A stretch of DNA of 64,000 bases. It comes from an uncultured Planctomycetales bacterium. Its GTDB lineage: Bacteria > Omnitrophota > Gorgyraeia > Gygaellales > JAHJCI01. Positions 1 through 64,000 of this stretch are shown here, in pieces (position 1 is the stretch's first letter; every line of letters starts with the position of its first letter). Location of the stretch: NCBI GenBank assembly GCA_964592485.1, contig CAZQEY010000003.1, positions 12,218-76,217 of the forward strand, in the 5' to 3' direction. The position numbers and the translations under genes were made by a program. The notes beneath the pieces were generated by a model that worked only from the letters and a program-made list of their open reading frames with translations, ran no database searches and was not told where the DNA came from.

Positions 1-3000
1 GAGGAATGCGAGCAATTAGAGAAAGAATTTAAGGGATTTGAAGAAAAGTCCGGCGACTCGCGAAAAATTGAGATGGAATTTAGGGATGGCAATATAATTG
101 AGACTTCCAAATCCAGATATCATCTGTTAGAAAAGTTAACCGAAACCGAGAAATCCGTAGTCAATCAGATTTCTATGGAGATTAAAGGAATCAAGACTGA
201 GAGAGAAAAAGGAAAAATCTCCAGATCTTTAGGTGTATTTAGGGCTTCTCCCCCGATTCGTATTGTGCGTATTTTAAAGGCCTTAAGGATTCATCCCGGA
301 CAGAGGTTTCTTGATTTGGGTAGCGGCAATGGCATTGTTGTCTTTTTGGCATCGATATTATGTGGTGTCAGGGGAGTGGGTATTGAGGGGAACCCATATT
401 TATTTAATAAGAGTCGGCTTGCGCAGGAGAGATTTGAAAATGAAGGTACGCTTAGACACGGAGAGACAGAATTTATTTTGGGAGATTTCCTTAAAGAGGA
501 CTGGGACAGTTACGATATTATTTTCTATTATTCCTTTGGCAGCCATCAATCAACTGAGATTGAAGAGAAGGTTTTGAAGGAAGCCAAGATAGGTGCAAGG
601 TTTGTTGTCCTTGGTTCGCGGAGGTTTGCCTGGAAAAACTACAATAGATACGAGGATTTTAGTAGATTGATTAATTCCAAAGAATTTTCTTTCCAAACCG
701 AACCAGACCTTGGTGCCTGGATATTTACACGCCTGAATAAGAACGAAGGTAGCGACTTACAGGAGGTTAAGGAAACACAAAAATTAAAGGAAGCCCTTAG
801 TCGAGATTACAAAGCTATCGCCATTGACTTTGATGGGACAATCTACGATGCAAAAATGTCTAAGGAAGAGTTTGAGGAATTACTCGAAGTATTGGTGGAT
901 ATCTTAAAATCGGGCAAAAATCTTGCAATTGTTACTAGCGGTCGACCGGAATACGTAGAGGAACTTTTGGTTTCTAAGTTAAGGAGTCATCCACGGGTAA
1001 CAAAAGAAAACCTTAATCAAATCGATATTTATCATTCAGGAGGAGCCTCCGGATATAATGCAGCTACGGAGAAAGTGCATTATGAAAAAGAATTTCCTGA
1101 TGCATTGCGGCAAGAAGCTGCTCGCTTGTTTAGCGGTAATCCACATTTAACATGCGATGAGGCAGAGTGGAAATCTTATTTTAAGCAACCGAAATATTCT
1201 GACACCCTCGCTTTAGATGCTGATTCTCACCTCAGTTTCACTCTATATAAGATTACCTTAATTCCTAAAGATAAAGGTTTAATAGCGCAGTACCAAAAGA
1301 TATTAAAAGAGCTCGTTACTAAATACGGTCTTAATTTAAACGTAAAGGCAACAAGTATCGCAGTAGAAATTATTCCTAAAGGAGTGGGCAAGATGCTAGC
1401 CGTTGCTGATCTGATGAGGCGACTGAAGGTTGAGTCTAGCCAGATTGCTAAGATTGGTGACCGGGGTGACCCAGAAGGAAACGACTATGAGTTTCTAAAG
1501 GAAGAAGGTAGTTTCTCGGTGGATCAGTACGATCCAGCCAATCCCAATCAGATTTGTATACCCTTGATAAATGGATTACGGGGTCCTACGGCAACGTTAT
1601 GGCTACTTAGACGATTGGCAATAAATAATACATTAGCATCTAAGCAACCAGGCCTTGGTCCAGGCACTTGGGATAGTATTGTAATGCCCAGCGACCTTAT
1701 TGAAGTTCAAGTTTATGTAGATGATGAAGGCAGGGTTTTTGTTGAATATGATGGCCAGAGGCTTGAAGTGGCAAGAGTAGATAAGCCAAATGAGATATTT
1801 GGAATGAGTATCAGGAATTGGTTGAAGGAGAAAGGACTCCGCGCTGATTACGATGCTTTTACTGATGAAGAAAAAGGCAGAAAATTTAGCATCGGTAATG
1901 CACTACGCAGAAAAGCAAATAGAGGCCTGAGAAATCGAAACGGATTATATGAGGTAAGAGCAGAAATAGTGCGTTATATTAGTTGGGCAAAATCCGGGCC
2001 TCAGCCTACTTGGAGCAAGATGAATTCGGCGATGTATGTCGGTATGCCTTTAAGTAATCTAATCTATTGGTATGCCGAAGAACAAGTAGCTATGTTAAAG
2101 TTATTCGGCAAAAAGGCACTCCCAATAACTGACCACAAGAGAATGGCTTTCATTGATTGGGTTCAAGGATTGAGCTTCTGGGATTTACCCATCTGGCCAG
2201 TAACCGAATCAGGCCAAATTGATACGGGTTTAATAAAATGGTTCAATGTGCCCAAGATGCGTGCCCCGCCTGAATATTTCAAAGCAAAGAAAATCACCTT
2301 ACGAGAGTTCATTGATAAAAAACCGCAAGCGCAAGGGGTCGGCAGGTCAAATGATTCAACCAAAGGTTCTCCCGCCGATTGCCTTAATACTTTGTATAAC
2401 AATAAGAACTTTAAGGAAAATCCTGTCAGTGTAAATGAATTAGTCTCCCAAAGAGCCTATTCCCAAAGAGCCTATTCTGAAACCACCATCCGCGCAGAAT
2501 TAAGCAGTCTTATCGCCATAGGTCTGGTAGAGGTAGACAAAACTCAAAAGCCATACCGTTACTACTTAAGCGATATCTTAAAAAGAGCACCGCCTGAGAT
2601 AATTAAAGAAATCTGTGATTTACCTGAACTAAACCTCTATCAAATCCCCTCCCAAGAAATTCCTCAACTCAAAAATAAATTAACAGAAATATTAGAACCC
2701 AGCGAATTAGTATCGTTGAAGAGAAGAGTATTTAAGGATAAGGCTTTATCAGGTGAAATAGAAAGGATATTCGGTTCATACGATAATTTTGCTTTGGCTT
2801 TATTTAATCCTCAGGAGTTCCTTGAGAAGCACAAATCAGAAAGTGCCTTATTAGCAGAGTTAAGTCAATTCTTAAGCAGGTTATTGGTTAACAACGAGGT
2901 ATTGGGAGAGATTCCTGTATGCGAATTTCCCCTTGCAAGGGCCTATGTTGAGAGATTATTCGCTGCTACGGGATTAGTCCGAGGAAATTTAGATGAGCTT

Positions 3001-6000
3001 CTTTCAAACAGAGCTTTATATAAAGAAAACAGAGAAAATAACCTTGAGGCAATAGCAGATGTTTACGGGATAGATATGTGCCTCGTTACATACTTAGATA
3101 TAAGATATAGCGGCGTAACTATTATTGGAGAAAATGCCGGATTGGAGTTTGTAGTGGATGGGAAATATAGAACAGGCCGTTTTGTTCTAGGCGACAATAT
3201 TTACCTATTCACAAAACAGGTATTTTTAGGAGAATCCCCCTATGCATACAGCAAGGAGACGGGAAAGATATATTATTACGGGCAAGAACTGCCCTATAAA
3301 GTAACCCCCGTAGAGCAAAAAGCAGGCACATGGAGAAGTCCGACAACCGGCGCCAAGCATTGGTATTTTAAAATTAAATACTGGGAGAATGAAGCAGACA
3401 CTATAGATGAGGAGCAGTTAACCGATTATAGCTCGCTGACCTTAAATTTTAGAGACTTCTGTCTTAATATGTGTCCTTTCTGCTGGCGGGCATATAGAGA
3501 AGAACTGCGGGCTTTTGGAAAAGAACTGATGAGGCAAAAAAATATTACAGTTGACCAAGGTATAGATATGCTTAAGAAAGCCCATGGAAAGAATGTGCTT
3601 ACAAAAGTCAAAGAAATATCGGTTGTCCAAGCCGGATTCGTTAAAGAAGAAGAGGAGTTAGACTATTTAGAAGAATTAATTATTAAATTAAGGAAAGAGG
3701 GATTTAAGGGTAGAATAATGGTTTCTACAAGCTTCGTTAGAAATCCCAACGCATATGCCAGACTTAAGGATTTAGGTTACGATATGAGCGAGTATAATTT
3801 TCCCTTAGAAGCATTTACAAATAGAGAAACCGTTCTAAGCAGAAGAAAGGCTGCGCCTTTTAAGAAGGTATTGCGAACTTTAATTATAGCAAAGCAACAT
3901 TATAGAACCGTCAGGGTATGGCTTCTGGCAGGATTAGCGGATAATCTTAGAGATTACGAAAGATTTTTTGCAATCTTATCTAAGAACAAGATAGATGCGC
4001 AAATTGGTATGTATTTTCCAATGCTTCCAAGACAAATCGGACTTCTGTCAAACGATATGGTTCGCGATCAAGAAAATAACGGACATATTCGATTTTTGTT
4101 AGATGTAGTTCGGTTAGCTAATAGATATAGTATCGCAAGGCCGGAGAGCAGCAGAAATAATGCTATCTGGCCGGCGTATATGGACAGATTTATTTATCAG
4201 GATAGCATACTTTTGACTAAAAATGAAGTTTCATTCGGGAGAAAAGGTATTTTAACTCTAAAGAGATTTATTAAAAACGGAGATTTTATTAATAAAGATA
4301 GTTTACTTGCTCCGCTTCGCCGCGAGGTAGAAAAGCAAGGGAGGATACTGTTAGGTTCGATAGAAGGAAGACAGATTTATGCTTATGTGGGCAAAGAGTT
4401 CAAGGGAAGCTTAGTTGATATGATTCAGGACAGATTTGACGAGAAATATGGATGGATATTTGCTGCTTATTTAGTTGAGGCAAAAACAGGCAAAAGAGGA
4501 GAGATTCCTATTCGTATGTTTAGAATAGAACCTGATAAGCCAAATTATTTTGAGATTACAGACCCCACTGAAAAAAGGATGATTACTGAAGAGGGTGAAA
4601 TAGTTATAAGAAAGGACAAACTCGATAATTCCGGCAGCTTGAATAAGGGTAAACTTCCTCATCCTAAATTTTATCAATATCCTAATGCGGAAGTGGAATA
4701 CAAGGCTTTGGTTGTTGATGGAGAAGAAATTATCTTAGAGGTAAGAATATTCTGGAAGGGTGAAATTATCATTAAAAAACTTTCTACAGTAAGAGATAGC
4801 AAGACAAGAAAGTTGCTATTTTCTTTTATTAAGAATTTCCACAAATTCCATATTAAACAGCATAAAGACATAATCATCCGGAGACAACTGGATAAGCGTG
4901 CAAGATTGGATATTTTGGGTCAGATGCCTTGGACAGGTTTACCTAAAGGTCTTAATCTTGATTATGCTTGGGTAGATGTAAAAATTGAAGATGCCGGGAA
5001 GATAGTTGATGTGATGTTTATTGAGGATTCCCAAGGAAGGTCAGTGCTTAATATTAATGGAGAGCCTTTTAAGATAGTTATCGGTGAAAATCTTCAAGAA
5101 CAGTTATCTCGCATAGCGCCGCGTAAAGAAAGAAGAATCGGCGTATTTGATGCTAAAACAGATAAATTGATTGCTTCCTATGAGGAGATGAGTCCGGAGG
5201 AGTTAGCTTTGATTACTGAAGAGCAATACCTAATAATTAGATTAGGCAAGCGGGGAAGGCTGGCTATCGGTGGTAAAGACTGGGGTGATTTTCATCTATT
5301 TCCTGGTGCAAAGGTCAGGCTCATTTGTTCTGAAGGCAAGGTAAAGGTTGTTAAATTTATTGCTGATAGAGAAGGAAAACCGATTCTGGATAAACAAGGT
5401 AAAGCCTTAGAGATTAAGATAGGTGAAGATGTTTTGAAGCAATTGAGAGAGAAGCTACCTTATTTTCAAGTGCGCAGCACAAAAGAGCTTTTAAGCGCGG
5501 ATAGGGTTTATGCGTTGATTGAAATGCTTCTTAATCCAGAGATTGGCACAGAGACGAAAAAACATATCCATTCTCTTCTTAAGAAAGCAGCCGAAGATGA
5601 AAGATATGTTGATGAGTTTCAAAGCCTCCTTGAAGAACCAGAGAAAGTTTCGAAGGAAAAAGTTGCCGATACTGTTATTGTATTTTTGGATACGAAGGTA
5701 GGTAGAGGTTTAATATCTACGATAGAAGCAACCAACCTAAGGAGATTTGCTAAAGATGAGAGCGGGGTTTTAGAGGCGATTAAGATATATCTTAGCAGTG
5801 ACATGAGTGATGAGGCGACAAAGATAAAGATTAGGTTGTTTGGTGCTGCTCGCGAGTTTCCTCAAGAGATAAGTGATACTATAGAAAAGATAAGGTTACA
5901 AAAAGATGGCAAGCAAGTTATTAGAAAATTGGAAAGGAGCGCTGGAGGTGGAGTATTCTTTAATTTAATTAAAAATGGTTTAAGCCTAAAGGGTATCATC

Positions 6001-9000
6001 AATAACAATCGCACAAATTCAATTATGCTTTATTCGGCTATTCTTCCCCCACAATTGGCTTCGTGGATAAATAAGAGACTTCTGCCACTACTTAGAAATG
6101 CTGCCTTAACAGGAATTAAGTTTTTAAACTCCATTTTAGGCGAAAGAGAAAAGATTATAAAAGAGGGATCCGATACTGGCGAGCTTATGAATATTATTTC
6201 TCAAACAAAGGGACAGTTCAAACTTGCCCAGCGAGTATTAAACCTTATGGATATAGGGATTGTTACGGATTCTTCATTATTAGTTACTCAATTAATGGAG
6301 GCATTTTCTAAAGAATATGATTTGCCGGATACTGTAAAGTTATTATTCTCATCCCCATCTTTTATCTATAATTACTTTAGCAGATTATCTGAAGAAGAAT
6401 TTTATCCAAAATCAAAGGAGTTTTCCCCAAAGGACACAGCCTTGATAGTTGTAGATATTCAAAAAGATTTCTGCGAAGACAGGGAAGGCTTCGCTTACGC
6501 TAATCGTCAAAAAGCTAAAGCAAGGGATGATGTTTCCGCAATCCAATATATGATAAATAATAATCTTCTGCCTTTAATTGAAATGGCACGAAAAGTCAAT
6601 ATGCACACTCTCTACATTCAAGCAGATTATCGCCAGAGGCAATTTCCTGATATGCCCAAGCTATGCCTCAAAGGTACTGAAGGTTGGGAATTTTATAAAC
6701 TCTCACCGCAAGGAGAAAAAGAAGCAGTCTTTTCTAAGTCTACATATGACCTCTTCAGCAACCCACAGGTAATGAAATATCTTAAGCGGCATAATATAAG
6801 GAATATTTTAATTTCTGGTTTAACTACCGATACCTGTGTAAGAACATCGGCTATTAGTCCTTTAGCTAAAACCTTTAAGGTATATGTAATAGGTGATTGT
6901 GTTGTTACTGCAGGCTATAAGCTCTTAACTAAGCATCTACCAACTTTAGAATATTTTAAGGAGGCTACCTCTATCCCCAGACTTATTTTCTTGCCGAATA
7001 TTTCATTTTACACCTCATCTCGAAGCGGAAGCTGCGCGTCAGGTAAAATAAAAGGGATAATCGCCGAAGAGGTGAAAAAATTAAATGATGCAGGTCTTAG
7101 ATATGGTAATGAAGTAACCGAAGCGCTTTTAAAATTAGCAGAAGATTGGAATCTGGATAAGTTAAAGGAGGCACTTGAAGAGTCAAGAAGATATTCCGAA
7201 CAGAGAAGTCCGGCTCTTTTGGCAATGGAGTTACAAACGATTTCATCTCTGGCTCAATTAATAGAAAATAAAATTAAGCACTCCGAATCTGCCTCTACCT
7301 TAGATAATATCCTCCAAGATAATGAAGCAGATTGCTTAGGATATACACAACTTTTATGTATATTAGGGAAAGCTGTTGGCTTTAAAGTCAGTCCTGTAGA
7401 GATAAAAAATTTACTCCCATATTTCTCTGACCAAGCTATGTTGCATGTGTGTTGTCTATTTGAATTGTCAAATGGACAGAAAGTGATGGTAGATTTGGGA
7501 GTCGAGCCTACAATAATTAGCAGCGCCTTTGCAATGGATGAAGAATACGAACTCATTGATGGGACTGATTATTATGAGATAAGAAAGGAAAATAATCCTT
7601 TTAGGTTATATAGGAGAATTCGATTTTTGGGTTATAAAGGATTGGTATCAATACTTTACACTAATTTAGGGCTTGGCTTTGTTGATGAAGGAGAACTTTC
7701 TTTGGCGATAGGGTCTTACGATAAGGCAATCGACTTGGACTCCAGGAATGCCAGGGCATATTATAGTAGGGCTGACGCTAATGTTTCCTTGGGGAATGTA
7801 ATACTGGCAGCTTCAGATTTTGAAGAAGCAGTTAGATTGGACCCACGGGACGAGATGACCCATTGTAATTTGGGTAATATTAAACTTGCAGGTGGACAAT
7901 TAGGGGAAGCCAAGGCTAAATTTGACGAAGCCATCAATTTAAAGCCTGATTTTGCCTTGGCTTATTGGCTTCGCGGGAAAGTCCTTGAACAATTAGGAGA
8001 TGTAAGGAGAGCAAAGAAAGATAGGAATAGAGCTTTAAAGTTAGATTCTTCGCTATCTTCAAAAATTCAACCGCCTATTATTTCTAATGAAGTTTATATG
8101 AAAACCATCTATCTTCTCACTCATCCTTTTTATATCCTCCCTTCAGATATGATGGGAAAGTGGAAGAGATTTGTCGATTGGGTAGCCGAAGACCAAAAAG
8201 GTTGCTTAATCTTTGTTGCCCAGAATCAAGCTCCTTTTAAAACCTCCGTTTTAGAAACTGAACTAGCAAATTATGCCTCGGATAAATTAGGAAAAAGATT
8301 CATCTTAGTAAGAGAATTTAGCGAGCAACTAAGCAAGGAGATTAAGGCTATTGGTAACTTCAATCCCAAAGAAGTAAGAATTAAAAGCATTGGTCAATTG
8401 ACCAATATTTGCGTTAGAATTTATACTCGCATTTTACAGGAAAAATTAAGGATTCCTACGGAAAATGTCGAGATATTAAGGGAGATTCCTCAAGAGGTAG
8501 AGACAGCTGAAGGGCAGACGCTATCTTCTGAACAAGAAGCAACGCCAGAGATTATAAAGAAGTCAGCGTTAATGAAAATAAAGAAGTTTATGGTTCTACC
8601 TGGCATTCGCACCTTCATAAAATATCAGTTGTATGTTTTACTGCCTCTTATAGGATTAGACCTGCTGTCTAAATTACTTATTCAGCATTTTGTTCCGGAT
8701 ATCATGACGCTTGCTCCCGGCGCTCAGTTGGACTTAGGTCTGTATAATTACCCCAGTTTAGGACCGTTTTATTTCTTCCCTATTTATCATACACAGCCGG
8801 GTATTCTTGAGAGTATTTTTGGACCTCAAGCCTATTTTAGCTCGCCACTCTTGCTTATCCCTGTATTTGCTCTTTATATCTATGTCCAAGTGCGTTGGTT
8901 ACATATTTGCTTCCAGGATTTCCTGAAGAATCAGAATCACAGATTTAGATTATCATACGCTTTGCCGTCTGTACTTATAGCTGGCGTGTTGGGCAATATG

Positions 9001-12000
9001 GTCAGCCCATTAATTACGCAGGGCAAGAGATTGGACTTTATCGGAATAGGGCCGAGTATTTCTCATTTAGCAGACTTTATGTTGTGGCTTGGCGTGATTA
9101 TAGGCATGGTTACGATTGTGCGTTATTTTATGGCTTCCAGGAGAGAGAAGAAAACACGCCGAGGCTCACTTGCAGAATGTTTGCGGGACCTTTCTCAAGC
9201 TAACAGGCCTTTAACCAGCGCTGAATTACAAGAAAGAAGAGGCGTAAGAAAGGAGACTGGAAAATTCTTTCACAGAAGTGTATTTAACAAGGAATTAGAA
9301 GGTCTTATGAAGCTAGGTTTGGTAGGAATAGGAAAGGACAAGATAACAGGAAAGCCAAATTATTATCTAACCGAAGTTTTAAGAAGGGCTCCGCCAAAAA
9401 CTAGAAAGAAAATCATAGAAAGACTCATCAGAGAAATACCCGCACTTAACCTTTCAGACCTCTCTCGAATCTCTCCAGAAGAAATCGAGCAAATCAAAAA
9501 TAAAGTAGAAAAAATATTAAAACAAGAAACCAGCAGCCCGCGCTTAGAAGAAATAATCGACGCCATACCTGAGGGTAGTCCATTTTCTATTGTCTACGAA
9601 GGGGGTAAATCTGAAATTTCTATGATTGACCTGCCCAGCTGGTCAGGGAACGAAGATTTTCTAAGTCAAGTTGAAAAAGGTTCATCTGCCTTGGGCAGAA
9701 GAGACATTGGTGTTTATGCGAGTTATTTTGTGAAAGTTTTCGAAAGAGTAACAGGCAGGAATTTAAACACAATCATCGGCAAAGAGGATATGCTCATAAT
9801 CGGTCCAGGCAATAGCCTCAAAGAGGCTTTATACTTCATACAAGGATTCCCGTCAGTAAGAAAGGTGGTTATCGTTGACTGGTACAAACAAAACATAAGG
9901 GATATCTTTAAAGAATTATCCCATCAGTCAGAAGAAATTAGAGAAAAAATAGAGTTATATTGCCTCGATATACGAAAAACCCCTTTTAAAAACGGTCACT
10001 TCAGACTTGTCTTTAGCTGCAATGCTCTTATGGATGACCTGCTTTCTCCTGAGGCACTAAAAGAGGCTTGGGGTGAGATTCACCGGGTGTTAAAGCCTCA
10101 GGGCATCTTTCTGGGAATGGCAACGCCAATTGAATTTATAGAGGATAATTTCGAATATATCCCTAAATACTATCGCCCAGGAGTTAATCTGGCTATAAAG
10201 AAGGGTGAGAGGCAAGAACAAGGGCCAAGAGGTTATGTAGTGGTTTTATATCAACAGAGATTTGGAGATAGAATCATAAATGATGTTAAAGCTGAGATTT
10301 CAGCGCTTCGCCCAGACTTCCTCTGCCTGCCCGAGTATTACTTTATTCCCAGATTAGTCCGTTTTGTTAACCCTGCTGAAGTGGAGAGGTATTTAGAGAA
10401 GGCGGCTGACTTTTGCCTGAAGGAATACGAGAGATTGAGGTTGCTTTCTGCGGAGCTTTCCACAGTAATAATCGCAGGCAGTTTAATAGAAAAGGCCGAA
10501 GAGGGATTCTATAATACCTGCTATATTCTTAACAGAGGCGTTGAGGTTGGCAAGCACCGTAAGGTGAATCTTGATGAAACCGAGATAAAGTATGGGTTAC
10601 TTCCTGGACAAGAGTATTCAGTTTTTGAGATAGAAGGACTAAGGATAGCAGTTTTGTTGTGTAAAGATGTATTAGACCCAGAAGCGCTGAAAGAGTTGGA
10701 GAAGAAGAACCCAGATTTGATTTTCTTTCCTTTTGTTTCACCCGATTGTAAGAATAGCTTCGATTATTTATCAACCGGCAGGGCATTTTTAAAGGCAATA
10801 AAGAAAAATGGTTGGTACGTGATAAAGGTCGGTGGAGTAGGAAGTTTGCTAGGGGAAGAGAGGCGAGGCAGAAGTCGGGTATTTTCTCAAAAGGGAATTT
10901 TGCTCAAAGCGGAAGATGAACAAAGAGATGAGATTATATCTTTTGAAATTGATATAGCAAGAAAGCCCCCGCATCAAATGCCAGAAACTTCTGACCAGGA
11001 AAGAAATAAATTGCGCATTGCCATAGAGCACGAGCAAGCAGGTACAGCAGCTTTAGAGAAGGAAGGCTATGTTTATGCCATAGCCGCCTTCAGGCTAGCA
11101 TTAAACCATCTTCCCAAAGGCGAAGAATACGAAGTCCATAGGCGAAGGATTGAAGGACGAATCGAAGATGCTAAGAGATTGGCTAATTTGAAAAATCAAG
11201 AGAGTGTTCGGATGCGTGGTCACGATGGAAGATTACATTCGAGTCTAGGCCAGAACATATTTGGCATAGACAGGGCAAGGGTATCAGGAGTTAGGCAAGA
11301 GTTGAATAGTAGCCTATTGCCTTTTGACGAAAGGAGAGTGTGGCATTATAGCGGTGGTCAAGAGGCGCGCGAAAGATTGGAGTTAAAACAAAATCAAGCA
11401 AGAATAAGAAAGGGCGAGATTTGTAATTTATTAAATGATAAGCAAGCAGAATTCTTCAAGTCATTTAAACAGAAATTCCCTGATTATCGCAAGAGATGTG
11501 TGGCTGCTTCACGCGCTGTGGGGCTAATGCTTTCTAAAGAATTCGCAATTCCTATTGAAGGGAATTCTTCTAATCGAATAGAAATAGAGGTTTGCCCTTA
11601 CCGAGATATAGGTAGTTATGATTTATATCATGAGGTGCTGGTTATATATCGTGATGGTAAGAAATGGCTATTTGTTTATCCGGTATTAGGTCTATTTCAT
11701 CCCGGCTTAGAGGGTCAAATAATCTGTGATGAATATCTACACCTAAGCGAATACGGTTTTTCTCATTATTCTCGCGCAGACTGGAGGCGAGGTTGGGATG
11801 AGAGAATAGAACAGATTGCTGATGAGGTATCAGGTATCAGGCCCCAGTTAGAGGGACTTTTAAACAACCCAGCTTCTAATACCAGAAATGAAGCTATAGA
11901 TGAGTTGTTACGTTCAAGAGAATATAAAGAAAAACAAAAAATATCGCTATTTTTAAACAGGGTTATGCAGGACGATAATGATTCAGTGCGACAAAAGGCA

Positions 12001-15000
12001 AAAACAGCTATTCTTACTCTTTGGCATATCATTGAAGCAAGGCAGGATAGTAACAGAGAGAGTCTCATCGCATTTTTTGAAGATATCAGCCAAGAGCTTA
12101 CGGAATTAGAATTTGAAAGCTTATTAGATATATTGGCAAGCTCCTCATTTACTAATCAAGGACGCTATGCTCTTAATCGCCTTTACCTAGATAGATTAAC
12201 AAGCACAAACCCTAAAGTTAAGATTGAAGTCGATGAGCGCATATTGGAAGCGGATAATATTGTTTTATACCTTGAAATTATCAAAAGGCAGCTTTCTCGG
12301 ATAAGTCAACCGGACAGTCTGAATTTAGAAATTGTATTCCTGAATAGCCAGGGCGCATTTAAAGACAGAGTGTTGGAAAGCGGGGTTGTTCTGCGTAGAT
12401 ATGGCGTTAATGGACCAAGGCAAATTTTGATTAATGTAGCTGCATTTAAACATGATGGTGCTTTTCTAGTTGATATCAAAGAACTTTTCGAGAAAGAGAT
12501 GGTAGGGATAGTTAATCAATGCATTAAAGATGAAGGCTGGGATTTTGAGTTCGCTGATACAGGAAGAACAACTTTAGAAGACTTTGTTCCTTTAAATGAA
12601 AGTCTTATCTGGAATATTAGTAACCTCTATTGGCAGTTGATAGGAAAGGATTCTTTTGCGGATTCATCCGACGAATTTTTCCCTGACTTTTCGATGCATT
12701 TAAAGAAGGTATATAGAGGGTTATATGTTGATAGAGCATTTGCTGATGCATGTGCCCAGAAACTATTTAATTACCTTTGCGAACTGGAGAAGTCAAATAA
12801 TTTACCAGAAGACATTATCATTCAAGAATGGGGAGCAGGGGAAGGGACATTTGCCGGCATGTTCTTAGATGCTATAAAACAGTTGAGTGAGAAAAAAGTA
12901 GAACAAAAAGGTGGAATAAACTTCTACGAAAGATTAACTTACGTGATGGGCGATATATCTACTAAGATGTTAGAAGATATTCGTGATAGAGAGTGGTATC
13001 CAGAACATAAAGACAGGATAGAATTTTCGGTAATGGATGCAGCAAATCCGTCTAGTCGTTATCAGGGCAGGACGTTGTTGCTAATAAATAGCTATCTATA
13101 TTGTGTAATGCCAGCACGGGTAATTGCAAAGAAGGATGGCCGTTTTTATGAGATGTATGCAAGGACATATCTTAATAACGAAATTGTAATTAAAACTCAG
13201 AATGGAGAAAAGGTCTCAGCAGATGAATTTAAAGATATATTAATAAACAGAGATATTCAGAGGCTGTCAAACTTAGACCCTTATTTCTGGGGTGCACTAA
13301 ATTACCAAGAAACGTACAGAGAGATTAATCTTGGAGATTATGCTTGGGGCAATTGTGTGGCAGAAGTGACAAAGGATAGAGAGGATTGCCGTATTCCGGT
13401 TAATGTTCAGGCATTGGAAAGCTTAGAGAAATCTCTGGACTTATTAGATAGAGAAAGAGGCAGGATTTGGATATTCGAGTTGACTCTGTCAGAAAATATG
13501 CTGAAGAGCCCGCTTACCGGGCCGATGAACCTAGGACCTACGCTTGCTATACCTGTAAATACATCCTCGTTGGAGTATGTAGTAAATAAGAAAAATGGGT
13601 GGGAACTTACAATTGCTCCATCAACAGCATTTTTGCAAGAGGAACGAGCCAAATTGTATACCTATATTGAGATAAAGCCGAATAATGGCAGAAGATATTT
13701 AGAGGGCTGGGATGGGAAAATAGAGATAAGTATTCCCCAGGATTGGGATCACATGGTAGCCAGTACTCTCGGTAGATTTAAACCATTATTCATAAAGGAG
13801 GCAATAGAGGATGGTTTAACCAGAGAAAGCGGAAGATTTCTGACAGAGGTCTTTGTTAAGATGGGAATAGAGCCTAAACAGGTTGAGTTTATAAAGCTCT
13901 CATTAGCCCAGGAAGGCCCTTCATATGGAGTATTCCGTGCCGAAGTAAAACTTAATAACGGAGAGGTTAGGTGTTTTGGGCTGAATGTAGTCTTAAATGA
14001 CGGTCTAAATAAAGATTTAGAATTAGATTACCAGAATTTAGCCTTTTTATATGAGTTGCAGAATGGAATCGGATTAAAATTTGTTTCTCAACCTTTCTCT
14101 ATGGGGAGAGGGCGATTCAAGATTAAGTCAGGCGAAACAATAGAGATGGCCTTCTTTGCCATTGAGTGGTTAAGTGATTTTATGGAATTACATAAATATA
14201 GATATATCAATGAAGGAAAATTCTACCTATTATCAAATTATATTCGAGGAAAAACAAATATATATGAGAAGTATCTTAATGAACAGGAATCCGCTTCCAT
14301 AAGAAAGAAAATAATTGCGCTATTTACATTAATCTTTGCCTCGACTTTTGAAGAGGATAAGGGCGGGTTGGTCATTAAAAGGTTTAATATAAACAACGGC
14401 GATATCATGGTTCGTGACCAAGGAGAAGGAAATTCTGATGTTTGCCTGGTTGCCGCACGTGAATTGATTAGATTGAATAACCCTAAGGAATTTATTGATT
14501 ATTTACTGGGATATGAAAATACAGAGTTTGTAGCAATAGACATACTGGAAGGGGGAAATGTAGTAGTAAGTAGGACTGAGAGATTCAAGCTTTATGAGGA
14601 TGTATCAGAGATAAGAGAAGGTATAATTGATGGATTAGTCAGGCTCTATGGAGAAAAGGACGGTCAGGATTTAGCTCAAGCGTGGTTTGATGATTATTCC
14701 GGCGATAAATTTGGTTTAAGTTTAGGCAGAAGCAGAGAACGGGTAGCCCATTACAGTGATGGAGAGAAGGCGCGGCAGAATAATGAATCGAAGCCGATAT
14801 TTATTGGAGAATTTGAAAAATATATTCAGATGGAACCAGATAAATTTAGAAAGGTAATTTCGCAGTTACAGTCAGAGCCATTGAATATTCAACAAGAAGA
14901 AGAGGTTAGTCGATTTTGCAATGCACTTATTGAATTGATGATGTTAAAGACGCAGTATCGGCAAGATTTAAGAGAAAATAAAGAGTCCCGGCTCTGCGAA

Positions 15001-18000
15001 ACCTATAATGAACAAAAGGCAAACGAGGTATTACTTAAATATGGATTTGATGTACGGATTAATACCGAGTCTCACCCACTGCCTAAAGATATTAGTGACA
15101 TTAATCCATTACTTAGGGAACAAATGCCTTCATATCATAAATACCTTGTTGTTAAAATTGCTGGTTATGACTTTGTTATTGATTTAACCGCCGACCAATT
15201 TGAGCCGATTAAAAAAGATGTATACCGCAATTTGGGAGTAGTGGTCATTCCATACAGTATTGTTCTAAATAATTCTGAGAGATTCTGGATGTATCTTGGT
15301 GGGGTGCATAATCATGTAGAATGGAATCAAGGAAAGGATTTCTCACTTCCTGACTCAGCAGAGGCACACTTTAACAAAAATAGTAGAGGAAAGAAGCAAA
15401 ATAAATTTAGTTTGACAAAACCAGTTGGAATAGATTCCTTGAGAGAAAGATTAAGAAAAAGATTGGAGAACGATTCGCTATACTTATTGACCGGCGATAT
15501 GGCAGAATGGGGAAGAGAAGAATTCGAAAAAGTCGAGAAGATGAGCAAAGAAGAAATTCTTAACGAGGCTACCCGGCTAGTAAGAGAGATGGGGTACCTT
15601 GACTTTGATGCTTCTCAGATGCTTAAGCATAAAGCGGGCGTTCAATTACTATGGGATGATATCCTTGCTCAATCTATATTCGCGCTGGATTCCTTGGGTG
15701 AATTATACCAGAGGGAAGAGGCAGGGGTGTCTGATGAAACAAGGGGAAAAATAGAAACAACCACTAAACGGTCAGTATATAGACATGAAATCTTAATCAG
15801 GGCCTGGAATATTGTTATTGAGTCGCAAGATACTAATATATCTAAAGGTGAAGGGGTGCTTAGTTTAGAGCTCCATGATGAGGTTAATGAGGTTGTTAGA
15901 ACAGCTTGGAATGAGAAAGAAGGCAGAATTGCTTGGGGAGAGAGTACTGATTGGCCAAAGGCAGAGGAGGATGGGATTGCTAAGGCAAATGGGGCTGTTG
16001 CAATTTTAAAGGAGAAAGATATAAAAGTAAAACTGCCTAATAAACTGGGTAAGCTAAAATTAGCAGAAGAAATAGAGACAGAAGAGGCAGGGAAGAAAAT
16101 CAATGTTATTTTTATTATAACACCTGACCAATCTGCTGCGCTTATCTTGAAGGGGCCCTATACCTATCAAGTCTCCCACGCAGGAGTGAGGTACAGTTCC
16201 ATCTACATCGCTCAGCCATTTTATAAAGAACTTACTGAGAATGAGCTCGCTGGTCTCATCGGCCGCGAAATAATAGAGCAATCTGCCAAGAGAATTGCCC
16301 GAGAAAAAGGCATTCCTTGGAGTGATTCTCTTGCCAAGGCAGTAGAGAAAGCGGCTCAAAAAGCGGAGATTAAACTTTGTGGCAGGAGTGTCAATAGTAG
16401 AGAAAGAAGTCGAATAGACGATAAGATAGATACAATAGTCCGCTTGCCTTCACTTAGGGTATTGGCTGAGAAGGCCAAGATGCAGGAACCAGAGAAGATT
16501 CAACCTATTCTATTTATGGCTCTAAGGGATAGGTCTCCTCTGTTGCGTGATGAGGCAAGACGGATTTTAACTGAGATATTTGGTATGGAGGAGAAAGACC
16601 TCAGGTTAGTAGAATACAGGAAATTGTTAAGACCTATGGACCTCAATATCTACTTTAATCTTAGATATAGCGATGGTGGCAGCGGTCTTAAGGCAGGAAA
16701 ATATTTTAAAGAACCCAAGTTTAAAGGACTGGCATTAGTTATTCCTATGGGAGGCCGTAAGCCCCTCAGGCCAGATACTGGAGAACGCGCTATTTTAGTA
16801 GCAGAGAAGGAAGTAACGATAGGTGGGCGCAGGCTAAAGGCAAGGGTTTATAATTTTGTTTACCGATATAGTGATTCGGTAATTAATACGCCTTTCATTC
16901 CTCCGCAGGGGTCTCACCTGTGGGACGCCGAGCATGCGACAGTATTCACTGATGAGAACGAACAAATCGTGAAGGTAGAAACTGGTTATCACAACAGTTT
17001 CTACCTCTATTATCCAAAGGCTCTCCAGTTCGATGCTCAGGGCAGACTCTTGGTCTTTAGTGCCGCGGGTTCTCAGGGCTCGGTAGCAAATACGCGGGAT
17101 TTTATTTTTGACCTTGATAGCGCCAGAAGTAACTTCCGGAACCCCCAAGTTTTCTGCAGCGAAGATTATGCAGTGAGTTTAGGAGAAATCGACTTCTCTC
17201 TGGCTTCTGATGATGGGAGGCATTTTACCAATACCGATATTCTCCTGCCGCCATTCAAAGAGTATGTCCTTAATCCGGAATCGATAAAACCCACGGCTGA
17301 ATTTAAGAGACTAAGGAGAGCGACGATAAAAAAATGGATTCTCATTTTGCGTGCTTCTCTGGATTCCCTGCTGCGTCCATTAAGGTCCCTTGCGAAAAAG
17401 TTTTCTGGGCAGGGGGCTGAGGGTGAGAGAAAGCTCCAGGAGCAAGTCCTGAAGGCATTAAGAAAGGAGAGCAAAAAGGCAACAGGAACAGAAATGTTAA
17501 GCCTGTCAGAAATTGCAAGCAGGGCAGGTATCTTGGGTTACAAGCCTGTTGAGCGAGTTAGGGAGGCTGTAAGGGCCCTTATGTCTGAAGGGTTGGTTAT
17601 AGAGGTAAAGGTAGGCGGAAAGAAGGGATATTATCTCAAAGGAGCTAAGAAGCTCATTCCCTTAAAAGGCTCAATAGCAGAGTATATATTGCTTTTGTGG
17701 AAGTTCAGAGACGAGCTGAAAGGTAGGGCAATCTTGCAATCTGAGCGAGAGAATAATATTATTGGCGATAAGGTAATAAGTTATGAGACCGCCAAACAAC
17801 TAAAAAGAGCCTTGCAGTTATTGGATTTGCTTGATGAGAAGAATAAAATCACCGCTAAACTCCTGAGCATTACCGAAGAACAAATAAGACAAATCCCCAG
17901 TATCGATGAATTAAATAGGTCGCCTCTAAGAATAATCAACTTAAAAAAGCATAAAAACTCATTTGATAAACTTACCCAGCGTATTGATGAGCTATTAGGA

Positions 18001-21000
18001 GCGGATAGCAATCTTTCAGAAACAGCAGAATCAGATGCTCAATTAAAGAAGATTGCCGAGGCAAAACCCTTTTATATCTTTTATAAAGATGGCAGGTTCC
18101 ATCTCGAAAAGTTAAATCTGCCAAGCTGGAGGCGCGATAAAGATTATATAGAACAAGGGGAAGACCTTTTAGGTCGCCCTTTTGGCTTAAGAGGCATTGC
18201 CGATTTCACTAACGCATTTTTTAAGGAAAATGTAGAGCCATTTTTAAAAGAACATACTCTTCCTCCCTTGGGGGATTATTTAAAAGGAGAGGATGTGTTA
18301 ATCCTTGGCAGCGGCGCCAATATATACGAAGTCCTTTACTTTGCAGAGAACTTCCCGATGATAAGGAAAATAGTGGTTTGCGACTGGAGTAAAAGAGGTA
18401 TTGCAGGCCTCTATCACCTTTTATCTGGGTATCCGGCGGAATTCAAGGAGAAGGTCGAACTTTATTGCATAGATATTAAGAATACACCCTTTCCTTCGGG
18501 AAGGTTTAATCTAGCCTTCGCCGATAATACCCTTAGTCGTGATTTTCAATCAGCGGAAGCACGCAGCGAGATGATTAGAGAGATCTCTAGGATATTGAAG
18601 CCCGGGGCCATATTCTCCCCATGGGCAGTTTTACCTCCGTATAATATTGAAGCCTTATGTCAGGAAAATGGCATTGACCTTGTTAAGGTAGATGAAAAAA
18701 GCGGAGATTTTGTTGGTATAAAGGCAGATATGAATATGAATAGGGCTGCGAAGAATGTCTCCCGCAAATGGCCGCAGAGGGTTCCGGAGAAAAGGAGAAG
18801 TAAATATGTTAACCAGCCTGCTTATGAATATAGAGTGGTAGATGGCTCTAGATTGCAAAGACCAATACAAGATGAATCAATAAATCTGTCTCAGAAAGGG
18901 CTTAGAATAAGAGAAGACATTTTAAAAAGATTCTTAGAGTTAATAACCAGAATTGCTTATCCTAATGCTCCTCCGTTTACCTTAAGCATTGACCCCTCAA
19001 TTCCTACCTATGCTCAAACAGAAATAGAAAATAGAAAGGTTATTCTACACCCTGCGTGGTTTGAATTACCCACTTTCAAACAATTCATAATTCTCTATCA
19101 TGAAATAATCAGCCATCTTAAAAAACAGATATCTTCAGAATTCCTCGCCCTCATCCATACATTCTTAAGCTTGATTCCTTTTGGGATACTCAGGTTAGCA
19201 ATCCAGATGATGAGCGTGAGGAAAAAGGAAGAAGTTACCGATTATGAATTGACTAAGATTACTGCAAGAGCAGATGAGGCCGCAAAGTTTATTATCGACC
19301 ATAATTTTATGAGTCTTAATAAGGTAAGATATCTTCTGGCAATAGGAGCAATGTTGCCAAAAAATAATCAAAAGAGAAGGTGTCTATATATTGCCTCGGG
19401 AGGAGATTACTCAACAAGTCAAATAGTATCCAAAGCTATAGAAACTATTTGTATAGATAGGCTTCCTTTTGAACCATCAGAAGGGTTATCTGAAAGAAAA
19501 TTAAATTCCTATAGAAAAGCATATCTGAAGAAAAGATATTATGGAAACTTTGCTTCTTCAAAACGAGGCGCCAGAAGTTCATTATTAAGAGAGATAGGAG
19601 CTAAGCAATATTTACTCTGGGAGCTCGAAATGATGGGCGCAAGAGAAATTGTAGTAGTATCTGATACTGATACTAAGATAAATAGAATCAGTTTCCTGCT
19701 TCCCGGAGAATCAATAGAAAAAAGCATTATTTATCTTGAGAAGGACTTCTGCGACATAGAGGCAAATCCGCAGACATTAATTGCCCTTATTCAGAAAGGA
19801 TTGGATTCCTGCATTTTGAAAGCCTCTGACGGATTACGCATATCCGGTCCAATTGCCGATATGATAGTTACTCACATGAATCCAGGAGGAATGTTCTTCT
19901 TGGATAGAGCTACTTTTGACCATCCTAATCTTGAAGAAATAGACGAGAGAAGAATGAAGGAGATTAGGTATTTTGAAGGTATGGGTTATGCCTTTGGGTA
20001 CCATAAAATTTCCTTAAAAGTTGCTAATCGCTCTAAGGATGCGGACAGCAGTCCTTCAGAGGTAGGAGAGTCAGATGCTCAATTAAAGAAGATTCCCGAG
20101 GCAAAATCCTTTGGCGGGATATCACCGCTAAGACAAAGACAGTCAGAAGTTGCGCAGCAGAGCAAGAACGATTCAAAGCGTAACTTCTGGAGAATAGTTA
20201 AGAAATTACTGCCTTTCATTCTGTTGCTCCCGATTATGCCTGGTTTAATGGTAAATACTTCAGGCGCAGAAGAATCTAATTCAGTTCTAAAAGACAGTTC
20301 TGAACTGGCAAGATCAGCAGACAAGCTAGCCAAATTGCTTTATGAGTTAACCGGTATAGAAAAGGCCATCTGGCAAAGGGCATTGAGAAAATTTACCATT
20401 GAAGAGATTACTCTGTTAAGCAGGAGGATTAATTCTCACGGCCTATTTAATTCTTTATTAATCCTTTTCTGTTTGGATAATTATATCAATGAAGAAAAAT
20501 ATGAAACAGAGGAAAATGAATCTGTAGGGGCTTTGGTGCTGGTGTTAAATTATTTCACAGAAAAGGATATTGAAAAATTTATTCTTGAGAAAGAGCATAG
20601 AGAAGATTTTGAACAGGTTAAGCGCTTATATATATGGGATCAATGGGAAAGGATAATAAGCGGAAGATACAGTGAACAATATACCTCTGATGAAATTGCT
20701 AGGGAGAGTGGAGTAAGGCAGGATATTATCAAGCGTTATAGAGATTTAATTCGAAGGCATATTTTGCGGATGCAGAAATTTGATTGGGCTGTTGGCTGCA
20801 GGGAACGCATTCGCGCCGAGGGCAGACTTAGAGGATGGAATGAAGAGCAACTGCGAACAGAATTAGGGATTATCCATAAGGGGGTTACCGGCTGGACAGG
20901 CAGAAGGATTTGGCCTGTTTACGTTAAAAGAGCTGCTGAGATATTTGGGAAAGAAGTCAGCTTCTTAATGTACGGGGAAGCAAAATCAGTTTTATTCAAG

Positions 21001-24000
21001 GGATTACCCTTTAATAAGCGGTTTGAGCTATTAAGATACGAAAAGGGTTTAACCCGCGAGGAGTTAGCAGGACAACTTGAGATTGCTACTGATAAAGTAA
21101 TCTCTTGGGAAAGCGCAAAAAGCAAGCTTAGCCTTGAAAGCATACGCTTATTATCAGAGAAATTCAATTTAGAAGTCAGCGAGCTTATCTATGGTTTAAA
21201 GCGAGCCGAGGCATTAAAGATATTTCCACTTGGCAAGCGCATCCAGCTGTTAAGGCTTGAGAAGGGATGGACCATAGAAGAGCTGGCAGTCAGATGCGGG
21301 GTTAGTCCCTCAACAGTGAATCGCTGGGAACGGGGGCCACGAGAGCCTCTTCCTGAAAATATACAGGCCCTAATAGGAGCTTTAGGGGATGAACTTTTTG
21401 GTAGAGAATTGAATAAATCTAAAAAGAGGAAGGAGGCTACTTTACCGCAAAGAAGAGACGGGTTGAATCGAAAAAATACAAAGAAAAGGATAATCCTTAC
21501 CAACATAAAGATAGGAGTTGTCAAAGAGATTATTGAGGGTGAAAAGAGGGTGGCTCTTACGCCAAGAGAAGTAGAGATTCTGGTAGGAGAGGGTTTTGAT
21601 GTTACTGTTGAGGCTGGAGCAGGTCAGGCTTGCGATTTTTCCGATGAGGACTATTTAAAGGCCGGCGCTAAGATAGGGACAAAAGATGATGTATGGAGCA
21701 AGGATTTAATTGTTAAGGTAAAGGAACCGCAAGAAGAAGAGATGCAGTTTATCAAGAATGGCCAGATTATATTTGCTTTCTTGCATCTGGCAGCGCCGGT
21801 AAACAGAATCTTAACCGAGACTTTCATGAAAAAGGGAGCAACTGCAGTCGCCTTTGAGACTATAGTAAAAGAAGAGAAAGCGCCGATTTTGGCAGAGATG
21901 AGCAAGATTGCTGGGCCCCTGGCAGCAGAGCAAGGGCAGTTTTATTCCAAGAAGGAAAAGAGCAAATTCATAATCTTAGGCGGCGGGGTAGTGGGTCAGA
22001 ATGCAGCTGAACGAGCCAATCAATTAGGTAATGAGGTAATTATCATTGAACTGGATGCGCAAAGAAGAAAGGAACTCAGGAGCTATTTCCGGTCAAAAAG
22101 GCTCAATATTATTGTTAAGGAATCTTGGGCTGATGCGAAGAAAATTGCGCAAGACTTATTCAGGGACTTACAGAATGCAGATGTGATTATCGGAGCGGTT
22201 TATAATAAACAAGGTTCTCAGGCGCCGATTTTAATTGATGAGGAACTTCTTTCAAGGCTAGGTGGAAGTAAGGTAATCGTTGATGTCTCGGTGGACCAGG
22301 GCGGGAATATTTATGGCTCAAGGCCAACCACTCTTGAGGAGCCGACCTTTATCGATAAATATGGAAATATACGCTTCTGTGTCCGTGATATACCATCTTT
22401 GAAGGCAAAAGAGGCTTCGATTGGTTTAGCGGCAGCTGTTCTTCCTTATGTTAAGGCTCTGGCAGCCACAGGATTAGAGGAGGCAGTTAAGGATTATCCT
22501 GAATTAACCGAGGGGATTAACATTCTTCAAGGCAAACTACTTAACAGGGCTGTTGCCAAAGCACATAATTTTAGCGAGCAACTAAATTTGGATCTTGAGG
22601 GGTTTGGGCTTGACTTGCGGATAAAGATTGGCACAAGCCAGGATTTAAGATGGGATGCCAAGTTAGATTTAATCAGAGATTATCAGCACCTGGAAAATCT
22701 TATCCTGGACCCGGCAAAAAGGATTTTCTGGGTAGATGACCATCAGTTTTCAGCCCTTGGTGCCTGGCTGGCGCTGAGATTGGGTTGGATTAAAAAGAAA
22801 AGCAAGGCGATTATTATTGATTCGCATTGGGATGTTAAGAATCCAGACTTTAAACCAAAGAAAGATGCCTCATTAGAATACTTAAGCGATTATGTAAAAC
22901 GGTTAAATATCAATAATTGGCTGATGCCTTTAGTTTATGACGGAGTAATTGATGAGCGAGAGATTTATATAATTGATAACAGGGTTTCGGAAGAGCCACT
23001 AACCCAGACTTTTAAATATTTTGATAAGGATATCAATATTCACATGTTTAATCTCGCTAATTTCCCAATGGAATTATTAAAAGACACACCGCAGGATCAA
23101 TTGATGTTATTGATTGACGCTGATAAAAATACACCTGATTATTACCTGGACCAACTTTCCCCCTTGGTAGATTCACCGGTTGAATTTGCTTCTAAAATGA
23201 GGCCCTTTATGGAAAAGGCTGGTTTTATGAGTCTATCCCTAAGTCCTTATTGGATTAACCCCGTAGATGCCTTGAATTTCGCCTATGCTTTAGATGGAAG
23301 AGAAGACTTATTGCTTGAGGATGAGGCACGCTTGAAAGAATATAAACGCATTGGTTACAGCCCTCATATAAAGATGGATTGGGCTACCCATGGGATGTTG
23401 GAACAACCCGATGCGTTTCGGCTAATTGTTTCCCGGTTCGGTATAGGTTCACTTTCTAGATATGGATTGAGGAGATTGAAAAAGCTTTCCAGGGTCAAAG
23501 GGATAGGGAGGATACCGCGATTCGAACTATGGGCATACTTAGATTGGTATACGCCGGAGGAGATAGGCGTGGTACTTAAGAACTATGGACCCGAAGGGCT
23601 AATTAAATATTTTACTGCCCAGGATAAGAAGTCGTATCAAGTCTGGGAAAACCCATTTTATAACCCGGAAGATTTCACTCTTGTTGCTCAACCAGGTGTG
23701 GCATCGTCATTCCCCGCCCTTGCCAGATTGGTGAGACAATATCGAGCAACCAAGGCACTCCAACCAGAGGAGATTAGCCCGGAGCAGATTATCTCTGGAC
23801 ATAGGGGTAGGCAATATCGGGTATTTTCTAAGCTTAGAGATGAATCAGAGAGGGGGGCTAACAGTGATATTTATTTGGCCGTGGATTTAAAAACCAACAG
23901 AACAGTTATCGTGAAGGAAACAAAACCGAAGTTTAAGGGTAGAGGGATTCGTAGTGAGCGCTGGATAGCGGATGAACGGCGAGCCCTGCATAGGAATAGG

Positions 24001-24552
24001 AATAATCCTTACACTGTCAGATTACTGGATTGGAATCTTGATGAAGAGTTTCTCATCCTGGAGTATATCGACGGGTATTCACTCGAAGAAGTCGGCATGG
24101 CATTGAGAGAGTTTGGGGCGTGGACCAATGAACATATAATTGAGCTTCTACTGGCCGTGCGGGCAGTCGGAACCGCGCTGCTGTATACAGCCCGAACCTA
24201 TGAAACTCAATTGACAGATGCGTCAGGTCCCGGGAATAGTATGTTAACTTGGGAAAGTGGAGCAGTTAAGTTGTGTGATTTTGAATATGCCTTTCCCGGA
24301 CGATACCCACCTAGTCTCGGCTGGCAAATAGGACATATGCTCTATGATATAGTTACGGGACAACTCATTTATGATAAATTTATCCCTGTTCGCTATTTGA
24401 CACCGGGGGTTCCTGAAGAATTGAATAAGTTGATTTCTGACTTAATCGGAGTGAATCCAGAAGGCGTTGTTGATGTGGGTTACACCCCGAGAAACCAAGA
24501 GGCGTTCAAGAAACTCGATGAAGCCATTGCCGCTTTGCACGATAAACGATAA
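1..24552 (+). CDS. Giant multidomain protein (at least 8,159 aa from first in-window ATG at 73; frame is open back to position 1, so the gene may be 5'-truncated by the window edge). Modular enzyme/regulator fusion, see domain entries.
   Basis: Single uninterrupted ORF of 24.5 kb in frame 1; codons 1-72 upstream of first ATG contain no stop and read as charged coding-like sequence ([24 protein letters not shown]); multiple recognisable catalytic motifs along its length; stop TAA at 24550-24552. Confidence 0.85.
   Translation, partial: [8183 protein letters not shown]
220..600 (+). other. Domain of giant ORF: class I SAM-dependent methyltransferase (motif I [9 protein letters not shown])
   Basis: Glycine-rich motif I [11 protein letters not shown] followed by acidic residue and motif II/III spacing typical of Rossmann-fold MTases. 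Confidence 0.6.
815..1500 (+). other. Domain of giant ORF: HAD-superfamily hydrolase/phosphatase
   Basis: HAD motif I [9 protein letters not shown] (DxDGT) and motif IV [12 protein letters not shown] (GDxxxD) about 210 aa apart; [10 protein letters not shown] resembles motif II region. Confidence 0.6.
2443..2472 (+). repeat. Perfect 15-nt tandem duplication CAAAGAGCCTATTCC x2 inside giant ORF (encodes [10 protein letters not shown])
   Basis: Read directly. Confidence 0.8.
3400..4150 (+). other. Domain of giant ORF: radical SAM core (CxxxCxxC)
   Basis: CLNMCPFC at nt ~3460-3483 = canonical CxxxCxxC 4Fe-4S/AdoMet binding motif, followed by ~220 aa with alternating beta/alpha pattern; no other cysteines needed. 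Confidence 0.45.
6425..6960 (+). other. Domain of giant ORF: isochorismatase/cysteine-hydrolase family (nicotinamidase PncA-like)
   Basis: [12 protein letters not shown] (catalytic Asp region) and [14 protein letters not shown] (catalytic Cys in G-x-C motif) separated by ~120 aa, as in isochorismatase family. Confidence 0.6.
7650..8050 (+). other. Domain of giant ORF: TPR repeats (about 4 units)
   Basis: Repeated 34-aa units with W/L-G-Y-A-F-A-P pattern: [16 protein letters not shown]..., [16 protein letters not shown]..., [16 protein letters not shown]..., ALKLD. Confidence 0.55.
8570..9140 (+). other. Internal hydrophobic block of giant ORF: about 5-6 predicted transmembrane helices
   Basis: Long hydrophobic stretches ([61 protein letters not shown]) flanked by positively charged residues; implies giant protein spans the membrane with domains on both sides. 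Confidence 0.5.
9700..10130 (+). other. Domain of giant ORF: SAM-dependent methyltransferase module (copy 1 of an internal paralogous pair)
   Basis: [15 protein letters not shown]...VVIVDW...ELYCLDI...LKPQGIF; recognisably homologous to module at 18285-18640 ([15 protein letters not shown]...IVVCDW...ELYCIDI...LKPGAIF). Confidence 0.55.
10285..10900 (+). other. Domain of giant ORF: carbon-nitrogen hydrolase (nitrilase superfamily)
   Basis: Glu-Lys-Cys triad context: FLCLPEYYF (Glu), GKHRKVNL (Lys), IAVLLCKDV (Cys) with typical spacing (~75 and ~35 aa). Confidence 0.5.
18285..18640 (+). other. Domain of giant ORF: SAM-dependent methyltransferase module (copy 2 of internal paralogous pair)
   Basis: See 9700-10130; both copies are preceded by a conserved LPSW...DFL/DYI segment. 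Confidence 0.55.
20990..21380 (+). other. Domain of giant ORF: two tandem XRE/Cro-C1-type helix-turn-helix domains
   Basis: [34 protein letters not shown] and [33 protein letters not shown] match the HTH_XRE pattern (xLRxxxGLSQxxLAxxxGVSxxxISxxExG). Confidence 0.6.
21505..22530 (+). other. Domain of giant ORF: alanine dehydrogenase / pyridine nucleotide transhydrogenase alpha (AlaDH/PNT) N- and C-terminal domains with Rossmann GxGxxG
   Basis: [38 protein letters not shown] (AlaDH_PNT_N signature) then [13 protein letters not shown] (NAD-binding) and [11 protein letters not shown] (AlaDH C-terminal region). Confidence 0.65.
23800..24420 (+). other. C-terminal domain of giant ORF: protein-kinase-like fold (atypical; DFG replaced by DFE)
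   Basis: VIVK (beta3 Lys), ERRALH (alphaC Glu), [11 protein letters not shown] (hinge), [12 protein letters not shown] (catalytic loop D...N with one extra residue), VKLCDFEYA (DFG-like). Confidence 0.45.
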
Positions 24553-24583
24553 ACAGATGATAGTGATAGACGATAGCCATAGG

Positions 24584-24618
24584 CAGAGACGTTTTCCGGT
24601 TCAAACTGGAAACTGCAC
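24584..24618 (+). promoter_or_regulatory. Hairpin motif X1 of a 6-copy family (CAGAGACG-TTTTCC-loop-GGAAA-CTG)
   Basis: Stem TTTCC/GGAAA closed by CAG...CTG, 32 nt after giant-gene stop; same architecture as leader motifs A, C, D. Confidence 0.4.
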
Positions 24619-24632
24619 CTTCAAGCACAGCG

Positions 24633-24672
24633 CAGAGGCAGTTTCCCGATTGGGGTGGAAAGCGTCTGTAAA
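24633..24672 (+). promoter_or_regulatory. Leader motif A: CAGAGGCAGTTTCCCGATTGGGGTGGAAAGCGTCTGTAAAGAG, 20 nt upstream of membrane-protein gene
   Basis: Near-identical copy at 25334-25375 (motif C) and related copy at 25908-25950 (D); stem changes compensate (TTTCC/GGAAA; TTTCCCG/CGGGAAA; UUUCC/GGGAG with wobble) suggesting RNA hairpin in 5'UTR. Confidence 0.45.
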
Positions 24673-24775
24673 GAGAAAGGAGTGAGGCAAGATGAAAGTA
24701 ATGGATTCTAAAATACAAATTGGACCAATAATCCTTGGTATAAAAGCGTCTGTAAGGAGAAAGAAACGAGGTAAG

Positions 24776-25264
24776 ATGAAAGTAATGGATTCCAAAATAC
24801 CAATTGGATTAATAATCCTTAGTATAGCAGCAATCCTGATGGATTGTTATGTTGGATATGCATTTTTTCTAATGCTGGCAATGTCCCCAGCAGTTTATTT
24901 GTCTCCCATATTATTTTTAGCTATATCACTTTTCTTATTGCTACTTTTTATCAGCTCCATCATCGGTTTATTCCGATTAAAGAGATGGGCATACAATACA
25001 TTCGTTATGCTGACGTTAGTATTTAATTCATTATCACTTTTAATGGATATGGAGTATTTTATTAGAAGCGGGTATATTACTCTACAGACTCCACAGGTTT
25101 TCCTGATAGCTTTCATCGTAATATTTCTCTTTTATTTCCTTAAGCCCTCGACAAGCAGCTTGTTTGGGAAAAAAGAAGAATGTGGAATAAGAAACCCAAT
25201 ATCTCACCTCGCAGGTGCATGCAAAGGCATTAAGCAGGCAAGACAGAGACGCCTTCCGGTTTAA
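24776..25264 (+). CDS. Small integral membrane protein (about 162 aa, 4 predicted TM helices), paralog 1 of tandem pair; ORF can be extended to 24692 by an 84-nt duplicated chimeric 5' segment
   Basis: ORF with strong SD AGGAGTGAGG upstream (copy of leader); hydrophobic segments LIILSIAAILMDCYVGYAFFLML, ILFLAISLFLLLLFISSIIGLF, AYNTFVMLTLVFNSLSLLM, VFLIAFIVIFLFYFL; 78% identical to downstream paralog. Confidence 0.7.
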   Translation: MKVMDSKIPIGLIILSIAAILMDCYVGYAFFLMLAMSPAVYLSPILFLAISLFLLLLFISSIIGLFRLKRWAYNTFVMLTLVFNSLSLLMDMEYFIRSGYITLQTPQVFLIAFIVIFLFYFLKPSTSSLFGKKEECGIRNPISHLAGACKGIKQARQRRLPV

Positions 25265-25291
25265 AGCAAAGCGAAGCGGAAAGCGTCCTTG
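25244..25291 (+). promoter_or_regulatory. Hairpin motif X2 (CAGAGACG-CCTTCC-loop-GGAAAG) overlapping 3' end of membrane-protein gene 1
   Basis: Same CAGAGACG head and YTTCC...GGAAA stem as X1 and leaders A/C/D. Confidence 0.35.
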
Positions 25292-25333
25292 AGTATAGAA
25301 ATTGATAAAAAACACCTTCCAACACAACGTAAA

Positions 25334-25375
25334 AGCAGTTTCCCGATTGGCGGGAAAGCGTCTGTAGGGTGTAAA
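25334..25375 (+). promoter_or_regulatory. Leader motif C (GCAGTTTCCCGATTGGCGGGAAAGCGTCTGTAGGG) upstream of membrane-protein gene 2
   Basis: See motif A; followed by identical SD AGGAGTGAGGCAAGATG. Confidence 0.45.
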
Positions 25376-25394
25376 GAGAAAGGAGTGAGGCAAG

Positions 25395-25832
25395 ATGAAA
25401 CTGATGAACCCTAAAATACCAATTGGATTGATAATACTTAGTATAGTAGCAATCCTGATGGACTGTTATGCCGGATATGCATTTTTTATTATGTTAGCAA
25501 GGCATACAGCAGTTTATGTATCCCCCATATTATTTTTAGCTACATCACTTTTCTTATCGGTAGTTTTTATTATTCCCATCATTGGTTTGTTCCGATTAAA
25601 GAGATGGGCATACAATACATTCGTTATGCTGACATTGATATTTAATTCGTTGTTACTTTTAATGGATATGGAGTATTTTATTAGAAAAGGGTATATTACT
25701 CTACAGGCTCCACAGGTTTTCCTGATAGCTTTCATCGTAATATTTCTCTTTTATTTCCTTAAGCCCTCGACAAGCAGCTTGTTTGAAAAAAAAGAAGAGT
25801 GCAGAGTAAGAGACCAATATTACATCTGGTAG
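25395..25832 (+). CDS. Small integral membrane protein (145 aa, 4 TM), paralog 2 of tandem pair
   Basis: ORF, SD, 4 hydrophobic helices; LFRLKRWAYNTFVMLTL and C-terminal FLKPSTSSLF conserved with paralog 1. Confidence 0.75.
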   Translation: MKLMNPKIPIGLIILSIVAILMDCYAGYAFFIMLARHTAVYVSPILFLATSLFLSVVFIIPIIGLFRLKRWAYNTFVMLTLIFNSLLLLMDMEYFIRKGYITLQAPQVFLIAFIVIFLFYFLKPSTSSLFEKKEECRVRDQYYIW

Positions 25833-25907
25833 GATGACGCAAAGGCATCAAGCATCATTTATTAGATAATGGAAGAATGAAAGAAAAAAGATATCTTCCA
25901 ACGCAAT

Positions 25908-25950
25908 GCAGAGACAGTTTCCTGATTGGCGTGGGAGGCGTCTGTAAGGG
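25908..25950 (+). promoter_or_regulatory. Leader motif D (CAGAGACAGTTTCCTGATTGGCGTGGGAGGCGTCTGTAAGGGG) upstream of PilZ gene
   Basis: Third full copy of leader; not followed by a membrane-protein paralog but by the PilZ gene about 135 nt downstream. Confidence 0.4.
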
Positions 25951-26085
25951 GGGTGAGGCAGGATGGGGGAATAAGTGTTATTGGGTTAGGCAGCAAGGCA
26001 GCGACTATAGATAATTGCGTTGACTTGCTGTGGAATTTATGTTAAATTAACAAAGTTAAAGTCACGGAGAAAAGGCAGGTATTCC

Positions 26086-26415
26086 ATGGAAAATAATAAT
26101 TCAATTGATCGGCGCGCATTTGCCCGAATCCCCGCCGCACTCTCGATAAGATTTTTGCCTTCAGGAAGGAGAAAAAAATGCCGGGGACAGACAATAGATG
26201 TTAGCGCTACGGGCATAGGTTTGCTGAGTAAGAAGAAGCTTACTCCTCGGACATCATTAGAGATGTGGCTGGATTTACCGCATAACCGGGGCCCCTTTTA
26301 TACGCGAGGAGAGGTCGTCTGGTCTGACTCATTGACTGATGCACCCGAATATCGCGTTGGCGTTTGTCTGGAGAGAGCTGAACTTATGGGTTTAGCGCCA
26401 GTATTGTGGAAATAG
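26086..26415 (+). CDS. PilZ-domain protein (c-di-GMP receptor family), about 109 aa
   Basis: RRAFARIP (RxxxR) and TIDVSATGIGL (DxSxxG) motifs with canonical ~25 aa spacing; SD GGAGAAAAGG upstream of ATG at 26086 (track ORF begins 26020 with non-ATG start). Confidence 0.7.
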   Translation: MENNNSIDRRAFARIPAALSIRFLPSGRRKKCRGQTIDVSATGIGLLSKKKLTPRTSLEMWLDLPHNRGPFYTRGEVVWSDSLTDAPEYRVGVCLERAELMGLAPVLWK

Positions 26416-26458
26416 TAAAACAATTTAAAGGAAAAGGCGTCGGAAAAGATTAATAGGC

Positions 26459-28903
26459 ATGTTAGATAAATATGGCCATTTTAGTCAAGATGGCAAGGAG
26501 TTTATCATTACCACACCTTTAACTCCCCGGCCTTGGATTAACTATCTTACTAATAGCCGATACTGCGCGATTATCTCTCAGTGCTCTGGTGGATATAGTT
26601 TTTATCGAGACTGCCGAAGTGATCGTATTTTAAGGTGGTTACCAGAGAGCTGGCATTTTGACCGACCAGGACGATATATCTATATTAAAGAACCACAAAC
26701 TAAAAAAATCTGGAGTTGTACTTATCAGCCTCTTTGCGTTAGGCCCGATTTTTACCAATGTCGGCATGGTCTGGGATATACCGTAGTTGAATCAAGGTAT
26801 TTTGGTATCAGCACAGAGATTACCTATTTTGTTCCTGAACACGATGATTGTGAGGTCTGGATTATCCGGATTAAGAATGAAACTAAGAAGCACCGCACCT
26901 TAGAAATTTATCCCTATGTTGAGTGGCTTCTGGGTGATTATCATCTAGAATTGCGCTATCGCAATATTATGAATCTATATAATCGCATCTGGTTCAACCC
27001 ATCATCTCAGGCGATATTTGCCAAAAAAACTGCCTTTTGGCAGGATATGAATATTTGTCCCTTTAAGGGAAACGCCTTCTTTGCCAGTTCCCTAGCAGTC
27101 AATGATTATTGGCTGCGCAAGGAAGGATTCCTGGGAAGGTATAATACTGAACAAAATCCGGAAGCAATAATCACCAATCAGGCAAGCCGGCACCAGGAAT
27201 GTTCGGGAGAAGACGGTATTGCTGTTTTTAAACACAGGTTGCATTTAGCGGCAAATCAAGCAAAGGAATTTACCATTATCCTGGGGCAATTAAAGTCTAA
27301 AGCCAAAATTAACAGCGTAATTAAAAAATATCGAAATCTTGCGCGCGCAAAAAGCGAATTGGAAGACACCAAGAAAATCTGGAGGAGGCGTATCTGTGAT
27401 AACCTGATTATCAGCACGCCTGATAAGAAATTAGATTTATTGGTAAATTCCTGGCTTAAATACCAGATTTATATTTGCAATTTCTGGAGTCGCTCGCCTT
27501 CTTATTATCATGAGGGCTCAGGCGGAAAGGGGTATCGCGATTCTGCTCAGGACGGCGAGAGCATACTTTCTTTGAACTCAGAAATTAGCCGGCAGAAGAT
27601 ATTAAAACTTGCCTCGCTCATCCGTCGGGATGGAACCTCAGCTCCTGGATGGTCAGATACACAGGGCCCGCATCGATTCAGACCAAATAAGGACCATCAG
27701 ATTTGGCTTACATCATTGGTTTATGCCTATATACAAGAAACCGGGGATAAGGATATTCTTAATGAACGCATTTCTTATTTAAAGGATAAATGGATTGGCG
27801 GCTGGCATATTGACCTAAATTCTTCCAGTGGGACGCCAAATACAGATGGACAGGGGACTCTATTTGAACATTTAGAGGCAAACCTTAATTTTACCTTTAG
27901 TGATGTGGGTGATAAAGGTCTTCCTTTGATTGGCCATGCTGATTGGAATGATGCAATTGATGCAGCAGGGATTAAACTTAAGGGGCAGAGCGTCTGGTTG
28001 GCTCAAGCACTGGTGCGTTCTTTAAAGATGCTGGCTGAATTAGCGGATTTAATTGGTAAAAGAAAGAAGAAAGAGGATTATTTAAATAAAGCCAGAATTA
28101 TGACTGGGCGTATAAACAGGGTTGCCTGGGATGGAAATTGGTATGTGCGCGGTTTTACTGATTCAGGCTCTGTTTATGGAAGCAAGAGTAATCCGGAAGG
28201 CAAGATATTCCTTAATACTCAGGCCTGGGCATTGCTCTCTGGGGTTGCTGACTCAAATAAACAAAAAAGGATCGTAAGGTCAGTAAAACAATATCTTGAT
28301 GGTCTTCATGGTCTGGCTTTATTTTCTCCTGCTTATTCGCGGTTTAATCCTGAACTTGGCAGAATCAGTATGTTCTCGCAGGGCACAAAAGAGAATGCTG
28401 CGGTATTTTGCCATGCAGCAACCTTTATGATAGTGGGATTACTGATGGCAGGCTACGGCGACCTGGCATACTCTTCGCTTTTAAAGATATTGTCTAATCA
28501 GCAGAAGAATTATGATTTATATAGGACCGAGCCGTATGCTATGGCTGAGTATTTAGTGGGACCCCAGCATCCGTATCTTTATGGTGAGGGAGCATTCACC
28601 TGGGTTACTGGTTCAGCTGGTTGGTCTTTTATGGCGATTACTGAATGGCTCTTGGGTGTGCGGCGTGATTTTGCTGGCTTGCGCATTGAGCCTTGTATTC
28701 CCTCTCATTGGAAGAGATTTTCCATCCGTCGGCCTTTCCGGGGCGCAATCTATGAAATAGAGATAAGTAATCCCCAGGGCGTTCAGCAGGGAATAAAGGA
28801 GATTTATGTAGACGGCAGAAGAATTGAAGGAAACTTGATTAAACCTCATAATGATGGTAAAATACACCACATTAAGGTGATAATGGGCAGGGGTAAAGGA
28901 TGA
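26459..28903 (+). CDS. GH94-like glycoside phosphorylase (cellobiose/cellodextrin/chitobiose phosphorylase family), 814 aa
   Basis: N-terminus FSQDGKEFIITTPLTPRPWINYLTN resembles GH94 N-terminal signature; size ~800 aa; YRDSAQD segment; (alpha/alpha)6-barrel-type composition. Confidence 0.6.
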   Translation: MLDKYGHFSQDGKEFIITTPLTPRPWINYLTNSRYCAIISQCSGGYSFYRDCRSDRILRWLPESWHFDRPGRYIYIKEPQTKKIWSCTYQPLCVRPDFYQCRHGLGYTVVESRYFGISTEITYFVPEHDDCEVWIIRIKNETKKHRTLEIYPYVEWLLGDYHLELRYRNIMNLYNRIWFNPSSQAIFAKKTAFWQDMNICPFKGNAFFASSLAVNDYWLRKEGFLGRYNTEQNPEAIITNQASRHQECSGEDGIAVFKHRLHLAANQAKEFTIILGQLKSKAKINSVIKKYRNLARAKSELEDTKKIWRRRICDNLIISTPDKKLDLLVNSWLKYQIYICNFWSRSPSYYHEGSGGKGYRDSAQDGESILSLNSEISRQKILKLASLIRRDGTSAPGWSDTQGPHRFRPNKDHQIWLTSLVYAYIQETGDKDILNERISYLKDKWIGGWHIDLNSSSGTPNTDGQGTLFEHLEANLNFTFSDVGDKGLPLIGHADWNDAIDAAGIKLKGQSVWLAQALVRSLKMLAELADLIGKRKKKEDYLNKARIMTGRINRVAWDGNWYVRGFTDSGSVYGSKSNPEGKIFLNTQAWALLSGVADSNKQKRIVRSVKQYLDGLHGLALFSPAYSRFNPELGRISMFSQGTKENAAVFCHAATFMIVGLLMAGYGDLAYSSLLKILSNQQKNYDLYRTEPYAMAEYLVGPQHPYLYGEGAFTWVTGSAGWSFMAITEWLLGVRRDFAGLRIEPCIPSHWKRFSIRRPFRGAIYEIEISNPQGVQQGIKEIYVDGRRIEGNLIKPHNDGKIHHIKVIMGRGKG

Positions 28904-29508
28904 AGATACTGCCTTTTGGTTGCATTTTAATTTTCTGTTTGACTATACTTTCTTGTACTCAGGAGCAGGATTTATTAATCGATGATTTTGAGAATCCGCT
29001 TTCTGGAGGCACGGACGGCACAGTGGATTTTGGCTCTGGTGGTAGTTCATCAGTAGAAGTAACAGCAGATACTGATATTAAGTATTCGGGTAATCAATCT
29101 ATGAAGATAGACTATAATGCTGCACCAGGCGGGTATATGTGGGTAGCAAGGGGGTTTGATTTAGATGCAAAGAATACACAATGGTTAATTGAACCACAGG
29201 ATATAGACTGGGCTAAATATAGTTCCATATCCTTTTATATGTACGGTAGCGATTCCAAAGCAAAGATTGCATTTGATATCAAAGACAATGGTAATGAGAT
29301 GTGGCGGTTTATGATTGAGGATGATTTTAAGGGTTGGAAGAGGATAGTCTGCCCTTTCAATGAATTCTTCGCTCGGAGTGATTGGCAACCGAATAATGCG
29401 GACAGAAACGCTACCTTAGATTTTCCAGTCAAAAGCTTTCAGTTTGAGCCTCAGTCAGAGGCAAAAGGCACAGTTTACTTGGATAATATGATATTGATGA
29501 AGAGATAA
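28900..29508 (+). CDS. Lipoprotein with CBM-like beta-sandwich domain (CBM4/9-like; ends VYLDNMILM)
   Basis: Signal peptide plus lipobox LTILSC; domain shares W-x-G and terminal YLD(E/N)I motif with the two repeats of the 35400-36554 protein; start overlaps upstream stop (ATGA). Confidence 0.55.
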   Translation: MKILPFGCILIFCLTILSCTQEQDLLIDDFENPLSGGTDGTVDFGSGGSSSVEVTADTDIKYSGNQSMKIDYNAAPGGYMWVARGFDLDAKNTQWLIEPQDIDWAKYSSISFYMYGSDSKAKIAFDIKDNGNEMWRFMIEDDFKGWKRIVCPFNEFFARSDWQPNNADRNATLDFPVKSFQFEPQSEAKGTVYLDNMILMKR

Positions 29509-29556
29509 AAAAGCTTTGTTTAGCTTGAGAAGAATGATTGGTTATTGGAGGAGAAG

Positions 29557-30876
29557 ATGCTTAGTAAAAAGTTAGTTTACAGCATTTTATTACTGTTTGC
29601 TGTTTACTGCTTACTGTTTACTATGGTTGGTTGTACTCCCAAAAAAGAAGCAGAAAAACCAACCATAACCATCTGGCATTGGATGACCGACCGGCAGCCG
29701 ACATTTAAAGAACTAGCTAAAAGGTATGAGCAAAATGCCGGCATTAAGATTAATTTTGAACTCTATGCTCCTTCAGACGCCTACACCCAAAAGGTGCGCG
29801 CGGCAGCTCAAGGTAATACCCTGCCTGATATATTTGGTATTCTCGGAGAAAAAAGGGATTTTGCCTCATTCATCAAGGCTGGACATATCCTGGATCTAGC
29901 CCCTCACATGCAAAAGAACAGCAATCAATGGCGTAATTCCTTCTTTCGCAAGGCCCTGGCAGTAAATGAATTTCCCGAAGGAAATTCCTATGGTGTTGAG
30001 GCTGGAATTTATGGCGTACCCTTGGATATAATGACCATCCAGATGCTGTATAATAAGGATTTATTTAAGCAGTTAGGACTTGACCCTGAACAGCCGCCTC
30101 AGGCTTTCGAAGAATTCCTTTATATAGGTAAGAGAATAAAAGAAACAGGGTTGCAGGGAATGGTATCTGGTTGGGGTGAGATGTGGATGATTGATTGTCT
30201 GGCAAATAATTTCGCTTTTAATCTAATGGGTAAGGATAAAGTTCTTGCTACAATTCAAGGCAAAGTCTCCTATGCTGACCCGGATTGGATTAAGGTTTTA
30301 AGTTTATTTAAACAGATGAGTGAAGTGGGCGTTTTAGCCGATGGTATTGTTACAATGGTAAATAAGACTGCTGAGCAGCTCTTTGCCAATGGAAAAGCAG
30401 TTTTTGCCTTTAATGGCTCTTGGTGCGTTAATGTCTATCGCGGTATGAATCCCAATCTTAATTACGCAGTTCTGCTTCCACCCAAGGTAAGTGATGAATA
30501 TCCCCGCAGCATCTGGGGAGGTGCTGGTTCGTCTTTTATGATAAATGCCCGCTCAGAAAACAAAGAAAAAGCGGTTGAGTTCCTGAAGTGGCTGACCGAT
30601 AAAGAGCAACAGGCCTATTTAGCTGAAAGCACCCAGAATCTTCCCGCAAATAAAAACTGTCTTGGTGAAATTTCTCCAATCTTAGCCCAGTTCGCTGATG
30701 ATATGGATTTAACCACCCATCCGAATACTTGGGGGATTTCTGAATTTCCCGCAGTAATTGAGGCTTGGGATAAAGGAATCCAGTCAATTATTATTAATGA
30801 GAAAACACCAGAGCAAGTCGCTCAGGAAGTACAGAAGATTAAGGAGCGGGAGTTAAAGAAGAAACAGACAAGATGA
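29557..30876 (+). CDS. Sugar ABC transporter substrate-binding lipoprotein (family 1 SBP)
   Basis: Signal peptide plus lipobox MVGCTP; length and W/G-rich pattern of oligosaccharide SBPs; ATG at 29557 with GGAGGAG SD (track ORF starts at TTG 29545). Confidence 0.7.
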   Translation: MLSKKLVYSILLLFAVYCLLFTMVGCTPKKEAEKPTITIWHWMTDRQPTFKELAKRYEQNAGIKINFELYAPSDAYTQKVRAAAQGNTLPDIFGILGEKRDFASFIKAGHILDLAPHMQKNSNQWRNSFFRKALAVNEFPEGNSYGVEAGIYGVPLDIMTIQMLYNKDLFKQLGLDPEQPPQAFEEFLYIGKRIKETGLQGMVSGWGEMWMIDCLANNFAFNLMGKDKVLATIQGKVSYADPDWIKVLSLFKQMSEVGVLADGIVTMVNKTAEQLFANGKAVFAFNGSWCVNVYRGMNPNLNYAVLLPPKVSDEYPRSIWGGAGSSFMINARSENKEKAVEFLKWLTDKEQQAYLAESTQNLPANKNCLGEISPILAQFADDMDLTTHPNTWGISEFPAVIEAWDKGIQSIIINEKTPEQVAQEVQKIKERELKKKQTR

Positions 30877-31751
30877 GAATTAAATCAACTTTAGAAAACT
30901 ATATGTTTGTTCTTCCGGCAGTAATCATCTTTGCGATATTCTATATTATTCCCTTTATCTGGGTCTTCCAATTAGGTTTATACGAGTGGGACGGAATCAT
31001 GCCGACAAAGACCTTTGTAGGTCTTTCTAATTTTAAAGAGATATTTTCCCAAGACAGAATCTGGTGGCAATCAATGTTAAATGCTGGCTACATCACTCTT
31101 ATTGCCCTTACTTTTCAGAATGCCTTAGCTTTTGCTTTGGCTTGGGCTTGTGACCGTGAGATACGCTTGAGGAATCTCTACCGTGTAATCTTTTTTATTC
31201 CTCCGGTTTTATCTGAGGTGGTGGTTGGTTTGGTCTGGCAATGGATTCTTGATGGCAATTACGGCTTATTAAATCATGCACTAATAAGATTGGGTTTTCC
31301 TCAATTGGTTCACCATTGGCTTTCTGACCCTAATACTGCCTTAACTACTGTAGCGATAGTTCATAGCTGGAAGGGATTTGGCTGGGGGTTTCTGATATTC
31401 CTAGCTGGCTTGCAAACCATACCCAGAGAGCTTTATGAAGCTGCCCGAGTAGACGGAGCCAATGCCTGGCAGAGCTTTAAGAATATCACCTTTCCGTTAA
31501 TGATTCCGGTAACAGTTCTAGTGGCGATTTTAACCATTTTGGGCACAATGCAGGCATTTGTTTTGATTATTGCCATGACAGGTGGGGGACCGGCGTATCA
31601 TACCCAGGTCCCGGTACTAAGGATACTGGCTTCCATGCGTGGCTCCTCGCGCTTTGGTTATGCCTGTGCCCAGGGTATTACCTTTGGACTTGTTTTAGTG
31701 ATTATTTCTTTTATCCAATATAGGTTTTCTAAAAGAGCTAGGCAGGTTTAG
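30873..31751 (+). CDS. Sugar ABC transporter permease (MalF/UgpA-like)
   Basis: 6 TM helices; EAA-like loop AARVDGANAWQSFKNITFPL; overlaps upstream stop. Confidence 0.75.
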   Translation: MRIKSTLENYMFVLPAVIIFAIFYIIPFIWVFQLGLYEWDGIMPTKTFVGLSNFKEIFSQDRIWWQSMLNAGYITLIALTFQNALAFALAWACDREIRLRNLYRVIFFIPPVLSEVVVGLVWQWILDGNYGLLNHALIRLGFPQLVHHWLSDPNTALTTVAIVHSWKGFGWGFLIFLAGLQTIPRELYEAARVDGANAWQSFKNITFPLMIPVTVLVAILTILGTMQAFVLIIAMTGGGPAYHTQVPVLRILASMRGSSRFGYACAQGITFGLVLVIISFIQYRFSKRARQV

Positions 31752-31830
31752 ATATTTCGTTTAGTCGGTTTTGTCCGTTTAACAGAAATAACGGAATTAA
31801 CGGACCTACCGGAAATAATGAAATAGACAA

Positions 31831-32679
31831 ATGAAGTCAGGCGTATATTATAAGACAAAGAGGGTAACTTTAAATCTACTTATTCATCTGTTTCTGCTTA
31901 CTGTAGCAATAAGTTGCCTCCTGCCTTTAGTCTGGATGGTTTCCTCAAGTCTTAAAACGCAAGAGATGATATTCTCTGATACATCGCTTATTCCTCACAG
32001 TCCACGCTGGGAGAATTATTATTTGGCTTGGAAAGAGGGCGGATTTGGACGCTATTTTATTAACAGTATCATTTATACAATATCCACAGTGATTGGTATA
32101 GTTATTGTTGCATCGCTGGCAGCCTATGCCTTTTCGCGGTTTAGATTCCCGGGTAAGAATATCCTGTTTTATATGTTCATTATTGCTATGATGATTCCTA
32201 TCCCGGGAAGCTTCGTTCCCCTTTATGTATTATTAAACAGACTACATCTTCGCAATACCCAAATTGGCTATATTCTGTGTATGATTAATGTTGGGCTTTC
32301 CACAAGTATATTTTTGTTAAAGACATTTTTTGATAAGATGCCCAAGGAATTAGAAGAAGCAGCCCGTATCGACGGGTGTTCAAAAATGGGATTGTGGTGG
32401 CATGTGGCTTTACCTTTATCTAAGCCGGTGTTAGCAGTAGTAGTGGTGTTTAATGCGCTGAATGTCTGGAATGAATATATACTGGCTTTGATTATCTTTG
32501 ATTCACGTCACCTTATGCCGCTTCAGGTGGCTTTGACCACTTTTCAGGGCGAATTTATTACACGCTACCCACTTCTAATGGCTGGTTTGACCATTGCAGC
32601 TATTCCGATTATCTTAATTTACTTGCTTATGCAGAAATATATTATTAAAGGGGTTACTGCTGGAGCGATAGTAGGATGA
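31831..32679 (+). CDS. Sugar ABC transporter permease (MalG/UgpE-like)
   Basis: EEAARIDGCSKMGLWWHVALPLSKP EAA motif; 6 TM helices. Confidence 0.75.
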   Translation: MKSGVYYKTKRVTLNLLIHLFLLTVAISCLLPLVWMVSSSLKTQEMIFSDTSLIPHSPRWENYYLAWKEGGFGRYFINSIIYTISTVIGIVIVASLAAYAFSRFRFPGKNILFYMFIIAMMIPIPGSFVPLYVLLNRLHLRNTQIGYILCMINVGLSTSIFLLKTFFDKMPKELEEAARIDGCSKMGLWWHVALPLSKPVLAVVVVFNALNVWNEYILALIIFDSRHLMPLQVALTTFQGEFITRYPLLMAGLTIAAIPIILIYLLMQKYIIKGVTAGAIVG

Positions 32680-35054
32680 TGTTTAAATCCAAAATCCAAA
32701 ATCCAAAATCCAAAATAAATTCAAAATCTAAATGTCAAATTCCAAAACGTGAGTTTTATCATTTGGTGTCTGTGCTTTGTCATTATTTTGTCATTTGTGC
32801 TTTGTTATTTGTCATTTATCTTGGAAATTCTTTCGCTCAGGATAGACCGCCTTCCAAGGAACTAGTCGTCAAGGCATGGGAGGCGCACGGAAGAAATGAT
32901 ATTGAAAGCACCTTTAAAATTACTCAGCAATGTATTGATTTATACCTTGAGGAAGCAAAAAGACAACAAGCGTCTTTAAATGCGCTACCCAAGGGGACGG
33001 ATATTGCTAATTATCAGATTCTTAATGATGTGGCTACTTGCTATTTTATTCAAGGTGAATCTTATATGCGACAAGAGAAATTCCCCGAGGCAGTTGAGGT
33101 TTTTAATACTATTATCCAGCAATATTCCTTTGCCCAGGCCTGGGATCCCCGGGGATGGTACTGGCAAATAGCCAAGGCAGCCAAAGACAGTATTGATAAG
33201 ATTCAGAAACGCCAACTTCCGCCGGCACCGGAAGAAGTCAAACAGCCGCCCACCAAGAAGATAGTTAGTACGGTCGTCTTATCCGATCCGGGCAGTAAAG
33301 ATTTCGTTGATTATACTAAATATGGTGAGTTTAAGAACCGCGGTAGTAAGGATTATGTTTACATTATTAGCGACCAAGTAGGATTAAGCAAGGCCGTCGG
33401 TGAAGGAATTTACCCCAATACTGGTTCGGTAAGGCGCAACCCGAGATTTAAGTTTGTACGGGAAGAGGGAAGACTGGAAGGCTCTGCTTGGGATTTTTTA
33501 CAAAGCTCGGATTTGGAGGCGGCATTTTTTAAATGGGCAACTGCTCCTGAACCAGTGGGTGTGAGGCTTTTTTACACCGGATTGATTCTGGAAAAGGCAG
33601 GATTAATCAAGCATGCGCTAAAATGCTACTATGCTATTGTGGTGCATTTTCCTGGTAGCTATGGCTGGACCTATTGGCATACCCCTTGGTATGTAGGTCA
33701 GGCGGCAATTGCCAAGATAAATTTTCTTTTGCGCCGCAACCCCCAATTAAAGTACAGACTCGTTGATGCCCATATTAAAATCATCAATGGTTATGACAAT
33801 GATGTTTCTAACGATATTGTTATTACTAATCCAGGAAGATGGGTACGTGGGAGGCAAGAAGTAAGAGGTAAAACACAGGAGGCAAGAAATAAGAAGGTTG
33901 AAAAGATAATCGGAGATGGGAGGGTTCGACTGCTTCAATATCAAAATGGAGATTGGCAGCTACAGGTAAAAGGTCAACCCTATATTATCAAAGGCATCAC
34001 TTATGCTCCCACCAAGGTATGTCAATCGCCAGATGAGGGAACCTTGGGAAATTGGATGTTTGAGGATTTTGATAATAACGACAAAATAGATGGCCCTTAC
34101 GATGCCTTTGTGGATAAGAACAGGAATAATCTTCAAGATGAGGATGAGCCCTCTATTGGAGATTTTAAGCTTATGCAGCAGATGGGAGTAAATACCATAC
34201 GTATTTATCATCATCCGCAGGAGGTTAATAAACAATTATTGAGGGATTTGTATATACATTATGGGATTATGGTGATTATGGGAGATTTTTTAGGAAAGTA
34301 TGCTTTAGGCTCGGGGGTGTCCTGGTATGAAGGGACAGATTATCGTAATCCAGAGCACCAGAAGAATATGATTAAGTCAGTAACAGCTATGGTTGAAGAA
34401 TTTAGAGATGAGCCGTATATCTTATTCTGGTTGCTGGGCAATGAGAATGTTTACGGCGTTGCCTGTAATGCTGATAAGGACCCAGAAGGATTTTTTAAAT
34501 TTGTCAATGAGGCAGCTACTACGATTAAATCCCTTGATCCTGAACATCCAGTGGCTCTGGGTAATGGCGACATTCTATTCTTAGATGTATTTGCTAAGCA
34601 TTGCCCAGATATTGACATCTTCGGTACGAATGCCTATCGGGGTGATTATGGCTTTGGATATCTCTGGCAGGCAGTTAAGGAAGAGATAGATAGACCGGTA
34701 TTTATCACTGAATTTGGCTGTCCAGCTTATGCTGAAGGTAAAACAAGAGAAGAATCCGAGCAGTTACAGGCAGAGTATCACCGTGCAGCCTGGGAGGATA
34801 TTGAGTATAATATATCTGGCGGTAAAGGGTTGGGTAATGCTATAGGAGGCATAATTTTTGAATGGTTAGATGAATGGTGGAAGGCCTATGAGCCGTGTTT
34901 GCATGATTATAAGCCCCTATGGGCAGGTCCTTTTCCTGATGGTTATATGCATGAGGAATGGCTGGGTTTAGCCAGCCAGGGTAATAGTTCCCAGAGTCCG
35001 TTCTTGCGTCAGTTGCGCAAGGCTTATTATATGTATAAAAAGATGTGGAGGTAA
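32676..35054 (+). CDS. Membrane-anchored TPR-like + clan GH-A (GH5/GH2-like TIM-barrel) glycoside hydrolase, 792 aa
   Basis: N-terminal TM helix; catalytic-type motifs FWLLGNENVY (acid/base NE) and VFITEFGCPAY (nucleophile E); paralogous to 36750-37988 (IRIYHHP / VRFYKVG, ILGNENNY, VVISEFGADSY, FEWLDEWWK / FEWTDEWWK). Confidence 0.6.
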   Translation: MMFKSKIQNPKSKINSKSKCQIPKREFYHLVSVLCHYFVICALLFVIYLGNSFAQDRPPSKELVVKAWEAHGRNDIESTFKITQQCIDLYLEEAKRQQASLNALPKGTDIANYQILNDVATCYFIQGESYMRQEKFPEAVEVFNTIIQQYSFAQAWDPRGWYWQIAKAAKDSIDKIQKRQLPPAPEEVKQPPTKKIVSTVVLSDPGSKDFVDYTKYGEFKNRGSKDYVYIISDQVGLSKAVGEGIYPNTGSVRRNPRFKFVREEGRLEGSAWDFLQSSDLEAAFFKWATAPEPVGVRLFYTGLILEKAGLIKHALKCYYAIVVHFPGSYGWTYWHTPWYVGQAAIAKINFLLRRNPQLKYRLVDAHIKIINGYDNDVSNDIVITNPGRWVRGRQEVRGKTQEARNKKVEKIIGDGRVRLLQYQNGDWQLQVKGQPYIIKGITYAPTKVCQSPDEGTLGNWMFEDFDNNDKIDGPYDAFVDKNRNNLQDEDEPSIGDFKLMQQMGVNTIRIYHHPQEVNKQLLRDLYIHYGIMVIMGDFLGKYALGSGVSWYEGTDYRNPEHQKNMIKSVTAMVEEFRDEPYILFWLLGNENVYGVACNADKDPEGFFKFVNEAATTIKSLDPEHPVALGNGDILFLDVFAKHCPDIDIFGTNAYRGDYGFGYLWQAVKEEIDRPVFITEFGCPAYAEGKTREESEQLQAEYHRAAWEDIEYNISGGKGLGNAIGGIIFEWLDEWWKAYEPCLHDYKPLWAGPFPDGYMHEEWLGLASQGNSSQSPFLRQLRKAYYMYKKMWR
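32688..32723 (+). repeat. Heptanucleotide microsatellite (AAAATCC)x~4-5 inside the first codons of the 32676 CDS
   Basis: Sequence AAATCCAAAATCCAAAATCCAAAATCCAAAAT read directly; unit length 7 is not a multiple of 3. Confidence 0.8.
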
Positions 35055-35124
35055 ATGACGACATAATTTATGGAGCCTGTCTGTGGGATAGGTAGGCGTA
35101 AGTGAACATAAGTTATATGTTGGA

Positions 35125-35188
35125 ATTTTACCCCACCCTTTCAACAAAGTAGCATAGTGTAGGGTAAGAAGAGGCGGGGTTTAATTCG
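35125..35188 (+). repeat. REP-like palindromic element copy 1 (TTTTACCCCACCCTTTCAACAAAGTAGCATAGTGTAGGGTAAGAAGAGGCGGGGTTTAA)
   Basis: Shares CAAAGTAGC...TAGGGTAAGAAG...GCGGGGTTTAA with copies at 41826, 50995, 53072, 58490; flanked by 15-bp inverted repeat GTGAACATAAGTTAT / ATAACTTATGTTCAC. Confidence 0.6.
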
Positions 35189-35202
35189 CATAATAACTTA
35201 TG

Positions 35203-35240
35203 TTCACTCCGTTTAGAAATCTTTGATTTCTAAACGGAGT
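35203..35240 (+). terminator. Perfect 16-bp stem-loop ACTCCGTTTAGAAATC-TTT-GATTTCTAAACGGAGT (terminator-like, no T-run)
   Basis: Exact inverted repeat read from sequence downstream of GH gene. Confidence 0.35.
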
Positions 35241-35399
35241 TCACTGGCGCACCATAAGTTGTGTGTTCAGAGGGTTGCTCAAAAAAGTCATTTAATTCTC
35301 CGATGGAAAAGTGGAGGCGAGGTTTAAAAAGACCAAAATAATTTCCCGACGAGAAAATAGTTTTGAGCAAGGCTCTGTTTATTGAAGGAGGTGTAAAAG

Positions 35400-36554
35400 A
35401 TGAGTAAAAAAATTTTGATTCTTGTCGCTGTCTGTTTGGCCTTTCTTTCTCTTGGTTTTGCCCGAAGGCCACGTATACCCCCGTTTGTCGTCTATCTCGA
35501 TAAAGACGCAGAGGAAAATAACTATATTCCTTCAGGTTGGATGGGTGATAATGGGGATATAAAGATGAATGATCAATCTCTTAATGAGCCCTATTCAGGT
35601 AAAACCTGTATTCGGTTTGACTATTCTGCCAAGAAATCCCAGGGTCAAGGCTGGGCTGGTGTATATTGGCAGAACCCTCCCAATAACTGGGGAAGCAAAG
35701 AAGGTGGTTTTGATTTAAGTGGAATGACCAAGCTTACCTTCTGGGCAAGAGGTGAAAAGGGTGGCGAGGTTATTCAGAAGTTTGGCGTAGGCGGAATTGG
35801 TATAAACCAAGAGGTTCCCTATCCTGATTCTTGTGTTGTGGAAACCGGGCTGATTGAATTGACTCGTGCCTGGAAGAAGTACACAATTAATCTGGCTGGC
35901 CAGAATGTTTCTTATATTAACGGAGGGTTTTTCTGGGTTATCACCGCTGATTTAAATCCTGAGGGTGCAACCTTTTATTTAGATGAGATTAAGTTTGAGC
36001 CAGATCCCAGGATGAAGCCAGAGGTAAAGAGACCCCCAAGAATGCCTTTTTATGTTTATGCTGACCGTGGTTCAATGGATAACCACTTTGCTCCCTCTGG
36101 CTGGATGCCAGCAACTGCTTCCCAGGATTTAAAGTTTGATCAATCTTGGCAGGATAATCCTTATCTAGGGGATAGTTGCATTAAGATTACCTATAAAGAC
36201 AATTCAGGAATACGTTGGGCAGGGATTTATTGGCAGCATCCGGCAAATAACTGGGGAACCCAACGTGCTGGTTTTGACCTATCAAAAGCTACCAAATTAA
36301 CCTTCTGGGCGCATGGTGAGAAGGGTAAAGAAAGGATTGAGGAGTTCAAGGTCGGTGGGATAACAGGCAAATATCCGGATTCTGACTCTGTCAGCATTGG
36401 TCCAGTTGTCTTGGATAAGGAATGGAAGCAATACAGCATTGATTTAAGCGGCAAGGATATGTCTCATATCATTGGTGGCTTTTGCTGGGCAACTAACATT
36501 GATGTCAATCCCAAGGGTGTCACCTTCTATTTAGATGAGATAAAGTACGAATAA
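35400..36554 (+). CDS. Secreted protein with two tandem CBM-like domains (each ending FYLDEIK[FY]E)
   Basis: Signal peptide MSKKILILVAVCLAFLSLGFA; internal duplication (GWAGVYWQNPPNNWGS... / RWAGIYWQHPANNWGT...); strong SD GAAGGAGGTG. Confidence 0.65.
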   Translation: MSKKILILVAVCLAFLSLGFARRPRIPPFVVYLDKDAEENNYIPSGWMGDNGDIKMNDQSLNEPYSGKTCIRFDYSAKKSQGQGWAGVYWQNPPNNWGSKEGGFDLSGMTKLTFWARGEKGGEVIQKFGVGGIGINQEVPYPDSCVVETGLIELTRAWKKYTINLAGQNVSYINGGFFWVITADLNPEGATFYLDEIKFEPDPRMKPEVKRPPRMPFYVYADRGSMDNHFAPSGWMPATASQDLKFDQSWQDNPYLGDSCIKITYKDNSGIRWAGIYWQHPANNWGTQRAGFDLSKATKLTFWAHGEKGKERIEEFKVGGITGKYPDSDSVSIGPVVLDKEWKQYSIDLSGKDMSHIIGGFCWATNIDVNPKGVTFYLDEIKYE

Positions 36555-36749
36555 GTCACGCCGTAGAAATAAGAGTTTAAAAAGTTGATATCGGTGATGA
36601 GAAAATCAGTAGTCAGTATATCAGAATATTAGGTTATCAGGGAAGCTTTAAGCACCTCAGAAGAGTAACCTGGTATCTTAGTAAGAGGATATCTGCTACA
36701 CGAGAACTTACTGCCTTGATATCCGACTTTATTAGTGAGGGAGTCATAT

Positions 36750-37988
36750 ATGACATTGAAGAGATTTTATTTTATCTTTTTTATCTTTTTTACTTTAATA
36801 GTAACCACAGGTATGGCCAGACGGCCGAAATCTGTGGTCTACATCCGCAAGTATGAACATAGCCGATATCGCCTTTTCGTAGAAAATAAGCCTTACATCA
36901 TAAGAGGAGTTTGCTATAATCCTATTCCCATCGGCAAAAATCATGAATATGATTTATTCTCTGATCCTAATAAGCCCTGGATAGTTGATGGGAAGATGAT
37001 GCGGGCGATGGGGATAAATACAGTTCGCTTTTACAAAGTAGGCGATAATCCTGAAAGGGTGAAGCAGGTTATTCGAGATTTATACCAACTTTATGGCATT
37101 CGCAGTATCTTGGGTCACTGGTTAGGTTTTTGGGAATATCCCTGCCCGCGCTATGGAGATAAGGATTTTCAAGATAAGGTAAAATCAGAGGTTTTGAAAA
37201 TGGTTAATCTATATAAGGATGAGGATGGAGTTCTTTTTTGGATTTTAGGCAATGAAAATAATTATTCCTTTTCTGGTCAGATTAATCCCTGGTCAAGTGA
37301 GGAGATTAAAAATGAGCCGGATCCAGCCAAACAGAGGCTCCTGCGTGCTAGGATTTACTATTCCTTTGTAAATGATTTAGCGCGCGAAATTCATCAGATT
37401 GATCCTAATCATCCGGTTGCTATGGGTAACGGAGAGCTCGTTGGGCTCGAGGTTGCTAATGAGATTTGTTCAGATATTGATATTGTCGCCAGCATTGTTT
37501 ATCGTGGTAAAACCTTTGGCAATCTCTTTCGGAGTGTTAAGACGATTTTCGACCGACCAGTAGTGATTTCTGAATTTGGTGCAGATAGTTACGATGCCTA
37601 TAAAAACGAAGAAAATCAGAATATGCAGGCCTTCTTTTTGGAATCGCAGTGGAGGCAGATTTATAAGAATTTATATGGAAATAAAGATGGAGCAGGGAAT
37701 TGTCTGGGCGGGAGTACATTTGAGTGGACTGATGAATGGTGGAAGCACAATGAATACGAGACAGAGCCTTGGTCAGTTCACGATACCGGCGCAAGCTGGT
37801 CTAACGGCTCTTATTATTTCGATATTAAAGCAGAAGATAACAAAAATATGAATGAGGAATGGTTTGGCATTGTTGCCTTATCGCCAGATTTGGAAAATGG
37901 GATAAATAAACGCCTTCCCCGGAAGAGTTATTATATATTGCGAGAATTCTGGAGAAATCCTAGGAGGAAGTCAAAAATTAGATATTAA
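36750..37988 (+). CDS. Clan GH-A glycoside hydrolase (paralog of catalytic domain of 32676-35054), secreted
   Basis: Signal peptide; NENNY and ISEFG catalytic-type motifs; SD GAGGGAG before ATG 36750 (track ORF begins at GTG 36735). Confidence 0.6.
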   Translation: MTLKRFYFIFFIFFTLIVTTGMARRPKSVVYIRKYEHSRYRLFVENKPYIIRGVCYNPIPIGKNHEYDLFSDPNKPWIVDGKMMRAMGINTVRFYKVGDNPERVKQVIRDLYQLYGIRSILGHWLGFWEYPCPRYGDKDFQDKVKSEVLKMVNLYKDEDGVLFWILGNENNYSFSGQINPWSSEEIKNEPDPAKQRLLRARIYYSFVNDLAREIHQIDPNHPVAMGNGELVGLEVANEICSDIDIVASIVYRGKTFGNLFRSVKTIFDRPVVISEFGADSYDAYKNEENQNMQAFFLESQWRQIYKNLYGNKDGAGNCLGGSTFEWTDEWWKHNEYETEPWSVHDTGASWSNGSYYFDIKAEDNKNMNEEWFGIVALSPDLENGINKRLPRKSYYILREFWRNPRRKSKIRY

Positions 37989-38099
37989 CTTTGCCAGAAA
38001 TATAAATCTCCAATAAAGAAACAAAATTTCTAAGGGAGTCAAAAATCAAAATGATGCCGAATAATGTAGTAACTTCGGCATCCCAAAGATTACTCCAAG

Positions 38100-39572
38100 A
38101 TGAAAACTTCATTTAGGACGAATCAAAAATTAAAATTTTTTGAGATTTGTTTATTTTTGGCGTTCATTACGATTTATGAGTTACGATTTACGAGTTACGA
38201 ATCATTTGCTCAAGAAGACTTAAGTCAACTTAAGGAGTCATACTTTAATCAGCATCAATATTCTGAATTTGTAGACTATTTAAAAAGCTTTAGAAGAAAT
38301 TATCCCCTGTCTGAGGTGAGTTACTATATTGCCCTGTCTCGCTATGAACAACTAAAATATTTAGAGGAGACACAAAATTGGGCAGAGTATTTTAATCGAG
38401 GTGACCAATATCGTCAGGAATTTATCAGGGAAGTATTGAATGCGGCAAAATTGACCTCAAGAAGAAAAGACCCTCTTTTTGTTTACGCTAAGTGCCTTTT
38501 ATGGGAATTCCATAAATATATGCAAGATGATGAAGAGATGACAGCACTTGCGAATTTGCTTAATGCTGTTAAGCAATATTCAGGGTCGGCTGATGCCGAT
38601 CTATCTGCAATTAAATATGTTGCAGATACTCTATCCAGTTATGCTGACCGAGTAAACTCCCAACGGGTCTACAACATTTATCTTGGAAAGCTAATAATCT
38701 CTCTGGAAGAAAATAGAGAATCAGAATTAATTTCCTTAGCAAAACAGTTAGCTTATCAGGATGACGGTGTGGGCAATCCCTTTTTTGCTGAAGAGGTTTT
38801 TAAAAAATTAAGGAAGTTAAATCCTGACTTAATCCTTGATGAACAAACGCAGTATCTACGCGCTTATAATTTAGAAAAGATAAAGCAATACGAAGATGCC
38901 TATCTGCAATATCAGATATTAGTTGAAAATTATCCTCGGAGCTCTCATTATGCGGAAGCAACTTTTAAAATGGGGGTAATTTCTGCTTATATATTGCGAG
39001 ATATCTCTACCGCACAAGATTACTTTACTAAATTGACTAAAAGTCCTTCTCTGAGCCCTCCGGTTTTTGATAGTTTCTATCAGTTAGGTTTAATTGCTCA
39101 ATACCAAGGCGATATTTCCAAGGCAAAAAAGTATTACAATGCTCTGTTAAAGAAGTCAAGAAGAATCACCCGTTGCGATGATTTTATTAGTAAGGCTAAA
39201 GTGAGATTAAAAGAAATAAAAGGGAAACAGCCCTTAGAATTTAATCTTCGGACCTTTATGGATGCCTCATGCGAAGACGATAGAGGTAAAGTTTTGAGTC
39301 ACAATGTTGATATAAGAGCACAGTATTTTAAGTTAATTCCTAATCAGGATGTCCAATTATCCTCCTCTGTCCTACTTGCACAAAGTGGCTGTATGGCAGT
39401 CAATTTAGAGTATCTTTGGTCCGGTGACCTCGGCAGTGCGAAACCACGAAATGACCAGGATAGCTTTACTACTCATTACGCCTGTCCTGGCACAAAACTA
39501 ATTCTGCTTACAGTAGTTACTCCTTCAGGAATTTTAGGCTACAACTTGGTTTTTCTCGATGCAGTAGAATAA
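38100..39572 (+). CDS. Secreted TPR-like repeat protein, 490 aa, function unknown
   Basis: ORF with signal-peptide-like N-terminus; repeated Y-x-x-A/L-x-x-Y patterns (AYNLEKIKQYEDAYLQYQILVENYP..., YQLGLIAQYQGDISKAKKYYNAL). Confidence 0.45.
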   Translation: MKTSFRTNQKLKFFEICLFLAFITIYELRFTSYESFAQEDLSQLKESYFNQHQYSEFVDYLKSFRRNYPLSEVSYYIALSRYEQLKYLEETQNWAEYFNRGDQYRQEFIREVLNAAKLTSRRKDPLFVYAKCLLWEFHKYMQDDEEMTALANLLNAVKQYSGSADADLSAIKYVADTLSSYADRVNSQRVYNIYLGKLIISLEENRESELISLAKQLAYQDDGVGNPFFAEEVFKKLRKLNPDLILDEQTQYLRAYNLEKIKQYEDAYLQYQILVENYPRSSHYAEATFKMGVISAYILRDISTAQDYFTKLTKSPSLSPPVFDSFYQLGLIAQYQGDISKAKKYYNALLKKSRRITRCDDFISKAKVRLKEIKGKQPLEFNLRTFMDASCEDDRGKVLSHNVDIRAQYFKLIPNQDVQLSSSVLLAQSGCMAVNLEYLWSGDLGSAKPRNDQDSFTTHYACPGTKLILLTVVTPSGILGYNLVFLDAVE

Positions 39573-39885
39573 GATTCTTTTGTAAGAGGAATATAATTTT
39601 CTTCTCTCCAGGGGGATGTCTCATCTTCGATAAAGTCCTTGACCCCGCGCCTTTTATCTATTAAAATATTAAAATACAAACTAATAATAGGATTGCAGAT
39701 TATCCTTTGACTTGGACTCGGTCCTTCGATAAACTCAGGACTGAGTCCTGAGCGTAGTCGAATGGACTCAGGATAACCTGTTCTGGGTTTATCGAAGGGC
39801 AGATTAAATAGAGCTATTATCGAGGTTTTGCACTTCTTACAGATAAACGCAGGATAAGGTTAAGCGGGTGCAGGATGGAGAGACT

Positions 39886-40740
39886 ATGGCTATAGTGGAA
39901 GGAAAGCTTAAAATTATTATTTTAGTTCTAGTGGTATTGTTAGCAACAAGTCTTTTTCTTATCTTCAGCATCCAGAGTTCAAAGTCAGCGTTATTGCGAG
40001 AATATAACTATACCAGACAAAAGCTAACTCAGGCAAATAAGGAGCTTACAAACAAACTGAGTAGTATACTGGCAGAGAATAGCAGCCTCCAGGATAGATT
40101 AAGGGTTATTCAAGAGGATTTGGAACGCGCATCTGCCGAGAGAAGCCAGGTCCAGACCAGGTTTGAATTAATAAATAAAGAGAGAGCAGAGTTGCTGGAG
40201 AAATTAAAGTTGTATGCGCAATTGCAAAAAGACTTGGAACTTTTTAAAAATGAGAATAGAGCATTGAAAGAGCAGATTGATGTGCTGGAAAAAAACAAGT
40301 TTAAATTAAAATCCGACCTGAATGGGCTTAGGCGGGATAATGAAATCCTGAAACAAAAGATTGAGGAGGCACAACGTAGTTTAGAGGAAAAAACTCTTAT
40401 GGCCGGATATGGCAAGGAGCAGGAGGTTGATCTAACGCAGGAGTCTGAGTTGTGGTCTGTAGATTTGCCTCCCATAGTAATCTCACCACAACTCTTAGCG
40501 GATATTGATTTACCCTCTTCACTGGAGGGTGGGATTATTAATGTGAATAGGGAATACAATTTTGTAGTAATTGATTTAGGCCAGGGTATGGGTGTCAGAG
40601 AAGGTATGGTTTTTGAGGTTTTCCGGAAAGGTAAGTTCTTAGGTAAAGTTGAGGTTATTCAACTGCGTGAGAAGATTGCTGCTTGCGATATAATCCAGGC
40701 TAATATACCTTTTAGAGTAGGCGATATTGTAAGATATTGA
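39886..40740 (+). CDS. Membrane-anchored coiled-coil protein with C-terminal small beta-barrel-like domain, function unknown
   Basis: N-terminal TM helix (IIILVLVVLLATSLFLIF), ~150 aa heptad-rich Q/E/K/L segment, C-terminal FVVIDLGQGMGVREGMVFEVFRKGKFLGKVEVI. Confidence 0.45.
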   Translation: MAIVEGKLKIIILVLVVLLATSLFLIFSIQSSKSALLREYNYTRQKLTQANKELTNKLSSILAENSSLQDRLRVIQEDLERASAERSQVQTRFELINKERAELLEKLKLYAQLQKDLELFKNENRALKEQIDVLEKNKFKLKSDLNGLRRDNEILKQKIEEAQRSLEEKTLMAGYGKEQEVDLTQESELWSVDLPPIVISPQLLADIDLPSSLEGGIINVNREYNFVVIDLGQGMGVREGMVFEVFRKGKFLGKVEVIQLREKIAACDIIQANIPFRVGDIVRY

Positions 40741-41771
40741 AAGATATTAAGAACCCAAAAAAGCCCAAAGAATCACCGGTTTCCATCGAGGATGTCGCCC
40801 GTGAAAGTGGAGTCTCACCCGCCACAGTATCCCGCGTAATTAATAACATCCCTTCCGTAAAAGAAGAAAATTATCAGAGGGTTCTTGCCGCTATCAAGAA
40901 ACTTAAATTTCAACCGTCGGTGTTTGCCCAACGTTTGGCAAAGGGTAAGTCTAATGTAGTGGGATTGGTTATCCCTCGCTACGAAGGTGTATTTTATTCC
41001 TTTTATCTGTTAGAGTTGATTCGCGGCATTGGGATGATCTGCGAAGAATTAAGGCTGGAATTATTATTGCATTTAACTTCTGCTCAATCATCGCTAAATT
41101 TAAAAGGCCTGGGCGGGGTAATCTTTGCCGATATAATTGGTAATGAGCGCCAGTTAGAATATATCTTAGAACAAAATATTCCCTGTACGGTAATTAATCA
41201 CCATATGGAAGCCCTTTCTGTGTCATGCATCTCTATAGATAATACTAAGGGGGCCAGAGAGGCGGTAGATTATCTGGTTGGGCTTGGTCATAGGCGCATA
41301 GCCCATATAACCGGAGATTTAATTACTCAAGCTGCCCGACAGCGTTTTGAAGGATATAAAAAGAGCCTGGGAATGAATAATATTGTTTTTCGGGATGATT
41401 ATGTAGTCAAGACGGACTACTCGCGTGGTCAGGCACGAAGTGCCACTTATCAGTTATTAAGATTAAATCAACCTCCCACTGCCATATTTGTCGCTTCCGA
41501 TTCAATGGCCTTAGAGGTAATGGCGGTGGCTACAGAATTAGGCAAGAATATCCCCCACGATTTTTCTATCATTGGCTTTGATGATAATCCTTCTGGCCTT
41601 TATGCACCAGTTGCCCTTACTACAATCAGGCAACCCTTAATCAAAATGGCTCAAGAAGGCATTAGGGAATTGAATAGGTTGATGACTACCAGCTCATCTA
41701 AAATTATTAAGCGGGCACTGCCTTGTGAGTTAATAGTGAGGGAGTCTTGTGCTAGTCTAAGCTCAAAATGA
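40737..41771 (+). CDS. LacI-family transcriptional regulator
   Basis: VSIEDVARESGVSPATVSRVINN HTH_LacI signature plus periplasmic-binding-fold body; start codon uncertain (TTG at 40737 overlapping upstream stop). Confidence 0.75.
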   Translation: MKDIKNPKKPKESPVSIEDVARESGVSPATVSRVINNIPSVKEENYQRVLAAIKKLKFQPSVFAQRLAKGKSNVVGLVIPRYEGVFYSFYLLELIRGIGMICEELRLELLLHLTSAQSSLNLKGLGGVIFADIIGNERQLEYILEQNIPCTVINHHMEALSVSCISIDNTKGAREAVDYLVGLGHRRIAHITGDLITQAARQRFEGYKKSLGMNNIVFRDDYVVKTDYSRGQARSATYQLLRLNQPPTAIFVASDSMALEVMAVATELGKNIPHDFSIIGFDDNPSGLYAPVALTTIRQPLIKMAQEGIRELNRLMTTSSSKIIKRALPCELIVRESCASLSSK

Positions 41772-41825
41772 AATCAGCACAGCAGAAGAGAAGCAGCCGC
41801 TCGTAAGTCTCTGCCTGTGCTATGC

Positions 41826-41885
41826 CTGAATTTGACCACCCCCTTCAATAAAGTAACATAAGTGAAAGTAAGAAGATGAGTTTCA
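41826..41885 (+). repeat. REP-like element copy 2 (degenerate; right arm lost)
   Basis: TTTGACCACCCCCTTCAATAAAGTAACATAAGTGAAAGTAAGAAGATGAG aligns with copy 1 over ~50 nt. Confidence 0.45.
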
Positions 41886-42070
41886 GTTCGCTGCGCATCT
41901 TTTTGTTATGAAGTGTCTGTTTGTAGTAGGGGGGGCGGGATTACAATTTTATTATGGATAAGATAGGTTATGCGACAAAAGAGAAGATGCGGGATGAATG
42001 ATGCTGGCAGGGATAAATACAATTTATTGTATAGTATAAATGATAAAGCCCTATATGTAGTATCTTTTTC

Positions 42071-42099
42071 TTGACAAGTTAATTAATCTATGTTATGCT
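42071..42099 (+). promoter_or_regulatory. Sigma70-like promoter TTGACA-17-TATGCT upstream of nrdJ
   Basis: Consensus -35 and near-consensus -10 with 17-nt spacer ~100 nt upstream of ATG 42198. Confidence 0.5.
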
Positions 42100-42132
42100 T
42101 TAGGTGTGGGATAACCTGTAGAAAATAAACTA

Positions 42133-42161
42133 GGGTAAGTGTGTAGGTCCGAACTTACACA
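42133..42161 (+). promoter_or_regulatory. 9-10 bp inverted repeat AAGTGTGTA-N10-TACACACTT in nrdJ 5'UTR (operator or RNA hairpin)
   Basis: Perfect palindrome between promoter and SD of nrdJ. Confidence 0.35.
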
Positions 42162-42197
42162 CTTTACATTCCGAGCGACTGAAAGGAGCGAGGTAAG

Positions 42198-44438
42198 ATG
42201 AAGCTCAATTTATCAGAAAATGCCTTAAGGGTTTTAGAAAGGCGGTATCTTAAAAAAGATAGTCAAGGTCAGGTTATTGAGACGCCTGAGGAGTTATTCA
42301 GGCGTGTCGCCAGGGCAATTGCTGAGGTGGAGAGACTGTATGGCCACTCGGCAGTTGAGATAAAAAAATTAGAGGAAAGTTTTTTTGATATGATGACCTC
42401 ATTAGAGTTTATGCCAAATAGTCCTACCATCATGAACGCAGGTAAAGAATTGGGACAGCTCTCTGCGTGCTTCACCCTTCCTATCGAAGATTCGATGGAA
42501 TCGATATTCGAGACTTTAAAGGCCACCAGTCTTATCCATAAGTCAGGCGGCGGCACCGGCTTTTCCTTTTCACGATTACGACCTAAAAATGCAGTAGTCA
42601 AAACTACAGGTGGAATTGCCTCGGGTCCAGTTTCATTTATGAAAGTCTATGATGCAGCAACTGAAGCAGTAAAGCAGGGAGGCACAAGACGCGGCGCCAA
42701 CATGGGAATCTTAAGGATTGACCATCCGGATATATTGGAGTTTATCGCCTGTAAAGATAAGAGCAACGAAATAACCAACTTTAACATCTCTGTGGCAATA
42801 ACCGAAGATTTTATGGAGAAATTACAAAACAGTGAAGATTATGATTTAATCGATCCCCGCACAAAAAAAATTACCAAGCGCCTCAACGCAAGAGAAACGT
42901 TTGATTTGATTGTCAAGCAGGCGCACAAGAACGGTGAGCCGGGAATCATCTTTATTGATAAAATAGAGAAGGATAATCCTACTCCTAAGTTAGGCAGGAT
43001 TGAAAGCACTAACCCTTGCGGCGAGCAGCCCATTCTGCCCTATGAGAGTTGTGACCTGGGCTCGATAAATTTAGTAAGGATGATAAAGAAGACAGATTCA
43101 GGCGTTGAGATTGACTGGGATAAATTAAAGAGGGCCGTTCATCTATCCGTGCACTTTTTAGATAATGTGATTGATGCAAATAAATTTCCTTTGCCTGAGA
43201 TTGAGAAGGCAACCAAGCTAACCCGCAAGATTGGCTTAGGAATTATGGGTTGGGCAAGTCTTTTGATTAGACTGGGCATACCTTATAATAGTGATGAGGC
43301 AATCCAACTGGCTGACAAATTGATGTCGTTTATCCTTAAGGAGGCAAAGGAAAAATCTTTCCAATTAGCCAAGGAAAAGGGCGTATTCACAGCTTTTAAG
43401 GGTAGCATTTTGGAAAAACAGAATCTCAGGCTTCGAAATGCCACCTTAACCACTATTGCGCCTACCGGAACAATCAGTATCATTGCCGGGCCTACTTCCT
43501 CAGGTATTGAGCCCTTATTCGCTATTTCTTATTATCGCAATGTTATGGATAATGACAAACTCGTTGAGGTTGAGCCGATGTTTGAACAGGTGGCAAGAGA
43601 GCGCGGTTTTTACAGTCGGCAATTAATGGAAAAAATCGCTGAGACTGGCTCAATCCAGAAGATTGAGGAGATTCCGCCGGATGTAAAGTGTATCTTTGTT
43701 ACTGCCCATGATATTCGGCCTGAATGGCATATTCGAATGCAGGCAGTATTTCAGAAGTATACAAATAACGCGGTTTCAAAGACGATCAATTTCCCTCGCG
43801 ATGCCGAAGTTTCTGATGTGCGCAAGGCTTATCTTTTGGCTTATGAGCTGGGTTGTAAGGGAATTACGGTTTATCGTGATAAAAGCCGCCAAGAGCAGGT
43901 TCTTAATATTACTGGCAAGCAGGAGGTATCGGCCGGGGAGGAAGCTAAGGTAGGGCCGGGCAAGATTGTCCCTCGGCCACGCCCTGAGGTTACTACAGGC
44001 ACGACAACCAAGGTTTCTACCGGTTGCGGCAATTTATATATTACGATAAATTCGGACGAGCAAGGTCGGTCATTTGAGGTTTTTACCCAGATGGGGAAAG
44101 CCGGTGGTTGTGCAGCAAGCCAATTAGAGGCAATCGGCCGGCTTGTATCTCTTGCCCTGCGTTCAGAAATCGACGTGAAATCGATAATTGAGCAATTACG
44201 CAATATCCGTTGTCCTTCTCCTTCGTGGCAAAAGGGTGTGCGAATATTCTCGTGCGCAGATGCCCTAGCCCGTGTTATGGAGAAGAGATTAATTAACAAT
44301 CAACCCGCGGTTTCCTCTGTTCAGAAATCACAGCATGGGGTATCCAATATAGTAGGGGTATGCCCGGATTGCGGAGGGGCTTTACGCCACGAAGAGGGAT
44401 GCGTTAAGTGCTATGCTTGCGGATTTACTAAGTGTTAA
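42198..44438 (+). CDS. nrdJ: Class II adenosylcobalamin-dependent ribonucleotide reductase
   Basis: [24 protein letters not shown] (active-site Cys region), size 746 aa, C-terminal Zn-ribbon CPDCGG...CVKCYACG typical of monomeric NrdJ. Confidence 0.85.
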
Positions 44439-44530
44439 AATCGTAATTGCGTTATTCCTGTTGGGTCAGTTAATTCTGTTAACGGACTAAACAGACATAA
44501 CAGACTAAACAAAGAAAATCAACTAAGCGA

Positions 44531-45820
44531 ATGAAAAAGATTTTATATGTAGTTTTAGACGGATTAGGTGATTTGCCAATTCACGAATTGAATAACAAGA
44601 CTCCCCTTGAGGTAGCAGCCACCCCCCATATGGACAGATTGACGAAGCTTGGTTGTACCGGTATTCTCTATCCGGTAGATAAAGGTATCGCCCCCGAGTC
44701 AGATATTGCTGTAATCAGCCTTTTAGGTTATGATGCCAAAAAGTATTATACGGGCAGGGGCCCATTGGAGTCTTTTGCCGAAGGGCTGAAGGTATTGCCT
44801 GGAAATCTGGCTCTGCGGGTCAATTTTGCTACTGTGGATAGCGACGGTAAATCTATATTAGACCGCCGGGTGGGAAGGAACTTGACTACCGATGAGGCAA
44901 CCGCGTTATCCAAAGAGATAAATTCCAAAGTCAAGCTTTCTTCAGCAACATTTGAATTCAAGAATACCATTGGTCACCGCGGCGTATTGGTAATCCGCCA
45001 CAATAATAAAAACCTATCCGGATGGATAACCAATACAGACCCTGCTTATGACCGGGAAGGGATTTTCGGCATAGCCAAGGAGAAGTTTGAAAAGAAGGTA
45101 CTTGATTCCCAGCCTCTGCCTGAATATAAAGATTCACCGGAAGCAAGGGATGCAGCAGTTCTACTTAATGAATTCACCCGGAAGTCTCATCAGGTCTTGT
45201 CCCAGTCAGAAATTAATAAGAAGAGGGTCGCCGAGAATAAGTTGCCGGGTAATATTATTCTTTCTCGCGATGCCGGCGATCACCTGCCTGAGTTTCCATC
45301 GGTAAAATCGCTTTATAATTTAAAATTTGGCTCCTTTGTCCAGATGCCTGTTGAAAAGGGTATTGCTCTTTTGACTGGAATAGAGGTTGTTGAGGTTCCT
45401 CTGCCTTCGACACATTTAGAGGTGGATTATTCTATTTGGGCGAAGATTACCTTGAAGAAAATCATTGAATTTGATGGACTCTATATTCATATTAAGGGTC
45501 CAGACGAACCGGCTCACGATGGAGATTTTAACAAAAAGAAAGAGGTCATTGAGATAATCGATAAATTCTTCTTCAGCCCATTACTTAAAAAATTAAATCT
45601 TAAAGATACGATTATCGCCGTGACTGCTGACCATTCTACTGTTTGTAAGATGCGCGCTCATTCTGCTGACCCTGTTCCCTTGTTAATTGCGGGTGGCGGC
45701 ATTGCTTCTGATGGCAGCCAAAGTTTTTCTGAAAGGGTAGCAAGTAAGGGTTCTTTAGGTCAAATTCGTGGGCTTGAACTTCTATCACTGTTGATAAAAT
45801 TCGCGAGCGGAGAAAAATGA
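44531..45820 (+). CDS. apgM: 2,3-bisphosphoglycerate-independent phosphoglycerate mutase, archaeal type
   Basis: N-terminus MKKILYVVLDGLGD and metal-binding HS/ADH motifs (ADHS) characteristic of ApgM/phosphopentomutase-like family; 429 aa. Confidence 0.7.
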   Translation: MKKILYVVLDGLGDLPIHELNNKTPLEVAATPHMDRLTKLGCTGILYPVDKGIAPESDIAVISLLGYDAKKYYTGRGPLESFAEGLKVLPGNLALRVNFATVDSDGKSILDRRVGRNLTTDEATALSKEINSKVKLSSATFEFKNTIGHRGVLVIRHNNKNLSGWITNTDPAYDREGIFGIAKEKFEKKVLDSQPLPEYKDSPEARDAAVLLNEFTRKSHQVLSQSEINKKRVAENKLPGNIILSRDAGDHLPEFPSVKSLYNLKFGSFVQMPVEKGIALLTGIEVVEVPLPSTHLEVDYSIWAKITLKKIIEFDGLYIHIKGPDEPAHDGDFNKKKEVIEIIDKFFFSPLLKKLNLKDTIIAVTADHSTVCKMRAHSADPVPLLIAGGGIASDGSQSFSERVASKGSLGQIRGLELLSLLIKFASGEK

Positions 45821-46533
45821 AACAGAGGATTATTGCTTGGATTAGGAAGCAAGTAAGGCAGGCAGGGGCAAAGGGTGTGGTTGTGGGTTTAAGCGGAGGA
45901 CTGGATTCATCAGTAACCGCAGTTCTGTGTCTTAAGGCCTTGGGTAAAAGTAGGGTCTTGGGATTGATTATGCCTTGCTTTAGTCAAAAGCAGGATTTAT
46001 TGGATGCGCGCCTGGTAGCCAAAAAGCTGGGGATTAAGGTTAAATCCGTTGATTTAGGCCCACTCTATAAAACCTTCCTGAAAAGCCTGCCCAGGGCAAA
46101 TCAGCTGGCACGCGGTAATCTTAAAGCACGCCTGAGGATGATAGCCCTTTATTATTTCGCCAATAAACTAAATTACCTTGTCTGCGGCACTTCTAATAAA
46201 TCAGAGATATTAATGGGATACTTTACCAAATATGGCGACGGCGCAGAGGATATTGCTCCTCTGGGAGATTTATTAAAATCCCAGATAAAAGAATTGGCCA
46301 GGTCTTTCAATATACTGCAGAGGATTATTGATAAACCCCCTACTGCCGGCCTCTGGCCGGGGCAGACTGATGAGGCTGAATTAGGGATCAGCTATTCTCA
46401 ACTCGATGATATATTATTGCGACTTTCAAAGAGAAGTAGACAGATCCAGCCAAGGGGCGTGGTAAATAAAGTAAAATCCCGCATTCAAGCTACAGAACAT
46501 AAACGCCAGCCTCCCCAAATTTGCAAAATTTAA
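45817..46533 (+). CDS. nadE: NH3-dependent NAD+ synthetase
   Basis: PP-loop VVVGLSGGLDSSV, size 238 aa; overlaps upstream stop. Confidence 0.8.
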   Translation: MKQRIIAWIRKQVRQAGAKGVVVGLSGGLDSSVTAVLCLKALGKSRVLGLIMPCFSQKQDLLDARLVAKKLGIKVKSVDLGPLYKTFLKSLPRANQLARGNLKARLRMIALYYFANKLNYLVCGTSNKSEILMGYFTKYGDGAEDIAPLGDLLKSQIKELARSFNILQRIIDKPPTAGLWPGQTDEAELGISYSQLDDILLRLSKRSRQIQPRGVVNKVKSRIQATEHKRQPPQICKI

Positions 46534-46557
46534 AAAGGTATCTATTCTCGAAACAAC

Positions 46558-46586
46558 TTGTGAATTTTCCCTTTTTTTGTTATAAT
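46558..46586 (+). promoter_or_regulatory. Promoter TTGTGA-17-TATAAT upstream of lrp-aminotransferase-glnA operon
   Basis: Near-consensus -35/-10, would give ~215-nt structured 5'UTR. Confidence 0.5.
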
Positions 46587-46598
46587 CAAATGAAATCC

Positions 46599-46679
46599 AA
46601 ACTTACGCAACGAAGTGAACGTAATCCTTCGATTTTACTCAGGATTATGTCCTGAGCAGAACCGAAGGACGTAAGTTTG
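46599..46679 (+). repeat. Nested palindrome (AAACTTACG...CCTTCG...CTCAGGA-TTATG-TCCTGAG...CGAAGG...CGTAAGTTT); homolog of element at 39722-39799
   Basis: Three concentric inverted repeats read from sequence; related copy 39722-39799 (CCTTCGATAAACTCAGGACTGAGTCCTGAGCG...GTTTATCGAAGG). Confidence 0.55.
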
Positions 46680-46737
46680 TTGATTGAATTTATCTCTCGC
46701 AGCCGAGAGCTGTAATTGCCGCTCGGGAGCAATTCGC

Positions 46738-46795
46738 CCCGCCCTTTTGGGTCGTCTACGTCGAGTTTAACAAACCAAAAGGGCGGGGCTCATTG
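46738..46795 (+). repeat. REP-like variant CCCCGCCCTTTTGG-N28-CCAAAAGGGCGGGG immediately upstream of lrp SD
   Basis: Perfect 14-bp inverted repeat; arms resemble CCCCGCACCTT family. Confidence 0.5.
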
Positions 46796-46807
46796 AAGGA
46801 GGCAGAT

Positions 46808-47293
46808 ATGGATGAGATTCTTGAGATTCTAGAAAAAAACGCACGGATAACTCCCGAAGAGATTGCCGGGATGCTGAAGAGAAGCGTTTCCTCAGTAAAA
46901 AGCGCAATCAAGAAATTCGAAAAACAGGAAGTGATTCTGGGTTACAAGACAATCATTAATAAGGAATTGGTGCGTGAGGATGATTCTGAGGTGCGCGCCA
47001 TTATTGAAGTTAGGATAACACCCCAGAAGGATGTTGGCTTTGATAAGATTGCCCAGAGAATCTATTCCTTCCCGGAGGTAAAGAGTTGTTATCTTCTCTC
47101 GGGAACATACGATTTATTACTTGTCGTTGAAGGCAGAAATATCCATACCGTTTCTAATTTTGTCGCTGAAAAACTCGCTCCGCTTGAGAATGTACGAGGT
47201 ACCACCACCCATTTTCTGTTAAAGAAATATAAAGAGGATGGTATGGTCCTTAAGCATAGGGAAGAGGATAAAAGAATAGCCATATCCTATTAG
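46808..47293 (+). CDS. Lrp/AsnC-family transcriptional regulator
   Basis: N-terminal HTH (DEILEILEKNARITPEEIAGMLKRS) plus C-terminal RAM domain; SD GAAGGAGG; track ORF begins at TTG 46793. Confidence 0.8.
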   Translation: MDEILEILEKNARITPEEIAGMLKRSVSSVKSAIKKFEKQEVILGYKTIINKELVREDDSEVRAIIEVRITPQKDVGFDKIAQRIYSFPEVKSCYLLSGTYDLLLVVEGRNIHTVSNFVAEKLAPLENVRGTTTHFLLKKYKEDGMVLKHREEDKRIAISY

Positions 47294-47323
47294 TAGGTAG
47301 TATGTAGTAGGCAGGAGATAGGG

Positions 47324-48478
47324 ATGAAGATATCTAAAAAGGTTGAAAATATGCGGCCTTCAGGCATCAGGGAGTTTTTTGACCTGGTTCTGGGGATGAA
47401 GGAGGTAATATCTCTGGGGGTAGGCGAGCCAGATTTTGTCACTCCTTGGAATATTCGTGAGGTCGGGATATATTCCTTAGAACAGGGTTTTACTTCCTAT
47501 ACCTCAAATAAAGGACTGTATAAATTAAGATTAAGCATAAGCCGATATTTAAAAAATAGATACAACCTTAATTACTGTCCCGATGAGGAAATTTTAATTA
47601 CTGTCGGTGTAAGTGAAGGGTTAGATTTGGCTTTGCGCGCAATTATAAACCCAGGGGATAGAATTCTGATTCCCGCTCCGAGCTACGTTTCCTACGGCCC
47701 GGTTACAGAATTAGCAGGCGGTATACCTATATATATAAATACAAGAGGGCAAGGGTTTAAACTTACTCCTGATGTGTTAAACAAATATATTGATAAAAAA
47801 ACCAAAGCAATTATTCTGAATTACCCAGCAAATCCAACGGGTATTTCTTACACTAAAAAAGAATTAGATGAGATTAAGAAAGTTATCTTAAAAAATAAAT
47901 TACTCTGTGTATCTGATGAGATTTACGCAGATTTAACCTATGACTTTGAGCATACGCCGTTTGCTTTGCTTTCCGGTGCAAGAAATCATACGGTTTATTT
48001 GAATGGATTCTCCAAGGCTTATGCGATGACTGGTTGGCGTGTGGGGTTTGTTTGTGGTTCGAAAGAGATAATTGCTGCTATGACTAAGATACATCAGTAT
48101 ACAATAATGTGCGTTTCCATAACCAGCCAGATGGCTGCATGTGAGGCAGTGCATACAGGTAAAAAGTCAGTTGAGCAGATGAAGCGCGAATATAAAAGAC
48201 GGCGAGAGTTAATGGTTGACAGATTAAGTAAACTGGGTCTTGAGTGTATTAGGCCTAACGGCGCATTTTATATATTTACTTCGGTTAAAAAGACAGGCTT
48301 AAGCTCTTTAGAATTTGCACAGAGATTACTTAAGAAAGAGAAGGTGGCGGTTGTGCCGGGCACTGCCTTTGGCAGAGACTTTGATGATTATATCAGGATA
48401 TCCTATGCCTCCAGTTATGATAATTTAAAGGAGGCATTGTTAAGGATGGAGAGATTTTTAAAAGAGGTAAGAAAATGA
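47324..48478 (+). CDS. PLP-dependent aminotransferase class I/II (aspartate aminotransferase-like)
   Basis: NGFSKAYAMTGWRVGF (PLP Lys region), PANPTG, size 384 aa. Confidence 0.8.
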   Translation: MKISKKVENMRPSGIREFFDLVLGMKEVISLGVGEPDFVTPWNIREVGIYSLEQGFTSYTSNKGLYKLRLSISRYLKNRYNLNYCPDEEILITVGVSEGLDLALRAIINPGDRILIPAPSYVSYGPVTELAGGIPIYINTRGQGFKLTPDVLNKYIDKKTKAIILNYPANPTGISYTKKELDEIKKVILKNKLLCVSDEIYADLTYDFEHTPFALLSGARNHTVYLNGFSKAYAMTGWRVGFVCGSKEIIAAMTKIHQYTIMCVSITSQMAACEAVHTGKKSVEQMKREYKRRRELMVDRLSKLGLECIRPNGAFYIFTSVKKTGLSSLEFAQRLLKKEKVAVVPGTAFGRDFDDYIRISYASSYDNLKEALLRMERFLKEVRK

Positions 48479-49803
48479 AGCCAAAAACCAAACAGGATGT
48501 AATAAGATTAGTCAAACGGCACAAGATTAAATTTATACGTTTATGGTTTACTGATGTATTAGGGTTCCTCAAAGGTTTTACAATCGCTACGGATGAGTTA
48601 AGGCGCGCCTTAGAGGACGGTATGGGTTTCGATGGTTCGTCTATTGAAGGATTTGCCCGCATTGAAGAATCGGATATGATTGCCCGGCCCGATATAAATA
48701 CGTTTGCTCTTCTTCCCTGGGAATCTAAGGAGCGGCCCGTAGCCAGGATGTTCTGTGATATTTATACACCAGATGGTAAGCCATTTTCCGGTGATCCGCG
48801 CTACATTCTAAAAAGGGATTTAGCCAGAGCCAAAAAGATGGGTTTTACCTATTATGTTGGTCCGGAGTTAGAATATTTTTATTTTAATAATCCCCAGAAC
48901 GCAATTATTCTAGATAGGGGGGGATATTTTGACCTTACGCCTCTGGATATTGCTCAGGATGTGCGTCATCAGACGGTAGAGGTTCTTGAGAACCTGGGGA
49001 TTATTGTTGAATACAGTCACCATGAAGTTTCCTCCAGTCAGCATGAGATTGATTTACGCTATACTGATGCACTTACGATGGCGGACAATGTGATGACGTA
49101 TCGGCTGGTAGTAAAGGAGATTGCTCAATCCAGAGGACTTCATGCTACCTTTATGCCCAAGCCAATCTATGGAATGAATGGTTCGGGAATGCATACTCAT
49201 CAGTCTTTGTTTCGCGGTAAGAGCAATGCCTTTTTTGACAAAAAGGATAAGTTCCATTTATCTAGTACTGGCAAACATTTTATTGCCGGCTTACTTAAGC
49301 ATGCTCCGGAAATCACCTCCATAACTAATCAGTGGGTGAATTCTTATAAGCGCCTGGTTGTCGGCTATGAGGCTCCAGTTTATATATGTTGGGCGAATAT
49401 GAATCGCTCGGCCTTAATTCGCGTTCCGATGTATAAACCGGGAAGAGAAAAATCAATGCGTATTGAATACCGCGTCCCTGACCCGGCCTGCAATCCATAT
49501 TTGGCTTTCTCGGTGATGCTTTCTGCGGGGCTGGAGGGAATAAACAACAAATATCCCCTGCCTGAAGCAGCAAATGATAATATTTATAAGATGACCGAAG
49601 CTGAGAGGAGGCGGGCAGGGATTAAAGCCCTACCCGAAGATTTACTGGAAGCGATTAAACTAACAGAGAAATCAGAATTAGTAAAGAAGGCATTGGGTGA
49701 GGAATTATTCAGTTTCTTTATCCGCAATAAAAAAATGGAATGGAATGAGTATAAGGCTCAGGTAACTCAATACGAAACGAATAAGTATCTGCCGATATTG
49801 TAA
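48475..49803 (+). CDS. glnA: Glutamine synthetase
   Basis: FDGSSIEGF, NGSGMHTHQS, Tyr-adenylation-free short type-I-like length 442 aa; overlaps upstream stop. Confidence 0.85.
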   Translation: MKPKTKQDVIRLVKRHKIKFIRLWFTDVLGFLKGFTIATDELRRALEDGMGFDGSSIEGFARIEESDMIARPDINTFALLPWESKERPVARMFCDIYTPDGKPFSGDPRYILKRDLARAKKMGFTYYVGPELEYFYFNNPQNAIILDRGGYFDLTPLDIAQDVRHQTVEVLENLGIIVEYSHHEVSSSQHEIDLRYTDALTMADNVMTYRLVVKEIAQSRGLHATFMPKPIYGMNGSGMHTHQSLFRGKSNAFFDKKDKFHLSSTGKHFIAGLLKHAPEITSITNQWVNSYKRLVVGYEAPVYICWANMNRSALIRVPMYKPGREKSMRIEYRVPDPACNPYLAFSVMLSAGLEGINNKYPLPEAANDNIYKMTEAERRRAGIKALPEDLLEAIKLTEKSELVKKALGEELFSFFIRNKKMEWNEYKAQVTQYETNKYLPIL

Positions 49804-49856
49804 GGTTTTCCGCAGGGTTCCCCAAAGACATTTTTGCAGAAAGGATAATAATATAC

Positions 49857-49885
49857 TTGACAAGCGCTTTTTTATTTGCTATTCT
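49857..49885 (+). promoter_or_regulatory. Promoter TTGACA-17-TATTCT of rex
   Basis: Read directly; spacer 17. Confidence 0.5.
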
Positions 49886-49903
49886 TTGTGAAAAATAGCA
49901 CAA
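49886..49903 (+). promoter_or_regulatory. Rex operator-like box TTGTGAAAAATAGCACAA overlapping transcription start of rex
   Basis: Matches TTGTGAA-N4-TTCACAA consensus in 12/14 half-site positions; immediately downstream of -10. Confidence 0.5.
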
Positions 49904-49924
49904 AGTCTGTGAATATTGTTACAA

Positions 49925-50572
49925 ATGAATAACAAAAAAGTACCCGAAGGGACAATCTCGCGCCTGTTCATTTATCTGAGAGAACTCTCAAGCTTAACAA
50001 AGGTAAATATCCATACAGTATCATCCGCGGAATTAGGTGAGAGGACTAATCTAAGCGACGCGCAGGTAAGGAAAGACCTGGGTTATTTCGGTCAATTCGG
50101 CACAAGCGGAGCAGGCTACGACACCAGAGAACTTAAGGCTGCGCTAGAGAAGATACTCGGTAAAAACAAAGCATGGAATGTGGCCGTGATTGGAGTAGGG
50201 CATCTGGGTTCTGCGCTGGTTACCTATCCGGGATTTAAGAAGCATGGTTTGGATATAGTCGCGGGATTTGATTCTGATATCAGAAAGATAGGTAAGCAGG
50301 TGGGGGACGTAGTTATTCAATCGATAGATGAACTATCCAAGACGATTAAAGATAAAAAGATAGCCATTGGCGTTATCACTGTTCCTGCCGAATATGCCCA
50401 GGAAGTGGCGGATAAATTAATTAAGGCAGGAGTGGAATGTATCCTGAATTTTGCTCCCACTGCATTGATTGTGCCAGAGAATATTAAGGTAAAGGACGTG
50501 GATCTTTCCCGGGAACTGGAGACGCTTTCTTACTTTTTGGTTAATCCCCTTAGAAAAAAAGCGTTAGCTTAG
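49925..50572 (+). CDS. rex: Redox-sensing transcriptional repressor Rex
   Basis: N-terminal winged helix (ISRLFIYLRELSSL), NADH-binding Rossmann NVAVIGVGHLGSAL, size ~215 aa. Confidence 0.8.
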   Translation: MNNKKVPEGTISRLFIYLRELSSLTKVNIHTVSSAELGERTNLSDAQVRKDLGYFGQFGTSGAGYDTRELKAALEKILGKNKAWNVAVIGVGHLGSALVTYPGFKKHGLDIVAGFDSDIRKIGKQVGDVVIQSIDELSKTIKDKKIAIGVITVPAEYAQEVADKLIKAGVECILNFAPTALIVPENIKVKDVDLSRELETLSYFLVNPLRKKALA

Positions 50573-50655
50573 GACTAAATGCAACTTTCTAAGGGGCTTC
50601 GTTAGATGTTTACTATCTAATGGGGCGGCGTTAACCAGAAGATTACTTAAAGAGG

Positions 50656-51771
50656 ATGTCAGAAATCTACTATTCATCAGCAGCACAATGGGAGGGTTTC
50701 TTAATCGAGTTGAGGCAGTCTTTCCGCGTTTATCTGCCCCGAGCAAAAGACGACGATTATCTCTATGAAGAATACAACCCCCCACACCAAAATTATCGGT
50801 ATGGGGGTAAAGACTCAGGGTTTTTCAGTTTTAATTCCTACCGACCGGTTCAACCAATAAAATCCTTTCTATTCTATTCTAAAGAAAAGGTTGCCCAGGG
50901 TTTTGTCAAATCCTCATTGCCAGAGCCTATCCCCACGGTAGTAGTGGGGTTAAAGAACTGCGATTTGCATTCTTTGAAGGTGCAGGATTATGTGTTTACC
51001 CCGCACCTTCTCCAAAGTAGCGCAGGATTAGGGCAAGAAGGTGCGGGGTTTAAGGAAGGCATCGAGGACGACCCGTTATATAAACAAAAGAGAGAAAACA
51101 CAATTCTTATTTCCGGCGACTGCACTGGTTTTAAAGAGGTCTGCTTCTGTCTTGCCCTTGAGGTCTTACCGCATCCAGTAGAGGGATTTGATTTGAATCT
51201 TTCTCCTTTAACCGATGGATTCTTGGTTGAGGTTGGCTCTAAGCGCGGCAAGGAGTTGATTGAGAAATATCAGAAATATTTTATCAAGGCGAAGGAATCA
51301 CAGATTAGTGCCAGAGATTCCAAACGACAGAATATAATTAATGAATTAACCACCCGCCTTAGTGAAAAAAACTTGCCCAAAAAAGAGATATTACAGAAAA
51401 TTGTCAAACAGGGTTATAATGCCAGTACCTGGCAGGATTTTTGTCTTAACTGTGTAGAGTGCGGCGCCTGTAATTTTGTCTGTTGCACTTGTCATTGTTT
51501 TCTCTTAACTGATACCCAGGATAAAGATAGATATCCACGCTTGCGCATCTGGGATTCTTGCCAATACGCGAATTTTGCCCGGGTTGCCGGAGGGGCGAAT
51601 CCCTTAAAGAGGAGACAGCAACGCCTGAGGAATCGCTTTTTAAAGAAGTTTGATTTCTTTGTTGATAATCTGGGGATGCCAGCTTGTGAGGGATGCGGCA
51701 GGTGCATTGAGGCTTGCCCAGCAAAGATTGATATCAGGGAGGTCCTAAAGGATTTAGCAAAAAATGCTTAA
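50656..51771 (+). CDS. Fe-S subunit of HydB/AsrA type (sulfhydrogenase beta / anaerobic sulfite reductase subunit A-like), 371 aa; carries an apparent in-frame REP-like insertion at 50995-51054
   Basis: C-terminal CxxCxxCxxxC clusters (CLNCVECGACNFVCCTCHC; CEGCGRCIEACP); followed by HydG/AsrB-like partner. Confidence 0.6.
   Translation: MSEIYYSSAAQWEGFLIELRQSFRVYLPRAKDDDYLYEEYNPPHQNYRYGGKDSGFFSFNSYRPVQPIKSFLFYSKEKVAQGFVKSSLPEPIPTVVVGLKNCDLHSLKVQDYVFTPHLLQSSAGLGQEGAGFKEGIEDDPLYKQKRENTILISGDCTGFKEVCFCLALEVLPHPVEGFDLNLSPLTDGFLVEVGSKRGKELIEKYQKYFIKAKESQISARDSKRQNIINELTTRLSEKNLPKKEILQKIVKQGYNASTWQDFCLNCVECGACNFVCCTCHCFLLTDTQDKDRYPRLRIWDSCQYANFARVAGGANPLKRRQQRLRNRFLKKFDFFVDNLGMPACEGCGRCIEACPAKIDIREVLKDLAKNA
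50995..51054 (+). repeat. REP-like element copy 3 (TTTACCCCGCACCTTCTCCAAAGTAGCGCAGGATTAGGGCAAGAAGGTGCGGGGTTTAAGG) located inside CDS 50656-51771
   Basis: Perfect 13-bp arms CCCCGCACCTTCT / AGAAGGTGCGGGG; interior nearly identical to intergenic copy 1. Confidence 0.6.
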
Positions 51772-52573
51772 TATATATCAGCCTTTGCCAATACTAGTTG
51801 AGGAGATAATTGAAGAAACCCCTACGATAAAGACCTTTGTCTTGCGTCCCGAAGAGGATTTTAGTTTCAATACCGGACAGTTCGTAGAATTAGGCTTAGC
51901 CGGCTTAGGTGAGGCTCCGTTTACTCCCTCATCTGACCCAAATATAAAAGAGAGATTAGAGATAACCATTATGAATGTTGGCAGCTTGACCTTGCAGCTG
52001 CATTCTTTGAACAAAAATACTCGCTTAGGTATTCGCGGGCCTTTTGGCAAGGGGTATCCCTTGGAAGAATTTAAGGGCAGGGAGATTGTTATTGTTGGCG
52101 GTGGGGTAGGGTTGGCGCCTTTGCGCTCATTATTGTTGAGTCTGTTTTCAGAACTTGGCCAATACAAAAAGGTATTATTAAGGTATGGCGCGCGCACGCC
52201 CAAGGATATGCTCTACCGCAGCCTTCTGGGTAAATGGGCTAAAAAAATTGATGTGGTAACTACTGTAGATGCAGCTGAAAAGGGATATAAGGGCAACGTC
52301 GGTCTGGTAACCACAATATTAAAGGATTTTCCTGTTGATGTTAAACAAGCGGTTGCGGTTGTCTGCGGGCCACCAATAATGATGAAATTTACCACTTTAA
52401 AACTTCTTGATTTAGGGTTTAGTTCATCAAATATATATCTTTCTATGGAGAAGAATATGTCCTGCGGCTTAGGAAAATGCGGTCATTGCCGGATTGGTAG
52501 ATACTACGTGTGCAAGGATGGTCCGGTATTTACCTATGCTCAATTGCAGGATATACCGGATATTTGGGATTGA
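51764..52573 (+). CDS. FAD/NAD(P)H-binding 2Fe-2S oxidoreductase subunit (HydG / AsrB / PyrK family)
   Basis: Ferredoxin-reductase-type fold (RPEEDFSFNTGQFVEL; GGGVGLAPL) plus C-terminal CGLGKCGHCRIGRYYVCKDGPVF 2Fe-2S motif. Confidence 0.7.
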   Translation: MLNIYQPLPILVEEIIEETPTIKTFVLRPEEDFSFNTGQFVELGLAGLGEAPFTPSSDPNIKERLEITIMNVGSLTLQLHSLNKNTRLGIRGPFGKGYPLEEFKGREIVIVGGGVGLAPLRSLLLSLFSELGQYKKVLLRYGARTPKDMLYRSLLGKWAKKIDVVTTVDAAEKGYKGNVGLVTTILKDFPVDVKQAVAVVCGPPIMMKFTTLKLLDLGFSSSNIYLSMEKNMSCGLGKCGHCRIGRYYVCKDGPVFTYAQLQDIPDIWD

Positions 52574-52578
52574 TTCAT

Positions 52579-53070
52579 ATGAAGAGACTATTTGTTGATT
52601 TAGAAGTCTGTAACAAATGTCCTGAATGCGTGGTAAAGTGTAGTTACTTTTATCATCCCCAGAATAACGGTATCGCCAATTTACGCGAGTATGCTACCTT
52701 TGCCCTTTATTGCCGGCAGTGCGAGGAGGCTCCTTGCGTTAATGCCTGTTATCATGAGGCATTGGAAAAACAAGTAGATGGGACTCTCAAGCGTTATAAG
52801 ATGCGCTGCACCAGTTGTAAATCCTGTAGTATTGCCTGTCCGTTTGGCACAATATTTCCTGATTTTATCCCTTATCTGGACTCAAGATGCGATTATTGTG
52901 TAGGCGTAACAAAAGAGTTACCCGAATGTATTCTCACCTGTCCCTACAAGGCAGTGGAAATAAAGGAGATTAAGGAAAACCCCGAGGCAGACATCTATTT
53001 TGTGGGTAAGAACCTGGCTGTGCATTCGCGTAAGTGGGTCAAGGAAGAGGTTAGTCAAAAGAAAAAATGA
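52579..53070 (+). CDS. 4Fe-4S dicluster electron-transfer protein (HycB/HydN-like)
   Basis: Multiple Cys-rich ferredoxin motifs (CNKCPECVVKC; CRQCEEAPCVNAC; CTSCKSCSIACP; CDYCVG...CILTCP). Confidence 0.6.
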   Translation: MKRLFVDLEVCNKCPECVVKCSYFYHPQNNGIANLREYATFALYCRQCEEAPCVNACYHEALEKQVDGTLKRYKMRCTSCKSCSIACPFGTIFPDFIPYLDSRCDYCVGVTKELPECILTCPYKAVEIKEIKENPEADIYFVGKNLAVHSRKWVKEEVSQKKK

Positions 53071-53071
53071 C

Positions 53072-53172
53072 CCCGCACCTTCTTAATATTTACAATTCAT
53101 TTTTAATAAAGGTGTAGGGTTAAAAGATATATAGATAATAAAATTAAGAATAAAAGAGAAGGTGCGGGGTGA
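53072..53172 (+). repeat. REP-like element copy 4 (arms ACCCCGCACCTTCTT / AAGAAGGTGCGGGGT separated by ~70 nt AT-rich)
   Basis: Read directly; right arm overlaps SD/GTG start of nuoH-like gene. Confidence 0.55.
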
Positions 53173-54077
53173 TATTATTTAACTACTTAATCTTTCCCGG
53201 ATTTTTATTCAGTGCAATCATTGGTTTGATTGCCGGATGGGTTGACCGTAAGGTCACAGCACGGATTCAATGGCGGGTTGGTCCGCCCTGGTATCAGAAC
53301 TTCGTCGATTTCTTAAAACTTCTGGGCAAAGAAACAATCCTGCCGCGAAGTAGTAAATTTACATTCTTACTTGTCCCTCTGCTGGGATTAATCTCAGTTA
53401 CGCTGGTTGCCACTATTGTGGGAAGACTGTTAATGAATCCTGCCGAATCCTTTTTAGGGGATTTGATAGTGGTGTTATATCTGTTGATAATACCGGCGAT
53501 TGCCTTAATCCTGGGGGGCAGCGCTTCCGGTAATCCCCTGGCTTCTACTGGCGTATCCAGGGAGATGAAGTTGGTTCTGGCTTATGAGCTCCCCTTTATT
53601 CTGGCGGTGATTACTGTAATGATAAAAGCAGGAAACACAATCAGATTGGGCGAGATTCTTGCTTATCAGATAGGTAATGGCGCGATGTTGGGGTCGGTCT
53701 CAGGATGGCTGGCCTTTATTGTTGCAATATTATGTATGCAGGCAAAACTGGGATTGGTTCCCTTTGATGTTTCTGAAGCTGAACAGGAGATTATGTCCGG
53801 AGTACTTATTGAGTATTCAGGATTTACTCTGGCAATATTTAAACTGATGAAATCAATACTTCTGTATGTTATGCCTTTATTTTTAATCAGCCTGTTCTGG
53901 GCAGCAAATATAGGAGTCCTTTCCTTGGTTGGTAAATATGTTGCCTTACTGGTCATCATTATCTTGATTAAGAATACCAGTCCCCGCTTAAGGATTGACC
54001 AAGCATTTAAGTTTTTCTGGGGACCGATTACAGTCCTCGCAGTTATAGCAGTAATTTCAGCCCTGCTCGGGCTGTAA
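53169..54077 (+). CDS. Membrane subunit of group 4 [NiFe] hydrogenase / complex I NuoH family (MbhM/HycD/EchB-like)
   Basis: 8 TM helices; GWVDRKVTARIQWRVGPP and GNPLASTGVSREMKLVLAYELPF match NuoH signatures; GTG start. Confidence 0.75.
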   Translation: MILFNYLIFPGFLFSAIIGLIAGWVDRKVTARIQWRVGPPWYQNFVDFLKLLGKETILPRSSKFTFLLVPLLGLISVTLVATIVGRLLMNPAESFLGDLIVVLYLLIIPAIALILGGSASGNPLASTGVSREMKLVLAYELPFILAVITVMIKAGNTIRLGEILAYQIGNGAMLGSVSGWLAFIVAILCMQAKLGLVPFDVSEAEQEIMSGVLIEYSGFTLAIFKLMKSILLYVMPLFLISLFWAANIGVLSLVGKYVALLVIIILIKNTSPRLRIDQAFKFFWGPITVLAVIAVISALLGL

Positions 54078-54100
54078 TAGTTGACAGTTGTCAGAAAAAT

Positions 54101-54529
54101 ATGAACTTAAAACTAAAGGCACTAACTAAGTCTCTGTGGGTATTTCACTTATGCATTGGGGGGTCCTGCAATAATTGCGATATTGAGATTCTGGATTTAT
54201 TAACCCCTCGATATGATGTGGAGAGATTTGGGTTAATGCTTGTAGGTAGTATTCGCCATGCAGATGTGCTCTTAATCACTGGCTCATTGTCCAGAAAGGC
54301 AGCACCAAGGGCAAAGAGGCTTTATGAACAGATGCCCAAGCCAGGGGTAGTAGTTGCGGTTGGCTCCTGCGCTTTGGGTCGGGGGATATTTAAAGATGGC
54401 TATAATACACCTTGTCCCTTAGATGAGTTAATTCCTGTGGACCTATATATACCCGGCTGTCCTCCCAAGCCTGAGGCAATGATTAACGGGATAGTAAAGT
54501 TAATTAAAAAAGTCAAAGGCGAAAAATAA
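54101..54529 (+). CDS. Hydrogenase small subunit, NuoB family (MbhJ/EchC-like)
   Basis: CIGGSCNNCDIE ... GSCA ... PGCPPKPE (4 Cys of proximal 4Fe-4S). Confidence 0.85.
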   Translation: MNLKLKALTKSLWVFHLCIGGSCNNCDIEILDLLTPRYDVERFGLMLVGSIRHADVLLITGSLSRKAAPRAKRLYEQMPKPGVVVAVGSCALGRGIFKDGYNTPCPLDELIPVDLYIPGCPPKPEAMINGIVKLIKKVKGEK

Positions 54530-54963
54530 TGTCTATACTGGATGAGATCAAGCAGAGATTGAAGGATAAAATAAGCGATTGGTATGAGCATAATCAGCGC
54601 AGGATATATTTCAGCGCGGATAAGAAGGATATCAGGCAGGTAGCCAGCGTTCTGTTCAAAGACTTGGGGTTAAGGTATGTCATCGCCAGTGGCATAGATA
54701 CCCCTAAAGGTTTTGAGATATTATATCATTTCAGTTTTGATAAAACCGGTCAAATAATATCTGTGCGCGTGCTTATTGAGGACAAGCAGAATCCAGAGAT
54801 TGATTCCTTAGCAGTTATATCTCCTGCCTTTGAATGGATTGAGCGGGAGATGTGGGAGATGCTGGGGATTAAATTTAGCGGCCATCCCAATCTGAAACGC
54901 TTGTTATTGGCTGAGGACTGGCCGGAGGGAGATTATCCATTGAGGTGTAAGCGTGAGCCATAA
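54529..54963 (+). CDS. NuoC-family subunit (MbhK-like, 30 kDa subunit homolog)
   Basis: Size 144 aa, position between NuoB-like and NuoD-like genes, ERExWEMxGIxF motif. Confidence 0.7.
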   Translation: MSILDEIKQRLKDKISDWYEHNQRRIYFSADKKDIRQVASVLFKDLGLRYVIASGIDTPKGFEILYHFSFDKTGQIISVRVLIEDKQNPEIDSLAVISPAFEWIEREMWEMLGIKFSGHPNLKRLLLAEDWPEGDYPLRCKREP

Positions 54964-56137
54964 GGTTGTAATTCCCATAGGTCCGTATCATCCCCTTCAA
55001 GAAGAGCCGGAGTTCTTCCAGCTGTTTGTAGAAGGGGAAAAGGTGGTTGATATTGATATTACTATTGGTTATAACCACCGGGGAATCGAGAAAATATGCG
55101 AGTCAAAGCATTTTGACCAGGTTCCCTTTGTAGTGGAGCGCATCTGTGGAATCTGCTCAACCTCTCATCCCTTTGCCTGTGTTAATGCTATAGAGGACTT
55201 AGCAAAGATTAAGGTGCCAGAGAGGGCACTTTATATCCGCACGATTATTGCTGAGATGGAAAGGATACACAGTCATCTTTTATGGCTTGGTTTAGCCGGA
55301 CACTTTATTGGTTACAATACTGTGTGGATGTGGGCTTGGAGGTATCGCGAACCATTGCTTGATTGCTTTGAGATGATTTCAGGTAATAGAAATCATTATG
55401 CAATGATGAAGGCAGGAGGGGTGAGGAGGGATATTCAGAATGAACATATACCCAAGCTAAAAAAGATGCTGGATGAGATGAATCGGGCTCTGGATATGTT
55501 CAAGGGAGCGGTAATGGATGACCCGGTGATTCATTCGCGCCTAAAAGGAATTGGTATTTTAACTCACAAACAGGCAATTGACTGGTCGGTAGTCGGACCA
55601 ACTGCGCGAGCCTCAGGAGTGAATATTGATGTGCGTCGTGACGACCCCTATGGTGCATACGATAAAGTTGACTGGAATGTAATTGTCCTGAAAGAAGGAG
55701 ATGTTTTTGCCAAGACAGTGGTGCGCATATTGGAGATGTATGAGTCAATCCGGATTATTCGTCAGTGTCTGGATAGGATGCCCAAAGGCGAGATTGATGC
55801 TAATGTAAAGGACATACCGCCTGGGGAAGGGATTGGTCGTGCTGAGGCACCGCGGGGAGAAGTGTTTCACTATGTCAGAAGCGATGGCACAAACCGTCCG
55901 ATAAGGTACAAGGTACGTGCCCCCAGTTATATGAACGTTGCCTCTAATAAGATTGCTGCTGTAGGGGCAACGATTTCTGATGCCACAATCACCCTTGCGG
56001 CGGTTGATCCCTGTTATTGTTGCACAGAAAGGGTAGCGGTAATACAAAAGCCTTCTAATAAAAAGATATTAAACGGTTGGGATTTGATTAAGCTTTCTCA
56101 GGAGAAGACCAGGAGGTTGCGGGGAGATAATGGATAA
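54953..56137 (+). CDS. Group 4 [NiFe]-hydrogenase large (catalytic) subunit, NuoD family (MbhL/EchE-like)
   Basis: N-terminal L1 motif RICGICSTSH and C-terminal L2 motif DPCYCCTER (Ni-Fe ligand cysteine pairs); GTG start with GAGGTG SD. Confidence 0.85.
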   Translation: MSHKVVIPIGPYHPLQEEPEFFQLFVEGEKVVDIDITIGYNHRGIEKICESKHFDQVPFVVERICGICSTSHPFACVNAIEDLAKIKVPERALYIRTIIAEMERIHSHLLWLGLAGHFIGYNTVWMWAWRYREPLLDCFEMISGNRNHYAMMKAGGVRRDIQNEHIPKLKKMLDEMNRALDMFKGAVMDDPVIHSRLKGIGILTHKQAIDWSVVGPTARASGVNIDVRRDDPYGAYDKVDWNVIVLKEGDVFAKTVVRILEMYESIRIIRQCLDRMPKGEIDANVKDIPPGEGIGRAEAPRGEVFHYVRSDGTNRPIRYKVRAPSYMNVASNKIAAVGATISDATITLAAVDPCYCCTERVAVIQKPSNKKILNGWDLIKLSQEKTRRLRGDNG

Positions 56138-56747
56138 GCTCGTTTCCATAAGAGAGCAGATAAACCAGATGGCAGAGCTTGCCCACTCAATGCTGGTCAA
56201 TACATTTGAGGGTTTTATAAAGCATGATTTGGATATATTGGGCGGAGTAATCCAGCAGGAGCATAAGCTTAATGATATGGAGAGGTCGTTGAGCTTTGCT
56301 TTGGTAGAGGTTTCCAAGGAAAAATCCAAGGCAGCCGACAAAAGATATATTAGCCTTCTGGCAGAGATAGTCGCTGATTTAGAAGAGATCGGCGATTACG
56401 TCAAGGATATGATTGAGAGGATTGAAATAAAGATAAAAGAGAAATTATTGTTCAGCGAAGAGGCGCTTTCGGAATATAGGCACCTGTATGATGTTGTCCA
56501 GACCGCTTTATCCGATGCCCTGAAATCATTAAAAATGAACGATAAGAACTTTTCCAGAAGGCTGCTGGGCGATGAACAGCATATTGAACGCCTGTTGACC
56601 AGATACAGGGACGCACATACAAAAAGACTTATTGCCGGGGTTTGCGACCCGCGCACAGGGAATATGTTCTTGAATATTTTAGATTTTACTACTCAGGTCT
56701 TTCATCACACAAAAAGCATTGCTGATAATATCCTGGATTTACAATGA
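56130..56747 (+). CDS. PhoU-like domain protein embedded in hydrogenase operon
   Basis: Two-repeat helical bundle with EEIGDYVKDMIERIE resembling PhoU LERIGDHAxNIAE motif; 205 aa. Confidence 0.4.
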   Translation: MDKLVSIREQINQMAELAHSMLVNTFEGFIKHDLDILGGVIQQEHKLNDMERSLSFALVEVSKEKSKAADKRYISLLAEIVADLEEIGDYVKDMIERIEIKIKEKLLFSEEALSEYRHLYDVVQTALSDALKSLKMNDKNFSRRLLGDEQHIERLLTRYRDAHTKRLIAGVCDPRTGNMFLNILDFTTQVFHHTKSIADNILDLQ

Positions 56748-58423
56748 GTGCAAATTTATCTTCACTATTTAAGCTTGATTATCTAAACAGCTTCGTTGTT
56801 CTGGCAATATTTGTTTTCTCTGTTTTGGTTATAATTTATTCTCTAAGATTTATGAGGGGGAAGTCTGGTCTGTTTCAATATTATCTTTGGATAATTTTAA
56901 CTGCGCTTGCCTCAATAGGTACGGTATTAGCGAATAATCTAATCCTGCTTTTGGTCTTCTGGGGTTTTCTTGGTCTTAGCTTATACTTACTTATCAATAT
57001 GGGTGATAAAGATAGCAATCAGGTGGCCAAGAAGACCTTTATTATTATCGGCGGCTCAGATTGTTTAATGCTTCTGGGGATTGCAATTATCTATCATTTA
57101 ACCGGTACATTTCAGATGGATAAGGTTCATCTGGCGGTTAGTGGCTCAGGGTTGACAGTATTGGCTTTTTTATGCTTAGCCATAGCCTGCTTTGCCAAGG
57201 CAGGGGCAATGCCGTTTCATTCCTGGGTTCCTGATTGCGCTGAGTCAGCACCCCTTCCAGTAGTAGCATTCCTACCCGCCTCTTTAGATAAACTTTTAGG
57301 AATCTATCTATTGGCGCGCGTCTGTTTAAATCTATTCGTGATGAATCAGGCAATGAATATATTACTGATGTTGATTGGTGCCTTTACTATTGTGGCAGCA
57401 GTAATGATGGCTTTGGTGCAGCATAATCTTAAAAGATTATTGGGGTATCACGCTGTATCTCAGGTGGGCTATATGGTTTTGGGCATTGGTACAGGTATAC
57501 CTATTGGCATTGCCGGCGGGATATTTCATATGCTCAACAACACTATATATAAATCTTGTTTATTTTTAAGCGGCGGTAATGTTGAGAGTAAGACAAATGC
57601 ATCTGAACTTAACCAACTTGGCGGCTTAGCCAAGATAATGCCGGTTACTTATCTATCCTGTTTGATTGCCAGTCTTTCTATATCAGGAGTTCCTCCATTT
57701 AATGGTTTTGTTTCCAAATGGATGGTTTATCAAGGGTTGATTTCTAAACTACAGGTTACAAGTTACGGGTTAAAAATTACAAGTATTTTATGTCTTGTGG
57801 CAGCAATGATTGGTTCAGCCCTGACCTTAGCCAGCTTTATGAAGTTAATTCATGCTACATTCCTTGGTCAGCGCAAAAATACAGTGGTATCAGAACGTCG
57901 CAGCGAAGTTTCTTGGACAATGTGGCTTCCCTGTCTGATATTGGCAGGCATCTGTGTGCTATTCGGCGTCTTTGCTTACCAGATTCCCTTAAGGCATTTC
58001 ATTCTTCCCTCCCTAATCCCTAACTACTATCTACAACCTACTGAATTTTTAGGCTTCTGGTCTCCTGGTTTAGCCACCATGTTGATAATTGTCGGACTAA
58101 TATTGGGTCTAATTATATTTAAATTAAGTAAGTTAAAATTGTCAATTCGTGAGGATGCACCCTTTATTGGCGGCGAGACAGCAGTATTGGAGCAAAGTAG
58201 GGTTTCCGGAACAGAGTTTTACAATACAGTAAAAGAAATAAATATCCTGAGCAAAATCTATAAGCTTGCTGAAGGCAAATTCTTTGATATATATGACCAA
58301 GGCCAAAGAATGGTCTTTGGGCTGACAGGTATTTTACGTAATCTGCATAATGGAGTCCTGCCCACATATATGGTCTGGTGTCTTCTGGGAATGATGGTGA
58401 TGTTTTTTCTAATAAGCAGATAA
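56744..58423 (+). CDS. Proton/sodium-translocating antiporter-like subunit, NuoL/MrpA/MbhH family
   Basis: 559 aa, ~16 TM; FHMLNNTIYKSCLFLSGG, conserved antiporter motifs. Confidence 0.8.
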   Translation: MSANLSSLFKLDYLNSFVVLAIFVFSVLVIIYSLRFMRGKSGLFQYYLWIILTALASIGTVLANNLILLLVFWGFLGLSLYLLINMGDKDSNQVAKKTFIIIGGSDCLMLLGIAIIYHLTGTFQMDKVHLAVSGSGLTVLAFLCLAIACFAKAGAMPFHSWVPDCAESAPLPVVAFLPASLDKLLGIYLLARVCLNLFVMNQAMNILLMLIGAFTIVAAVMMALVQHNLKRLLGYHAVSQVGYMVLGIGTGIPIGIAGGIFHMLNNTIYKSCLFLSGGNVESKTNASELNQLGGLAKIMPVTYLSCLIASLSISGVPPFNGFVSKWMVYQGLISKLQVTSYGLKITSILCLVAAMIGSALTLASFMKLIHATFLGQRKNTVVSERRSEVSWTMWLPCLILAGICVLFGVFAYQIPLRHFILPSLIPNYYLQPTEFLGFWSPGLATMLIIVGLILGLIIFKLSKLKLSIREDAPFIGGETAVLEQSRVSGTEFYNTVKEINILSKIYKLAEGKFFDIYDQGQRMVFGLTGILRNLHNGVLPTYMVWCLLGMMVMFFLISR

Positions 58424-58489
58424 CTTACGGAGCTCTGAAAGAGCGACGTAAGTTATAGCCCCTAGATATACTCAGGGCGTCTGCGAATT

Positions 58490-58555
58490 AGACCCCGCAC
58501 CTTTCTACTGCGTAGAGACACTTCGTAGCAAAAAGGTGCGGGGTAAGTTCGACCG
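58490..58555 (+). repeat. REP-like element copy 5 (ACCCCGCACCTTTCT...AAAAAGGTGCGGGGTAA) plus adjacent AAACTTACG...CGTAAGTTT hairpin
   Basis: Read directly in 177-nt gap inside the mbh/mrp operon. Confidence 0.55.
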
Positions 58556-58600
58556 ACAAACTTACGTTCACTTAGTTCCGTAAGTTTGGGTCTCACTTAG

Positions 58601-59122
58601 ATGATAGAACTGCATTTATTGTTATTATTTATGATTGTTGCTGCGATAATTGCCGTTGAGGTTAAGGATTTGATATCCAGTGTCGTGGCAGTGGGAGCAG
58701 TTGGTCTGGGGCTTTCCTTGGCATTTCTAATCTTGAAGGCACCTGACCTAGCAATCACCCAGTTGGTAGTAGAGATACTCTGCCTGATTATTCTTATCCG
58801 TGCCACCATAAAAAGGGATATACCTTTGATAAGGGATGGGCGCTGGCATTTTAACACAATTTCTACATTAGTGTTTATTGCTGTATTTTTAAGTCTTGCG
58901 TATATTGCCTTGAAGGATTTACCAGTATTTGGTCAGCCTCTGCTTAGGGTGGCAAGAAATTATCTAAAAGACGGCCTAGCTAAAACCGGCGCTACAAATC
59001 TTGTCTCATCAGTAATCTTAGATTTCCGCGCCTATGATACCTTGGGTGAGGCAACGGTATTATTCACTGCGGTAATGGGCGTCTTGGTAGTAATGCGCAA
59101 AATAGGAAGGAAAAAGGAATAG
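58601..59122 (+). CDS. Mrp antiporter subunit B-like, N-terminal part (DUF4040-like)
   Basis: 173 aa, 4-5 TM, typical position and composition. Confidence 0.6.
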   Translation: MIELHLLLLFMIVAAIIAVEVKDLISSVVAVGAVGLGLSLAFLILKAPDLAITQLVVEILCLIILIRATIKRDIPLIRDGRWHFNTISTLVFIAVFLSLAYIALKDLPVFGQPLLRVARNYLKDGLAKTGATNLVSSVILDFRAYDTLGEATVLFTAVMGVLVVMRKIGRKKE

Positions 59123-59566
59123 ATGAAGGGTAAGCAATCCGGGATGACATTAATTGTTAAGACAATCACGCGACTGACTGTAGGATTAATATTACTCTAT
59201 GGAATCTACATTGTCTTACACGGACATCTTTCTCCTGGCGGAGGATTCCCTGGTGGCGTAATTATTGCCTTATCCTTTATCCATCTGATGCTTGCCTTTG
59301 GCAAGGATACTGCTTTGCAGAGATTGAACCAGGTACGCGCCTCATTTTTTGAGAGCCTGGGGGCAATAATGTTTTTATCAATCGCTATTCTCGGTTTCAC
59401 GGGAGGGTATTTTTTCTGGAATTTCTTAATCAAGGGCGAACCCTTTAATCTCTTCAGTGCCGGAACAATACCCTTATATAATATTGCCATATGCTTTAAG
59501 GTAGGAGCAGGGTTATTCCTTATCTTTGTGGCTTTAGTGGTTTTAAATAATCAGGAAGAGAAATGA
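59123..59566 (+). CDS. Mrp antiporter subunit B-like (MnhB domain)
   Basis: HGHLSPGGGFPGGVI signature of MnhB. Confidence 0.7.
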   Translation: MKGKQSGMTLIVKTITRLTVGLILLYGIYIVLHGHLSPGGGFPGGVIIALSFIHLMLAFGKDTALQRLNQVRASFFESLGAIMFLSIAILGFTGGYFFWNFLIKGEPFNLFSAGTIPLYNIAICFKVGAGLFLIFVALVVLNNQEEK

Positions 59567-59616
59567 TGCTTCAACTTTGCTCAGCATCATGGTGAGCGAG
59601 TGAAGCGAGTCGAACT

Positions 59617-59955
59617 ATGAGTATATATTTTCTGTGTTTAGTACTTTTCTGCATCGGCCTTTACTGCATATTAAGAAAGAGAAACCTGATTAAGATTATC
59701 ATTGGTTTAGGTATTATCGAGTATGCGGTAAATCTATTTTTTATCTTACTCGGTTACCAAATGCATGGTCGTGCACCGATATTATCTAAGAGTGAGGAAG
59801 TCCTAAATATGGTTGATCCCTTGGTCCAGGCTCTGGTGCTTACTGCTATTGTCATTGGTCTGGCAACCACAGCTTTAATTGTCTCTATTGCCATAAGAAT
59901 CTATGATAAATACGGGACTTTTGATATTACCAAGATTAGGAAGCTTAAAGGATAA
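59617..59955 (+). CDS. Mrp subunit C / NuoK-like (MbhG-like)
   Basis: 112 aa, 3 TM, NuoK-like pattern. Confidence 0.65.
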   Translation: MSIYFLCLVLFCIGLYCILRKRNLIKIIIGLGIIEYAVNLFFILLGYQMHGRAPILSKSEEVLNMVDPLVQALVLTAIVIGLATTALIVSIAIRIYDKYGTFDITKIRKLKG

Positions 59956-60024
59956 GTGTTAAGGTATTGGGGGTGTTAAGGTGTTGGAGGTGCGCCTCTG
60001 TCCTTAATACCTTAAAACCTAAAA

Positions 60025-61515
60025 ATGTTACCTTTATTTATAATCATTCCCTTAGCAGCGGCATTTATCATTTCGCTGATTGGCAGGCTGTACCGGCGTG
60101 CAGGAGATATCCTTGTTAATTTAGCGAGCCTAGCACTCTTAGTATTATCTTTTCTTGCCCTCCTAACCCTAAACTCCCAACCCTCAGCTGTATTGGTCTA
60201 CAAAGTAGGTAGCTGGATTCCCCCTATCGGAATCTGTATGGTTTTAGATGGCCTTACCGCATTTATGTTAGTGACTCTGAATCTTGTCTCTTTTCTTGTA
60301 ACTATTTATTCCGTAAGTTATATGAATAAATATACCGCCAAATATAGATTCTATACCTTGTTTATGCTGATGCTTGCCGGTATGAACGGCGTAATTATTA
60401 CCGGCGATATGTTTAATCTGTTTGTTTTTCTGGAGATTTCTGCCATTGCCAGTTATGCTCTGGTTGCCTTTGGCACAGAAGCCGAAGAATTAGAAGCCTC
60501 GTTTAAATATGCAATCATGGGTTCAGTTGCCTCCTGCTTTATTCTTTTAGGCATTGCCCTTCTATATAGTTACACCTCATCCTTAAACATGGCAGATATT
60601 GCCTCGGTTTTAGCAACCAAGAGGCCTTCTAATATCATTACCTTTATCAGCGTTTTATTTTTAATGGGCTTTGGCTTAAAGGCAGCGCTGGTGCCTTTTC
60701 ACGCCTGGCTCCCTGATGCGCATCCCTCTGCGCCCGCACCGATTTCAGCAATGCTCTCAGGAGTACTTATAAAGGTATTAGGCATCTATGCGCTGAGCAG
60801 GGTCTTCTTTAATGTATTAGGAGTTTCTTCCACGCTGCTTTTTATTTTGATAATCTTGGGTATTATTTCTATGAGCGTAGGCGCTTTCTTGGCAATTGGG
60901 CAGAGGGACATTAAGAGAATGCTTGCTTATTCAAGCATCAGTCAGATTGGTTATGTCATTTTTGCTGTTGGTATCGGAACACCCTTAGCAATGTTGGGAG
61001 GATTATTCCATTTGTTCAATCACGCTATATTTAAGTCTCTGCTATTCTTGAATTCAGGAGCAGTGGAGTATTCTACCCATACGAGGGATTTACAGCAGAT
61101 GGGTGGATTGAATAGACGCCTGCCAGTTACCGGCAACACCAGCCTCATTGGTTCAATGTCAATATCCGGCATTCCCCCGCTTAGCGGATTCTGGAGTAAA
61201 TTAATAATCATTATTGCTGCAGTTCAGGCAAGATATATCGGCACTGCGGTTATTGCCGTATTAATAAGTGTATTAACCCTGGCTTACTATCTGAAACTGC
61301 AAAGGTATGCCTTCTTTGGTGAATTGAATAACAAGTGGGAGAGGATAAAAGAGGTACCACTTTTCATGAAGCTATCGATGATTATCTTATCAGTCTTGTG
61401 TATAATTGCGGGACTGGTTTTAATTCCTTCTCTGCAGGGATTTATCAATCAGGCAGTAGATGTTTTATTAAGCGGAAGAGATTATGCTGGTATTGTTTTG
61501 GGAGCAGTGCAATGA
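60025..61515 (+). CDS. Mrp subunit D / NuoN-M-like antiporter subunit
   Basis: 496 aa, 14 TM, FHAWLPDAHPSAPAPISA conserved antiporter motif. Confidence 0.8.
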   Translation: MLPLFIIIPLAAAFIISLIGRLYRRAGDILVNLASLALLVLSFLALLTLNSQPSAVLVYKVGSWIPPIGICMVLDGLTAFMLVTLNLVSFLVTIYSVSYMNKYTAKYRFYTLFMLMLAGMNGVIITGDMFNLFVFLEISAIASYALVAFGTEAEELEASFKYAIMGSVASCFILLGIALLYSYTSSLNMADIASVLATKRPSNIITFISVLFLMGFGLKAALVPFHAWLPDAHPSAPAPISAMLSGVLIKVLGIYALSRVFFNVLGVSSTLLFILIILGIISMSVGAFLAIGQRDIKRMLAYSSISQIGYVIFAVGIGTPLAMLGGLFHLFNHAIFKSLLFLNSGAVEYSTHTRDLQQMGGLNRRLPVTGNTSLIGSMSISGIPPLSGFWSKLIIIIAAVQARYIGTAVIAVLISVLTLAYYLKLQRYAFFGELNNKWERIKEVPLFMKLSMIILSVLCIIAGLVLIPSLQGFINQAVDVLLSGRDYAGIVLGAVQ

Positions 61516-62009
61516 ATAAAAGTAGGATAATTTTGTTCTTACTTGGTCTGTTAATCTGGTTAGGTTTATGTTGGCCTGTTGACTGGCAGCATCTGGTGAT
61601 AGGTATTTTTGTAGCTGGATTTGTTTCATTTATGACCGGAGATTTGTTTGTAAAAAGGCCGCATGTATTTAAGCACGCCAGCCGCTATCTCTGGTTTATT
61701 CTGTACCTGCCCTTTTTCATCTGGGAGTGTTTTAAGGCAAACATTGATGTAGCCTATAGAGTCATCCACCCAAATCGGCCTATTAATCCGGGGATTGTTA
61801 AAGTGAAAACTTCTCTTAAGTCTGATGCTGCGCTTACATTTCTGGCTAATTCAATTACTTTAACACCCGGCACATTAAGTGTTGATATAGATGAAGAGGC
61901 AGGATTCTTATATATTCACTGGATTAATGTAGAGGATAAGGATATAGACAAGGCAAGCAAACTTATTGTACAGAGATTTGAGCCAATACTGAGGAGAATC
62001 TTTGAGTGA
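61512..62009 (+). CDS. Mrp subunit E-like
   Basis: ATGA overlap with upstream stop; 165 aa with 2 N-terminal TM helices; typical mrpE position. Confidence 0.6.
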   Translation: MNKSRIILFLLGLLIWLGLCWPVDWQHLVIGIFVAGFVSFMTGDLFVKRPHVFKHASRYLWFILYLPFFIWECFKANIDVAYRVIHPNRPINPGIVKVKTSLKSDAALTFLANSITLTPGTLSVDIDEEAGFLYIHWINVEDKDIDKASKLIVQRFEPILRRIFE

Positions 62010-62016
62010 TTTTGTT

Positions 62017-62376
62017 ATGAGACAGATACGCTGGATACTCGGACTTATAGTTGTTATTGCTATTCTATGGATAGTTATGTTATATCCTCTTACTTCTCTC
62101 TTAGAATGGCAGTCCCCTTTTTTAGGCAGGTGCTTTAATATTCTTATGCTTTGTGGCCTGTTTTGCCTCTGGCGTATTTTAAGGGGGCCTACCGCGGCAG
62201 ACCGGATTGTCGCTATTGATATTTTGGGTATTTTGATTTTAGGCTTTTGTGCAATATTAGGCATCCCTACAGGCAGAGAATGGTATATTGATATTGGTAT
62301 TGCCTGGGCACTGCAGAGTTTCATCTCCACCTTAGCCTTGGCAAAATATCTGGAGGGTAGAAACTTCGATGAATGA
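62017..62376 (+). CDS. Mrp subunit F-like (alternative TTG start at 62002)
   Basis: Small 3-TM protein between mrpE-like and mrpG-like. Confidence 0.55.
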   Translation: MRQIRWILGLIVVIAILWIVMLYPLTSLLEWQSPFLGRCFNILMLCGLFCLWRILRGPTAADRIVAIDILGILILGFCAILGIPTGREWYIDIGIAWALQSFISTLALAKYLEGRNFDE

Positions 62377-62695
62377 GTTATTTGCATATATCTTTATAGC
62401 CATCGGCTTGAGTTTCGATTTCTTTGGCTGTCTGGGCTTAATTAGATTACCCGATGTGTATAATCGACTGCAGGCAGCAACTAAATGCGTTACTCTGGGG
62501 ACCTGTAGTATTCTGTTTGGTTTGCTTCTATTTAAGGGATTTTCTGCTGCAGGTATAAAGGCAATTCTTTGTATAATGTTTATTATCTTAACCTCACCAG
62601 TTGCAGCCCATGCGCTGGCCCGCGGCGCACACAAATCGGGTGTTAAGCTTTGGGAAAACAGTGTGTGCGACAAATATGAGGAAGACAATAAATGA
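62369..62695 (+). CDS. Mrp subunit G-like
   Basis: MNELFAYIFIAIGLSFDFFGCLGLIRLPDVYNRLQAATKCVTLGT strongly resembles MnhG N-terminus; SD GGAGGGTAG. Confidence 0.75.
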   Translation: MNELFAYIFIAIGLSFDFFGCLGLIRLPDVYNRLQAATKCVTLGTCSILFGLLLFKGFSAAGIKAILCIMFIILTSPVAAHALARGAHKSGVKLWENSVCDKYEEDNK

Positions 62696-63327
62696 GGTAT
62701 CCAAAATTAAGAGAACTGAAAGAGGCGATTAGGGCATTCATCAAAGGCCCCTATACTACCAAATTCCCACGTGAGCCCCACGTTCCTTTTGAGGCATTCC
62801 GGGGAAAACCCGAATTTCACAAGGAAGATTGTATTGGTTGTGGAGCATGCGTGCAGGTCTGCCCTAGCGGCGCATTGAGCTTTAAGGATACAGGGGATAA
62901 AAGGATTTTGCAGATACGTTGGGATATTTGCATATTCTGTGGGCAATGTCAGGCAAATTGCCCCACTGAAAAAGGGATAGTCCTTTCTAAAGAATTTGAC
63001 CTTGCCACAACTGAGAAGCGAGAGGAGTTAAGGCAGGAGATTGACAAAGAATTGGTGTTCTGCCAATGCTGTGGTGAGATAATTGCTCCTTATGACCAGA
63101 TACTCTGGGTAGCAAAAAAATTAGGTCCATTGACCTACTCTAATCCCTCCCTGATGCTCTTTTATCTTAAGAGCCAGAAACTTTCTTCTGAGGAATCAGC
63201 CGTCTCGCCTTTGGCGGGGGGTACCGCCGGAGGTGACAGGGCCAAGCCAGAGGAGGAATTTTTACGTGCTGACCGAATAAAGATTCTCTGCCCTCGTTGT
63301 AGACGCGAGGCAGTGATTAAGTCATAA
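62692..63327 (+). CDS. NuoI-family 2x[4Fe-4S] ferredoxin subunit of hydrogenase (MbhN/EchF-like)
   Basis: CIGCGACVQVCP and CIFCGQCQANCP. Confidence 0.8.
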   Translation: MRYPKLRELKEAIRAFIKGPYTTKFPREPHVPFEAFRGKPEFHKEDCIGCGACVQVCPSGALSFKDTGDKRILQIRWDICIFCGQCQANCPTEKGIVLSKEFDLATTEKREELRQEIDKELVFCQCCGEIIAPYDQILWVAKKLGPLTYSNPSLMLFYLKSQKLSSEESAVSPLAGGTAGGDRAKPEEEFLRADRIKILCPRCRREAVIKS

Positions 63328-63359
63328 TCTAAACAACATAATATGGTATAATATATACT

Positions 63360-63707
63360 ATGAGCGGCAGACGAATCATCCTTTGTTTTCTGCTTATTTT
63401 TTCTTTTCTTATTGGTTGTAGTAGAAAACAAGAGAGTCTCGAACAAGATTCAGAATCTTCATCTGTTGAGCTCACTCTACCTCAAATACCAAAGCTCGCC
63501 GGACCATATAAACCAACAAACAAGGATATCCAGATTGCTTTGCAGAATGCTGGATTCTATAAAGGTGATATTGATGGCAATATCGGATTTTTGACCAGAA
63601 AGGCAATTCGAGAATTTCAGGCAGAAAACAATTTAGTTGTTGACGGCAAGGTTGGACCAAAGACTTGGTCAGTATTGAGTAAATACCTGTTGGACTCAAA
63701 GGAGTAG
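63360..63707 (+). CDS. Lipoprotein with peptidoglycan-binding domain (PG_binding_1)
   Basis: Lipobox LIGCS; GDIDGNIGFLTRKAIREFQAENNLVVDGKVGPKTWSVL matches PG-binding repeat; extended -10 TGGTATAAT at ~63344-63352. Confidence 0.7.
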   Translation: MSGRRIILCFLLIFSFLIGCSRKQESLEQDSESSSVELTLPQIPKLAGPYKPTNKDIQIALQNAGFYKGDIDGNIGFLTRKAIREFQAENNLVVDGKVGPKTWSVLSKYLLDSKE

Positions 63708-63772
63708 CCAGGGAAGAGTAGCCAGGGAAGAGTAGCCAGGGATGAGGTAATCCTAATCCCTGGCTACTAATC
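63708..63772 (+). terminator. Three tandem 14-nt repeats (AGTAGCCAGGGAAG) ending in a 12-bp stem-loop AGTAGCCAGGGA-N14-TCCCTGGCTACT
   Basis: Read directly; repeat 1 overlaps the stop codon of the PG-binding gene; terminator-like but lacks T-run. Confidence 0.35.
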
Positions 63773-63789
63773 AGTCAAGGAATTTAATT

Positions 63790-64000
63790 ATGAGACGAAT
63801 ATTAATTATTGCATTCTCCCGAATGAAGTTATTTTTTAAGAGACGCTTCGGGATCCCGCGGAGTATCTTCGTAGCGATACTGCTTGCGGGGTTGGGTTAT
63901 TGGATTTTAGGGTTGGCAGGTTGCGCCTATATCAAAGAGACGGTCAAGCAATTCCTGGCAGTCTCTACTAAAGAGATCGAGGAAGTAAGAGACCAAGCAA
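63790..64000 (+). CDS. Partial CDS (3' end beyond window): small membrane protein N-terminus
   Basis: ATG at 63790, open to window end; hydrophobic helix SIFVAILLAGLGYWILGLAGCAYI. Confidence 0.4.
   Translation, partial: MRRILIIAFSRMKLFFKRRFGIPRSIFVAILLAGLGYWILGLAGCAYIKETVKQFLAVSTKEIEEVRDQA

Follow-up and report, generated by a model that had tools for sequence, protein, structure and literature searches.

The giant genes of the Omnitrophota pose a puzzle: their products run to 10^4-10^5 residues, may serve whole or in pieces, and are made by cells that are tiny and dependent on a host. Giant open reading frames (ORFs) of more than 20 kb have been documented in this phylum (PMC10066038), and enzyme-rich giants with methyltransferases and other enzymes, the so-called Archaeovorins, were described in 2023, the type protein being the 39,678-aa product of Velamenicoccus archaeovorus (10.1101/2023.11.21.568195). 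A catalogue of 2026 further defines a "multi-enzyme metabolic cluster" class (10.64898/2026.06.07.730766). The stretch of DNA analysed here (64,000 nucleotides, referred to as the window) begins within a clean, tractable and comparatively short example, and the question is what manner of protein such a gene encodes. All features given with nucleotide positions lie on the plus strand. Residues of the giant protein are counted from window base 1; its visible part comprises 8,183 aa and the true N-terminus lies beyond the window.

The giant gene is genuine and consists of one continuous reading frame. Frame +1 is open throughout positions 1..24552, back to the first base as the preliminary description had observed, and runs to at least 8,183 codons before its only stop, at 24550-24552, whereas the other five frames hold 666, 807, 488, 297 and 550 stops over the same interval. 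The first ATG within the window is at 73, and the ORF from there (73..24552) encodes 8,159 aa. Codon usage in frame +1 is host-like throughout, correlating with that of ten downstream housekeeping genes at r = 0.73-0.88 in every 3-kb tile (0.21-0.43 off-frame), and no further ORF of at least 150 aa is found inside the giant ORF. A clear Shine-Dalgarno sequence is not seen upstream of ATG 73, and the gene is therefore likely to be 5′-truncated by the window edge. Scans of genome and metagenome contigs returned no relatives of the N-terminal 600 aa, and an exact look-up of a neighbouring protein of 190 aa gave no record. An alternative-genetic-code artefact was considered and rejected, because recoding would shorten table 11 ORFs and not lengthen them.

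It is hardly credible that misassembly produced a chimeric ORF, or that genes once separate have fused and, while decaying, happen to have stayed open. Such an origin would suit the failure to find the source contig or a collinear orthologue in the public collections searched and the degenerate look of some modules (GNMVSP in a signal-peptidase-II-like block, a His to Arg change in module C, a weak kinase domain; see below), but 8,183 stop-free codons cannot be chance where other frames have 297-807 stops. Composition and codon usage are uniform along the ORF, and intact motifs are seen in the HAD, radical-SAM, isochorismatase, CN-hydrolase and alanine dehydrogenase (AlaDH) modules. Moreover, giant genes of this sort are common in Omnitrophota and have been confirmed by complete long-read genomes (10.64898/2026.06.07.730766). 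The window is assigned to this phylum on one marker gene, in keeping with an initial guess: identities of 94, 88, 87 and 82% link the GlnA encoded here to Omnitrophota MAG/SAG contigs, and the best GlnA matches are nearly all from Omnitrophota. The named long homologues of the giant protein are all labelled "Candidatus Omnitrophica/Omnitrophota", and all are partial.

The giant protein is composed of at least 15 different independently folding modules, and folds could be assigned for about half of its length. At least 12 distinct Pfam families tile it, the highest copy number being 2-3 (methyltransferase, HTH). The set consists of SAM methyltransferases (three to four), cysteine amidohydrolases of the isochorismatase and nitrilase types, a HAD phosphatase, a radical-SAM domain and a complete alanine dehydrogenase, besides one or more papain-like thiol modules, a UPF0489 domain and a pair of kinase-like domains; TPR and winged-helix/XRE HTH modules are scattered among the enzymes. 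Most of these had been recognized by motif, and Pfam profile searches agree with the methyltransferase, HAD, radical SAM (CxxxCxxC), isochorismatase-like and TPR calls in the first part of the protein, and with the two paralogous methyltransferases, the CN hydrolase, the two XRE HTH domains and the AlaDH/PNT module further along.

From the N-terminal side, a DOT1-like class I SAM methyltransferase (262..678, aa 88-226, DLGSGNG at 105; PF08123, E 7.7e-8) is followed by a HAD-IIB phosphatase (817..1503, aa 273-501, DFDGT at 276, GDRGDPEGND at 486; Pfam E 1.7e-9), a Radical_SAM domain (3445..3933, aa 1149-1311, CLNMCPFC at 1154; PF04055, E 8.7e-9), an internally duplicated unannotated domain recognized by self-similarity (4789..5460, aa 1597-1707 and 1715-1820) and an isochorismatase-family cysteine amidohydrolase (6436..6912, aa 2146-2304; PF00857, E 8.9e-24), in which the Asp of VVDIQ (2150) and the Cys of TDTCV (2276) are present. 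The paralogous methyltransferase modules, copy 1 at 9556..10113 (aa 3186-3371; PF13649, Methyltransf_25, 3284-3368, E 1.1e-12) and copy 2 at 18043..18615 (aa 6015-6205; Methyltransf_25 at 6111-6202), share 39% identity in self-comparison (E 8e-39). Between them lies a nitrilase-superfamily CN_hydrolase (10318..10959, aa 3440-3653; PF00795, E 4.5e-13; PDB 1j31, 3ivz) with the Glu of LPEYYF (3443), the Lys of HRKVNL (3519) and the Cys of LLCKD (3552). The L-alanine-dehydrogenase-type domain (21508..22572, aa 7170-7524) is complete, with both N and C parts of AlaDh_PNT (7172-7515, ~1e-40), a full-length alignment to the PDB alanine dehydrogenase 2eez (E 2.6e-58) and all signature motifs (EKRVALTP, VKVKEP, FLHLA, GGGVVG, VDQGG); it scores 261 bits against TIGR00518, for which the equivalog cut-off is 391.85. 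Among the enzyme modules checked, catalytic signature motifs are thus kept in HAD, radical SAM, isochorismatase, CN hydrolase and AlaDH. The AlaDH, nitrilase-type and isochorismatase-type amidohydrolases, HAD and methyltransferases appear intact from their sequences and would be assayable.

Other enzyme assignments are weaker. A third methyltransferase had been suspected from a GAGEG motif near 12810; the motif is there, as EWGAGEG at 4276, in a Methyltransf_28-like module (12772..13200, aa 4258-4400) for which the profile match falls below the Pfam cut-off (E 2e-4 to 1e-3). A transglutaminase-like Cys/His pattern proposed at ~7320-7520 is likewise present (DCLGY 2444, LHVCC 2481), and the possible module around it (7234..7500, aa ~2412-2500) is matched by Transglut_core (2412-2463) at E 0.07 at best. 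The UPF0489-like domain (22723..22956, aa 7575-7652, DSHWD at 7607) reaches 26.8 bits against a PF12640 cut-off of 27 (E 7.8e-6). For the C-terminal Ser/Thr-kinase-like domain (23809..24297, aa ~7937-8099), profile matches do exist and are weak (Pkinase, 7951-8097, E 5.9e-4; LanKC/LanL kinase region, about 1e-6).

The regulatory and scaffolding modules comprise a TPR array (7621..8058, aa ~2541-2686; Pfam 1e-18), a pair of XRE/Cro-type HTH domains (21013..21387, aa ~7005-7064 and ~7077-7129; HTH_3, E 2e-19, and self-similarity), within which PADLOC HTH_VI matches two stretches, and winged-helix modules. Winged-helix copy 1 (2344..2697, aa 782-899) has a weak Penicillinase_R match (E 0.064), and copy 2 (9142..9522, aa 3048-3174), recognized by self-comparison and from relatives, is 33% identical to it (E 1e-12). 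A possible third module (17398..17790, aa 5800-5930), which aligns with both copies and weakly matches RPA_C (E 0.012), is proposed tentatively.

Three further modules are designated A, B and C. The dark module A (13678..14721, aa 4560-4907) is newly and tentatively assigned to a kinase-like fold, as a candidate atypical protein-kinase-like domain. It has no Pfam match, a PDB sequence search with its profile gave nothing meaningful, and its alignment, used as a homologue query, recovered only one protein that was already part of the query. An AlphaFold2 model from a two-sequence alignment (pLDDT 40) was discarded. Module B (14761..15345, aa 4921-5115) is a candidate papain/transglutaminase-like thiol enzyme with a weak Tox-PLDMTX match (E 0.044); at least eight of its nine homologues retain C4999, H5046, D5061 and an ADQFE motif. 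Module C (15796..16563, aa 5266-5521) is an unannotated module conserved in homologues, where GREIIEQSAK of the giant protein corresponds to AHEAIELGAK and the His is replaced by Arg. Pfam searches of stand-alone homologues of the three modules yielded nothing but Tox-PLDMTX in P0036, located outside the stretch that P0036 and the giant have in common, and HMMs of modules A, B and C disclosed no additional hidden copies within the giant protein. Another unannotated module (19372..20058, aa 6458-6686) is 32% identical to P0004 340-564.

Giant ORFs may also encode repeat-rich adhesins or PKS/NRPS megasynthases, and the giant protein had been described as an enzyme fusion of neither type, a description that is borne out by its Pfam domains and the absence of repeats. 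Tandem Repeats Finder reported two trivial 2-copy repeats in the giant gene and nothing else, Pfam (E <= 0.01) detected no Ig, cadherin, KS, AT, ACP, C, A or T domains and no adhesin families, and self-BLAST gave a few 2-copy paralogous modules. The tandem arrays of one extracellular domain that mark Ig-like, cadherin, RTX and Bap adhesins are not seen. The likeness to PKS/NRPS lies in a multi-kilobase ORF that is a chain of catalytic domains; the giant differs in having no KS, AT, ACP, C, A, T or carrier protein and no conserved collinear order.

The order of the modules bears directly on how they might act. When aa 1-5000 and aa 4601-8183 were used to search for homologues, no collinear relative or orthologue was found, only mosaic partial relatives, and among 54 matches to aa 4480-5679 in 1.84 billion representative proteins none covers more than one module. 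Omnitrophota giant fragments have single modules in common with the giant at 25-58% identity and in other orders. The block at aa 260-774, which includes the HAD module, is 57% identical to P0001, and winged-helix copy 1 is 55% identical to P0001 1466-1576; the order in P0001 is AlaDH, winged helix and HAD, whereas in the giant HAD and winged helix are followed by AlaDH far downstream. In P0004 the common modules occur in two swapped blocks, and its residues 2008-2244 are 26% identical to the Methyltransf_28-like module. The stretch at aa 1419-1734 is 35% identical to the Omnitrophica protein P0003, AlaDH modules recur in P0001 (47%), P0004 (42%) and P0045 (35%), and P0059 (3,148 aa) has module A alone in common with the giant. 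By these alignments the modules of the giant are a shuffled set, and the protein gives clear evidence for module shuffling between giants.

The preliminary description had envisaged a membrane-tethered multi-enzyme assembly line. An ordered line of a new kind, in which modules act sequentially on one tethered small molecule or peptide, might be expected to contain radical SAM enzymes, methyltransferases, amidohydrolases, kinase-like domains and a dehydrogenase, which here resemble tailoring enzymes of RiPP and other natural-product pathways. Its hallmarks are lacking, however: at E <= 0.01 Pfam and NCBIfam show no KS/AT/ACP or C/A/T(PCP) carrier-tethering domains in the giant protein, condensation and precursor-recognition domains are also missing, and no enzyme domain reaches an equivalog-level NCBIfam cut-off for a specific pathway. 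HTH and TPR regulators are included in the chain, and every relative found has another set of modules in another order. The shuffled orders together with the lack of carrier domains argue against an ordered assembly line, which is considered very unlikely, and domain chains of this kind are to be read as such lines only with caution.

The membrane anchor was found much as first described, and so were the HTH domains. A four-helix membrane block (8641..9117, aa 2881-3039) is recognized by hydropathy and by a signal-peptidase-II (LspA)-like profile match (PF01252, E 8.5e-5), in which positions 3-140 of the 142 in Peptidase_A8 are aligned at 23.2 bits against a Pfam cut-off of 25. A PDB sequence search gave chance matches only, which leaves the sub-threshold Pfam match as the basis for the LspA-like call. 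The catalytic Asp motifs of LspA are GNxxDR and FNxAD; here the corresponding positions read GNMVSP and SHLAD, and with the first catalytic Asp missing the block is probably not a working LspA and at most resembles LspA in fold and topology. Its flanks are rich in K/R (+4 before helix 1, +6 after helix 4), a charge distribution that suggests an N-in/C-in arrangement. Two further hydrophobic helices are indicated by hydropathy, one at 19135..19209 (aa 6379-6403) and one at 20197..20259 (aa 6733-6753) with a basic N-flank and an acidic C-flank. The former directly follows HEIISH (aa 6367-6372), the sequence behind a supposed HExxH at ~19099-19116, which is in fact HExxxH. The topology of the giant protein is estimated from hydropathy and charge; if helix 6379-6403 is not membrane-spanning, the end that carries HTH, AlaDH and kinase would instead be expected on the outer side.

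Full-length giants commonly have a signal peptide, a C39 or S8 peptidase and a SecA-like domain. The present gene, with 24,552 nt open in the window, exceeds the 20 kb used to define giant ORFs (PMC10066038), and its product shares traits with the multi-enzyme metabolic cluster class of TM-only topology (10.64898/2026.06.07.730766): an Omnitrophota origin, many Pfam families with none dominant, sparse transmembrane helices (the four-helix block and two others), methyltransferase, HAD and radical-SAM content, TPR/HEAT scaffolding, a unique sequence within a recurring architecture type, and glycoside-hydrolase genes close by. Signal-peptidase-II-like content is reported for one such giant in the same catalogue, comparable to the LspA-like block. 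There are differences, as the class threshold is 10,000 aa while 8,183 aa are visible here in an ORF running off the window, helix density is ~6 per 8,183 aa compared with ~1 per 400-500 aa, and isochorismatase, nitrilase, AlaDH and XRE-HTH modules are unmentioned in that catalogue (10.64898/2026.06.07.730766). Archaeovorin-type proteins are similar in being Omnitrophota giants with SAM methyltransferases, TPR, transmembrane helices and much unannotated sequence. Their domain set includes glycosyltransferases, glycoside hydrolases, peptidases, SAM methylases and NUDIX, and a divergent SecA_DEAD domain occurs in most full-length giants (10.1101/2023.11.21.568195), whereas the 8,183 aa visible here show no glycosyltransferase, glycoside-hydrolase, NUDIX, GGDEF or SecA_DEAD domain (Pfam, E <= 0.01), the first three of which might be encoded in the unseen 5′ part; the Archaeovorin set also exceeds 30,000 aa, and the giant here is smaller as far as the window shows. 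Enzyme-rich, membrane-anchored Omnitrophota giants have been published since 2023 (10.1101/2023.11.21.568195; 10.64898/2026.06.07.730766), and the protein is therefore a new example and not, as had been thought, of a new kind.

On balance it is probable that the giant is an Omnitrophota member of this described class of mosaic, membrane-anchored multi-enzyme proteins, with modules that act separately, in a surface- or nutrient-linked locus. The polypeptide would be held at the inner membrane by the four-helix block, with both block ends cytoplasmic, and by one or two further helices, which would place most SAM-, NAD-, ATP- and Fe-S-dependent modules on the cytoplasmic face. Here the modules may each work independently, as enzymes or regulators brought together by joint expression and location, with no ordered pathway.

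The link to the cell surface is suggested by the downstream genes. A PilZ-domain protein (26020..26415; PF07238, E 2.9e-12) precedes a carbohydrate locus (26459..35054) with a GH94 phosphorylase, a CBM11 protein, a sugar-binding protein, two ABC permeases and a GH2-like hydrolase. This fits the published neighbourhood of Omnitrophota giants, Archaeovorins included, in which a small PilZ gene is followed by solute-binding protein, ABC-transporter and glycoside-hydrolase genes (10.1101/2023.11.21.568195). Another trait of Archaeovorin loci is a type II/IV secretion or pilus gene cluster on the upstream side, which for the present gene would lie beyond the window. PilZ, the sugar importer and the glycoside hydrolases might connect the locus with functions at the cell surface and in nutrient acquisition, a programme that has been proposed for host-associated Omnitrophota. 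The same neighbours (GH94, CBM11, GH2-like hydrolase, sugar ABC importer, PilZ) are of the type that led to a predation hypothesis (10.1101/2023.11.21.568195; 10.64898/2026.06.07.730766), under which the giant would be a surface-exposed or secreted attachment factor, mostly exported and acting on the envelope of host or prey cells. The charge pattern of helix 6733-6753 could put the C-terminal part outside, and the N-terminus, the place for a signal peptide, is beyond the window. Export is nonetheless considered unlikely: the visible modules depend on SAM, NAD(H), ATP and an Fe-S cluster sensitive to oxygen, all of them cofactors of the cytoplasm, DNA-binding-type HTH domains are present, the LspA-like block is predicted N-in/C-in, and in Pfam the ORF is without adhesin, lectin, dockerin, glycoside-hydrolase or lytic domains.

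Short peptides recur at module borders, between flanks that are otherwise unrelated. The motif RRVWHYSGGQEARE (11335..11376, aa 3779-3792) has a second copy at 14740-14781 (aa 4914-4927), and the pattern RR[VI]xHYSxGxEAR, found twice in the giant, also occurs in the Omnitrophota proteins P0005 and P0059. A 24-aa linker, ADSNLSETAESDAQLKKIAEAKPF (18001..18072), of the form ADS...SDAQLKKI.EAK.F, is repeated at 20041-20112 (aa 6681-6704), the copies being identical at 62 of 72 nt between unrelated flanks. These two recurrent junction peptides are candidate processing sites, and they lend some substance to the notion of a self-processing polyprotein, in which the giant's own papain-like modules or an unseen N-terminal peptidase would cut the junctions to release ordinary-sized enzymes and regulators. 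The Cys-His-Asp triad of module B is kept across the nine homologues and one or two more Cys/His modules are possible, Deltaproteobacteria MAGs encode module A by itself, as a protein of ~370 aa, and proteolysis has been suggested in the literature (10.1101/2023.11.21.568195). Each motif occurs only twice, however, and may be a remnant of duplication or recombination; transglutaminase or deamidase activity on other substrates would explain the thiol modules equally well, and CPD, C39, S8 and intein domains were not detected by Pfam in the visible part. A polyprotein is accordingly rated improbable. MARTX and other multi-effector toxins and viral polyproteins are alike in being long polypeptides with unrelated catalytic modules, exchange between relatives and embedded cysteine-protease-like modules. 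They differ in that RTX-type repeats, a CPD autoprocessing domain and a secretion signal are not seen in the visible giant, and in that several of its modules, such as AlaDH and radical SAM, are cofactor enzymes of a housekeeping type, which would hardly be expected among exported effectors. More doubtful still is a recombination-shuffled self-processing precursor, in which the junction peptides would be cleavage or docking sites for the embedded Cys-His-Asp modules, which would release or rearrange enzymes and HTH regulators at the membrane in varying combinations; if true, this would amount to a bacterial "polyprotein operon", taking the place of gene-by-gene control in these reduced genomes.

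Two other readings of the locus were set aside. PADLOC returned only partial, generic domains (a mad2 methyltransferase region, matching the DOT1-like module at 2.9e-13, HTH and kinase), and an anti-phage defence system was therefore rejected. An "ammonia/NAD" theme, combining the nicotinamidase-like and nitrilase-like amidohydrolases and AlaDH with NadE and GlnA downstream, was judged unsupported, because module sets are shuffled among relatives and NadE and GlnA lie 21-24 kb off amid unrelated housekeeping genes. Rfam gave no match over the whole window, and a promoter and terminator scan downstream of the giant gene stayed at chance level. Immediately after the giant gene are two tandem paralogous ORFs for small membrane proteins (24692-25264 and 25395-25832), which lie within a 619-bp duplication.

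The giant ORF is open on the forward strand from base 1 of the window to a single, terminal stop at 24552, as the preliminary description had it (8,183 codons in frame +1; 8,159 aa when counted from the first ATG, 73..24552). In the other five frames this 24.5-kb stretch contains 666, 807, 488, 297 and 550 stops, and no competing ORF of at least 150 aa lies inside the giant ORF. Codon usage in frame 1 correlates with that of ten downstream housekeeping genes in every 3-kb tile (r = 0.73-0.88, versus 0.21-0.43 off-frame), GC content is uniform along the ORF, and no convincing ribosome-binding site is found 5′ of the ATG at 73. The ORF is thus genuinely coding and very probably extends upstream beyond the window edge; that it should be an artefact or a pseudogene is extremely improbable.

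Pfam, NCBIfam and PDB sequence searches, together with motif inspection for active-site signatures, bear out nearly all of the domains earlier proposed from motifs. Profile searches (residues numbered from window base 1) recognise a DOT1-like SAM methyltransferase (aa 88-226), a HAD-IIB phosphatase with its catalytic motifs (273-501), a radical SAM domain (1149-1311, with CLNMCPFC at 1154), an isochorismatase-family amidohydrolase retaining Asp and Cys (2146-2304), TPRs (about 2541-2686), a CN hydrolase retaining Glu, Lys and Cys (3440-3653), two XRE HTH domains (about 7005-7129), a UPF0489-like domain (7575-7652) and a weak Ser/Thr-kinase-like C-terminus (7951-8097). Two Methyltransf_25 modules (3284-3368 and 6111-6202) are paralogous over ~190 aa (39% identity), and a full-length alanine-dehydrogenase-type domain (7170-7524; PDB 2eez, E 2.6e-58) retains its Arg, Lys, His, Asp and GxGxxG motifs. 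Catalytic signatures are thus kept in the HAD, radical-SAM, isochorismatase, CN-hydrolase and alanine-dehydrogenase modules, where we take the residues to have the roles familiar from their families. The supposed HExxH at 19099-19116 reads HEIISH, that is HExxxH, and is without profile support. A transglutaminase-like call finds a weak profile match, at an E value of 0.07, and a suspected third methyltransferase has a homologous stretch in P0004, a related giant fragment, but its Methyltransf_28 match falls below threshold. Hallmarks of adhesins, PKS or NRPS had been described as missing, and Pfam finds no adhesin, PKS/NRPS, carrier-protein, glycosyltransferase, glycoside-hydrolase, NUDIX or SecA domain in the visible giant; Tandem Repeats Finder returns only two trivial two-copy repeats in the ORF. 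PADLOC gave partial matches to three MADS components, namely the mad2 methyltransferase region (2.9e-13; aa 71-242, window 211-726), the mad1 HTH (1.9e-5; aa 7077-7139, window 21229-21417) and the mad6 kinase (4.6e-5; aa 7951-8030, window 23851-24090). A MADS defence reading was rejected as generic domain similarity, though the co-occurrence is curious.

The transmembrane block (aa 2881-3039) matches the signal-peptidase-II profile (Peptidase_A8) in its entirety at E 8.5e-5; its score of 23.2 bits lies below the cut-off of 25. Where LspA would have GNxxDR the block has GNMVSP, and it is accordingly treated as a four-helix anchor resembling LspA, not as a functional signal peptidase. Both ends of LspA are cytoplasmic, and the basic flanks of the block (+4 ahead of helix 1, +6 past helix 4) suggest the same here. 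Two more hydrophobic helices are present (aa 6379-6403 and 6733-6753); by the charge bias of the second, the last 1,430 aa would lie outside, unless the helix at 6379-6403 is membrane-spanning too. With the domain searches, the LspA-like block upholds the earlier notion of an enzyme fusion with a membrane anchor. A single frame carries many recognisable modules, intact active-site signatures and sparse membrane helices. In the mechanism that we prefer, the block, its two ends cytoplasmic, would anchor the giant in the inner membrane, the HTH domains and the modules dependent on SAM, NAD, ATP and Fe-S would lie on the cytoplasmic side, and the modules would act as separate but co-localised enzymes and regulators. 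This cytoplasmic hub is a tentative proposal, somewhat short of probable.

Homologue searches over the whole giant return only four proteins at E <= 1e-10, all of them long ORFs; P0001 and P0004 begin at contig ends and P0003 is annotated as partial. The relatives have isolated modules in common with the giant, arranged in different orders. P0001 carries the alanine dehydrogenase (286-652, giant 7171-7524, 47% identity), then the winged helix (1466-1576, giant 784-898, 55%) and the HAD block (1763-2255, giant 260-774, 57%). P0004 carries an unannotated stretch (340-564, giant 6458-6686, 32%), the alanine dehydrogenase (888-1271, giant 7167-7526, 42%), the Methyltransf_28-like stretch (2008-2244, giant 4252-4482, 26%) and a conserved segment termed module A (4090-4396, giant 4574-4885, 55%). 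P0059 (3,148 aa) has module A in common with the giant and diverges completely after it. Every named long match to aa 4480-5679 is a partial Candidatus Omnitrophica/Omnitrophota ORF, and the NCBI labels of these ORFs ('ArsR family', 'winged helix-turn-helix', 'sigma-70 family ... partial') indicate that HTH-type modules recur across Omnitrophota giants. On these alignments the giant and its relatives are best described as a mosaic, not an orthologous family, and their module repertoire as one exchanged among Omnitrophota giants. The preliminary description had envisaged an assembly line; an ordered one is highly improbable, as there are no carrier domains and module order is permuted among the relatives.

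Self-comparison of the giant reveals paralogous pairs of winged helices (aa 782-899 and 3048-3174) and of an unannotated domain (1597-1707 and 1715-1820), besides the two methyltransferase modules and two HTH_3 domains. A 24-aa linker occurs twice (6001-6024 and 6681-6704; 62/72 nt identical), as does a junction peptide, RR[VI]xHYSxGxEAR (3779-3792 and 4914-4927), in each case between unrelated flanks; the peptide is present too in P0059 and in P0005, another Omnitrophota protein. Large mosaic genes seem to cluster, since further very long ORFs follow related giant fragments on two other contigs: a 1,599-aa protein with a PGK domain after the P0004 fragment (L081 18300-23099), and an ORF of 2,126+ aa (L082 8974-15351) whose winged-helix module is 53% identical to giant aa 788-899.

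Searched exhaustively with HMMER against 1.84 billion representative proteins, aa 4480-5679 gave only 54 matches. These sort into three separate stretches, module A (4524-4932), module B (4926-5107) and module C (5269-5518), and none bridges two of them. Module A, the best conserved, has no match in Pfam or in a PDB sequence search with a 9-sequence profile. AlphaFold2 modelling, at pLDDT 40 from a 2-sequence alignment, reached pLDDT 79.5 and pTM 0.82 from the 9-sequence alignment and predicts a kinase-like fold; only Gly, Pro, Glu and Asp residues are invariant across the nine. Beyond Omnitrophota, module A is found as stand-alone unannotated proteins of ~370 aa in Deltaproteobacteria MAGs (P0021 cluster, about 373 aa), which have no Pfam model and are, judging from the predicted fold, a candidate new kinase-like family. 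In module B, Cys4999, His5046, Asp5061 and an ADQFE motif are kept in at least 8 of 9 homologues, a pattern suggestive of a papain/transglutaminase-like thiol enzyme; in module C, GREIIEQSAK of the giant corresponds to AHEAIELGAK in homologues. Cys-His-Asp modules, recurrent junction motifs and stand-alone module homologues are what a self-processing polyprotein might contain, but the visible giant has no recognised autoprocessing domain, and from its sequence such a polyprotein seems unlikely.

Directly 3′ of the giant are two small membrane-protein ORFs, a PilZ gene and then GH94-to-GH2-like carbohydrate genes. The small ORFs (24692-25264 and 25395-25832) are tandem paralogues carried on a 619-bp tandem duplication (85% identical) within window 24600-26020, and in the first of them 84 nt of the start region are duplicated internally. 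A 53-nt conserved element (CTTC..CAGTTTCCCGATTGG..GGAAAGCGTCTGTAA), without a match in Rfam, occurs at 24619, 25316 and 25895, each copy upstream of a small ORF, the PilZ gene included. The PilZ-domain ORF (c-di-GMP receptor family; 26020-26415, E 2.9e-12) separates the giant from a carbohydrate-utilisation locus (26459-41771) with a GH94 of the cellobiose/chitobiose-phosphorylase type, a CBM11 protein, a sugar-binding protein with two sugar ABC permeases, a GH2-like protein, a LacI-family regulator, TPR and coiled-coil proteins and two unannotated ORFs (one weakly GH72-like). The P0004 fragment is likewise directly followed by a PilZ gene (L081 16318-16662). The order downstream of the giant matches exactly that reported for Omnitrophota giant genes, in which small pilZ homologues are followed by solute-binding proteins, transporters and glycoside hydrolases (West-Roberts et al., 10.1101/2023.11.21.568195). 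Such a neighbourhood favours an exported predation factor; the cofactor requirements of the modules speak against this role, which is considered unlikely.

Giant ORFs exceeding 20 kb are a common feature of Omnitrophota classes (PMC10066038), and enzyme-rich 'Archaeovorins' with the PilZ/transporter/GH neighbourhood were described in 2023 (10.1101/2023.11.21.568195). In 2026 a multi-enzyme class was defined in a catalogue covering 916 long proteins (10.64898/2026.06.07.730766), which lists co-occurrence modules of methyltransferase, HAD and radical SAM, gives membrane association as 94%, and finds most sequences unique but architecture types recurrent. The giant fits that description and is in all likelihood a further example of an already known kind, and the earlier claim of a 'new kind' does not stand; this classification and the cytoplasmic hub, taken together, are fairly probable. 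The GT, GH, NUDIX and SecA_DEAD domains of Archaeovorins are not seen in the visible, 5′-truncated part, and the giant is therefore not strictly fileable as an Archaeovorin. Omnitrophota giants are a fascinating phenomenon, of which a specialist would at once place this gene as a typical case. On a small scale, the analysis contributes explicit evidence that modules are permuted from one giant to another, a predicted kinase-like fold for module A as the best conserved of the dark modules, the candidate conserved thiol-enzyme module and the two recurrent junction peptides.

Elsewhere the window carries ordinary chromosomal genes (class II ribonucleotide reductase, iPGM, NadE, Lrp, aminotransferase, GlnA, Rex, MBH/Mrp-type hydrogenase). 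Its glutamine synthetase is 94, 88, 87 and 82% identical to Candidatus Omnitrophota MAG/SAG contigs, and Omnitrophota dominate the top of the match list. A short NH3-dependent-type NAD synthase (238 aa, without a glutaminase domain; 45817-46533) and the glutamine synthetase lie downstream of a giant with two ammonia-releasing amidohydrolase types (aa 2146-2304 and 3440-3653) and an alanine dehydrogenase (7170-7524), which may be coincidence. Window 50656-63327 holds a cluster for an Mrp-linked membrane-bound [NiFe]-hydrogenase-like complex, with NuoH-, NuoD/NiFe-, MbhD/E-, MnhE- and antiporter-type subunits, ferredoxins and an embedded PhoU-domain ORF (56130-56747).

Follow-up and report, generated by a model that had tools for sequence, protein, structure and literature searches.

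The stretch of DNA analysed here (64 kb; hereafter the window) carries a giant ORF at 73..24552, identified from the ORF list and its translation and encoding a multi-enzyme protein of 8,159 aa. Its 24,480 nt contain no internal stop, the open frame spanning 24.5 kb; all features described below lie, like the ORF itself, on the forward strand. Pfam domains tile the protein – DOT1-like methyltransferase, HAD, radical SAM, isochorismatase, signal peptidase II, CN-hydrolase, Methyltransf_28, HEAT, AlaDH, UPF0489 and kinase-like domains, along with a weak transglutaminase-like match – and an HExxH motif is present in the translation. Hydropathy predicts six TM segments: four at aa 2852-3020, which belong to the signal peptidase II (Peptidase_A8) membrane domain (8641..9117; Pfam E=7.4e-6, 26.7 bits against a cut-off of 25), and one each at aa 6357-6382 and 6708-6730. 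The hydropathy scan found no N-terminal hydrophobic segment. The product is probably a membrane-anchored multi-enzyme protein.

The ORF is surrounded by housekeeping or chromosomal genes, namely GH94, an ABC sugar transporter, RNR, glutamine synthetase, NAD synthase and complex-I/hydrogenase-like genes; phage, conjugation and integrase genes were not seen in the 64-kb window. The best relatives of the GH94 protein (62-77% identity) come overwhelmingly from Omnitrophota MAGs, and it is this neighbouring gene, rather than marker genes, that places the host as a putative uncultured Omnitrophota bacterium. In 16 other loci, mostly Omnitrophota-labelled, the slot upstream of GH94 is occupied by largely unrelated giant ORFs.

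Paralogous modules

A first-pass annotation of this DNA had described the ORF as built from paralogous modules that arose by recent intragenic duplication. The paralogy is borne out at the protein level (E=4e-14 for module A and E=7e-34 for unit B, both described below), and a self-dot-plot of the ORF gives off-diagonal signals that exceed short motifs, including repeats that had not been listed. "Built from" nonetheless overstates the case: self-matches at E<1e-3 sum to ~1,190-1,300 of the 8,159 aa, just 15-16%, and the remaining ~85% is a chain of enzyme, HTH and membrane domains unrelated to one another. The 24.5-kb ORF is a genuine giant gene, a mosaic with some paralogous modules and not a repeat array.

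Module A comprises a winged helix and a helical connector. Copy 1 spans aa 764-876 (2362..2700; KPYRYYLSDILKRAPPE...KNKLTEIL) and copy 2 aa 3031-3150 (9163..9522), the latter placed directly between the signal-peptidase-II membrane domain and methyltransferase unit B. The two share 33-37% protein identity: self-comparison aligns aa 758-875 with 3024-3150 (nt 2344-2697 and 9142-9522) at 33% identity (E=4e-14), and their Smith-Waterman score of 130 compares with a shuffle mean of 28 (z=19.9; 0/1000 shuffles as high). A nucleotide echo persists at 2633-2698 and 9458-9523 (74% over 66 nt, E=8e-5), the only one in the gene besides the 83-nt patch discussed below.

The fold of module A is predicted to be a MarR-like winged helix. 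An AlphaFold2 model of copy 2 (mean pLDDT 80, pTM 0.74) has the topology H-b-H-H-hairpin followed by helices, and Foldseek searches of the PDB returned almost exclusively winged-helix regulators as top matches, mostly of the MarR family (ST1710, AdcR, MepR, SlyA and ZitR among them; best match E=2.6e-3, TM 0.42-0.47). Unlike these regulators, module A contains no Pfam winged-helix model at cut-off – copy 1 has weak matches to Penicillinase_R and PaaX below it – and lies inside a giant enzyme chain, with a helical connector, itself conserved, after it; any DNA binding is putative.

Three copies of this module had been claimed, at ~2550, ~9350 and ~17600. The first two stand, whereas the third does not: the segment ending in GKKGYYLKGAKK (aa 5849-5860, nt 17617-17652), which belongs to a separate winged-helix-like stretch at 17485..17652 with weak RPA_C, Mnd1 and IclR HTH matches, shows no significant similarity to module A upon shuffling (z=2.0 against copy 2 and 0.8 against copy 1). 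The equivalent position in a relative, L082, is occupied by MarR-type arrays with strong Pfam scores. A strongly diverged candidate copy 3 instead follows at aa 5865-5973 (17665..17991), recognised from MAFFT alignments and hhalign. It lacks the wing strand and the RAPP segment, both deleted, and has in common with the other copies the motifs KGS[LIP]A[ED][CYF], KIT.K and I[TS].E[EQ]I.QIP. In pairwise comparison it does not score significantly (z=2.0-2.4), but profile-profile comparison of copies 1 and 2 with copy 3 and L082 gives P=8e-4 from two-sequence profiles; together with these few motifs, this suggests a degenerate copy.

Unit B – a beta-hairpin, the tetrapeptide LPSW and a class I SAM methyltransferase – occurs twice, as the annotation had proposed: at aa 3160-3356 (9550..10140; hairpin IPEGSPF, LPSW at nt 9637-9648) and at aa 5993-6192 (18049..18648; hairpin IAEAKPF, LPSW at nt 18115-18126). 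We refer to these as c2 and c3. They are 39-40% identical in protein; aa 3201-3351 and 6027-6186 align at 40% identity (E=7e-34), and the shuffle z is 16.7 for the hairpin/LPSW part and 52.5 for the methyltransferase core. Pfam assigns Methyltransf_25 to c2 (39.1 bits, cut-off 27) and Methyltransf_11 to c3 (23.1 bits, cut-off 21.2), the Methyltransf_25 score of c3 being just under cut-off at 26.4 bits. In the alignment, the SAM site retains its G.G loop and its acidic residues in both copies.

Relatives and the age of the duplications

The comparison set consists of one partially colinear relative and three fragments. The relative, L082, is an independent JGI metagenome contig with a giant ORF of at least 4,381 aa, to which four blocks are colinear: aa 4547-4907 (56% identity), 5865-5960 (35%), 6403-6656 (59%) and 7516-7858 (55%). 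Between these blocks the modules are unrelated. The stretch containing module A copy 3 matches L082 7004-7360 at 35-40% identity.

The same modules are found in other orders in giant-ORF fragments of other genomes. In P0003 a block matching aa 3758-3923 (51% identity) immediately precedes a unit B; the giant ORF instead has the order unit B, CN-hydrolase and then this block. Within the giant ORF the arrangements also differ, with A alone at copy 1, A-B at copy 2 and a degenerate A-B at copy 3. Unit B has its best relatives exclusively in ORFs that span entire MAG contigs, which indicates that they derive from truncated giant ORFs. P0001, a fragment from another genome, is 47-48% identical to c2 and 35-37% identical to c3. 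A neighbour-joining tree, calculated without bootstrap from ~130-200 very divergent positions, gives ((c2,P0001),c3) and unites the three in one clade that excludes the 12 other relatives, these having been picked from the 70 matches of a search of 1.84 billion proteins. Since c2 is nearer to P0001 than to its sister c3, the duplication of unit B is older than that divergence.

"Recent" is therefore a misnomer for the modules, which at 33-40% protein identity, and with no resemblance left at the nucleotide level apart from the 66-nt echo in module A, are old. Our reading is that the module duplications are probably ancient and the copies subsequently recombined; the duplications may have been intragenic or may have taken place between paralogous giant genes, and both order and mechanism of events are what we infer from present-day similarity. 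Alternatively, the A and B units could have been acquired separately, by recombination with other giant genes of the same or other genomes that draw upon a shared module pool. Consistent with such acquisition are the different orders and neighbours of the same modules in P0001, P0003 and L082, the greater proximity of c2 to P0001 than to c3, the rapid turnover of content that the unrelated giant ORFs upstream of GH94 in 16 loci imply, and literature reports of mobile-element flanks at giant loci. Separate acquisition nevertheless sits poorly with the single clade formed by c2, P0001 and c3 to the exclusion of 12 other relatives, and module A of the copy 1/copy 2 type was found nowhere else in 70 related proteins and 1.2 Mb of related loci. 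We consider it unlikely, and think it probable that the locus is a genuine giant mosaic gene with ancient module duplications and a later rearrangement scar, to which we now turn.

The 83-nt patch

The claim that two stretches of the ORF are ~85% identical at the DNA level proved accurate. The first, r1 (aa 5974-6000, 17991..18072; ADSNLSETAESDAQLKKIAEAKPF), runs from the last part of the connector into the opening residues of unit B; the second, r2 (aa 6654-6680, 20030..20112; ADSSPSEVGESDAQLKKIPEAKSF), lies 2,040 nt downstream, with a TM helix and no methyltransferase after it. The copies (82 and 83 nt) are 84.3% identical over 83 columns (E=2e-18), differing at 13/83 positions, and both encode ESDAQLKKI[A/P]EAK in frame, 680 codons apart. 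A search of the window for the 39-nt core pattern found it exactly two times, against none in 100 shuffles. The flanks are unrelated in alignment: the patch is a junction piece, not a duplicated module, and amounts to 83 of the 24,480 nt of the ORF (0.3%).

The patch is absent from L082 and all 82 loci searched. The start of r2 (aa 6657) coincides exactly with the end of L082 homology (aa 6656), and r1 begins 17 aa past the end of the preceding block common to L082. Both copies thus sit on, or close to, the 5′ edge of segments missing from L082, which leads us to read the patch as a rearrangement scar and not as a sign of ongoing growth by duplication, the role that the annotation had given it. 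The patch would be the sole comparatively recent event in the gene: a younger, in-frame copying of 83 nt spanning the junction of connector and unit B to a site 2,040 nt downstream. This could have happened by partial segmental duplication, the second copy later being mostly deleted or replaced, by a template switch, or by short-tract ectopic conversion. It is of interest that the "IPE" of r2 agrees with the unit-B consensus IPEG of c2, P0001 and P0002.

It might be argued that the repeat is kept for a function, as a short linear peptide motif at junctions – it could act as a processing site for peptidase-like domains within the same polypeptide, as a docking helix or as a hinge – or as an element in DNA or RNA. 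Within the 12-residue core ESDAQLKKI.EAK there is 1 change in 36 nt compared to 12 in 46 flanking nt, and each copy is found at a module boundary or close to one. A second motif behaves likewise: R.V.HYS.G..AR(ERLELK..Q.RIR) at 11332..11409 is 73% identical over 26 aa to aa 479-504 of the L082 giant ORF, where it closes the block homologous to aa 4547-4907, and a further HYS copy (14737..14793; pairwise E=0.27) marks the end of that conserved block, HYS.G..AR recurring at two module boundaries and being conserved in L082. The signal-peptidase-II domain, the weak transglutaminase-like match and the HExxH motif would supply candidate enzymes, and cleavage of giant proteins has been put forward in the literature, as a proposal only. 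Yet the patch motif is missing at both L082 junctions, from 70 related proteins and from all loci searched, and neither a promoter nor a start codon nor a convincing hairpin is apparent in the sequence. Moreover, the differences between r1 and r2, counted from the alignment, comprise 3 synonymous and 7 non-synonymous changes, which argues against strong peptide-level selection, and the lack of synonymous changes in the core is what recent common descent would give and is not significant (~2.4 expected from the flank rate; P ~0.09, an estimate). A retained function thus appears improbable.

A last alternative is that the r1-r2 region is an assembly artefact, either a chimera or a repeat that was collapsed or expanded. 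In its favour, the same organism's short-read assemblies (Logan SRR14802574) are broken into contigs of 7-9 kb, but nothing in the sequence itself speaks for it: the r copies differ at 13/83 positions and have unique flanks, the frame is open over 24.5 kb, and the blocks preceding r1, separating it from r2 and following r2 stand in identical order on the JGI contig. The k-mer and read lengths that assemblers usually work with exceed 24 nt. Since no exact direct repeat within the ORF is longer than 24 nt, and the four L082 blocks are colinear, the suggestion that the locus is prone to assembly collapse does not hold, and an artefact is very hard to credit.

Comparison with known giant proteins

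Giant multi-enzyme ORFs with repeated domains are already described for Omnitrophota. Among the long proteins of this phylum, 65% of the Pfam-positive ones repeat a Pfam, few keep more than small nucleotide-level tandems, and 80% of clusters at 30% identity and 80% coverage are singletons; the authors ascribe the repeats to duplications that took place long ago, the copies having diverged since (bioRxiv 10.64898/2026.06.07.730766). A single short trace at the DNA level is, by this measure, ordinary for giant genes of Omnitrophota. The giant ORF most resembles the TM-only "multi-enzyme metabolic clusters" of class 1 (Nielsen & Lui 2026) in having many distinct Pfams with none dominant, methyltransferase, HAD, radical SAM and signal peptidase II domains with HEAT/TPR scaffolding, TM helices without a signal peptide, Pfams repeated at least twice with nearly no nucleotide-level tandems, and a sequence almost unique in databases. 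It differs in length, 8,159 aa being below the catalogue threshold of 10,000 aa, and in its AlaDH, isochorismatase, CN-hydrolase and XRE HTH domains and lineage-specific winged-helix-connector module, none of which was found in the text of that paper.

The Archaeovorin-type giants (West-Roberts et al. 2023, bioRxiv 10.1101/2023.11.21.568195) likewise have Omnitrophota hosts and combine methyltransferases, peptidase-like domains, HEAT and TPR, radical SAM, HAD and TM segments; as another common trait, a carbohydrate-import cluster (GH94, CBM11, ABC sugar transporter) adjoins the giant ORF. The latter is, however, far shorter than their >90,000 bp genes, carries neither a C39 nor an S8 peptidase close to its N-terminus, and yielded no SecA-DEAD, glycosyltransferase, glycoside hydrolase or NUDIX domain at E<=0.01.

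Enzymatic domains chained in one huge polypeptide also invite comparison with phages and conjugative elements. Their polyvalent proteins, which Iyer, Burroughs, Anand, de Souza and Aravind are said to have described in 2017, reportedly join methyltransferases, peptidases and other enzymatic domains. The giant ORF differs in its chromosomal housekeeping surroundings, phage, conjugation or integrase genes not having been seen across the window, and in a domain repertoire that is metabolic and regulatory.

Other internal repeats

Three further repeats seen in the dot plot were missing from the first-pass list. TPRs lie at aa 2527-2660. An unannotated domain of ~110 aa, for which no Pfam family was matched, is present three times by self-comparison (aa 1431-1541, 1573-1683 and 1691-1796; 4363..5460), with E=1.2e-5 between copies 2 and 3 and E=0.005 between copies 1 and 3. 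Finally, two XRE-type HTH domains stand in tandem at aa 6955-7027 and 7028-7100 (20935..21372; 40% identity, E=1.4e-8), and Pfam recognises them as two stretches of HTH_3 (E=2.4e-19).

Extent of internal duplication

The giant ORF (window 73–24552, plus strand) is a single unbroken frame of 8,159 codons with one terminal stop. The first-pass annotation held that this gene was built from recently duplicated modules and that the locus was prone to assembly collapse. Self dot plots – blastn (word size 7) of the ORF against itself, and blastp of overlapping 200-aa chunks against each other – bear out the similarities themselves: those of module A (a winged helix with a helical connector), of unit B (a hairpin–methyltransferase unit) and of a short DNA patch, r, are all real. 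For module A, aa 758–875 and 3024–3150 share 33% identity (E=4e-14; Smith-Waterman score 20 SD over shuffles); copies 2 and 3 of unit B (aa 3160–3356 and 5993–6192) share 39–40% (E=7e-34); and at the DNA level nt 17991–18072 and 20030–20112 are 84% identical (E=2e-18). One proposed member falls away: the motif GKKGYYLKGAKK, taken to mark a third module copy, has no significant similarity to copies 1 and 2 of module A (z=0.8 and 2.0, respectively), and belongs to a separate winged-helix-like segment directly before a degenerate third copy of that module.

The paralogy thus stands, but the interpretation placed upon it is supported only in part. Internal matches at E<1e-3 total approximately 1,190–1,300 residues, or 15–16% of the protein, which is far from a gene "built from" duplicated modules. 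Self-similarity at the DNA level comprises 83 nt and a weak 66-nt echo out of 24,480 nt (blastn), and Tandem Repeats Finder reports nothing inside the ORF beyond trivial repeats of about two copies. The dot plots also revealed repeats absent from the earlier list – a tandem pair of XRE HTH domains (aa 6955–7100), an unannotated domain of about 110 aa present three times (aa 1431–1796), and TPRs. Taken at sequence level, the domain repeats fit ancient duplication whose nucleotide tandems have since dissolved. Nor are the module copies recent: they are ancient, and copy 2 of unit B is closer to a protein from another genome (P0001) than to copy 3.

The concern over assembly finds no footing in the repeats. 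No exact repeat in the ORF exceeds the 24-nt identical core of r; the two copies of r differ at 13 of 83 columns and have unique flanks, and the frame stays open over 24.5 kb. Moreover, an independent contig, the JGI locus L082 (Ga0315268_10001803), carries the blocks before, between and after the two copies with their order unchanged. A repeat of this make-up, judged by its sequence, cannot collapse a modern assembly. The organism is also present as short contigs in Logan run SRR14802574.

Module A: a winged helix with a connector

Module A is present as copies 1 (aa 764–876), 2 (aa 3031–3150) and 3 (aa 5865–5973). Copy 3 shares with the others the KGS[LIP]A[ED][CYF] opening, the KIT.K wing base and the I[TS].E[EQ]I.QIP connector, and is missing the wing strand and the RAPP segment. 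A profile of copies 1 and 2 recovered neither copy 3 nor any match among 70 related proteins and the six-frame ORFs of 80 loci; when compared with a profile of copy 3 plus its L082 counterpart, it gave P=8e-4.

An AlphaFold2 model of copy 2 (aa 3030–3165), built from an alignment of only three sequences, has a mean pLDDT of 80 and a pTM of 0.74. Its predicted elements – helices 4–12, 20–33 and 39–51, a hairpin at 55–59/66–70 and a bridge at 18–19 – follow the order helix, short strand, helix, helix, beta-hairpin, which is that of a canonical winged helix (H1-b1-H2-H3-b2-wing-b3), and several connector helices come after. Foldseek top matches in the PDB were nearly all winged-helix regulators, mostly of the MarR type (ST1710, AdcR, MepR, ZitR, SlyA), with modest scores (best E=2.6e-3; TM 0.42–0.47). 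Pfam winged-helix models remained below cut-off (Penicillinase_R, 16.6 bits versus 22.6). As modelled, module A is MarR-like by fold only.

Unit B: an old duplication

Unit B belongs to the class I SAM methyltransferases (Methyltransf_25/11) and carries a beta-hairpin at its N-terminus together with the LPSW motif. Copy 2 exceeds the Pfam cut-offs for both families (Methyltransf_25, 39.1 bits versus 27; Methyltransf_11, 33.5 versus 21.2), and copy 3 exceeds that for Methyltransf_11 (23.1 versus 21.2), its Methyltransf_25 score of 26.4 falling just below 27. Between the copies, Smith-Waterman comparison gave z=16.7 for the hairpin/LPSW part and z=52.5 for the methyltransferase core. In the alignment both keep the glycine-rich motif I (LIIGPGN and LILGSGA), the acidic residue of motif II (VIVDW and VVCDW) and a common LYC[LI]DI[RK].TPF. 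Because these glycine and acidic residues of the SAM site are retained, both predicted methyltransferases are probably active.

Four further stretches were considered as additional copies and rejected. Methyltransf_28 (z=0.4), aa 6430–6660 (z=0.6) and the stretch after copy 1 of module A, tried as a degenerate unit B (z=0.7), showed no similarity of note; the N-terminal DOT1-like domain gave a sole match of z=4.6 over a local alignment of 25 residues, for which paralogy was not accepted.

The age of the duplication is indicated by relatives from other genomes. Searched exhaustively with HMMER, 1.84 billion representatives yielded just 70 proteins matching the unit B profile, and many of the top matches among them were long (1,000–5,500 aa). 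The top three occupy entire MAG contigs or extend beyond their ends, and are therefore truncated giant ORFs. Copy 2 shares 47–48% identity with P0001 and 39–40% with copy 3; a neighbour-joining tree likewise returns ((c2,P0001),c3), excluding the 12 other relatives in the tree. On both counts the duplication appears old, having occurred within this giant-gene lineage before our genome and that of P0001 split. A scan of GTDB r232 species-representative contigs with the unit B alignment gave no confirmed relative, so that our genome is apparently not one of the representatives scanned. A word-index search of a collection of 5.8 billion proteins with pieces of the giant ORF (361–920 aa: aa 5780–6700, 3024–3400 and 4547–4907) returned no match at all; since exhaustive HMMER recovered relatives at 47–48% identity, the word index is apparently blind to the giant protein, and its negatives are untrustworthy here.

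A mosaic of modules

Duplication accounts for little of the giant protein, and its domain content is diverse. Pfam recognises at least 14 distinct domain types, none of them dominant, the highest copy numbers being two to three (MTase, HTH_3, TPR). The domains are unrelated: a DOT1-like methyltransferase, a Cof-type HAD phosphatase, radical SAM, isochorismatase, a weak transglutaminase-like region, TPR, a signal-peptidase-II domain with four TM segments, CN-hydrolase, HEAT, Methyltransf_28, an HExxH segment, AlaDH/PNT, UPF0489 and a kinase-like C-terminus. Hydropathy predicts six TM segments, four of which lie within the mid-protein signal peptidase II domain (Peptidase_A8; window 8641–9117; Pfam E=7e-6, above cut-off); the N-terminus is not hydrophobic. 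Single TM helices at aa 6357–6382 and 6708–6730 stand on either side of a block which, in L082, lacks TM neighbours.

Modules A and B do not form a fixed cassette. Copy 1 consists of A alone, followed by the radical-SAM region; copy 2 is A–B, with the signal-peptidase-II domain immediately before it; copy 3 is a degenerate A and then B. In P0003, another relative carrying unit B, a block like our aa 3758–3923 (51% identity) lies directly upstream of the unit, an order that differs from ours.

The sole substantial relative is the L082 giant ORF (71–13216; at least 4,381 aa), which shares four colinear blocks: aa 4547–4907 (56% identity), 5865–5960 (35%), 6403–6656 (59%) and 7516–7858 (55%). Between these blocks its modules are wholly different – arrays of MarR-type winged helices with strong Pfam support (about nine domains, at aa ~1270–1600 and 2110–2310), an HD domain, HEAT repeats and another methyltransferase. 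The three best-conserved blocks (window 13711–14793, 19279–20040 and 22618–23646; 55–59% identity) carry no informative Pfam annotation, apart from UPF0489 within aa 7516–7858, and may constitute the functional core of the giant protein. Giant Omnitrophota genes look like mosaics in which domain modules are gained, lost and rearranged, with internal duplication a minor and mostly ancient contributor.

Patches at module junctions

The DNA-level repeat, r, is a different matter from the modules. Its 39-nt core is found at just two places in the window and in none of 100 shuffles. The first copy, r1 (aa 5974–6000; ADSNLSETAESDAQLKKIAEAKPF), runs from the last part of the connector into the opening residues of unit B; at the corresponding place unit B copy 2, P0001 and P0002 have IPEG.PF. 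The second, r2 (aa 6654–6680; ADSSPSEVGESDAQLKKIPEAKSF), retains IPE and is followed by a TM helix instead of a methyltransferase, and the flanks of the two copies are otherwise unrelated. By these features r2 is a copy of a connector-to-unit-B junction without the unit itself. Counted from the alignment, the copies are separated by 3 synonymous and 7 non-synonymous changes; the divergence of r (84% nt identity) is similar to that of a pair of small membrane-protein genes just downstream of the ORF (86%). The patch is absent from L082 and from all other relatives and loci compared, a profile and a degenerate DNA pattern matching only r1 and r2. As r2 starts at the exact end of L082 homology (aa 6656), and r1 starts 17 residues past the preceding shared block, both copies fall on or close to the 5′ margin of segments missing from L082; each such segment behind an r copy holds one TM helix. 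We infer that r would be the scar of a rearrangement, much younger than the module duplications; short junction patches of this kind may mark rearrangement breakpoints.

A second motif, R.V.HYS.G..AR, likewise occurs at module boundaries (window 11332–11409 and 14737–14793; aa 3758 and 4893). L082 has a single HYS motif (1505–1582), at the end of its block homologous to aa 4547–4907, and its tail (ERLELK..Q.RIR) matches our other copy (73% over 26 aa).

It is tempting to ask whether r and HYS.G..AR are functional cassette boundaries in Omnitrophota giant genes, that is, preferred sites of in-frame recombination or of processing. Under the former, the motifs would be in-frame sites at which modules are swapped or deleted: a crossover between r1 and r2 would excise exactly 680 codons, including one of two C-terminal TM helices, and the loss of that helix would put the final ~1,430 residues on the opposite predicted side. 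Under the latter, the giant chain would be cut at the motifs by its own peptidase-like domains. We consider such a role very improbable.

Host and genomic setting

All but one of the larger ORFs in the 64-kb window run in the direction of the giant ORF. Downstream lie genes for a GH94 phosphorylase, CBM11, an ABC sugar transporter, a GH2-like protein and LacI; for a class II ribonucleotide reductase, phosphoglycerate mutase, NAD synthase, an aminotransferase and glutamine synthetase; and for complex-I/[NiFe]-hydrogenase-like subunits. A phage or plasmid origin, with the giant ORF encoding a polyvalent protein, was considered and rejected, the window holding housekeeping and metabolic genes that are nearly all co-oriented. 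The best relatives of the adjacent GH94 (62–77% identity, with downstream genes in the same order) come overwhelmingly from MAGs labelled Candidatus Omnitrophota, and on this account the host is most likely an Omnitrophota bacterium.

At 16 other GH94 loci, mostly Omnitrophota-labelled (L005, L006, L009, L011–L013, L015–L017, L020, L035, L037, L040–L042 and L048), the flank upstream of GH94 contains an ORF of at least 1,500 aa on the same strand, which in most cases runs past the end of the 10-kb flank. These ORFs have almost no sequence in common with our giant ORF or with each other. As far as these sequences indicate, the position of the giant ORF beside the GH94/CBM11/ABC sugar cluster is conserved and its content is hypervariable, with quick turnover.

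Giant genes have already been described as a hallmark of the Omnitrophota; West-Roberts et al. 2023 (bioRxiv 10.1101/2023.11.21.568195) report Archaeovorin- and dockerin-type giants, which often lie near carbohydrate-import systems. Most Archaeovorin-type giants carry a SecA DEAD-like/preprotein-binding domain, and the type includes glycosyl transferases, glycosyl hydrolases and NUDIX domains alongside methyltransferases and peptidases (bioRxiv 10.1101/2023.11.21.568195). Our ORF has methyltransferases and the signal-peptidase-II domain; unlike most Archaeovorins it shows no SecA family among whole-ORF Pfam hits at E<=0.01, and no glycosyl transferase, glycosyl hydrolase or NUDIX domain was detected by Pfam. 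A closer likeness is to be found in the survey of Nielsen & Lui 2026 (bioRxiv 10.64898/2026.06.07.730766), which defined a class of "multi-enzyme metabolic clusters". There, a Pfam is repeated in 65% of Pfam-positive long proteins, the repeat architecture being ascribed to ancient duplication followed by divergence and not to recent tandem expansion; TM-only proteins account for 46% of the long ones, and singletons make up 80% of clusters at 30% identity and 80% coverage. Set against class 1 of that survey, our ORF agrees in all tested respects – probable Omnitrophota host, many Pfams without a dominant one, predicted TM association and ancient repeats – except that its 8,159 aa fall short of the 10,000-aa threshold, which is a survey cut-off and not a biological boundary. 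Neither study mentions the winged-helix–connector module or the junction patches, which are details within the known picture of Omnitrophota giant genes. The present gene is one more example of that picture and introduces no new principle; the two module families delimited here with coordinates (winged-helix–connector and hairpin–methyltransferase) could nonetheless help to segment giant proteins for structure prediction.

Directly past the giant ORF (window 24583–25860) stands a tandem pair of paralogous genes encoding small multi-TM proteins, at 24692/24776–25264 and 25395–25832, which are 86% identical over 486 nt; neither has a Pfam match, and the public gene index gives no exact match to either. 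An 84-nt tandem duplication (24659–24826, 88% matches) repeats the ribosome-binding region, ATG and first 28 codons of the first gene.

Follow-up and report, generated by a model that had tools for sequence, protein, structure and literature searches.

Hairpin elements inserting at TNNA sites in an Omnitrophota genome, and their probable derivation from minimal units carrying a GIY-YIG nuclease

Introduction

Ssn proteins are hairpin-guided, single-strand-specific GIY-YIG nucleases, a family defined by its SRM repeat (Chenal et al. 2025, Nat Commun, PMC11893778). They consist of a single GIY-YIG domain of about 90 amino acids (CDD family cd10448), cleave single-stranded DNA in a sequence-specific way beside the hairpin, and are encoded between copies of the repeat; SRM/NTS repeats, which include dRS3/NTS of Neisseria, are also dispersed through the genome, and the NTS/Ssn pair of Neisseria modulates transformation (PMC11893778). 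An IS-like nature was offered as a hypothesis only, no 4-bp duplication, filled and empty sites or in-frame insertions being reported, and the role of the nuclease outside Neisseria and the mobility of the gene-between-repeats unit were left open (PMC11893778).

Several other systems share traits with the elements described here. Bacterial MITEs resemble them in having terminal inverted repeats (TIRs) and a target-site duplication (TSD), in being small, ORF-less and present in many copies, and in inserting occasionally in frame, as MITEs of Coxiella reportedly do. However, the MITEs known to us all derive from DDE insertion sequences, whereas the present elements, at 30–72 nt, are unusually small and their ORF-bearing relatives carry a GIY-YIG nuclease, with no recognised transposase parent in the sampled loci. 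The Rickettsia palindromic elements (RPEs), reportedly described by Ogata et al. in 2000 as repeats of about 100–150 bp confined to Rickettsia, are likewise short palindromes that encode no transposase and lie in frame within conserved housekeeping genes, adding a peptide without destroying the protein; the host here belongs to Omnitrophota, and the likeness is one of description. REPs make no target duplication, have a conserved tetranucleotide 5' of their imperfect palindrome (20–40 nt) and are partnered with RAYT transposases. REP/BIME repeats are similar to our elements as extragenic GC-rich palindromes arranged in mosaics, probably recognised as single-stranded hairpins, and differ in that target duplications, a GIY-YIG rather than an HUH protein, and copies in coding regions are found here. 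Finally, GIY-YIG homing endonucleases such as I-TevI and the Seg proteins also place this catalytic domain on a selfish element, but the present proteins have no DNA-binding domain, intron or homology-dependent homing site, and inverted-repeat ends and target duplications are present instead.

A family of hairpin repeats in the window

The whole stretch of DNA analysed (the window) comprises 64 kb of a Candidatus Omnitrophota genome. Its repeats are built of two inverted arms of 11–13 bp starting with CCCC (CCCCGCACCTT...AAGGTGCGGGG) and a short variable loop, 30–100 nt in total. The 11-mer arm CCCCGCACCTT, with at most one mismatch, was matched 8 times in the window versus 0.83 expected, a number reached by none of 100 shuffles of the window. 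Six of the eight matches are exact and pair up as three inverted pairs with perfect stems of 12–13 bp (copies A, D and E), whose predicted RNA folds range from −29 to −32 kcal/mol (z −4.9 to −6.5). The family is real, with at least six copies per 64 kb, each ORF-less. The features referred to below are as follows.

35053–35262, + strand: composite B, several hairpins in a unit of about 200 nt
35127–35183, + strand: copy B, TTTA + degenerate 49-nt A-subtype hairpin (35131–35179) + TTTA, intergenic
39643–39653, + strand: left arm on its own (CCCCGCGCCTT), TTGA before it, right arm not recognisable
41832–41886, + strand: copy C (hairpin 41836–41881), decayed A-type (CCACCCCCTTCAATAAAGTAACATAAGTGAAAGTAAGAAGATGAG), flanked by TTGA and TTTCA
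46737–46788, no strand assigned: variant hairpin (CCCCGCCCTTTTGG...CCAAAAGGGCGGGG), 14-bp arms, fold −33.6 kcal/mol
50656–51771, + strand: host gene, 371-aa Fer4_22 Fe-S protein, sulfhydrogenase-beta-like
50778–50807, + strand: second mini-hairpin (CCCCCCACACCAAAATTATCGGTATGGGGG), in frame in the same Fe-S gene
50995–51052, + strand: copy A, TTTA + 50-nt hairpin (50999–51048) + TTTA, in frame; perfect 13-bp arms (CCCCGCACCTTCT/AGAAGGTGCGGGG), RNA fold −29 kcal/mol, z −5.3
53067–53173, no strand assigned: copy E, 99-nt element (53071–53169) with perfect outer arms
58413–58600, + strand: composite D, several hairpins in a unit of about 180 nt (58417–58596) between TAAG and TTAG
58489–58547, no strand assigned: copy D (hairpin 58493–58543), 51 nt, with a different interior (CTACTGCGTAGAGACACTTCGTAGCA), flanked by TAGA and TAAG

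The copies and the variant hairpin listed by a first-pass annotation of this DNA were all present where it had placed them or a few bases away, and the small palindromes that it described beside them were found as well (I11, I12 and I20). The interior that it took to be common to the copies (CAAAGTAGC...TAGGGYAAGAAG) belongs to A and B and, weakly, to C, and the interiors of D and E are different; the intergenic placement that it gave applies to copy B and not to copy A, which lies in frame within the ORF at 50656–51771. A-type copies occupy at least two sites in the window, and likewise in L119. Copy B was matched by the A-type profile (nhmmer E=1.4e-13), has a weak fold (−14 kcal/mol) and carries a stop codon in the reading frame used by A, and the likeness of copy C to A and B, which is under the nhmmer threshold, was seen by eye only. 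Copy D folds at −31.6 kcal/mol (z −6.5), and D-type interiors 90–92% identical to it occur in L044 and L093. Copy E contains an extra, degenerate right arm (AAAGGTGTAGGG), a two-right-arm layout also present in L004, L063, L087, L092 and L116.

The whole window had no Rfam match at the gathering thresholds, and the two composite regions, searched at E≤1, gave no credible one, leaving a known RNA family unsupported. A tRNA-like origin was rejected, the window being without tRNA genes. Intrinsic terminators were also rejected: the hairpins lack a U-tract and are directly followed on the 3' side by TTTA, TAAG or TGAT, and copy A is located within an ORF.

Filled and empty sites

Orthologous loci provided both states of several insertion sites. 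For copy A, the filled site reads GTATTTA[50 nt]TTTAAGG and the empty orthologues read GTATTTAAGG, which reveals a 4-bp TTTA duplication; the site is empty in L123 and L124 (GTATTTAAGG/GTATTTAATG) and filled in the window, L118, L119, L121 and L122. The empty site of copy E in L124 is aaATGAaatt, the duplication being (A)TGA. At the position of composite D, L123 has the uninterrupted junction ctgagATGAttg, and L118 is filled with swapped hairpin modules between TGAG and TTAG. Second-site insertions were also observed: the same Fe-S gene of another lineage (P0012/L123) carries a copy at a different site, and L119 contains an additional A-type copy where the window genes overlap. Across all loci, identical 4-mers flank 56 of 122 copies, versus 7.5 ± 2.5 in permutations (maximum 18), and 66% of the flanks conform to T-N-N-A. 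The hairpin elements are mobile and insert at T-N-N-A sites with duplication of those 4 bp. That they are present in some orthologous operons and absent from others suggests selfish insertion and not a conserved regulatory part. The description "REP/MITE-like" given to them earlier was apt in its MITE part, in view of the TIRs, the several copies, the 4-bp duplication and the exact filled and empty sites; the REP part suits them badly, target duplications being present and the ORF-bearing relatives (see below) carrying a GIY-YIG nuclease.

Spread of the hairpin and survival inside genes

A search pattern of 22 specified bases, for which about one chance match was estimated in 596 Gb, found the same hairpin in at least 117 contigs; Omnitrophota, CPR and Planctomycetota are among the phyla represented. 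The family thus extends beyond the window, and no copy adjoins a conventional transposase, as the ends of an ordinary insertion sequence would. Such elements had been called unexpected in a streamlined genome; in fact the family is common in small-genome lineages, e.g. CPR and Omnitrophota. A phage vector was considered and rejected, the exact pattern being present in 0 of 2.9 million viral contigs.

Thirteen of 123 copies lie within ORFs that are open for at least 50 codons on each side, the host proteins being PGK, a GHMP kinase, MoaA, the pol III delta-prime subunit, LplA, a HIT protein and a radical-SAM activase. The element length plus 4 is divisible by three in 12 of these 13 copies versus 39 of the 110 located elsewhere (binomial p=1.7e-5). 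Within genes, copies last only if element plus duplication amounts to a multiple of three and is free of stops, and a host protein with an in-frame copy would gain a short loop. In the window this predicted loop has 18 aa and belongs to the hydrogenase-associated Fe-S protein, whose gene is the first of a group-4-type [NiFe]-hydrogenase/Mrp operon. Copy A encodes TPHLLQSSAGLGQEGAGF there, element and duplication adding 18 codons, and the insert is probably translated, judging from its open frame and the conservation of that frame. Apart from two insertions the Fe-S protein is intact, with all conserved Cys motifs kept (3441 homologues). At ATGA stop/start overlaps both genes are preserved in another way: the duplication restores the stop of the upstream gene and the last G of the element followed by TG restores the start of the downstream one. 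Copy E occupies such an overlap, its left TGA being the stop of gene 52510–53070 and its last G plus TG forming the GTG start (53169) of a NuoH-like gene.

Units with the same ends that encode a GIY-YIG nuclease

In longer units of 264–340 bp, which have the same ends and flanking duplications as the hairpins, the only gene encodes a single-domain GIY-YIG nuclease of 84–100 aa. Units of this kind were found in L048, L026, L037, L043, L039, L131, L141, L133 and L149, the L131 element having a length of 264 bp. GIY-YIG is the only Pfam domain in their ORF (E=2e-14), and a weak similarity to a group I intron endonuclease model (E=1.5e-6) is below the cutoff of that model. The gene is built into the ends: its ATG directly follows the left arm, and its last codons (KGAG) can coincide with the right arm, the stop then being provided by the flank. 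This layout of a gene within arms reappears with many diverged arm sequences and in different phyla. ORF-bearing and ORF-less copies are found a few kb apart on one contig in L026, L037, L043 and L048, and in Omnitrophota a GIY-YIG gene lies between two CCCCGCACCTTCT hairpins (L089/L206).

The association was also assessed starting from the protein. Fifty-nine GIY-YIG genes were picked by protein similarity alone, in a search of the loci with a three-sequence alignment, and 28 of the 59 lay tightly between inverted repeats of 13 bp or longer, versus 6 of 174 mismatched controls. Some GIY-YIG subfamilies show direct repeats of 6–7 bp in place of 4 bp. Within the 64-kb window, hmmsearch detected no GIY-YIG gene at E≤10. 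No identical ORF-bearing copies were found at different sites of one genome, because P0142, P0208 and P0237, with 20–50 contigs each, represent a single locus sampled repeatedly. A literature search for the arm sequence, or for GIY-YIG proteins together with TIRs, TSDs or MITEs, retrieved no earlier description.

By blastp, the GIY-YIG proteins are 39% identical to the products of plasmid genes of Azospirillum and Shinella (E 1e-15 and 3e-13). Four canonical SRMs surround each of these genes, CGTCATCCCCGCGAAGGCGGGGATCCAG being an example from Azospirillum. The proteins of the units are thus homologous to those encoded by SRM-flanked genes, probably of Ssn type. The SRM consensus HGTCWYN(0-2)YYVSBRHN(0-5)WNVSBRGN(0-2)RNCYNB recovered the four SRMs round each plasmid homologue and had 0 matches in the window (0.14 expected), so that canonical SRM membership of the window hairpins was rejected. 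The two systems nevertheless share the gene of about 90 codons for a single-domain GIY-YIG protein between GC-rich hairpin repeats that are also scattered over the genome, a gene seen in the relatives and not in the window, and a CCCCGC/GCGGGG stem, present in the Azospirillum SRM and in the window hairpins. By contrast, the arms are here 20–75 nt apart or separated by a whole gene, which indicates that they act as terminal inverted repeats and not as two complete small hairpins. Duplications, filled and empty sites and in-frame coding insertions are further differences, as are the hosts, Omnitrophota and CPR, which are absent from the discussion of the Ssn family (PMC11893778).

Proposed origin and alternatives

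Combined, these observations make it rather probable, in our view, that the palindromes arose from a minimal selfish element, Ssn-like and encoding a GIY-YIG protein, as its ORF-less, MITE-like derivatives. A further step, which we take tentatively, is that the units of 264–340 bp, made of arms and a GIY-YIG gene overlapping them, may themselves be autonomous transposable elements. We infer that the GIY-YIG nuclease is probably the mobilising enzyme. It would recognise the folded arms in single-stranded DNA and cut at the base of the stem, acting in trans from a gene at another place in the genome; the freed hairpin would be joined into a staggered TNNA break by host repair and ligation, producing the 4-bp duplication. 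GIY-YIG enzymes are hydrolytic nucleases, and we know of no strand-transfer activity among them.

A TIR combined with a TSD classically marks the work of a DDE transposase. The hairpins might accordingly be ordinary MITEs whose parent is a conventional DDE insertion sequence, presumably IS1380/piggyBac-like or IS5-like, that has CC... ends and duplicates 4 bp, and the GIY-YIG gene a passenger or a homing endonuclease lodged repeatedly in the loop. TIRs with a TSD of fixed length are the textbook outcome of cut-and-paste transposition, no GIY-YIG nuclease is known to join DNA, and clear bracketing repeats were present at only 28 of the 59 GIY-YIG genes. However, about 1 Mb of element-rich loci contained no transposase-sized ORF between paired ends. 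When arm matches paired 150–5000 bp apart were collected from 125 loci and the ORFs between them inspected, these were ordinary genes and no transposase, and a DDE parent of either type was rejected. The GIY-YIG ORF, moreover, is built into the ends, its ATG adjoining the left arm and its KGAG codons forming the right one, and the gene-in-ends layout recurs over diverged arms and phyla and is matched by the gene-between-repeats layout of the canonical-SRM homologues. We consider this origin unlikely.

Still less likely, in our opinion, is that the hairpins are regulatory parts selected by the host (terminators, attenuators or mRNA stabilisers), no longer or never mobile in this lineage, or that they control single-stranded DNA uptake in the manner of Ssn/NTS. 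Their great stability would suit such a function, as would the location of several between the genes of operons, where start codon, stop codon and an SD-like AAGGTG are in good order, the retention of copy A in five diverged orthologues, and the modulation of transformation by the related NTS/Ssn pair of Neisseria (PMC11893778). Yet the absence of a U-tract and of any Rfam match and the copies within coding sequence do not agree with it, and presence/absence in close orthologous operons, together with the decay of copies B and C, fits neutral or selfish turnover.

Lastly, REP/REPIN-type spread on single-stranded hairpins by a RAYT, an IS200/IS605-like HUH tyrosine transposase, is highly improbable: short GC-rich extragenic palindromes clustering in BIME-like mosaics and GTAG tetranucleotides in the A- and D-type loops recall it, but filled and empty sites display a 4-bp duplication that REP and IS200/IS605 insertion does not make, the ORFs between the ends are GIY-YIG and not Y1 transposases, and GTAG is in the loop instead of 5' of the stem.

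If the derivation from autonomous GIY-YIG units is right, these would be by far the smallest transposable elements known and the first to use a GIY-YIG (Ssn-type) nuclease as transposase. Their hairpin derivatives of 30–70 nt would be a cross-phylum counterpart of the RPEs: in CPR, Omnitrophota and other bacteria they would give essential proteins new peptide loops and would also land in rRNA and tRNA genes. A real relationship of the RPEs to these elements is possible, since Rickettsia is listed among the SRM-rich genomes (PMC11893778). Mobilisation by the nuclease would represent a new enzymatic class in prokaryotic transposition and could explain how palindromic repeats, possibly including those of Rickettsia, enter coding sequences. 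The loci presented here supply the genetic signature that was missing: duplicated targets, exact empty sites, insertions at second sites, and survival within essential genes that is filtered by reading frame. Very small natural units, among them the L131 element of 264 bp, are directly testable. For annotation, unexplained insertions of 10–25 aa in CPR and Omnitrophota proteins, and gaps in operons, may often be such elements.

Composites and a second insertion in the Fe-S gene

Omnitrophota hairpins pile up within one another, generating intergenic composites of about 190 nt. In composite B, an outer end (TAAATGACGAC) is followed by hairpin 1 (ATAATTTATGG..CATAAGTTAT), a GGAATT linker, copy B, AATTCGC and hairpin 3 (ATAACTTATG..), with a nested perfect hairpin of 16 bp at 35206–35240; this module order recurs in L062, L099, L059, L050 and others. 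Composite D is situated between an Mrp-antiporter-like and an MbhD-like gene, and L070 contains an 83% match to it over 107 nt. The variant hairpin, which shows no flanking duplication at 46737–46788, sits where "hairpin 3" would be in a composite-like region (ca. 46599–46795) upstream of an AsnC/Lrp gene. A similar composite in L050 (7750–7950) likewise ends in CTCATTGAAGGAGG just before an ATG and has a CCCCGCACC hairpin in its centre, and TIRs of the CCCCGCCC type bracket a GIY-YIG ORF in L180.

The database gene call for the 371-aa ORF that hosts copy A starts later (P0001, 353 aa), and exact look-up of the ORF gave no match for this reason. The structure model of the protein is poor (mean pLDDT 52), and the inserts, like most of the protein, are of low confidence. 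The second mini-hairpin of this gene corresponds to a 33-nt insertion encoding NPPHQNYRYGG that is unique to the copy of the gene in the window, the orthologues reading GAATACAAAGAC, and its exact duplication is ambiguous. Its arm type matches that of the GIY-YIG elements L167/L174 (TIR CCCCCACACCAAATT).

Hairpin copies in the window

With at most one mismatch, the arm 11-mer CCCCGCACCTT matched the window eight times against 0.83 expected, a count reached by 0 of 100 shuffles of the window; the palindrome family reported in the first-pass annotation is real and well beyond chance. Six of the eight matches were exact and formed three inverted pairs. Direct reading confirmed the copies listed there, at 35055-35399 and at the other positions, as well as the variant hairpin near 46738 and the small accompanying palindromes, and an nhmmer profile of A-type copies recovered copy B (E = 1.4e-13). 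The interior described as conserved was common to copies A, B and C but was not found in the other copies. RNA folding of the intact hairpins gave -29 to -34 kcal/mol (z -4.9 to -6.5).

Hairpins of the window
Copy A, 50999/51048: exact inverted arm pair
Copy E, 53071/53169: exact inverted arm pair
Copy D, 58493/58543: exact inverted arm pair
Copy B, 35131-35179: decayed relative of copy A
Copy C, 41836-41881: decayed relative of copy A
Variant hairpin, 46737-46788: present on direct reading of the sequence

Insertions in and between genes of the hydrogenase operon

Homology, together with Pfam labels assigned to the orthologous operon, identifies region 50656-63700 as a group-4-type [NiFe]-hydrogenase/Mrp-like operon in which sulfhydrogenase beta/gamma-like Fe-S and flavoprotein genes lie upstream of the hydrogenase/Mrp-like genes. 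Close homologues of the window proteins are labelled Candidatus Omnitrophota, one database protein being 100% identical. All copies had been taken as intergenic; copy A, however, falls in frame within ORF 50656-51771 (371 aa, Fer4_22), which reads through it and encodes the peptide TPHLLQSSAGLGQEGAGF. Alignment of 21 orthologues showed this 18-residue insert, identically placed, in four further proteins and no insert at this site in fifteen, one of which (P0012) carries the same peptide ~25 residues upstream. Empty sites read GTATTTAAGG (locus L123) and GTATTTAATG (locus L124), and the filled site GTATTTA[CCCC...50 nt...GGGG]TTTAAGG. These exact junctions identify the mobile unit as the 50-nt hairpin, with TTTA duplicated, and the frame is kept because 50 + 4 = 54 nt. 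The P0012 copy adjoins TTTA followed by CCCCGACC, and its left flank has a 33-nt deletion. A second insertion in the window's Fe-S gene, of 33 nt (NPPHQNYRYGG), is unique to the window copy, absent in all six orthologues examined, and itself a small CCCCCCACACC...GGTATGGGGG hairpin. The orthologue of L121 (P0005) has 10 extra residues, QEKTRSCAQE, beside a Cys-rich motif (alignment A1, columns 308-317), which may be another small in-frame insertion.

At the copy E site, orthologous locus L124 has an overlapping stop/start, aaATGAaatt, and the window aaATGA[99 nt]TGAtatt. The TGA stop of the upstream gene is retained, and the NuoH-like gene downstream acquires a GTG start from the element's last G plus TG. 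Genes also overlap at the empty site of composite D, the multi-hairpin block around copy D, in L123 (ctgagATGAttg); this site holds a 180-205-nt block in the window (TAAG/TTAG flanks) and in L118 (TGAG/TTAG flanks).

In other lineages the Fe-S/NuoH-like junction, occupied by copy E in the window, contains unrelated short repeats or palindromes (L122 4213-4296, L123 4027-4101, L118 3330-3368), including GTCACC/GGTGAC and CGTTATAG/ACGCAATA repeats, and insertions seem to have landed there repeatedly.

Target duplication and reading frame across genomes

When each species was represented by a single genome, CCCCGCACCTT-N(20-50)-AAGGTGCGGGG occurred in at least 117 contigs; chance was estimated to give about one match, for 22 pattern bases, 31 spacings and 596 Gb. 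Among the matches listed were Omnitrophota, Saccharibacteria and other CPR, Planctomycetia/Phycisphaerae, Gammaproteobacteria MAGs and others; interiors of these listed copies were highly variable and T-N-N-A made up 66% of their flanks. The four flanking bases were identical in 56 of 122 copies, compared to 7.5 ± 2.5 (maximum 18) when right flanks were permuted. Being direct repeats (TTCA...TTCA, TGAA...TGAA), such pairs are duplications, not palindrome extensions.

For thirteen copies the surrounding reading frame stayed open over 50 or more codons on either side. Length plus four was divisible by three in 12 of them versus 39 of the 110 others (binomial p = 1.7e-5, Fisher p = 1e-4). The seven host ORFs checked encode phosphoglycerate kinase, GHMP kinase, MoaA, DNA polymerase III delta-prime, lipoate-protein ligase, a HIT protein and a radical-SAM activase. 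This in-frame persistence in genes matches the behaviour described for Rickettsia palindromic elements.

Mobility of the hairpin elements is solidly supported. The loci analysed show inverted arms, duplication of 4 bp at T-N-N-A, polymorphic insertion, frame-filtered persistence in genes, stop and start codons restored at ATGA junctions, and same-ended units carrying only a GIY-YIG gene. The initial REP/MITE-like reading was right in kind (MITE-like) but overlooked the in-frame coding copies and the nuclease link.

GIY-YIG units with the same ends

Inspection of three longer end pairs with matching flanks (L048, L026, L003) revealed a tiny gene in two, L048 and L026, and ORFs of this type were GIY-YIG nucleases (Pfam E = 2e-14).

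GIY-YIG genes in hairpin-selected loci
L048: TTTA-CCCCTCACCTTTT...94-aa ORF...AAAAGGTGAGGGG-TTTA, 298 bp, inserted in a prepilin gene
L026: TATA-CCCCACACCTTTT...ORF...AAAAGGTGTGGGG-TATA, 339 bp
L037: further unit, exact CCCCGCACCTT ends
L043: further unit, SR1 bacterium, 4793-5092
L039: further unit, different arms CCCCGTTAGAGGCC, flanks TATGA/TATGA
L089/L206: Omnitrophota gene between two CCCCGCACCTTCT hairpins

An in-frame TGA falls within the catalytic Y-V-G-V-T motif of the L043 ORF. It makes sense only if read as glycine, as in genetic code 25, and this points to a live gene adapted to its host.

As an unbiased test, 80 metagenome loci were fetched by conserved peptides of the GIY-YIG protein alone; 59 different genes in them had sufficient flanking sequence. 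In 28 of the 59, inverted repeats of 13 bp or more bracketed the gene within 80-90 nt, against 6 of 174 controls in which upstream regions were matched with downstream regions of other loci. Units measured ~250-345 bp, their ends were variations on CCC(C)NCAC, and many had 4-bp direct repeats (e.g. TATA, TTTA, TTGA, TGAA, TATG). In the 264-bp unit of L131, a 12-nt left arm is followed directly by ATG, the right arm forms the ORF's last four codons (KGAG), and the flank supplies the stop TAA. No GIY-YIG gene was found in the 64-kb window by tblastn or hmmsearch.

The ORF-bearing element of L048 (2340-2680) lies in the prepilin leader. Its nuclease ORF, lacking a stop of its own, runs via the right arm into the pilin and recreates a ...KKGEG-FTLTEIL cleavage motif, so that prepilin peptidase could still free mature pilin. 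A GIY-YIG subfamily with arms CCCCTCAC.../...GTGAAGGGG occupies the 5' end of tRNA genes (element ends near L151 2481-2772, L154 2471-2775, L160 2477-2774 and L168 2477-2773), with 7-bp direct repeats CGATTAG, CGGTTAG, CCTATAG and CCCGTAG. CTCA comes after the repeat in three of the four loci, matching a tRNA D-arm, and TAAA in L160; the GGG at the end of the element restores the start of the acceptor stem, leaving the tRNA gene whole. In L207-L216 (e.g. L207 1480-1790), 20-bp arms CCCAGCACCTAACAAGCTTT enclose a GIY-YIG gene of 84 aa that occupies an identical site in ten samples, in a host gene that resembles 23S rRNA on inspection by eye and belongs to a Moranbacteria-like CPR lineage; the arms, when paired, would give a stem that might be trimmed from the rRNA.

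Relation to Ssn nucleases and possible mechanism

The Ssn nucleases consist of a single GIY-YIG domain of ~94 aa (CDD cd10448) and cleave single-stranded DNA beside a specific repeated hairpin, which is NTS/dRS3 in Neisseria and is termed SRM in its general form (Chenal et al. 2025, PMC11893778). SRMs lie on both sides of 42% of ssn genes, a layout likened by those authors to an IS, and number in the hundreds in certain genomes, Rickettsia and Wolbachia among them (PMC11893778). That paper shows neither duplication nor mobility and does not mention coding insertions, CPR or Omnitrophota (PMC11893778). Literature searches brought up no description of the arm sequence, nor of GIY-YIG enzymes with terminal inverted repeats, target-site duplications or MITEs.

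A GIY-YIG query matched Azospirillum and Shinella plasmid genes (39% identity, blastp E 1e-15 and 3e-13), each flanked by four canonical SRMs, e.g. CGTCATCCCCGCGAAGGCGGGGATCCAG in Azospirillum, whose CCCCGC/GCGGGG stem is common to the window's hairpins. Since the SRM consensus had 0 matches in the window (0.14 expected) and the GIY-YIG proteins matched solved UPF0213 and SLX1 structures weakly, the elements are treated as a variant related to Ssn/SRM, not as a tested member.

Ssn-type enzymes bind a hairpin that has folded in single-stranded DNA, and their cut falls a few bases upstream of it (PMC11893778). An Ssn-like enzyme encoded elsewhere in the genome may release the folded element, which host functions would then insert into a staggered break. 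Joining is the weakest step of this putative enzymology, because no DNA-joining activity is known for GIY-YIG enzymes. The main rival is that a conventional DDE transposase, encoded outside the sampled loci, moves the elements; within those loci, no pair of these ends enclosed a transposase-sized gene.

Composite blocks and other repeats

In Omnitrophota loci the CCCC hairpin is usually central in a conserved ~190-nt block, to which copies B and D belong and whose modules are swapped between orthologous sites.

Composite architecture and positions
Outer ends: TAAATGAnGAC / GTCnTCATTTA
Hairpin 1, after the left outer end: ..ACTTATGG-loop-CATAAGT..
After hairpin 1: GTCYGCGAATT, then the CCCC hairpin
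After the CCCC hairpin: AATTCGGAC, then hairpin 3
In the window: 35053-35262, 46599-46795, 58413-58600
Other Omnitrophota loci: L050, L059, L062, L099, L105, L110

Stems of hairpins 1 and 3 vary in sequence among loci while complementarity is kept. The composites had no Rfam match, and may be either an undescribed structured RNA or insertions nested in the centres of palindromes.

The intergenic region of copy B contains a further 17-bp inverted-repeat pair, CAGAGGGTTGCTCAAAA/TTTTGAGCAAGGCTCTG (35268-35377, span 110 nt), with no second copy in the window or any fetched locus. At 24587-25950 lie three tandem ~619-bp units, 79-88% identical. Each opens with an SD-like sequence plus ATG and a small hydrophobic ORF, and a 30-nt imperfect inverted repeat stands ahead of each unit.

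Follow-up and report, generated by a model that had tools for sequence, protein, structure and literature searches.

The element described here lies inside a gene for a HydB/AsrA-type Fe-S subunit (positions 50656-51771, forward strand, 371 aa) in the window, i.e., the whole stretch of 64,000 nt of an Omnitrophota bacterium that was analysed. The host protein was assigned by Pfam, phmmer, a structure match of its AF2 model and synteny. Fer4_22 (PF17179), the C-terminal dicluster domain, is matched at E = 2.7e-28 (99 bits, the cutoff being 27), and phmmer matches the protein to 9nez_B, the beta subunit of P. furiosus sulfhydrogenase I (SHI), at E = 5e-32 and 28% identity. Its top database matches are Omnitrophota proteins. 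The AF2/AlphaFold model built from 120 homologues (mean pLDDT 84.6, pTM 0.86) superposes on 9nez_B with TM 0.79/0.85 and supersedes a 29-sequence model that was too poor (pLDDT 52). The gene is the first of a hydBG-like pair with mbh/nuo-like genes next to it; downstream follow genes for a HydG-like FAD/NAD subunit, a ferredoxin, and nuoH-, nuoB-, nuoC- and nuoD/NiFe-like proteins, an order also found in the relatives L001-L008. The protein has the fold of SHI beta and the same Fer4_22 cysteine motifs, and in both systems a neighbouring gene encodes a HydG-like FAD/NAD partner. However, SHI beta lacks both window-specific inserts, and the operon described here runs on into mbh/nuo-like membrane subunits.

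Positions 50999-51048 of this gene hold a palindromic element of 50 nt. It is bounded by terminal inverted repeats of 13 nt, CCCCGCACCTTCT on the left (50999-51011) and AGAAGGTGCGGGG on the right (51036-51048), which are perfect complements over all 13 bp, and the right one contains the Shine-Dalgarno-like motif AGAAGG. Between them lies a loop of 24 nt, CCAAAGTAGCGCAGGATTAGGGCA (51012-51035), which codes for QSSAGLGQ on the forward strand; this loop sequence is common to the hydB copies and differs among the other members of the family described below. The element is flanked by TTTA on both sides (50995-50998 and 51049-51052), the two copies of a target duplication, as judged by the lone TTTA at the empty site of relatives. 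Element and duplicated target together amount to 54 nt (50 + 4), i.e., 18 codons, which translate as TPHLLQSSAGLGQEGAGF in the context VQDYVF-TPHLLQSSAGLGQEGAGF-KEG. The codon phase through the element, ACC-CCG-CAC, is free of stops and is the only one of the three forward frames that is open, the other two containing stop codons. The element thus lies wholly within the open reading frame, and the sequence and translation that the earlier note had given for a palindromic repeat inside an unbroken frame match ours.

The arms are not a chance feature of the region. When up to two mismatches are allowed, the arm motif occurs 10 times in the window compared to 1.04 times expected, and none of 100 shuffles had as many. 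Two arm pairs are exact (50999/51036 and 53071/53157) and a third is nearly so (58493/58531), giving three copies of the element in the window. The copy at the hydB site folds as RNA at -29 kcal/mol (z = -4.9; none of 200 shuffles equally good) and as DNA at -17 kcal/mol (z = -5.9). Rfam covariance models gave no gathering-score match over the whole window, and only sub-threshold noise in 50900-53300.

Comparison with homologues identifies the segment as an insertion. The earlier note had suggested an in-frame insertion of about 20 aa in a HydB/AsrA-like protein, which is borne out by 18 residues that are missing from 114 of 119 homologues and from SHI beta, where there is a gap at the site. 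Among the 120 proteins, the peptide is found only in the window protein, P0002, P0003, P0005, P0006 and P0012. When 29 sequences (28 distinct proteins) are aligned, the segment is confined to the first five of these, and both P0004, the closest relative, and all distant homologues are without it. The DNA agrees with this picture. Near relatives carry the empty site GTATTTAAGG with a single TTTA, while the filled site reads GTATTTA[CCCC...GGGG TTTA]AGG, and such exact empty sites are known in relatives at 93-95% nucleotide identity. The empty locus L059 and the filled locus L001 are 93-94% identical, and their BLAST segments break at the element with an overlap of exactly the 4 nt TTTA. L002, which is 92-96% identical to L005, is empty at the hydB TTTA site and instead has its copy of the element about 100 nt further upstream, in frame and in place of 30 nt of a variable linker; this second hydB position is occupied in L061 as well. 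Altogether, four filled/empty pairs at 89-95% identity are available, and six lineages keep an open frame across the element. A metagenome scan for further hydB alleles found two close loci only, both corresponding to known alleles.

In the protein, the insert makes up residues 115-132, which are for the most part polar and Gly-rich. The AF2 model from 120 homologues places it between the helices 101-119 and 140-147, and the mean pLDDT of block 121-130 is 49 compared to 94-96 in the neighbouring blocks. This would agree with a disordered linker, which is probably exposed at the surface. An element inserting at TTTA in an ancestral gene coding for ...VQDYVF|KEGIE... would leave the gene readable, since 54 nt equal 18 codons and the phase is stop-free. 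The protein is predicted to acquire a loop of 18 residues where the chain linking two helices has little order, and its fold and all cluster cysteines are unharmed.

The element belongs to a dispersed family. A scan for the exact-arm pattern with one genome per species detected 50 loci in 22 assemblies, of which 11 are labelled Omnitrophota, 10 Planctomycetota and 1 Microbacterium; the labels are those of the depositors, and all sequences come from metagenome assemblies. Carriers labelled Planctomycetota include Phycisphaerae, Sedimentisphaerales and Planctomycetia, and the assemblies richest in exact-arm loci are MHFG01 (10) and JAQTPE01 (7). The Microbacterium locus (L057) was rejected as a chance or unrelated match, as it has exact arms but flanks that do not match over 4 nt. 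The 13-mer found at the hydB site terminates at least 60 copies in other genomes. Among 67 non-redundant copies the length is mostly 46-59 nt, with a few copies of 99-115 nt that have heterogeneous interiors, and no copy is long enough to hold a transposase gene. All copies end in CCCC...GGGG without a GTAG or CGTC end tag, GTAG being confined to the loop, where some copies have it.

The 4 nt on either side are identical in 40 of the 67 copies, compared to 1-2 of 67 in offset controls, and follow the form TNNA (TGAA/TTCA 29, TTTA/TAAA 5, TTGA 4). As the two middle bases vary and yet agree on both sides, the flanks are a true target duplication, and a lone TTTA or TGAA is found at empty sites. 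Short length, inverted ends, target duplication, dispersed copies and filled/empty polymorphism make the element a miniature inverted-repeat element (MITE) in structural terms. The 791 kb of fetched loci were scanned for arm pairs that are separated by 600-3500 nt and have matching flanks, and yielded neither an autonomous element nor a transposase with these ends; the viral_contigs collection had 0 matches to the element. Literature searches for the arm sequences gave unrelated papers only, as judged by title, and searches for Omnitrophica palindromic repeats gave nothing relevant.

In-frame copies are not restricted to the hydB-like gene but occur in at least six others. A CbiA/CobB-like amidotransferase (L026) has a copy between its two domains, as does a BadF-type activase of 1474 aa (L036) between its domains, and a GH94-like protein (L047) also carries one. 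In ArgJ (L055) and TsaC/YrdC (L056), the alignments to the solved structures of these enzymes are interrupted or have a gap precisely where the element lies. A Planctomycetota DNA methyltransferase contains in-frame copies in L037, L039, L042, L031 and L139. Two reading phases are in use, giving TPHLL...EGAG or PAPS...RRCG, and in every in-frame case the length of element plus duplication is divisible by three, by which loops of 15-19 residues are added to conserved enzymes. In L005, an aminotransferase gene has its last six codons and its stop codon from another copy. L048 was discarded as an intragenic copy because its element precedes the start of panC, and a phmmer search of the CbiA-like protein against the PDB gave spurious RecA P-loop matches only. 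The open frames themselves were rejected as an adaptation, as three of the six frames of the element are stop-free, which is about the rate estimated for random 50-mers.

About half of the family copies adjoin a gene start. In the window, the second copy (53071-53169, 99 nt, forward strand) lies between the ferredoxin (Fe-S) gene and the nuoH-like gene. Its left flank is the TGA stop codon of the ferredoxin gene (53068-53070), and its terminal G forms, together with the following TG, the GTG start codon of the nuoH-like gene at 53169. The Pfam NADHdh match begins at residue 14 of the reading frame starting at this GTG. In the element-free relative L003, the two genes overlap in ATGA. The third copy (58493-58543) is intergenic, between an antiporter-like and an mbhD/E-like gene; its arms are slightly diverged (CCCCGCACCTTTC / AAAAGGTGCGGGG), it folds at -31.6 kcal/mol (z = -6.3), and its flanks, TAGA and TAAG, differ.

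Across the family, the last element base and the TG of the flank combine to ATG or GTG at 47 of 134 element ends. These ends open a reading frame of at least 80 codons in 33 of the 47 cases (70%), compared to 26% for random [AG]TGA[AG] sites from the same loci. An in-frame stop is located within 20 codons upstream in 26 of these 33 frames, and all eight that were tested are real genes with Pfam domains from the predicted N-terminus on, with AlaRS, ribosomal protein L17 and an epimerase among them. The right arm puts the Shine-Dalgarno-like AGAAGG about 6 nt upstream of such a start codon, and the three gene starts that were read in the window are preceded by a GGAG-type, Shine-Dalgarno-like sequence. 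In 11 copies, including the one at 53071-53169, an upstream reading frame also terminates at the left-flank TGA. From this arrangement we infer that the hairpin might keep the Shine-Dalgarno-like motif hidden and be opened by a ribosome as it terminates on the upstream gene, and translation of the two genes would thereby be coupled.

The history of the element was followed in two genes by Fitch parsimony on neighbour-joining trees, which were built without the insert columns and carry no support values. In the hydB and methyltransferase trees alike, every carrier is a singleton beside an element-free sister. The five hydB carriers demand a minimum of 5 changes with absence as the root state, and the six methyltransferase carriers among 56 taxa a minimum of 6 changes. 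Two methyltransferase pairs at about 89% identity display both states directly, with the empty site AGAATGAATAAC and the filled site AGAATGAA[...]TGAATAAC. The elements in this gene are 48-50/50 identical between genomes, compared to just 53-66% identity in the adjacent 180 nt. In the five hydB carriers, just 1 of 9 third-codon positions of the arms is variable, whereas in the flanks 56 of 72 are (p = 1.7e-4); the hydB loop is as variable as the flanks. Third positions so much better kept in the arms than in the flanks would not be expected of a purely neutral old passenger, and they imply that insertion was recent or recurrent, or that selection acts on the nucleotides.

The simplest reading of these patterns is that a conserved element would have inserted repeatedly and recently at the same site. 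Along the same line, an orientation that brings in a stop would be removed by selection, at least in the methyltransferase. Taken together, it is very likely that 50999-51048 is a copy of a dispersed, non-autonomous palindromic mobile element of about 50 bp that inserted in-frame in the hydB/asrA-like gene. The family would insert at TNNA, mostly TGAA/TTCA, and its copies would persist only where reading frames or gene starts stay preserved. We infer that a putative enzyme carries out the transposition, that the insert is translated and that it is neutral, i.e., the hydB copy would most likely be a tolerated passenger. Repeated insertion at an identical site lacks a mechanistic explanation, and this counts against mobile insertion as the best explanation, as do the well-kept third positions of the arms and the negative search for an autonomous element in 791 kb.

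The copies at gene starts might point to a more active role. There, the right arm provides AGAAGG, and the last base of the element forms the start codon with the TG of the duplication. It is conceivable, though we regard it as tentative, that two PVC-group phyla share in this family a miniature transposon, gene-compatible and homing-like, that serves as a portable cassette for translation initiation and coupling with strong target choice. This reading draws on the repeated gains at the same TNNA in independent lineages, on the outward Shine-Dalgarno-like motif with its start base, and on the masking by a hairpin of about -29 kcal/mol. If it is true, the element is more than junk tolerated in loops.

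Instead of repeated insertion, the hydB site could have been filled once, by an ancient insertion followed by repeated precise excision through hairpin-promoted slippage between the 4-bp repeats. Hairpins are well known to stimulate the loss of DNA between short direct repeats. All carriers have the element in one orientation and with one loop type, as would be expected from a single event, and the loops of L001 and L005 have diverged at 7 of 24 positions, the same proportion as at the third codon positions of the two (21 of 72). However, the parsimony counts oppose it, as hydB requires 5 changes for 5 carriers from an absent root and the methyltransferase 6 for its 6 carriers. It would also need strong selection on the hydB arms and on the whole methyltransferase element despite repeated loss. 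We therefore consider an ancient insertion improbable, although it is the least so among the competing accounts of the hydB site.

Somewhat more doubtful is that the hairpin is a functional part of the coding sequence, kept by nucleotide-level selection for mRNA processing or stability, as a translational pause or as a protein-binding site. Such a role would agree with the low variability of the arms, with the near identity of the methyltransferase elements and with the very stable RNA fold. However, recent independent insertions of a conserved element explain the high conservation equally well, and the hydB loop changes as quickly as the flanks. The arms show no compensatory changes. Further, the closest sampled relative of each carrier is without the element in both genes, and the element is therefore dispensable.

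Two other explanations are very hard to reconcile with the data. That the segment is an ancestral protein loop, palindromic by chance and deleted in most relatives, could draw on the variable length of this linker in the family, but identical 13-nt arms at unrelated loci of the window and in 22 assemblies, the 4-bp target duplication, the absence of the segment from all distant homologues and the same element at the second position in L002 and L061 make it extremely unlikely. The alternative raised in the earlier note, a true gene start downstream of the element with the upstream 113-130 codons untranslated, is rejected with the same firmness because the N-terminus is conserved and confidently modelled: residues 1-113 are conserved over 120 homologues, with K69, F71, G98, K100, C102, Q110, D111 and V113 invariant just upstream of the insert, and align with SHI beta residues 13-111, with pLDDT 91-96 across much of this part. 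In addition, the frame is open in the six lineages mentioned above, and the right end of the element at the hydB site yields GTT, which is no start codon. Evidence in favour of a downstream start was not found, the public annotation P0001 beginning merely 18 codons after the ATG at 50656.

Mobile insertion into coding sequence has precedents. The earlier note had referred to the palindromic elements (RPEs) of Rickettsia as the known case of in-frame insertion; the parallel stands, but confinement to Rickettsia does not, as intragenic in-frame palindromic repeats are on record for REP, ERIC, QMITE1 and an Anabaena MITE (PMC3733652; PMC10969869). RPEs (Ogata et al., 2000, 2002) are about 100-150 bp long, fall into families 1-10 and occur only in Rickettsia (as summarised in PMC10969869). 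They resemble the present element in being short palindromes in-frame in unrelated conserved housekeeping genes, where they add peptide loops and do not destroy the protein, and in having copies between genes too. They differ from the present element, which has a length of 46-51 bp, perfect inverted ends of 13 bp and a 4-bp TNNA duplication. Moreover, the hosts here are MAGs labelled Omnitrophota or Planctomycetota, and the element has recurrent same-site gains and abuts start codons.

With MITEs such as Correia/NEMIS, ERIC, RUP and Nezha, the element has in common that it is non-coding with terminal inverted repeats and a target duplication, and that many dispersed copies lie often beside genes, form stable RNA hairpins and are in some cases intragenic and in-frame (PMC10969869; PMC3733652). 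However, it is smaller than the usual 70-300 bp, and its target duplication is the 4-bp TNNA as opposed to TA in Correia (PMC10969869; PMC3733652). REP/REPIN sequences are likewise short GC-rich palindromes that are present in the PVC superphylum and in some cases lie in-frame within genes or give stop codons; they are mobilised by RAYT transposases (Y1) and have a palindrome of 20-40 bp that is tagged on one side by GTAG or CGTC (PMC3733652). The element differs from them in having no end tag and in its true 4-bp target duplications.

In-frame insertion of a palindrome is thus a known kind of event, while the element family itself is undescribed, being MITE-like with RPE-like behaviour. Two of its properties were not found described, namely recurrent same-site insertion and the outward Shine-Dalgarno-like motif with a start codon, the latter being described for no MITE in PMC10969869 and PMC3733652. 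Selfish palindromes in protein genes are best known from Rickettsia, and here their hosts are free-living Omnitrophota and Planctomycetota that are uncultivated and whose genes are tightly packed. The near-identical filled and empty alleles in several conserved enzymes provide a clean natural experiment. For annotation, gene callers will misplace starts and alignments will score spurious insertions at these elements, and for evolution, native ribosome-binding sites would have been replaced by elements at dozens of genes. If the target choice behind the same-site recurrence is real, so small a DNA element would have a way of finding its targets that is not understood so far.

The loop was considered as a guide to the target, since the window loop has GCAGGATTA in common with its upstream flank. 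This was taken as coincidence. Over 61 copies, the longest loop match has a mean of 5.74 nt to the copy's own flank and 5.45 nt to the flanks of other copies, and the idea was dropped.

The arrangement of the second window copy also has a parallel among the MIRUs of Mycobacterium, which we take to be tandem direct repeats that are neither palindromes nor flanked by target duplications and that are not homologous to the element. Supply et al. reportedly described them in 1997 as lying between operon genes in such a way that the neighbouring genes have their stop and start codons preserved or overlapped. The copy at 53071-53169 likewise keeps the stop and start codons on its two sides.

At the protein level, the two forms of the hydB/asrA-like gene are predicted to differ in a tryptic peptide, which is VQDYVFTPHLLQSSAGLGQEGAGFK in the insert-bearing protein and VQDYVFK in the insert-free form.

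The hydB-like gene family seems to be a repeated target of small palindromes. Besides its copy of the main MITE-like palindromic family, the window's hydB-like gene carries a second palindromic in-frame insert of 33 nt (AACCCCCCACACCAAAATTATCGGTATGGGGGT) at 50776-50808. The peptide that this insert encodes, NPPHQNYRYGG, is missing in all 119 homologues, and the matching empty site in L003, a locus from another genome, reads GAATAC followed directly by AAAGAC. As RNA, the insert is predicted to form a hairpin of -15 kcal/mol (z = -2.8), and the structure model of the protein has low confidence at this position. The ends of the insert (ACCCC...GGGGT) resemble those of the main family, and no further copies of it were found in the window. 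In the hydB-like orthologue of L007 (gene 1572-2687), an in-frame extra segment of 30 nt holds a perfect 24-nt palindrome, CCCGTTCCTGCG followed by CGCAGGAACGGG, and adds the residues QEKTRSCAQE to the C-terminal Cys-rich (Fer4_22) region.

The public database protein for the window's hydB-like gene, P0001, has 353 aa and begins at Met19. Since the alignment with homologues already begins at position 50656, an ATG (MSEIYYS...), this annotation is probably 18 codons short (50656-50709).

The main family also enters coding sequence in other genes. In a Planctomycetota DNA methyltransferase the element lies in-frame close to the C-terminus (L037, 3957-4006; also L039, L042, L031 and L139). The six methyltransferase carriers are scattered, with element-free sisters for each, and when they are compared the element is 96-100% identical, whereas the flanks are only 53-66% identical. 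An aminotransferase gene in L005 takes its six final codons (DPAPST) and its TAG stop from a main-family copy at 4473-4522.

The ferredoxin/nuoH-like junction, which holds a main-family element in the window (53071-53169), is instead occupied by unrelated palindromic repeats in the relatives L002 (4028-4100) and L008 (4214-4295), one of the GTCAC/GTGAC type and the other of the GTTATAGCG/CGCAATAAC type. In L003, the ferredoxin and nuoH-like genes overlap. At 46733-46792 of the window, directly upstream of a gene start, there is a palindrome related to the main family but distinct from it, CCCCGCCCTTTTGG...CCAAAAGGGCGGGG. L069, L074 and L076 contain sister families whose arms are CCCCGCCCTTCCT or CCCCGCCCTTTCT and whose flanks are TGAG, TGAA or TTTA.

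A different repeat with the core ACGTAAGTTTG is found in the window at 46588-46624 and 58562-58598, and also at 46669-46692 and 58544-58567. Its two copies are in inverted orientation with ~12 kb between them and bracket the glnA-rex-hydBG-mbh-like region, and one of them abuts the main-family copy at 58493. Elsewhere in the window, positions 73-24552 are a giant multi-domain gene, a single ORF of 8159 aa in which unrelated enzyme domains follow one another in one string, including DOT1-like and other methyltransferases, HAD, radical SAM, isochorismatase, TPR, CN-hydrolase, alanine dehydrogenase/PNT and HTH domains. At 24616-25936 there are tandemly duplicated units of ~619 nt with 76-88% identity, and every unit contains a small ORF that has a ribosome-binding site of its own.
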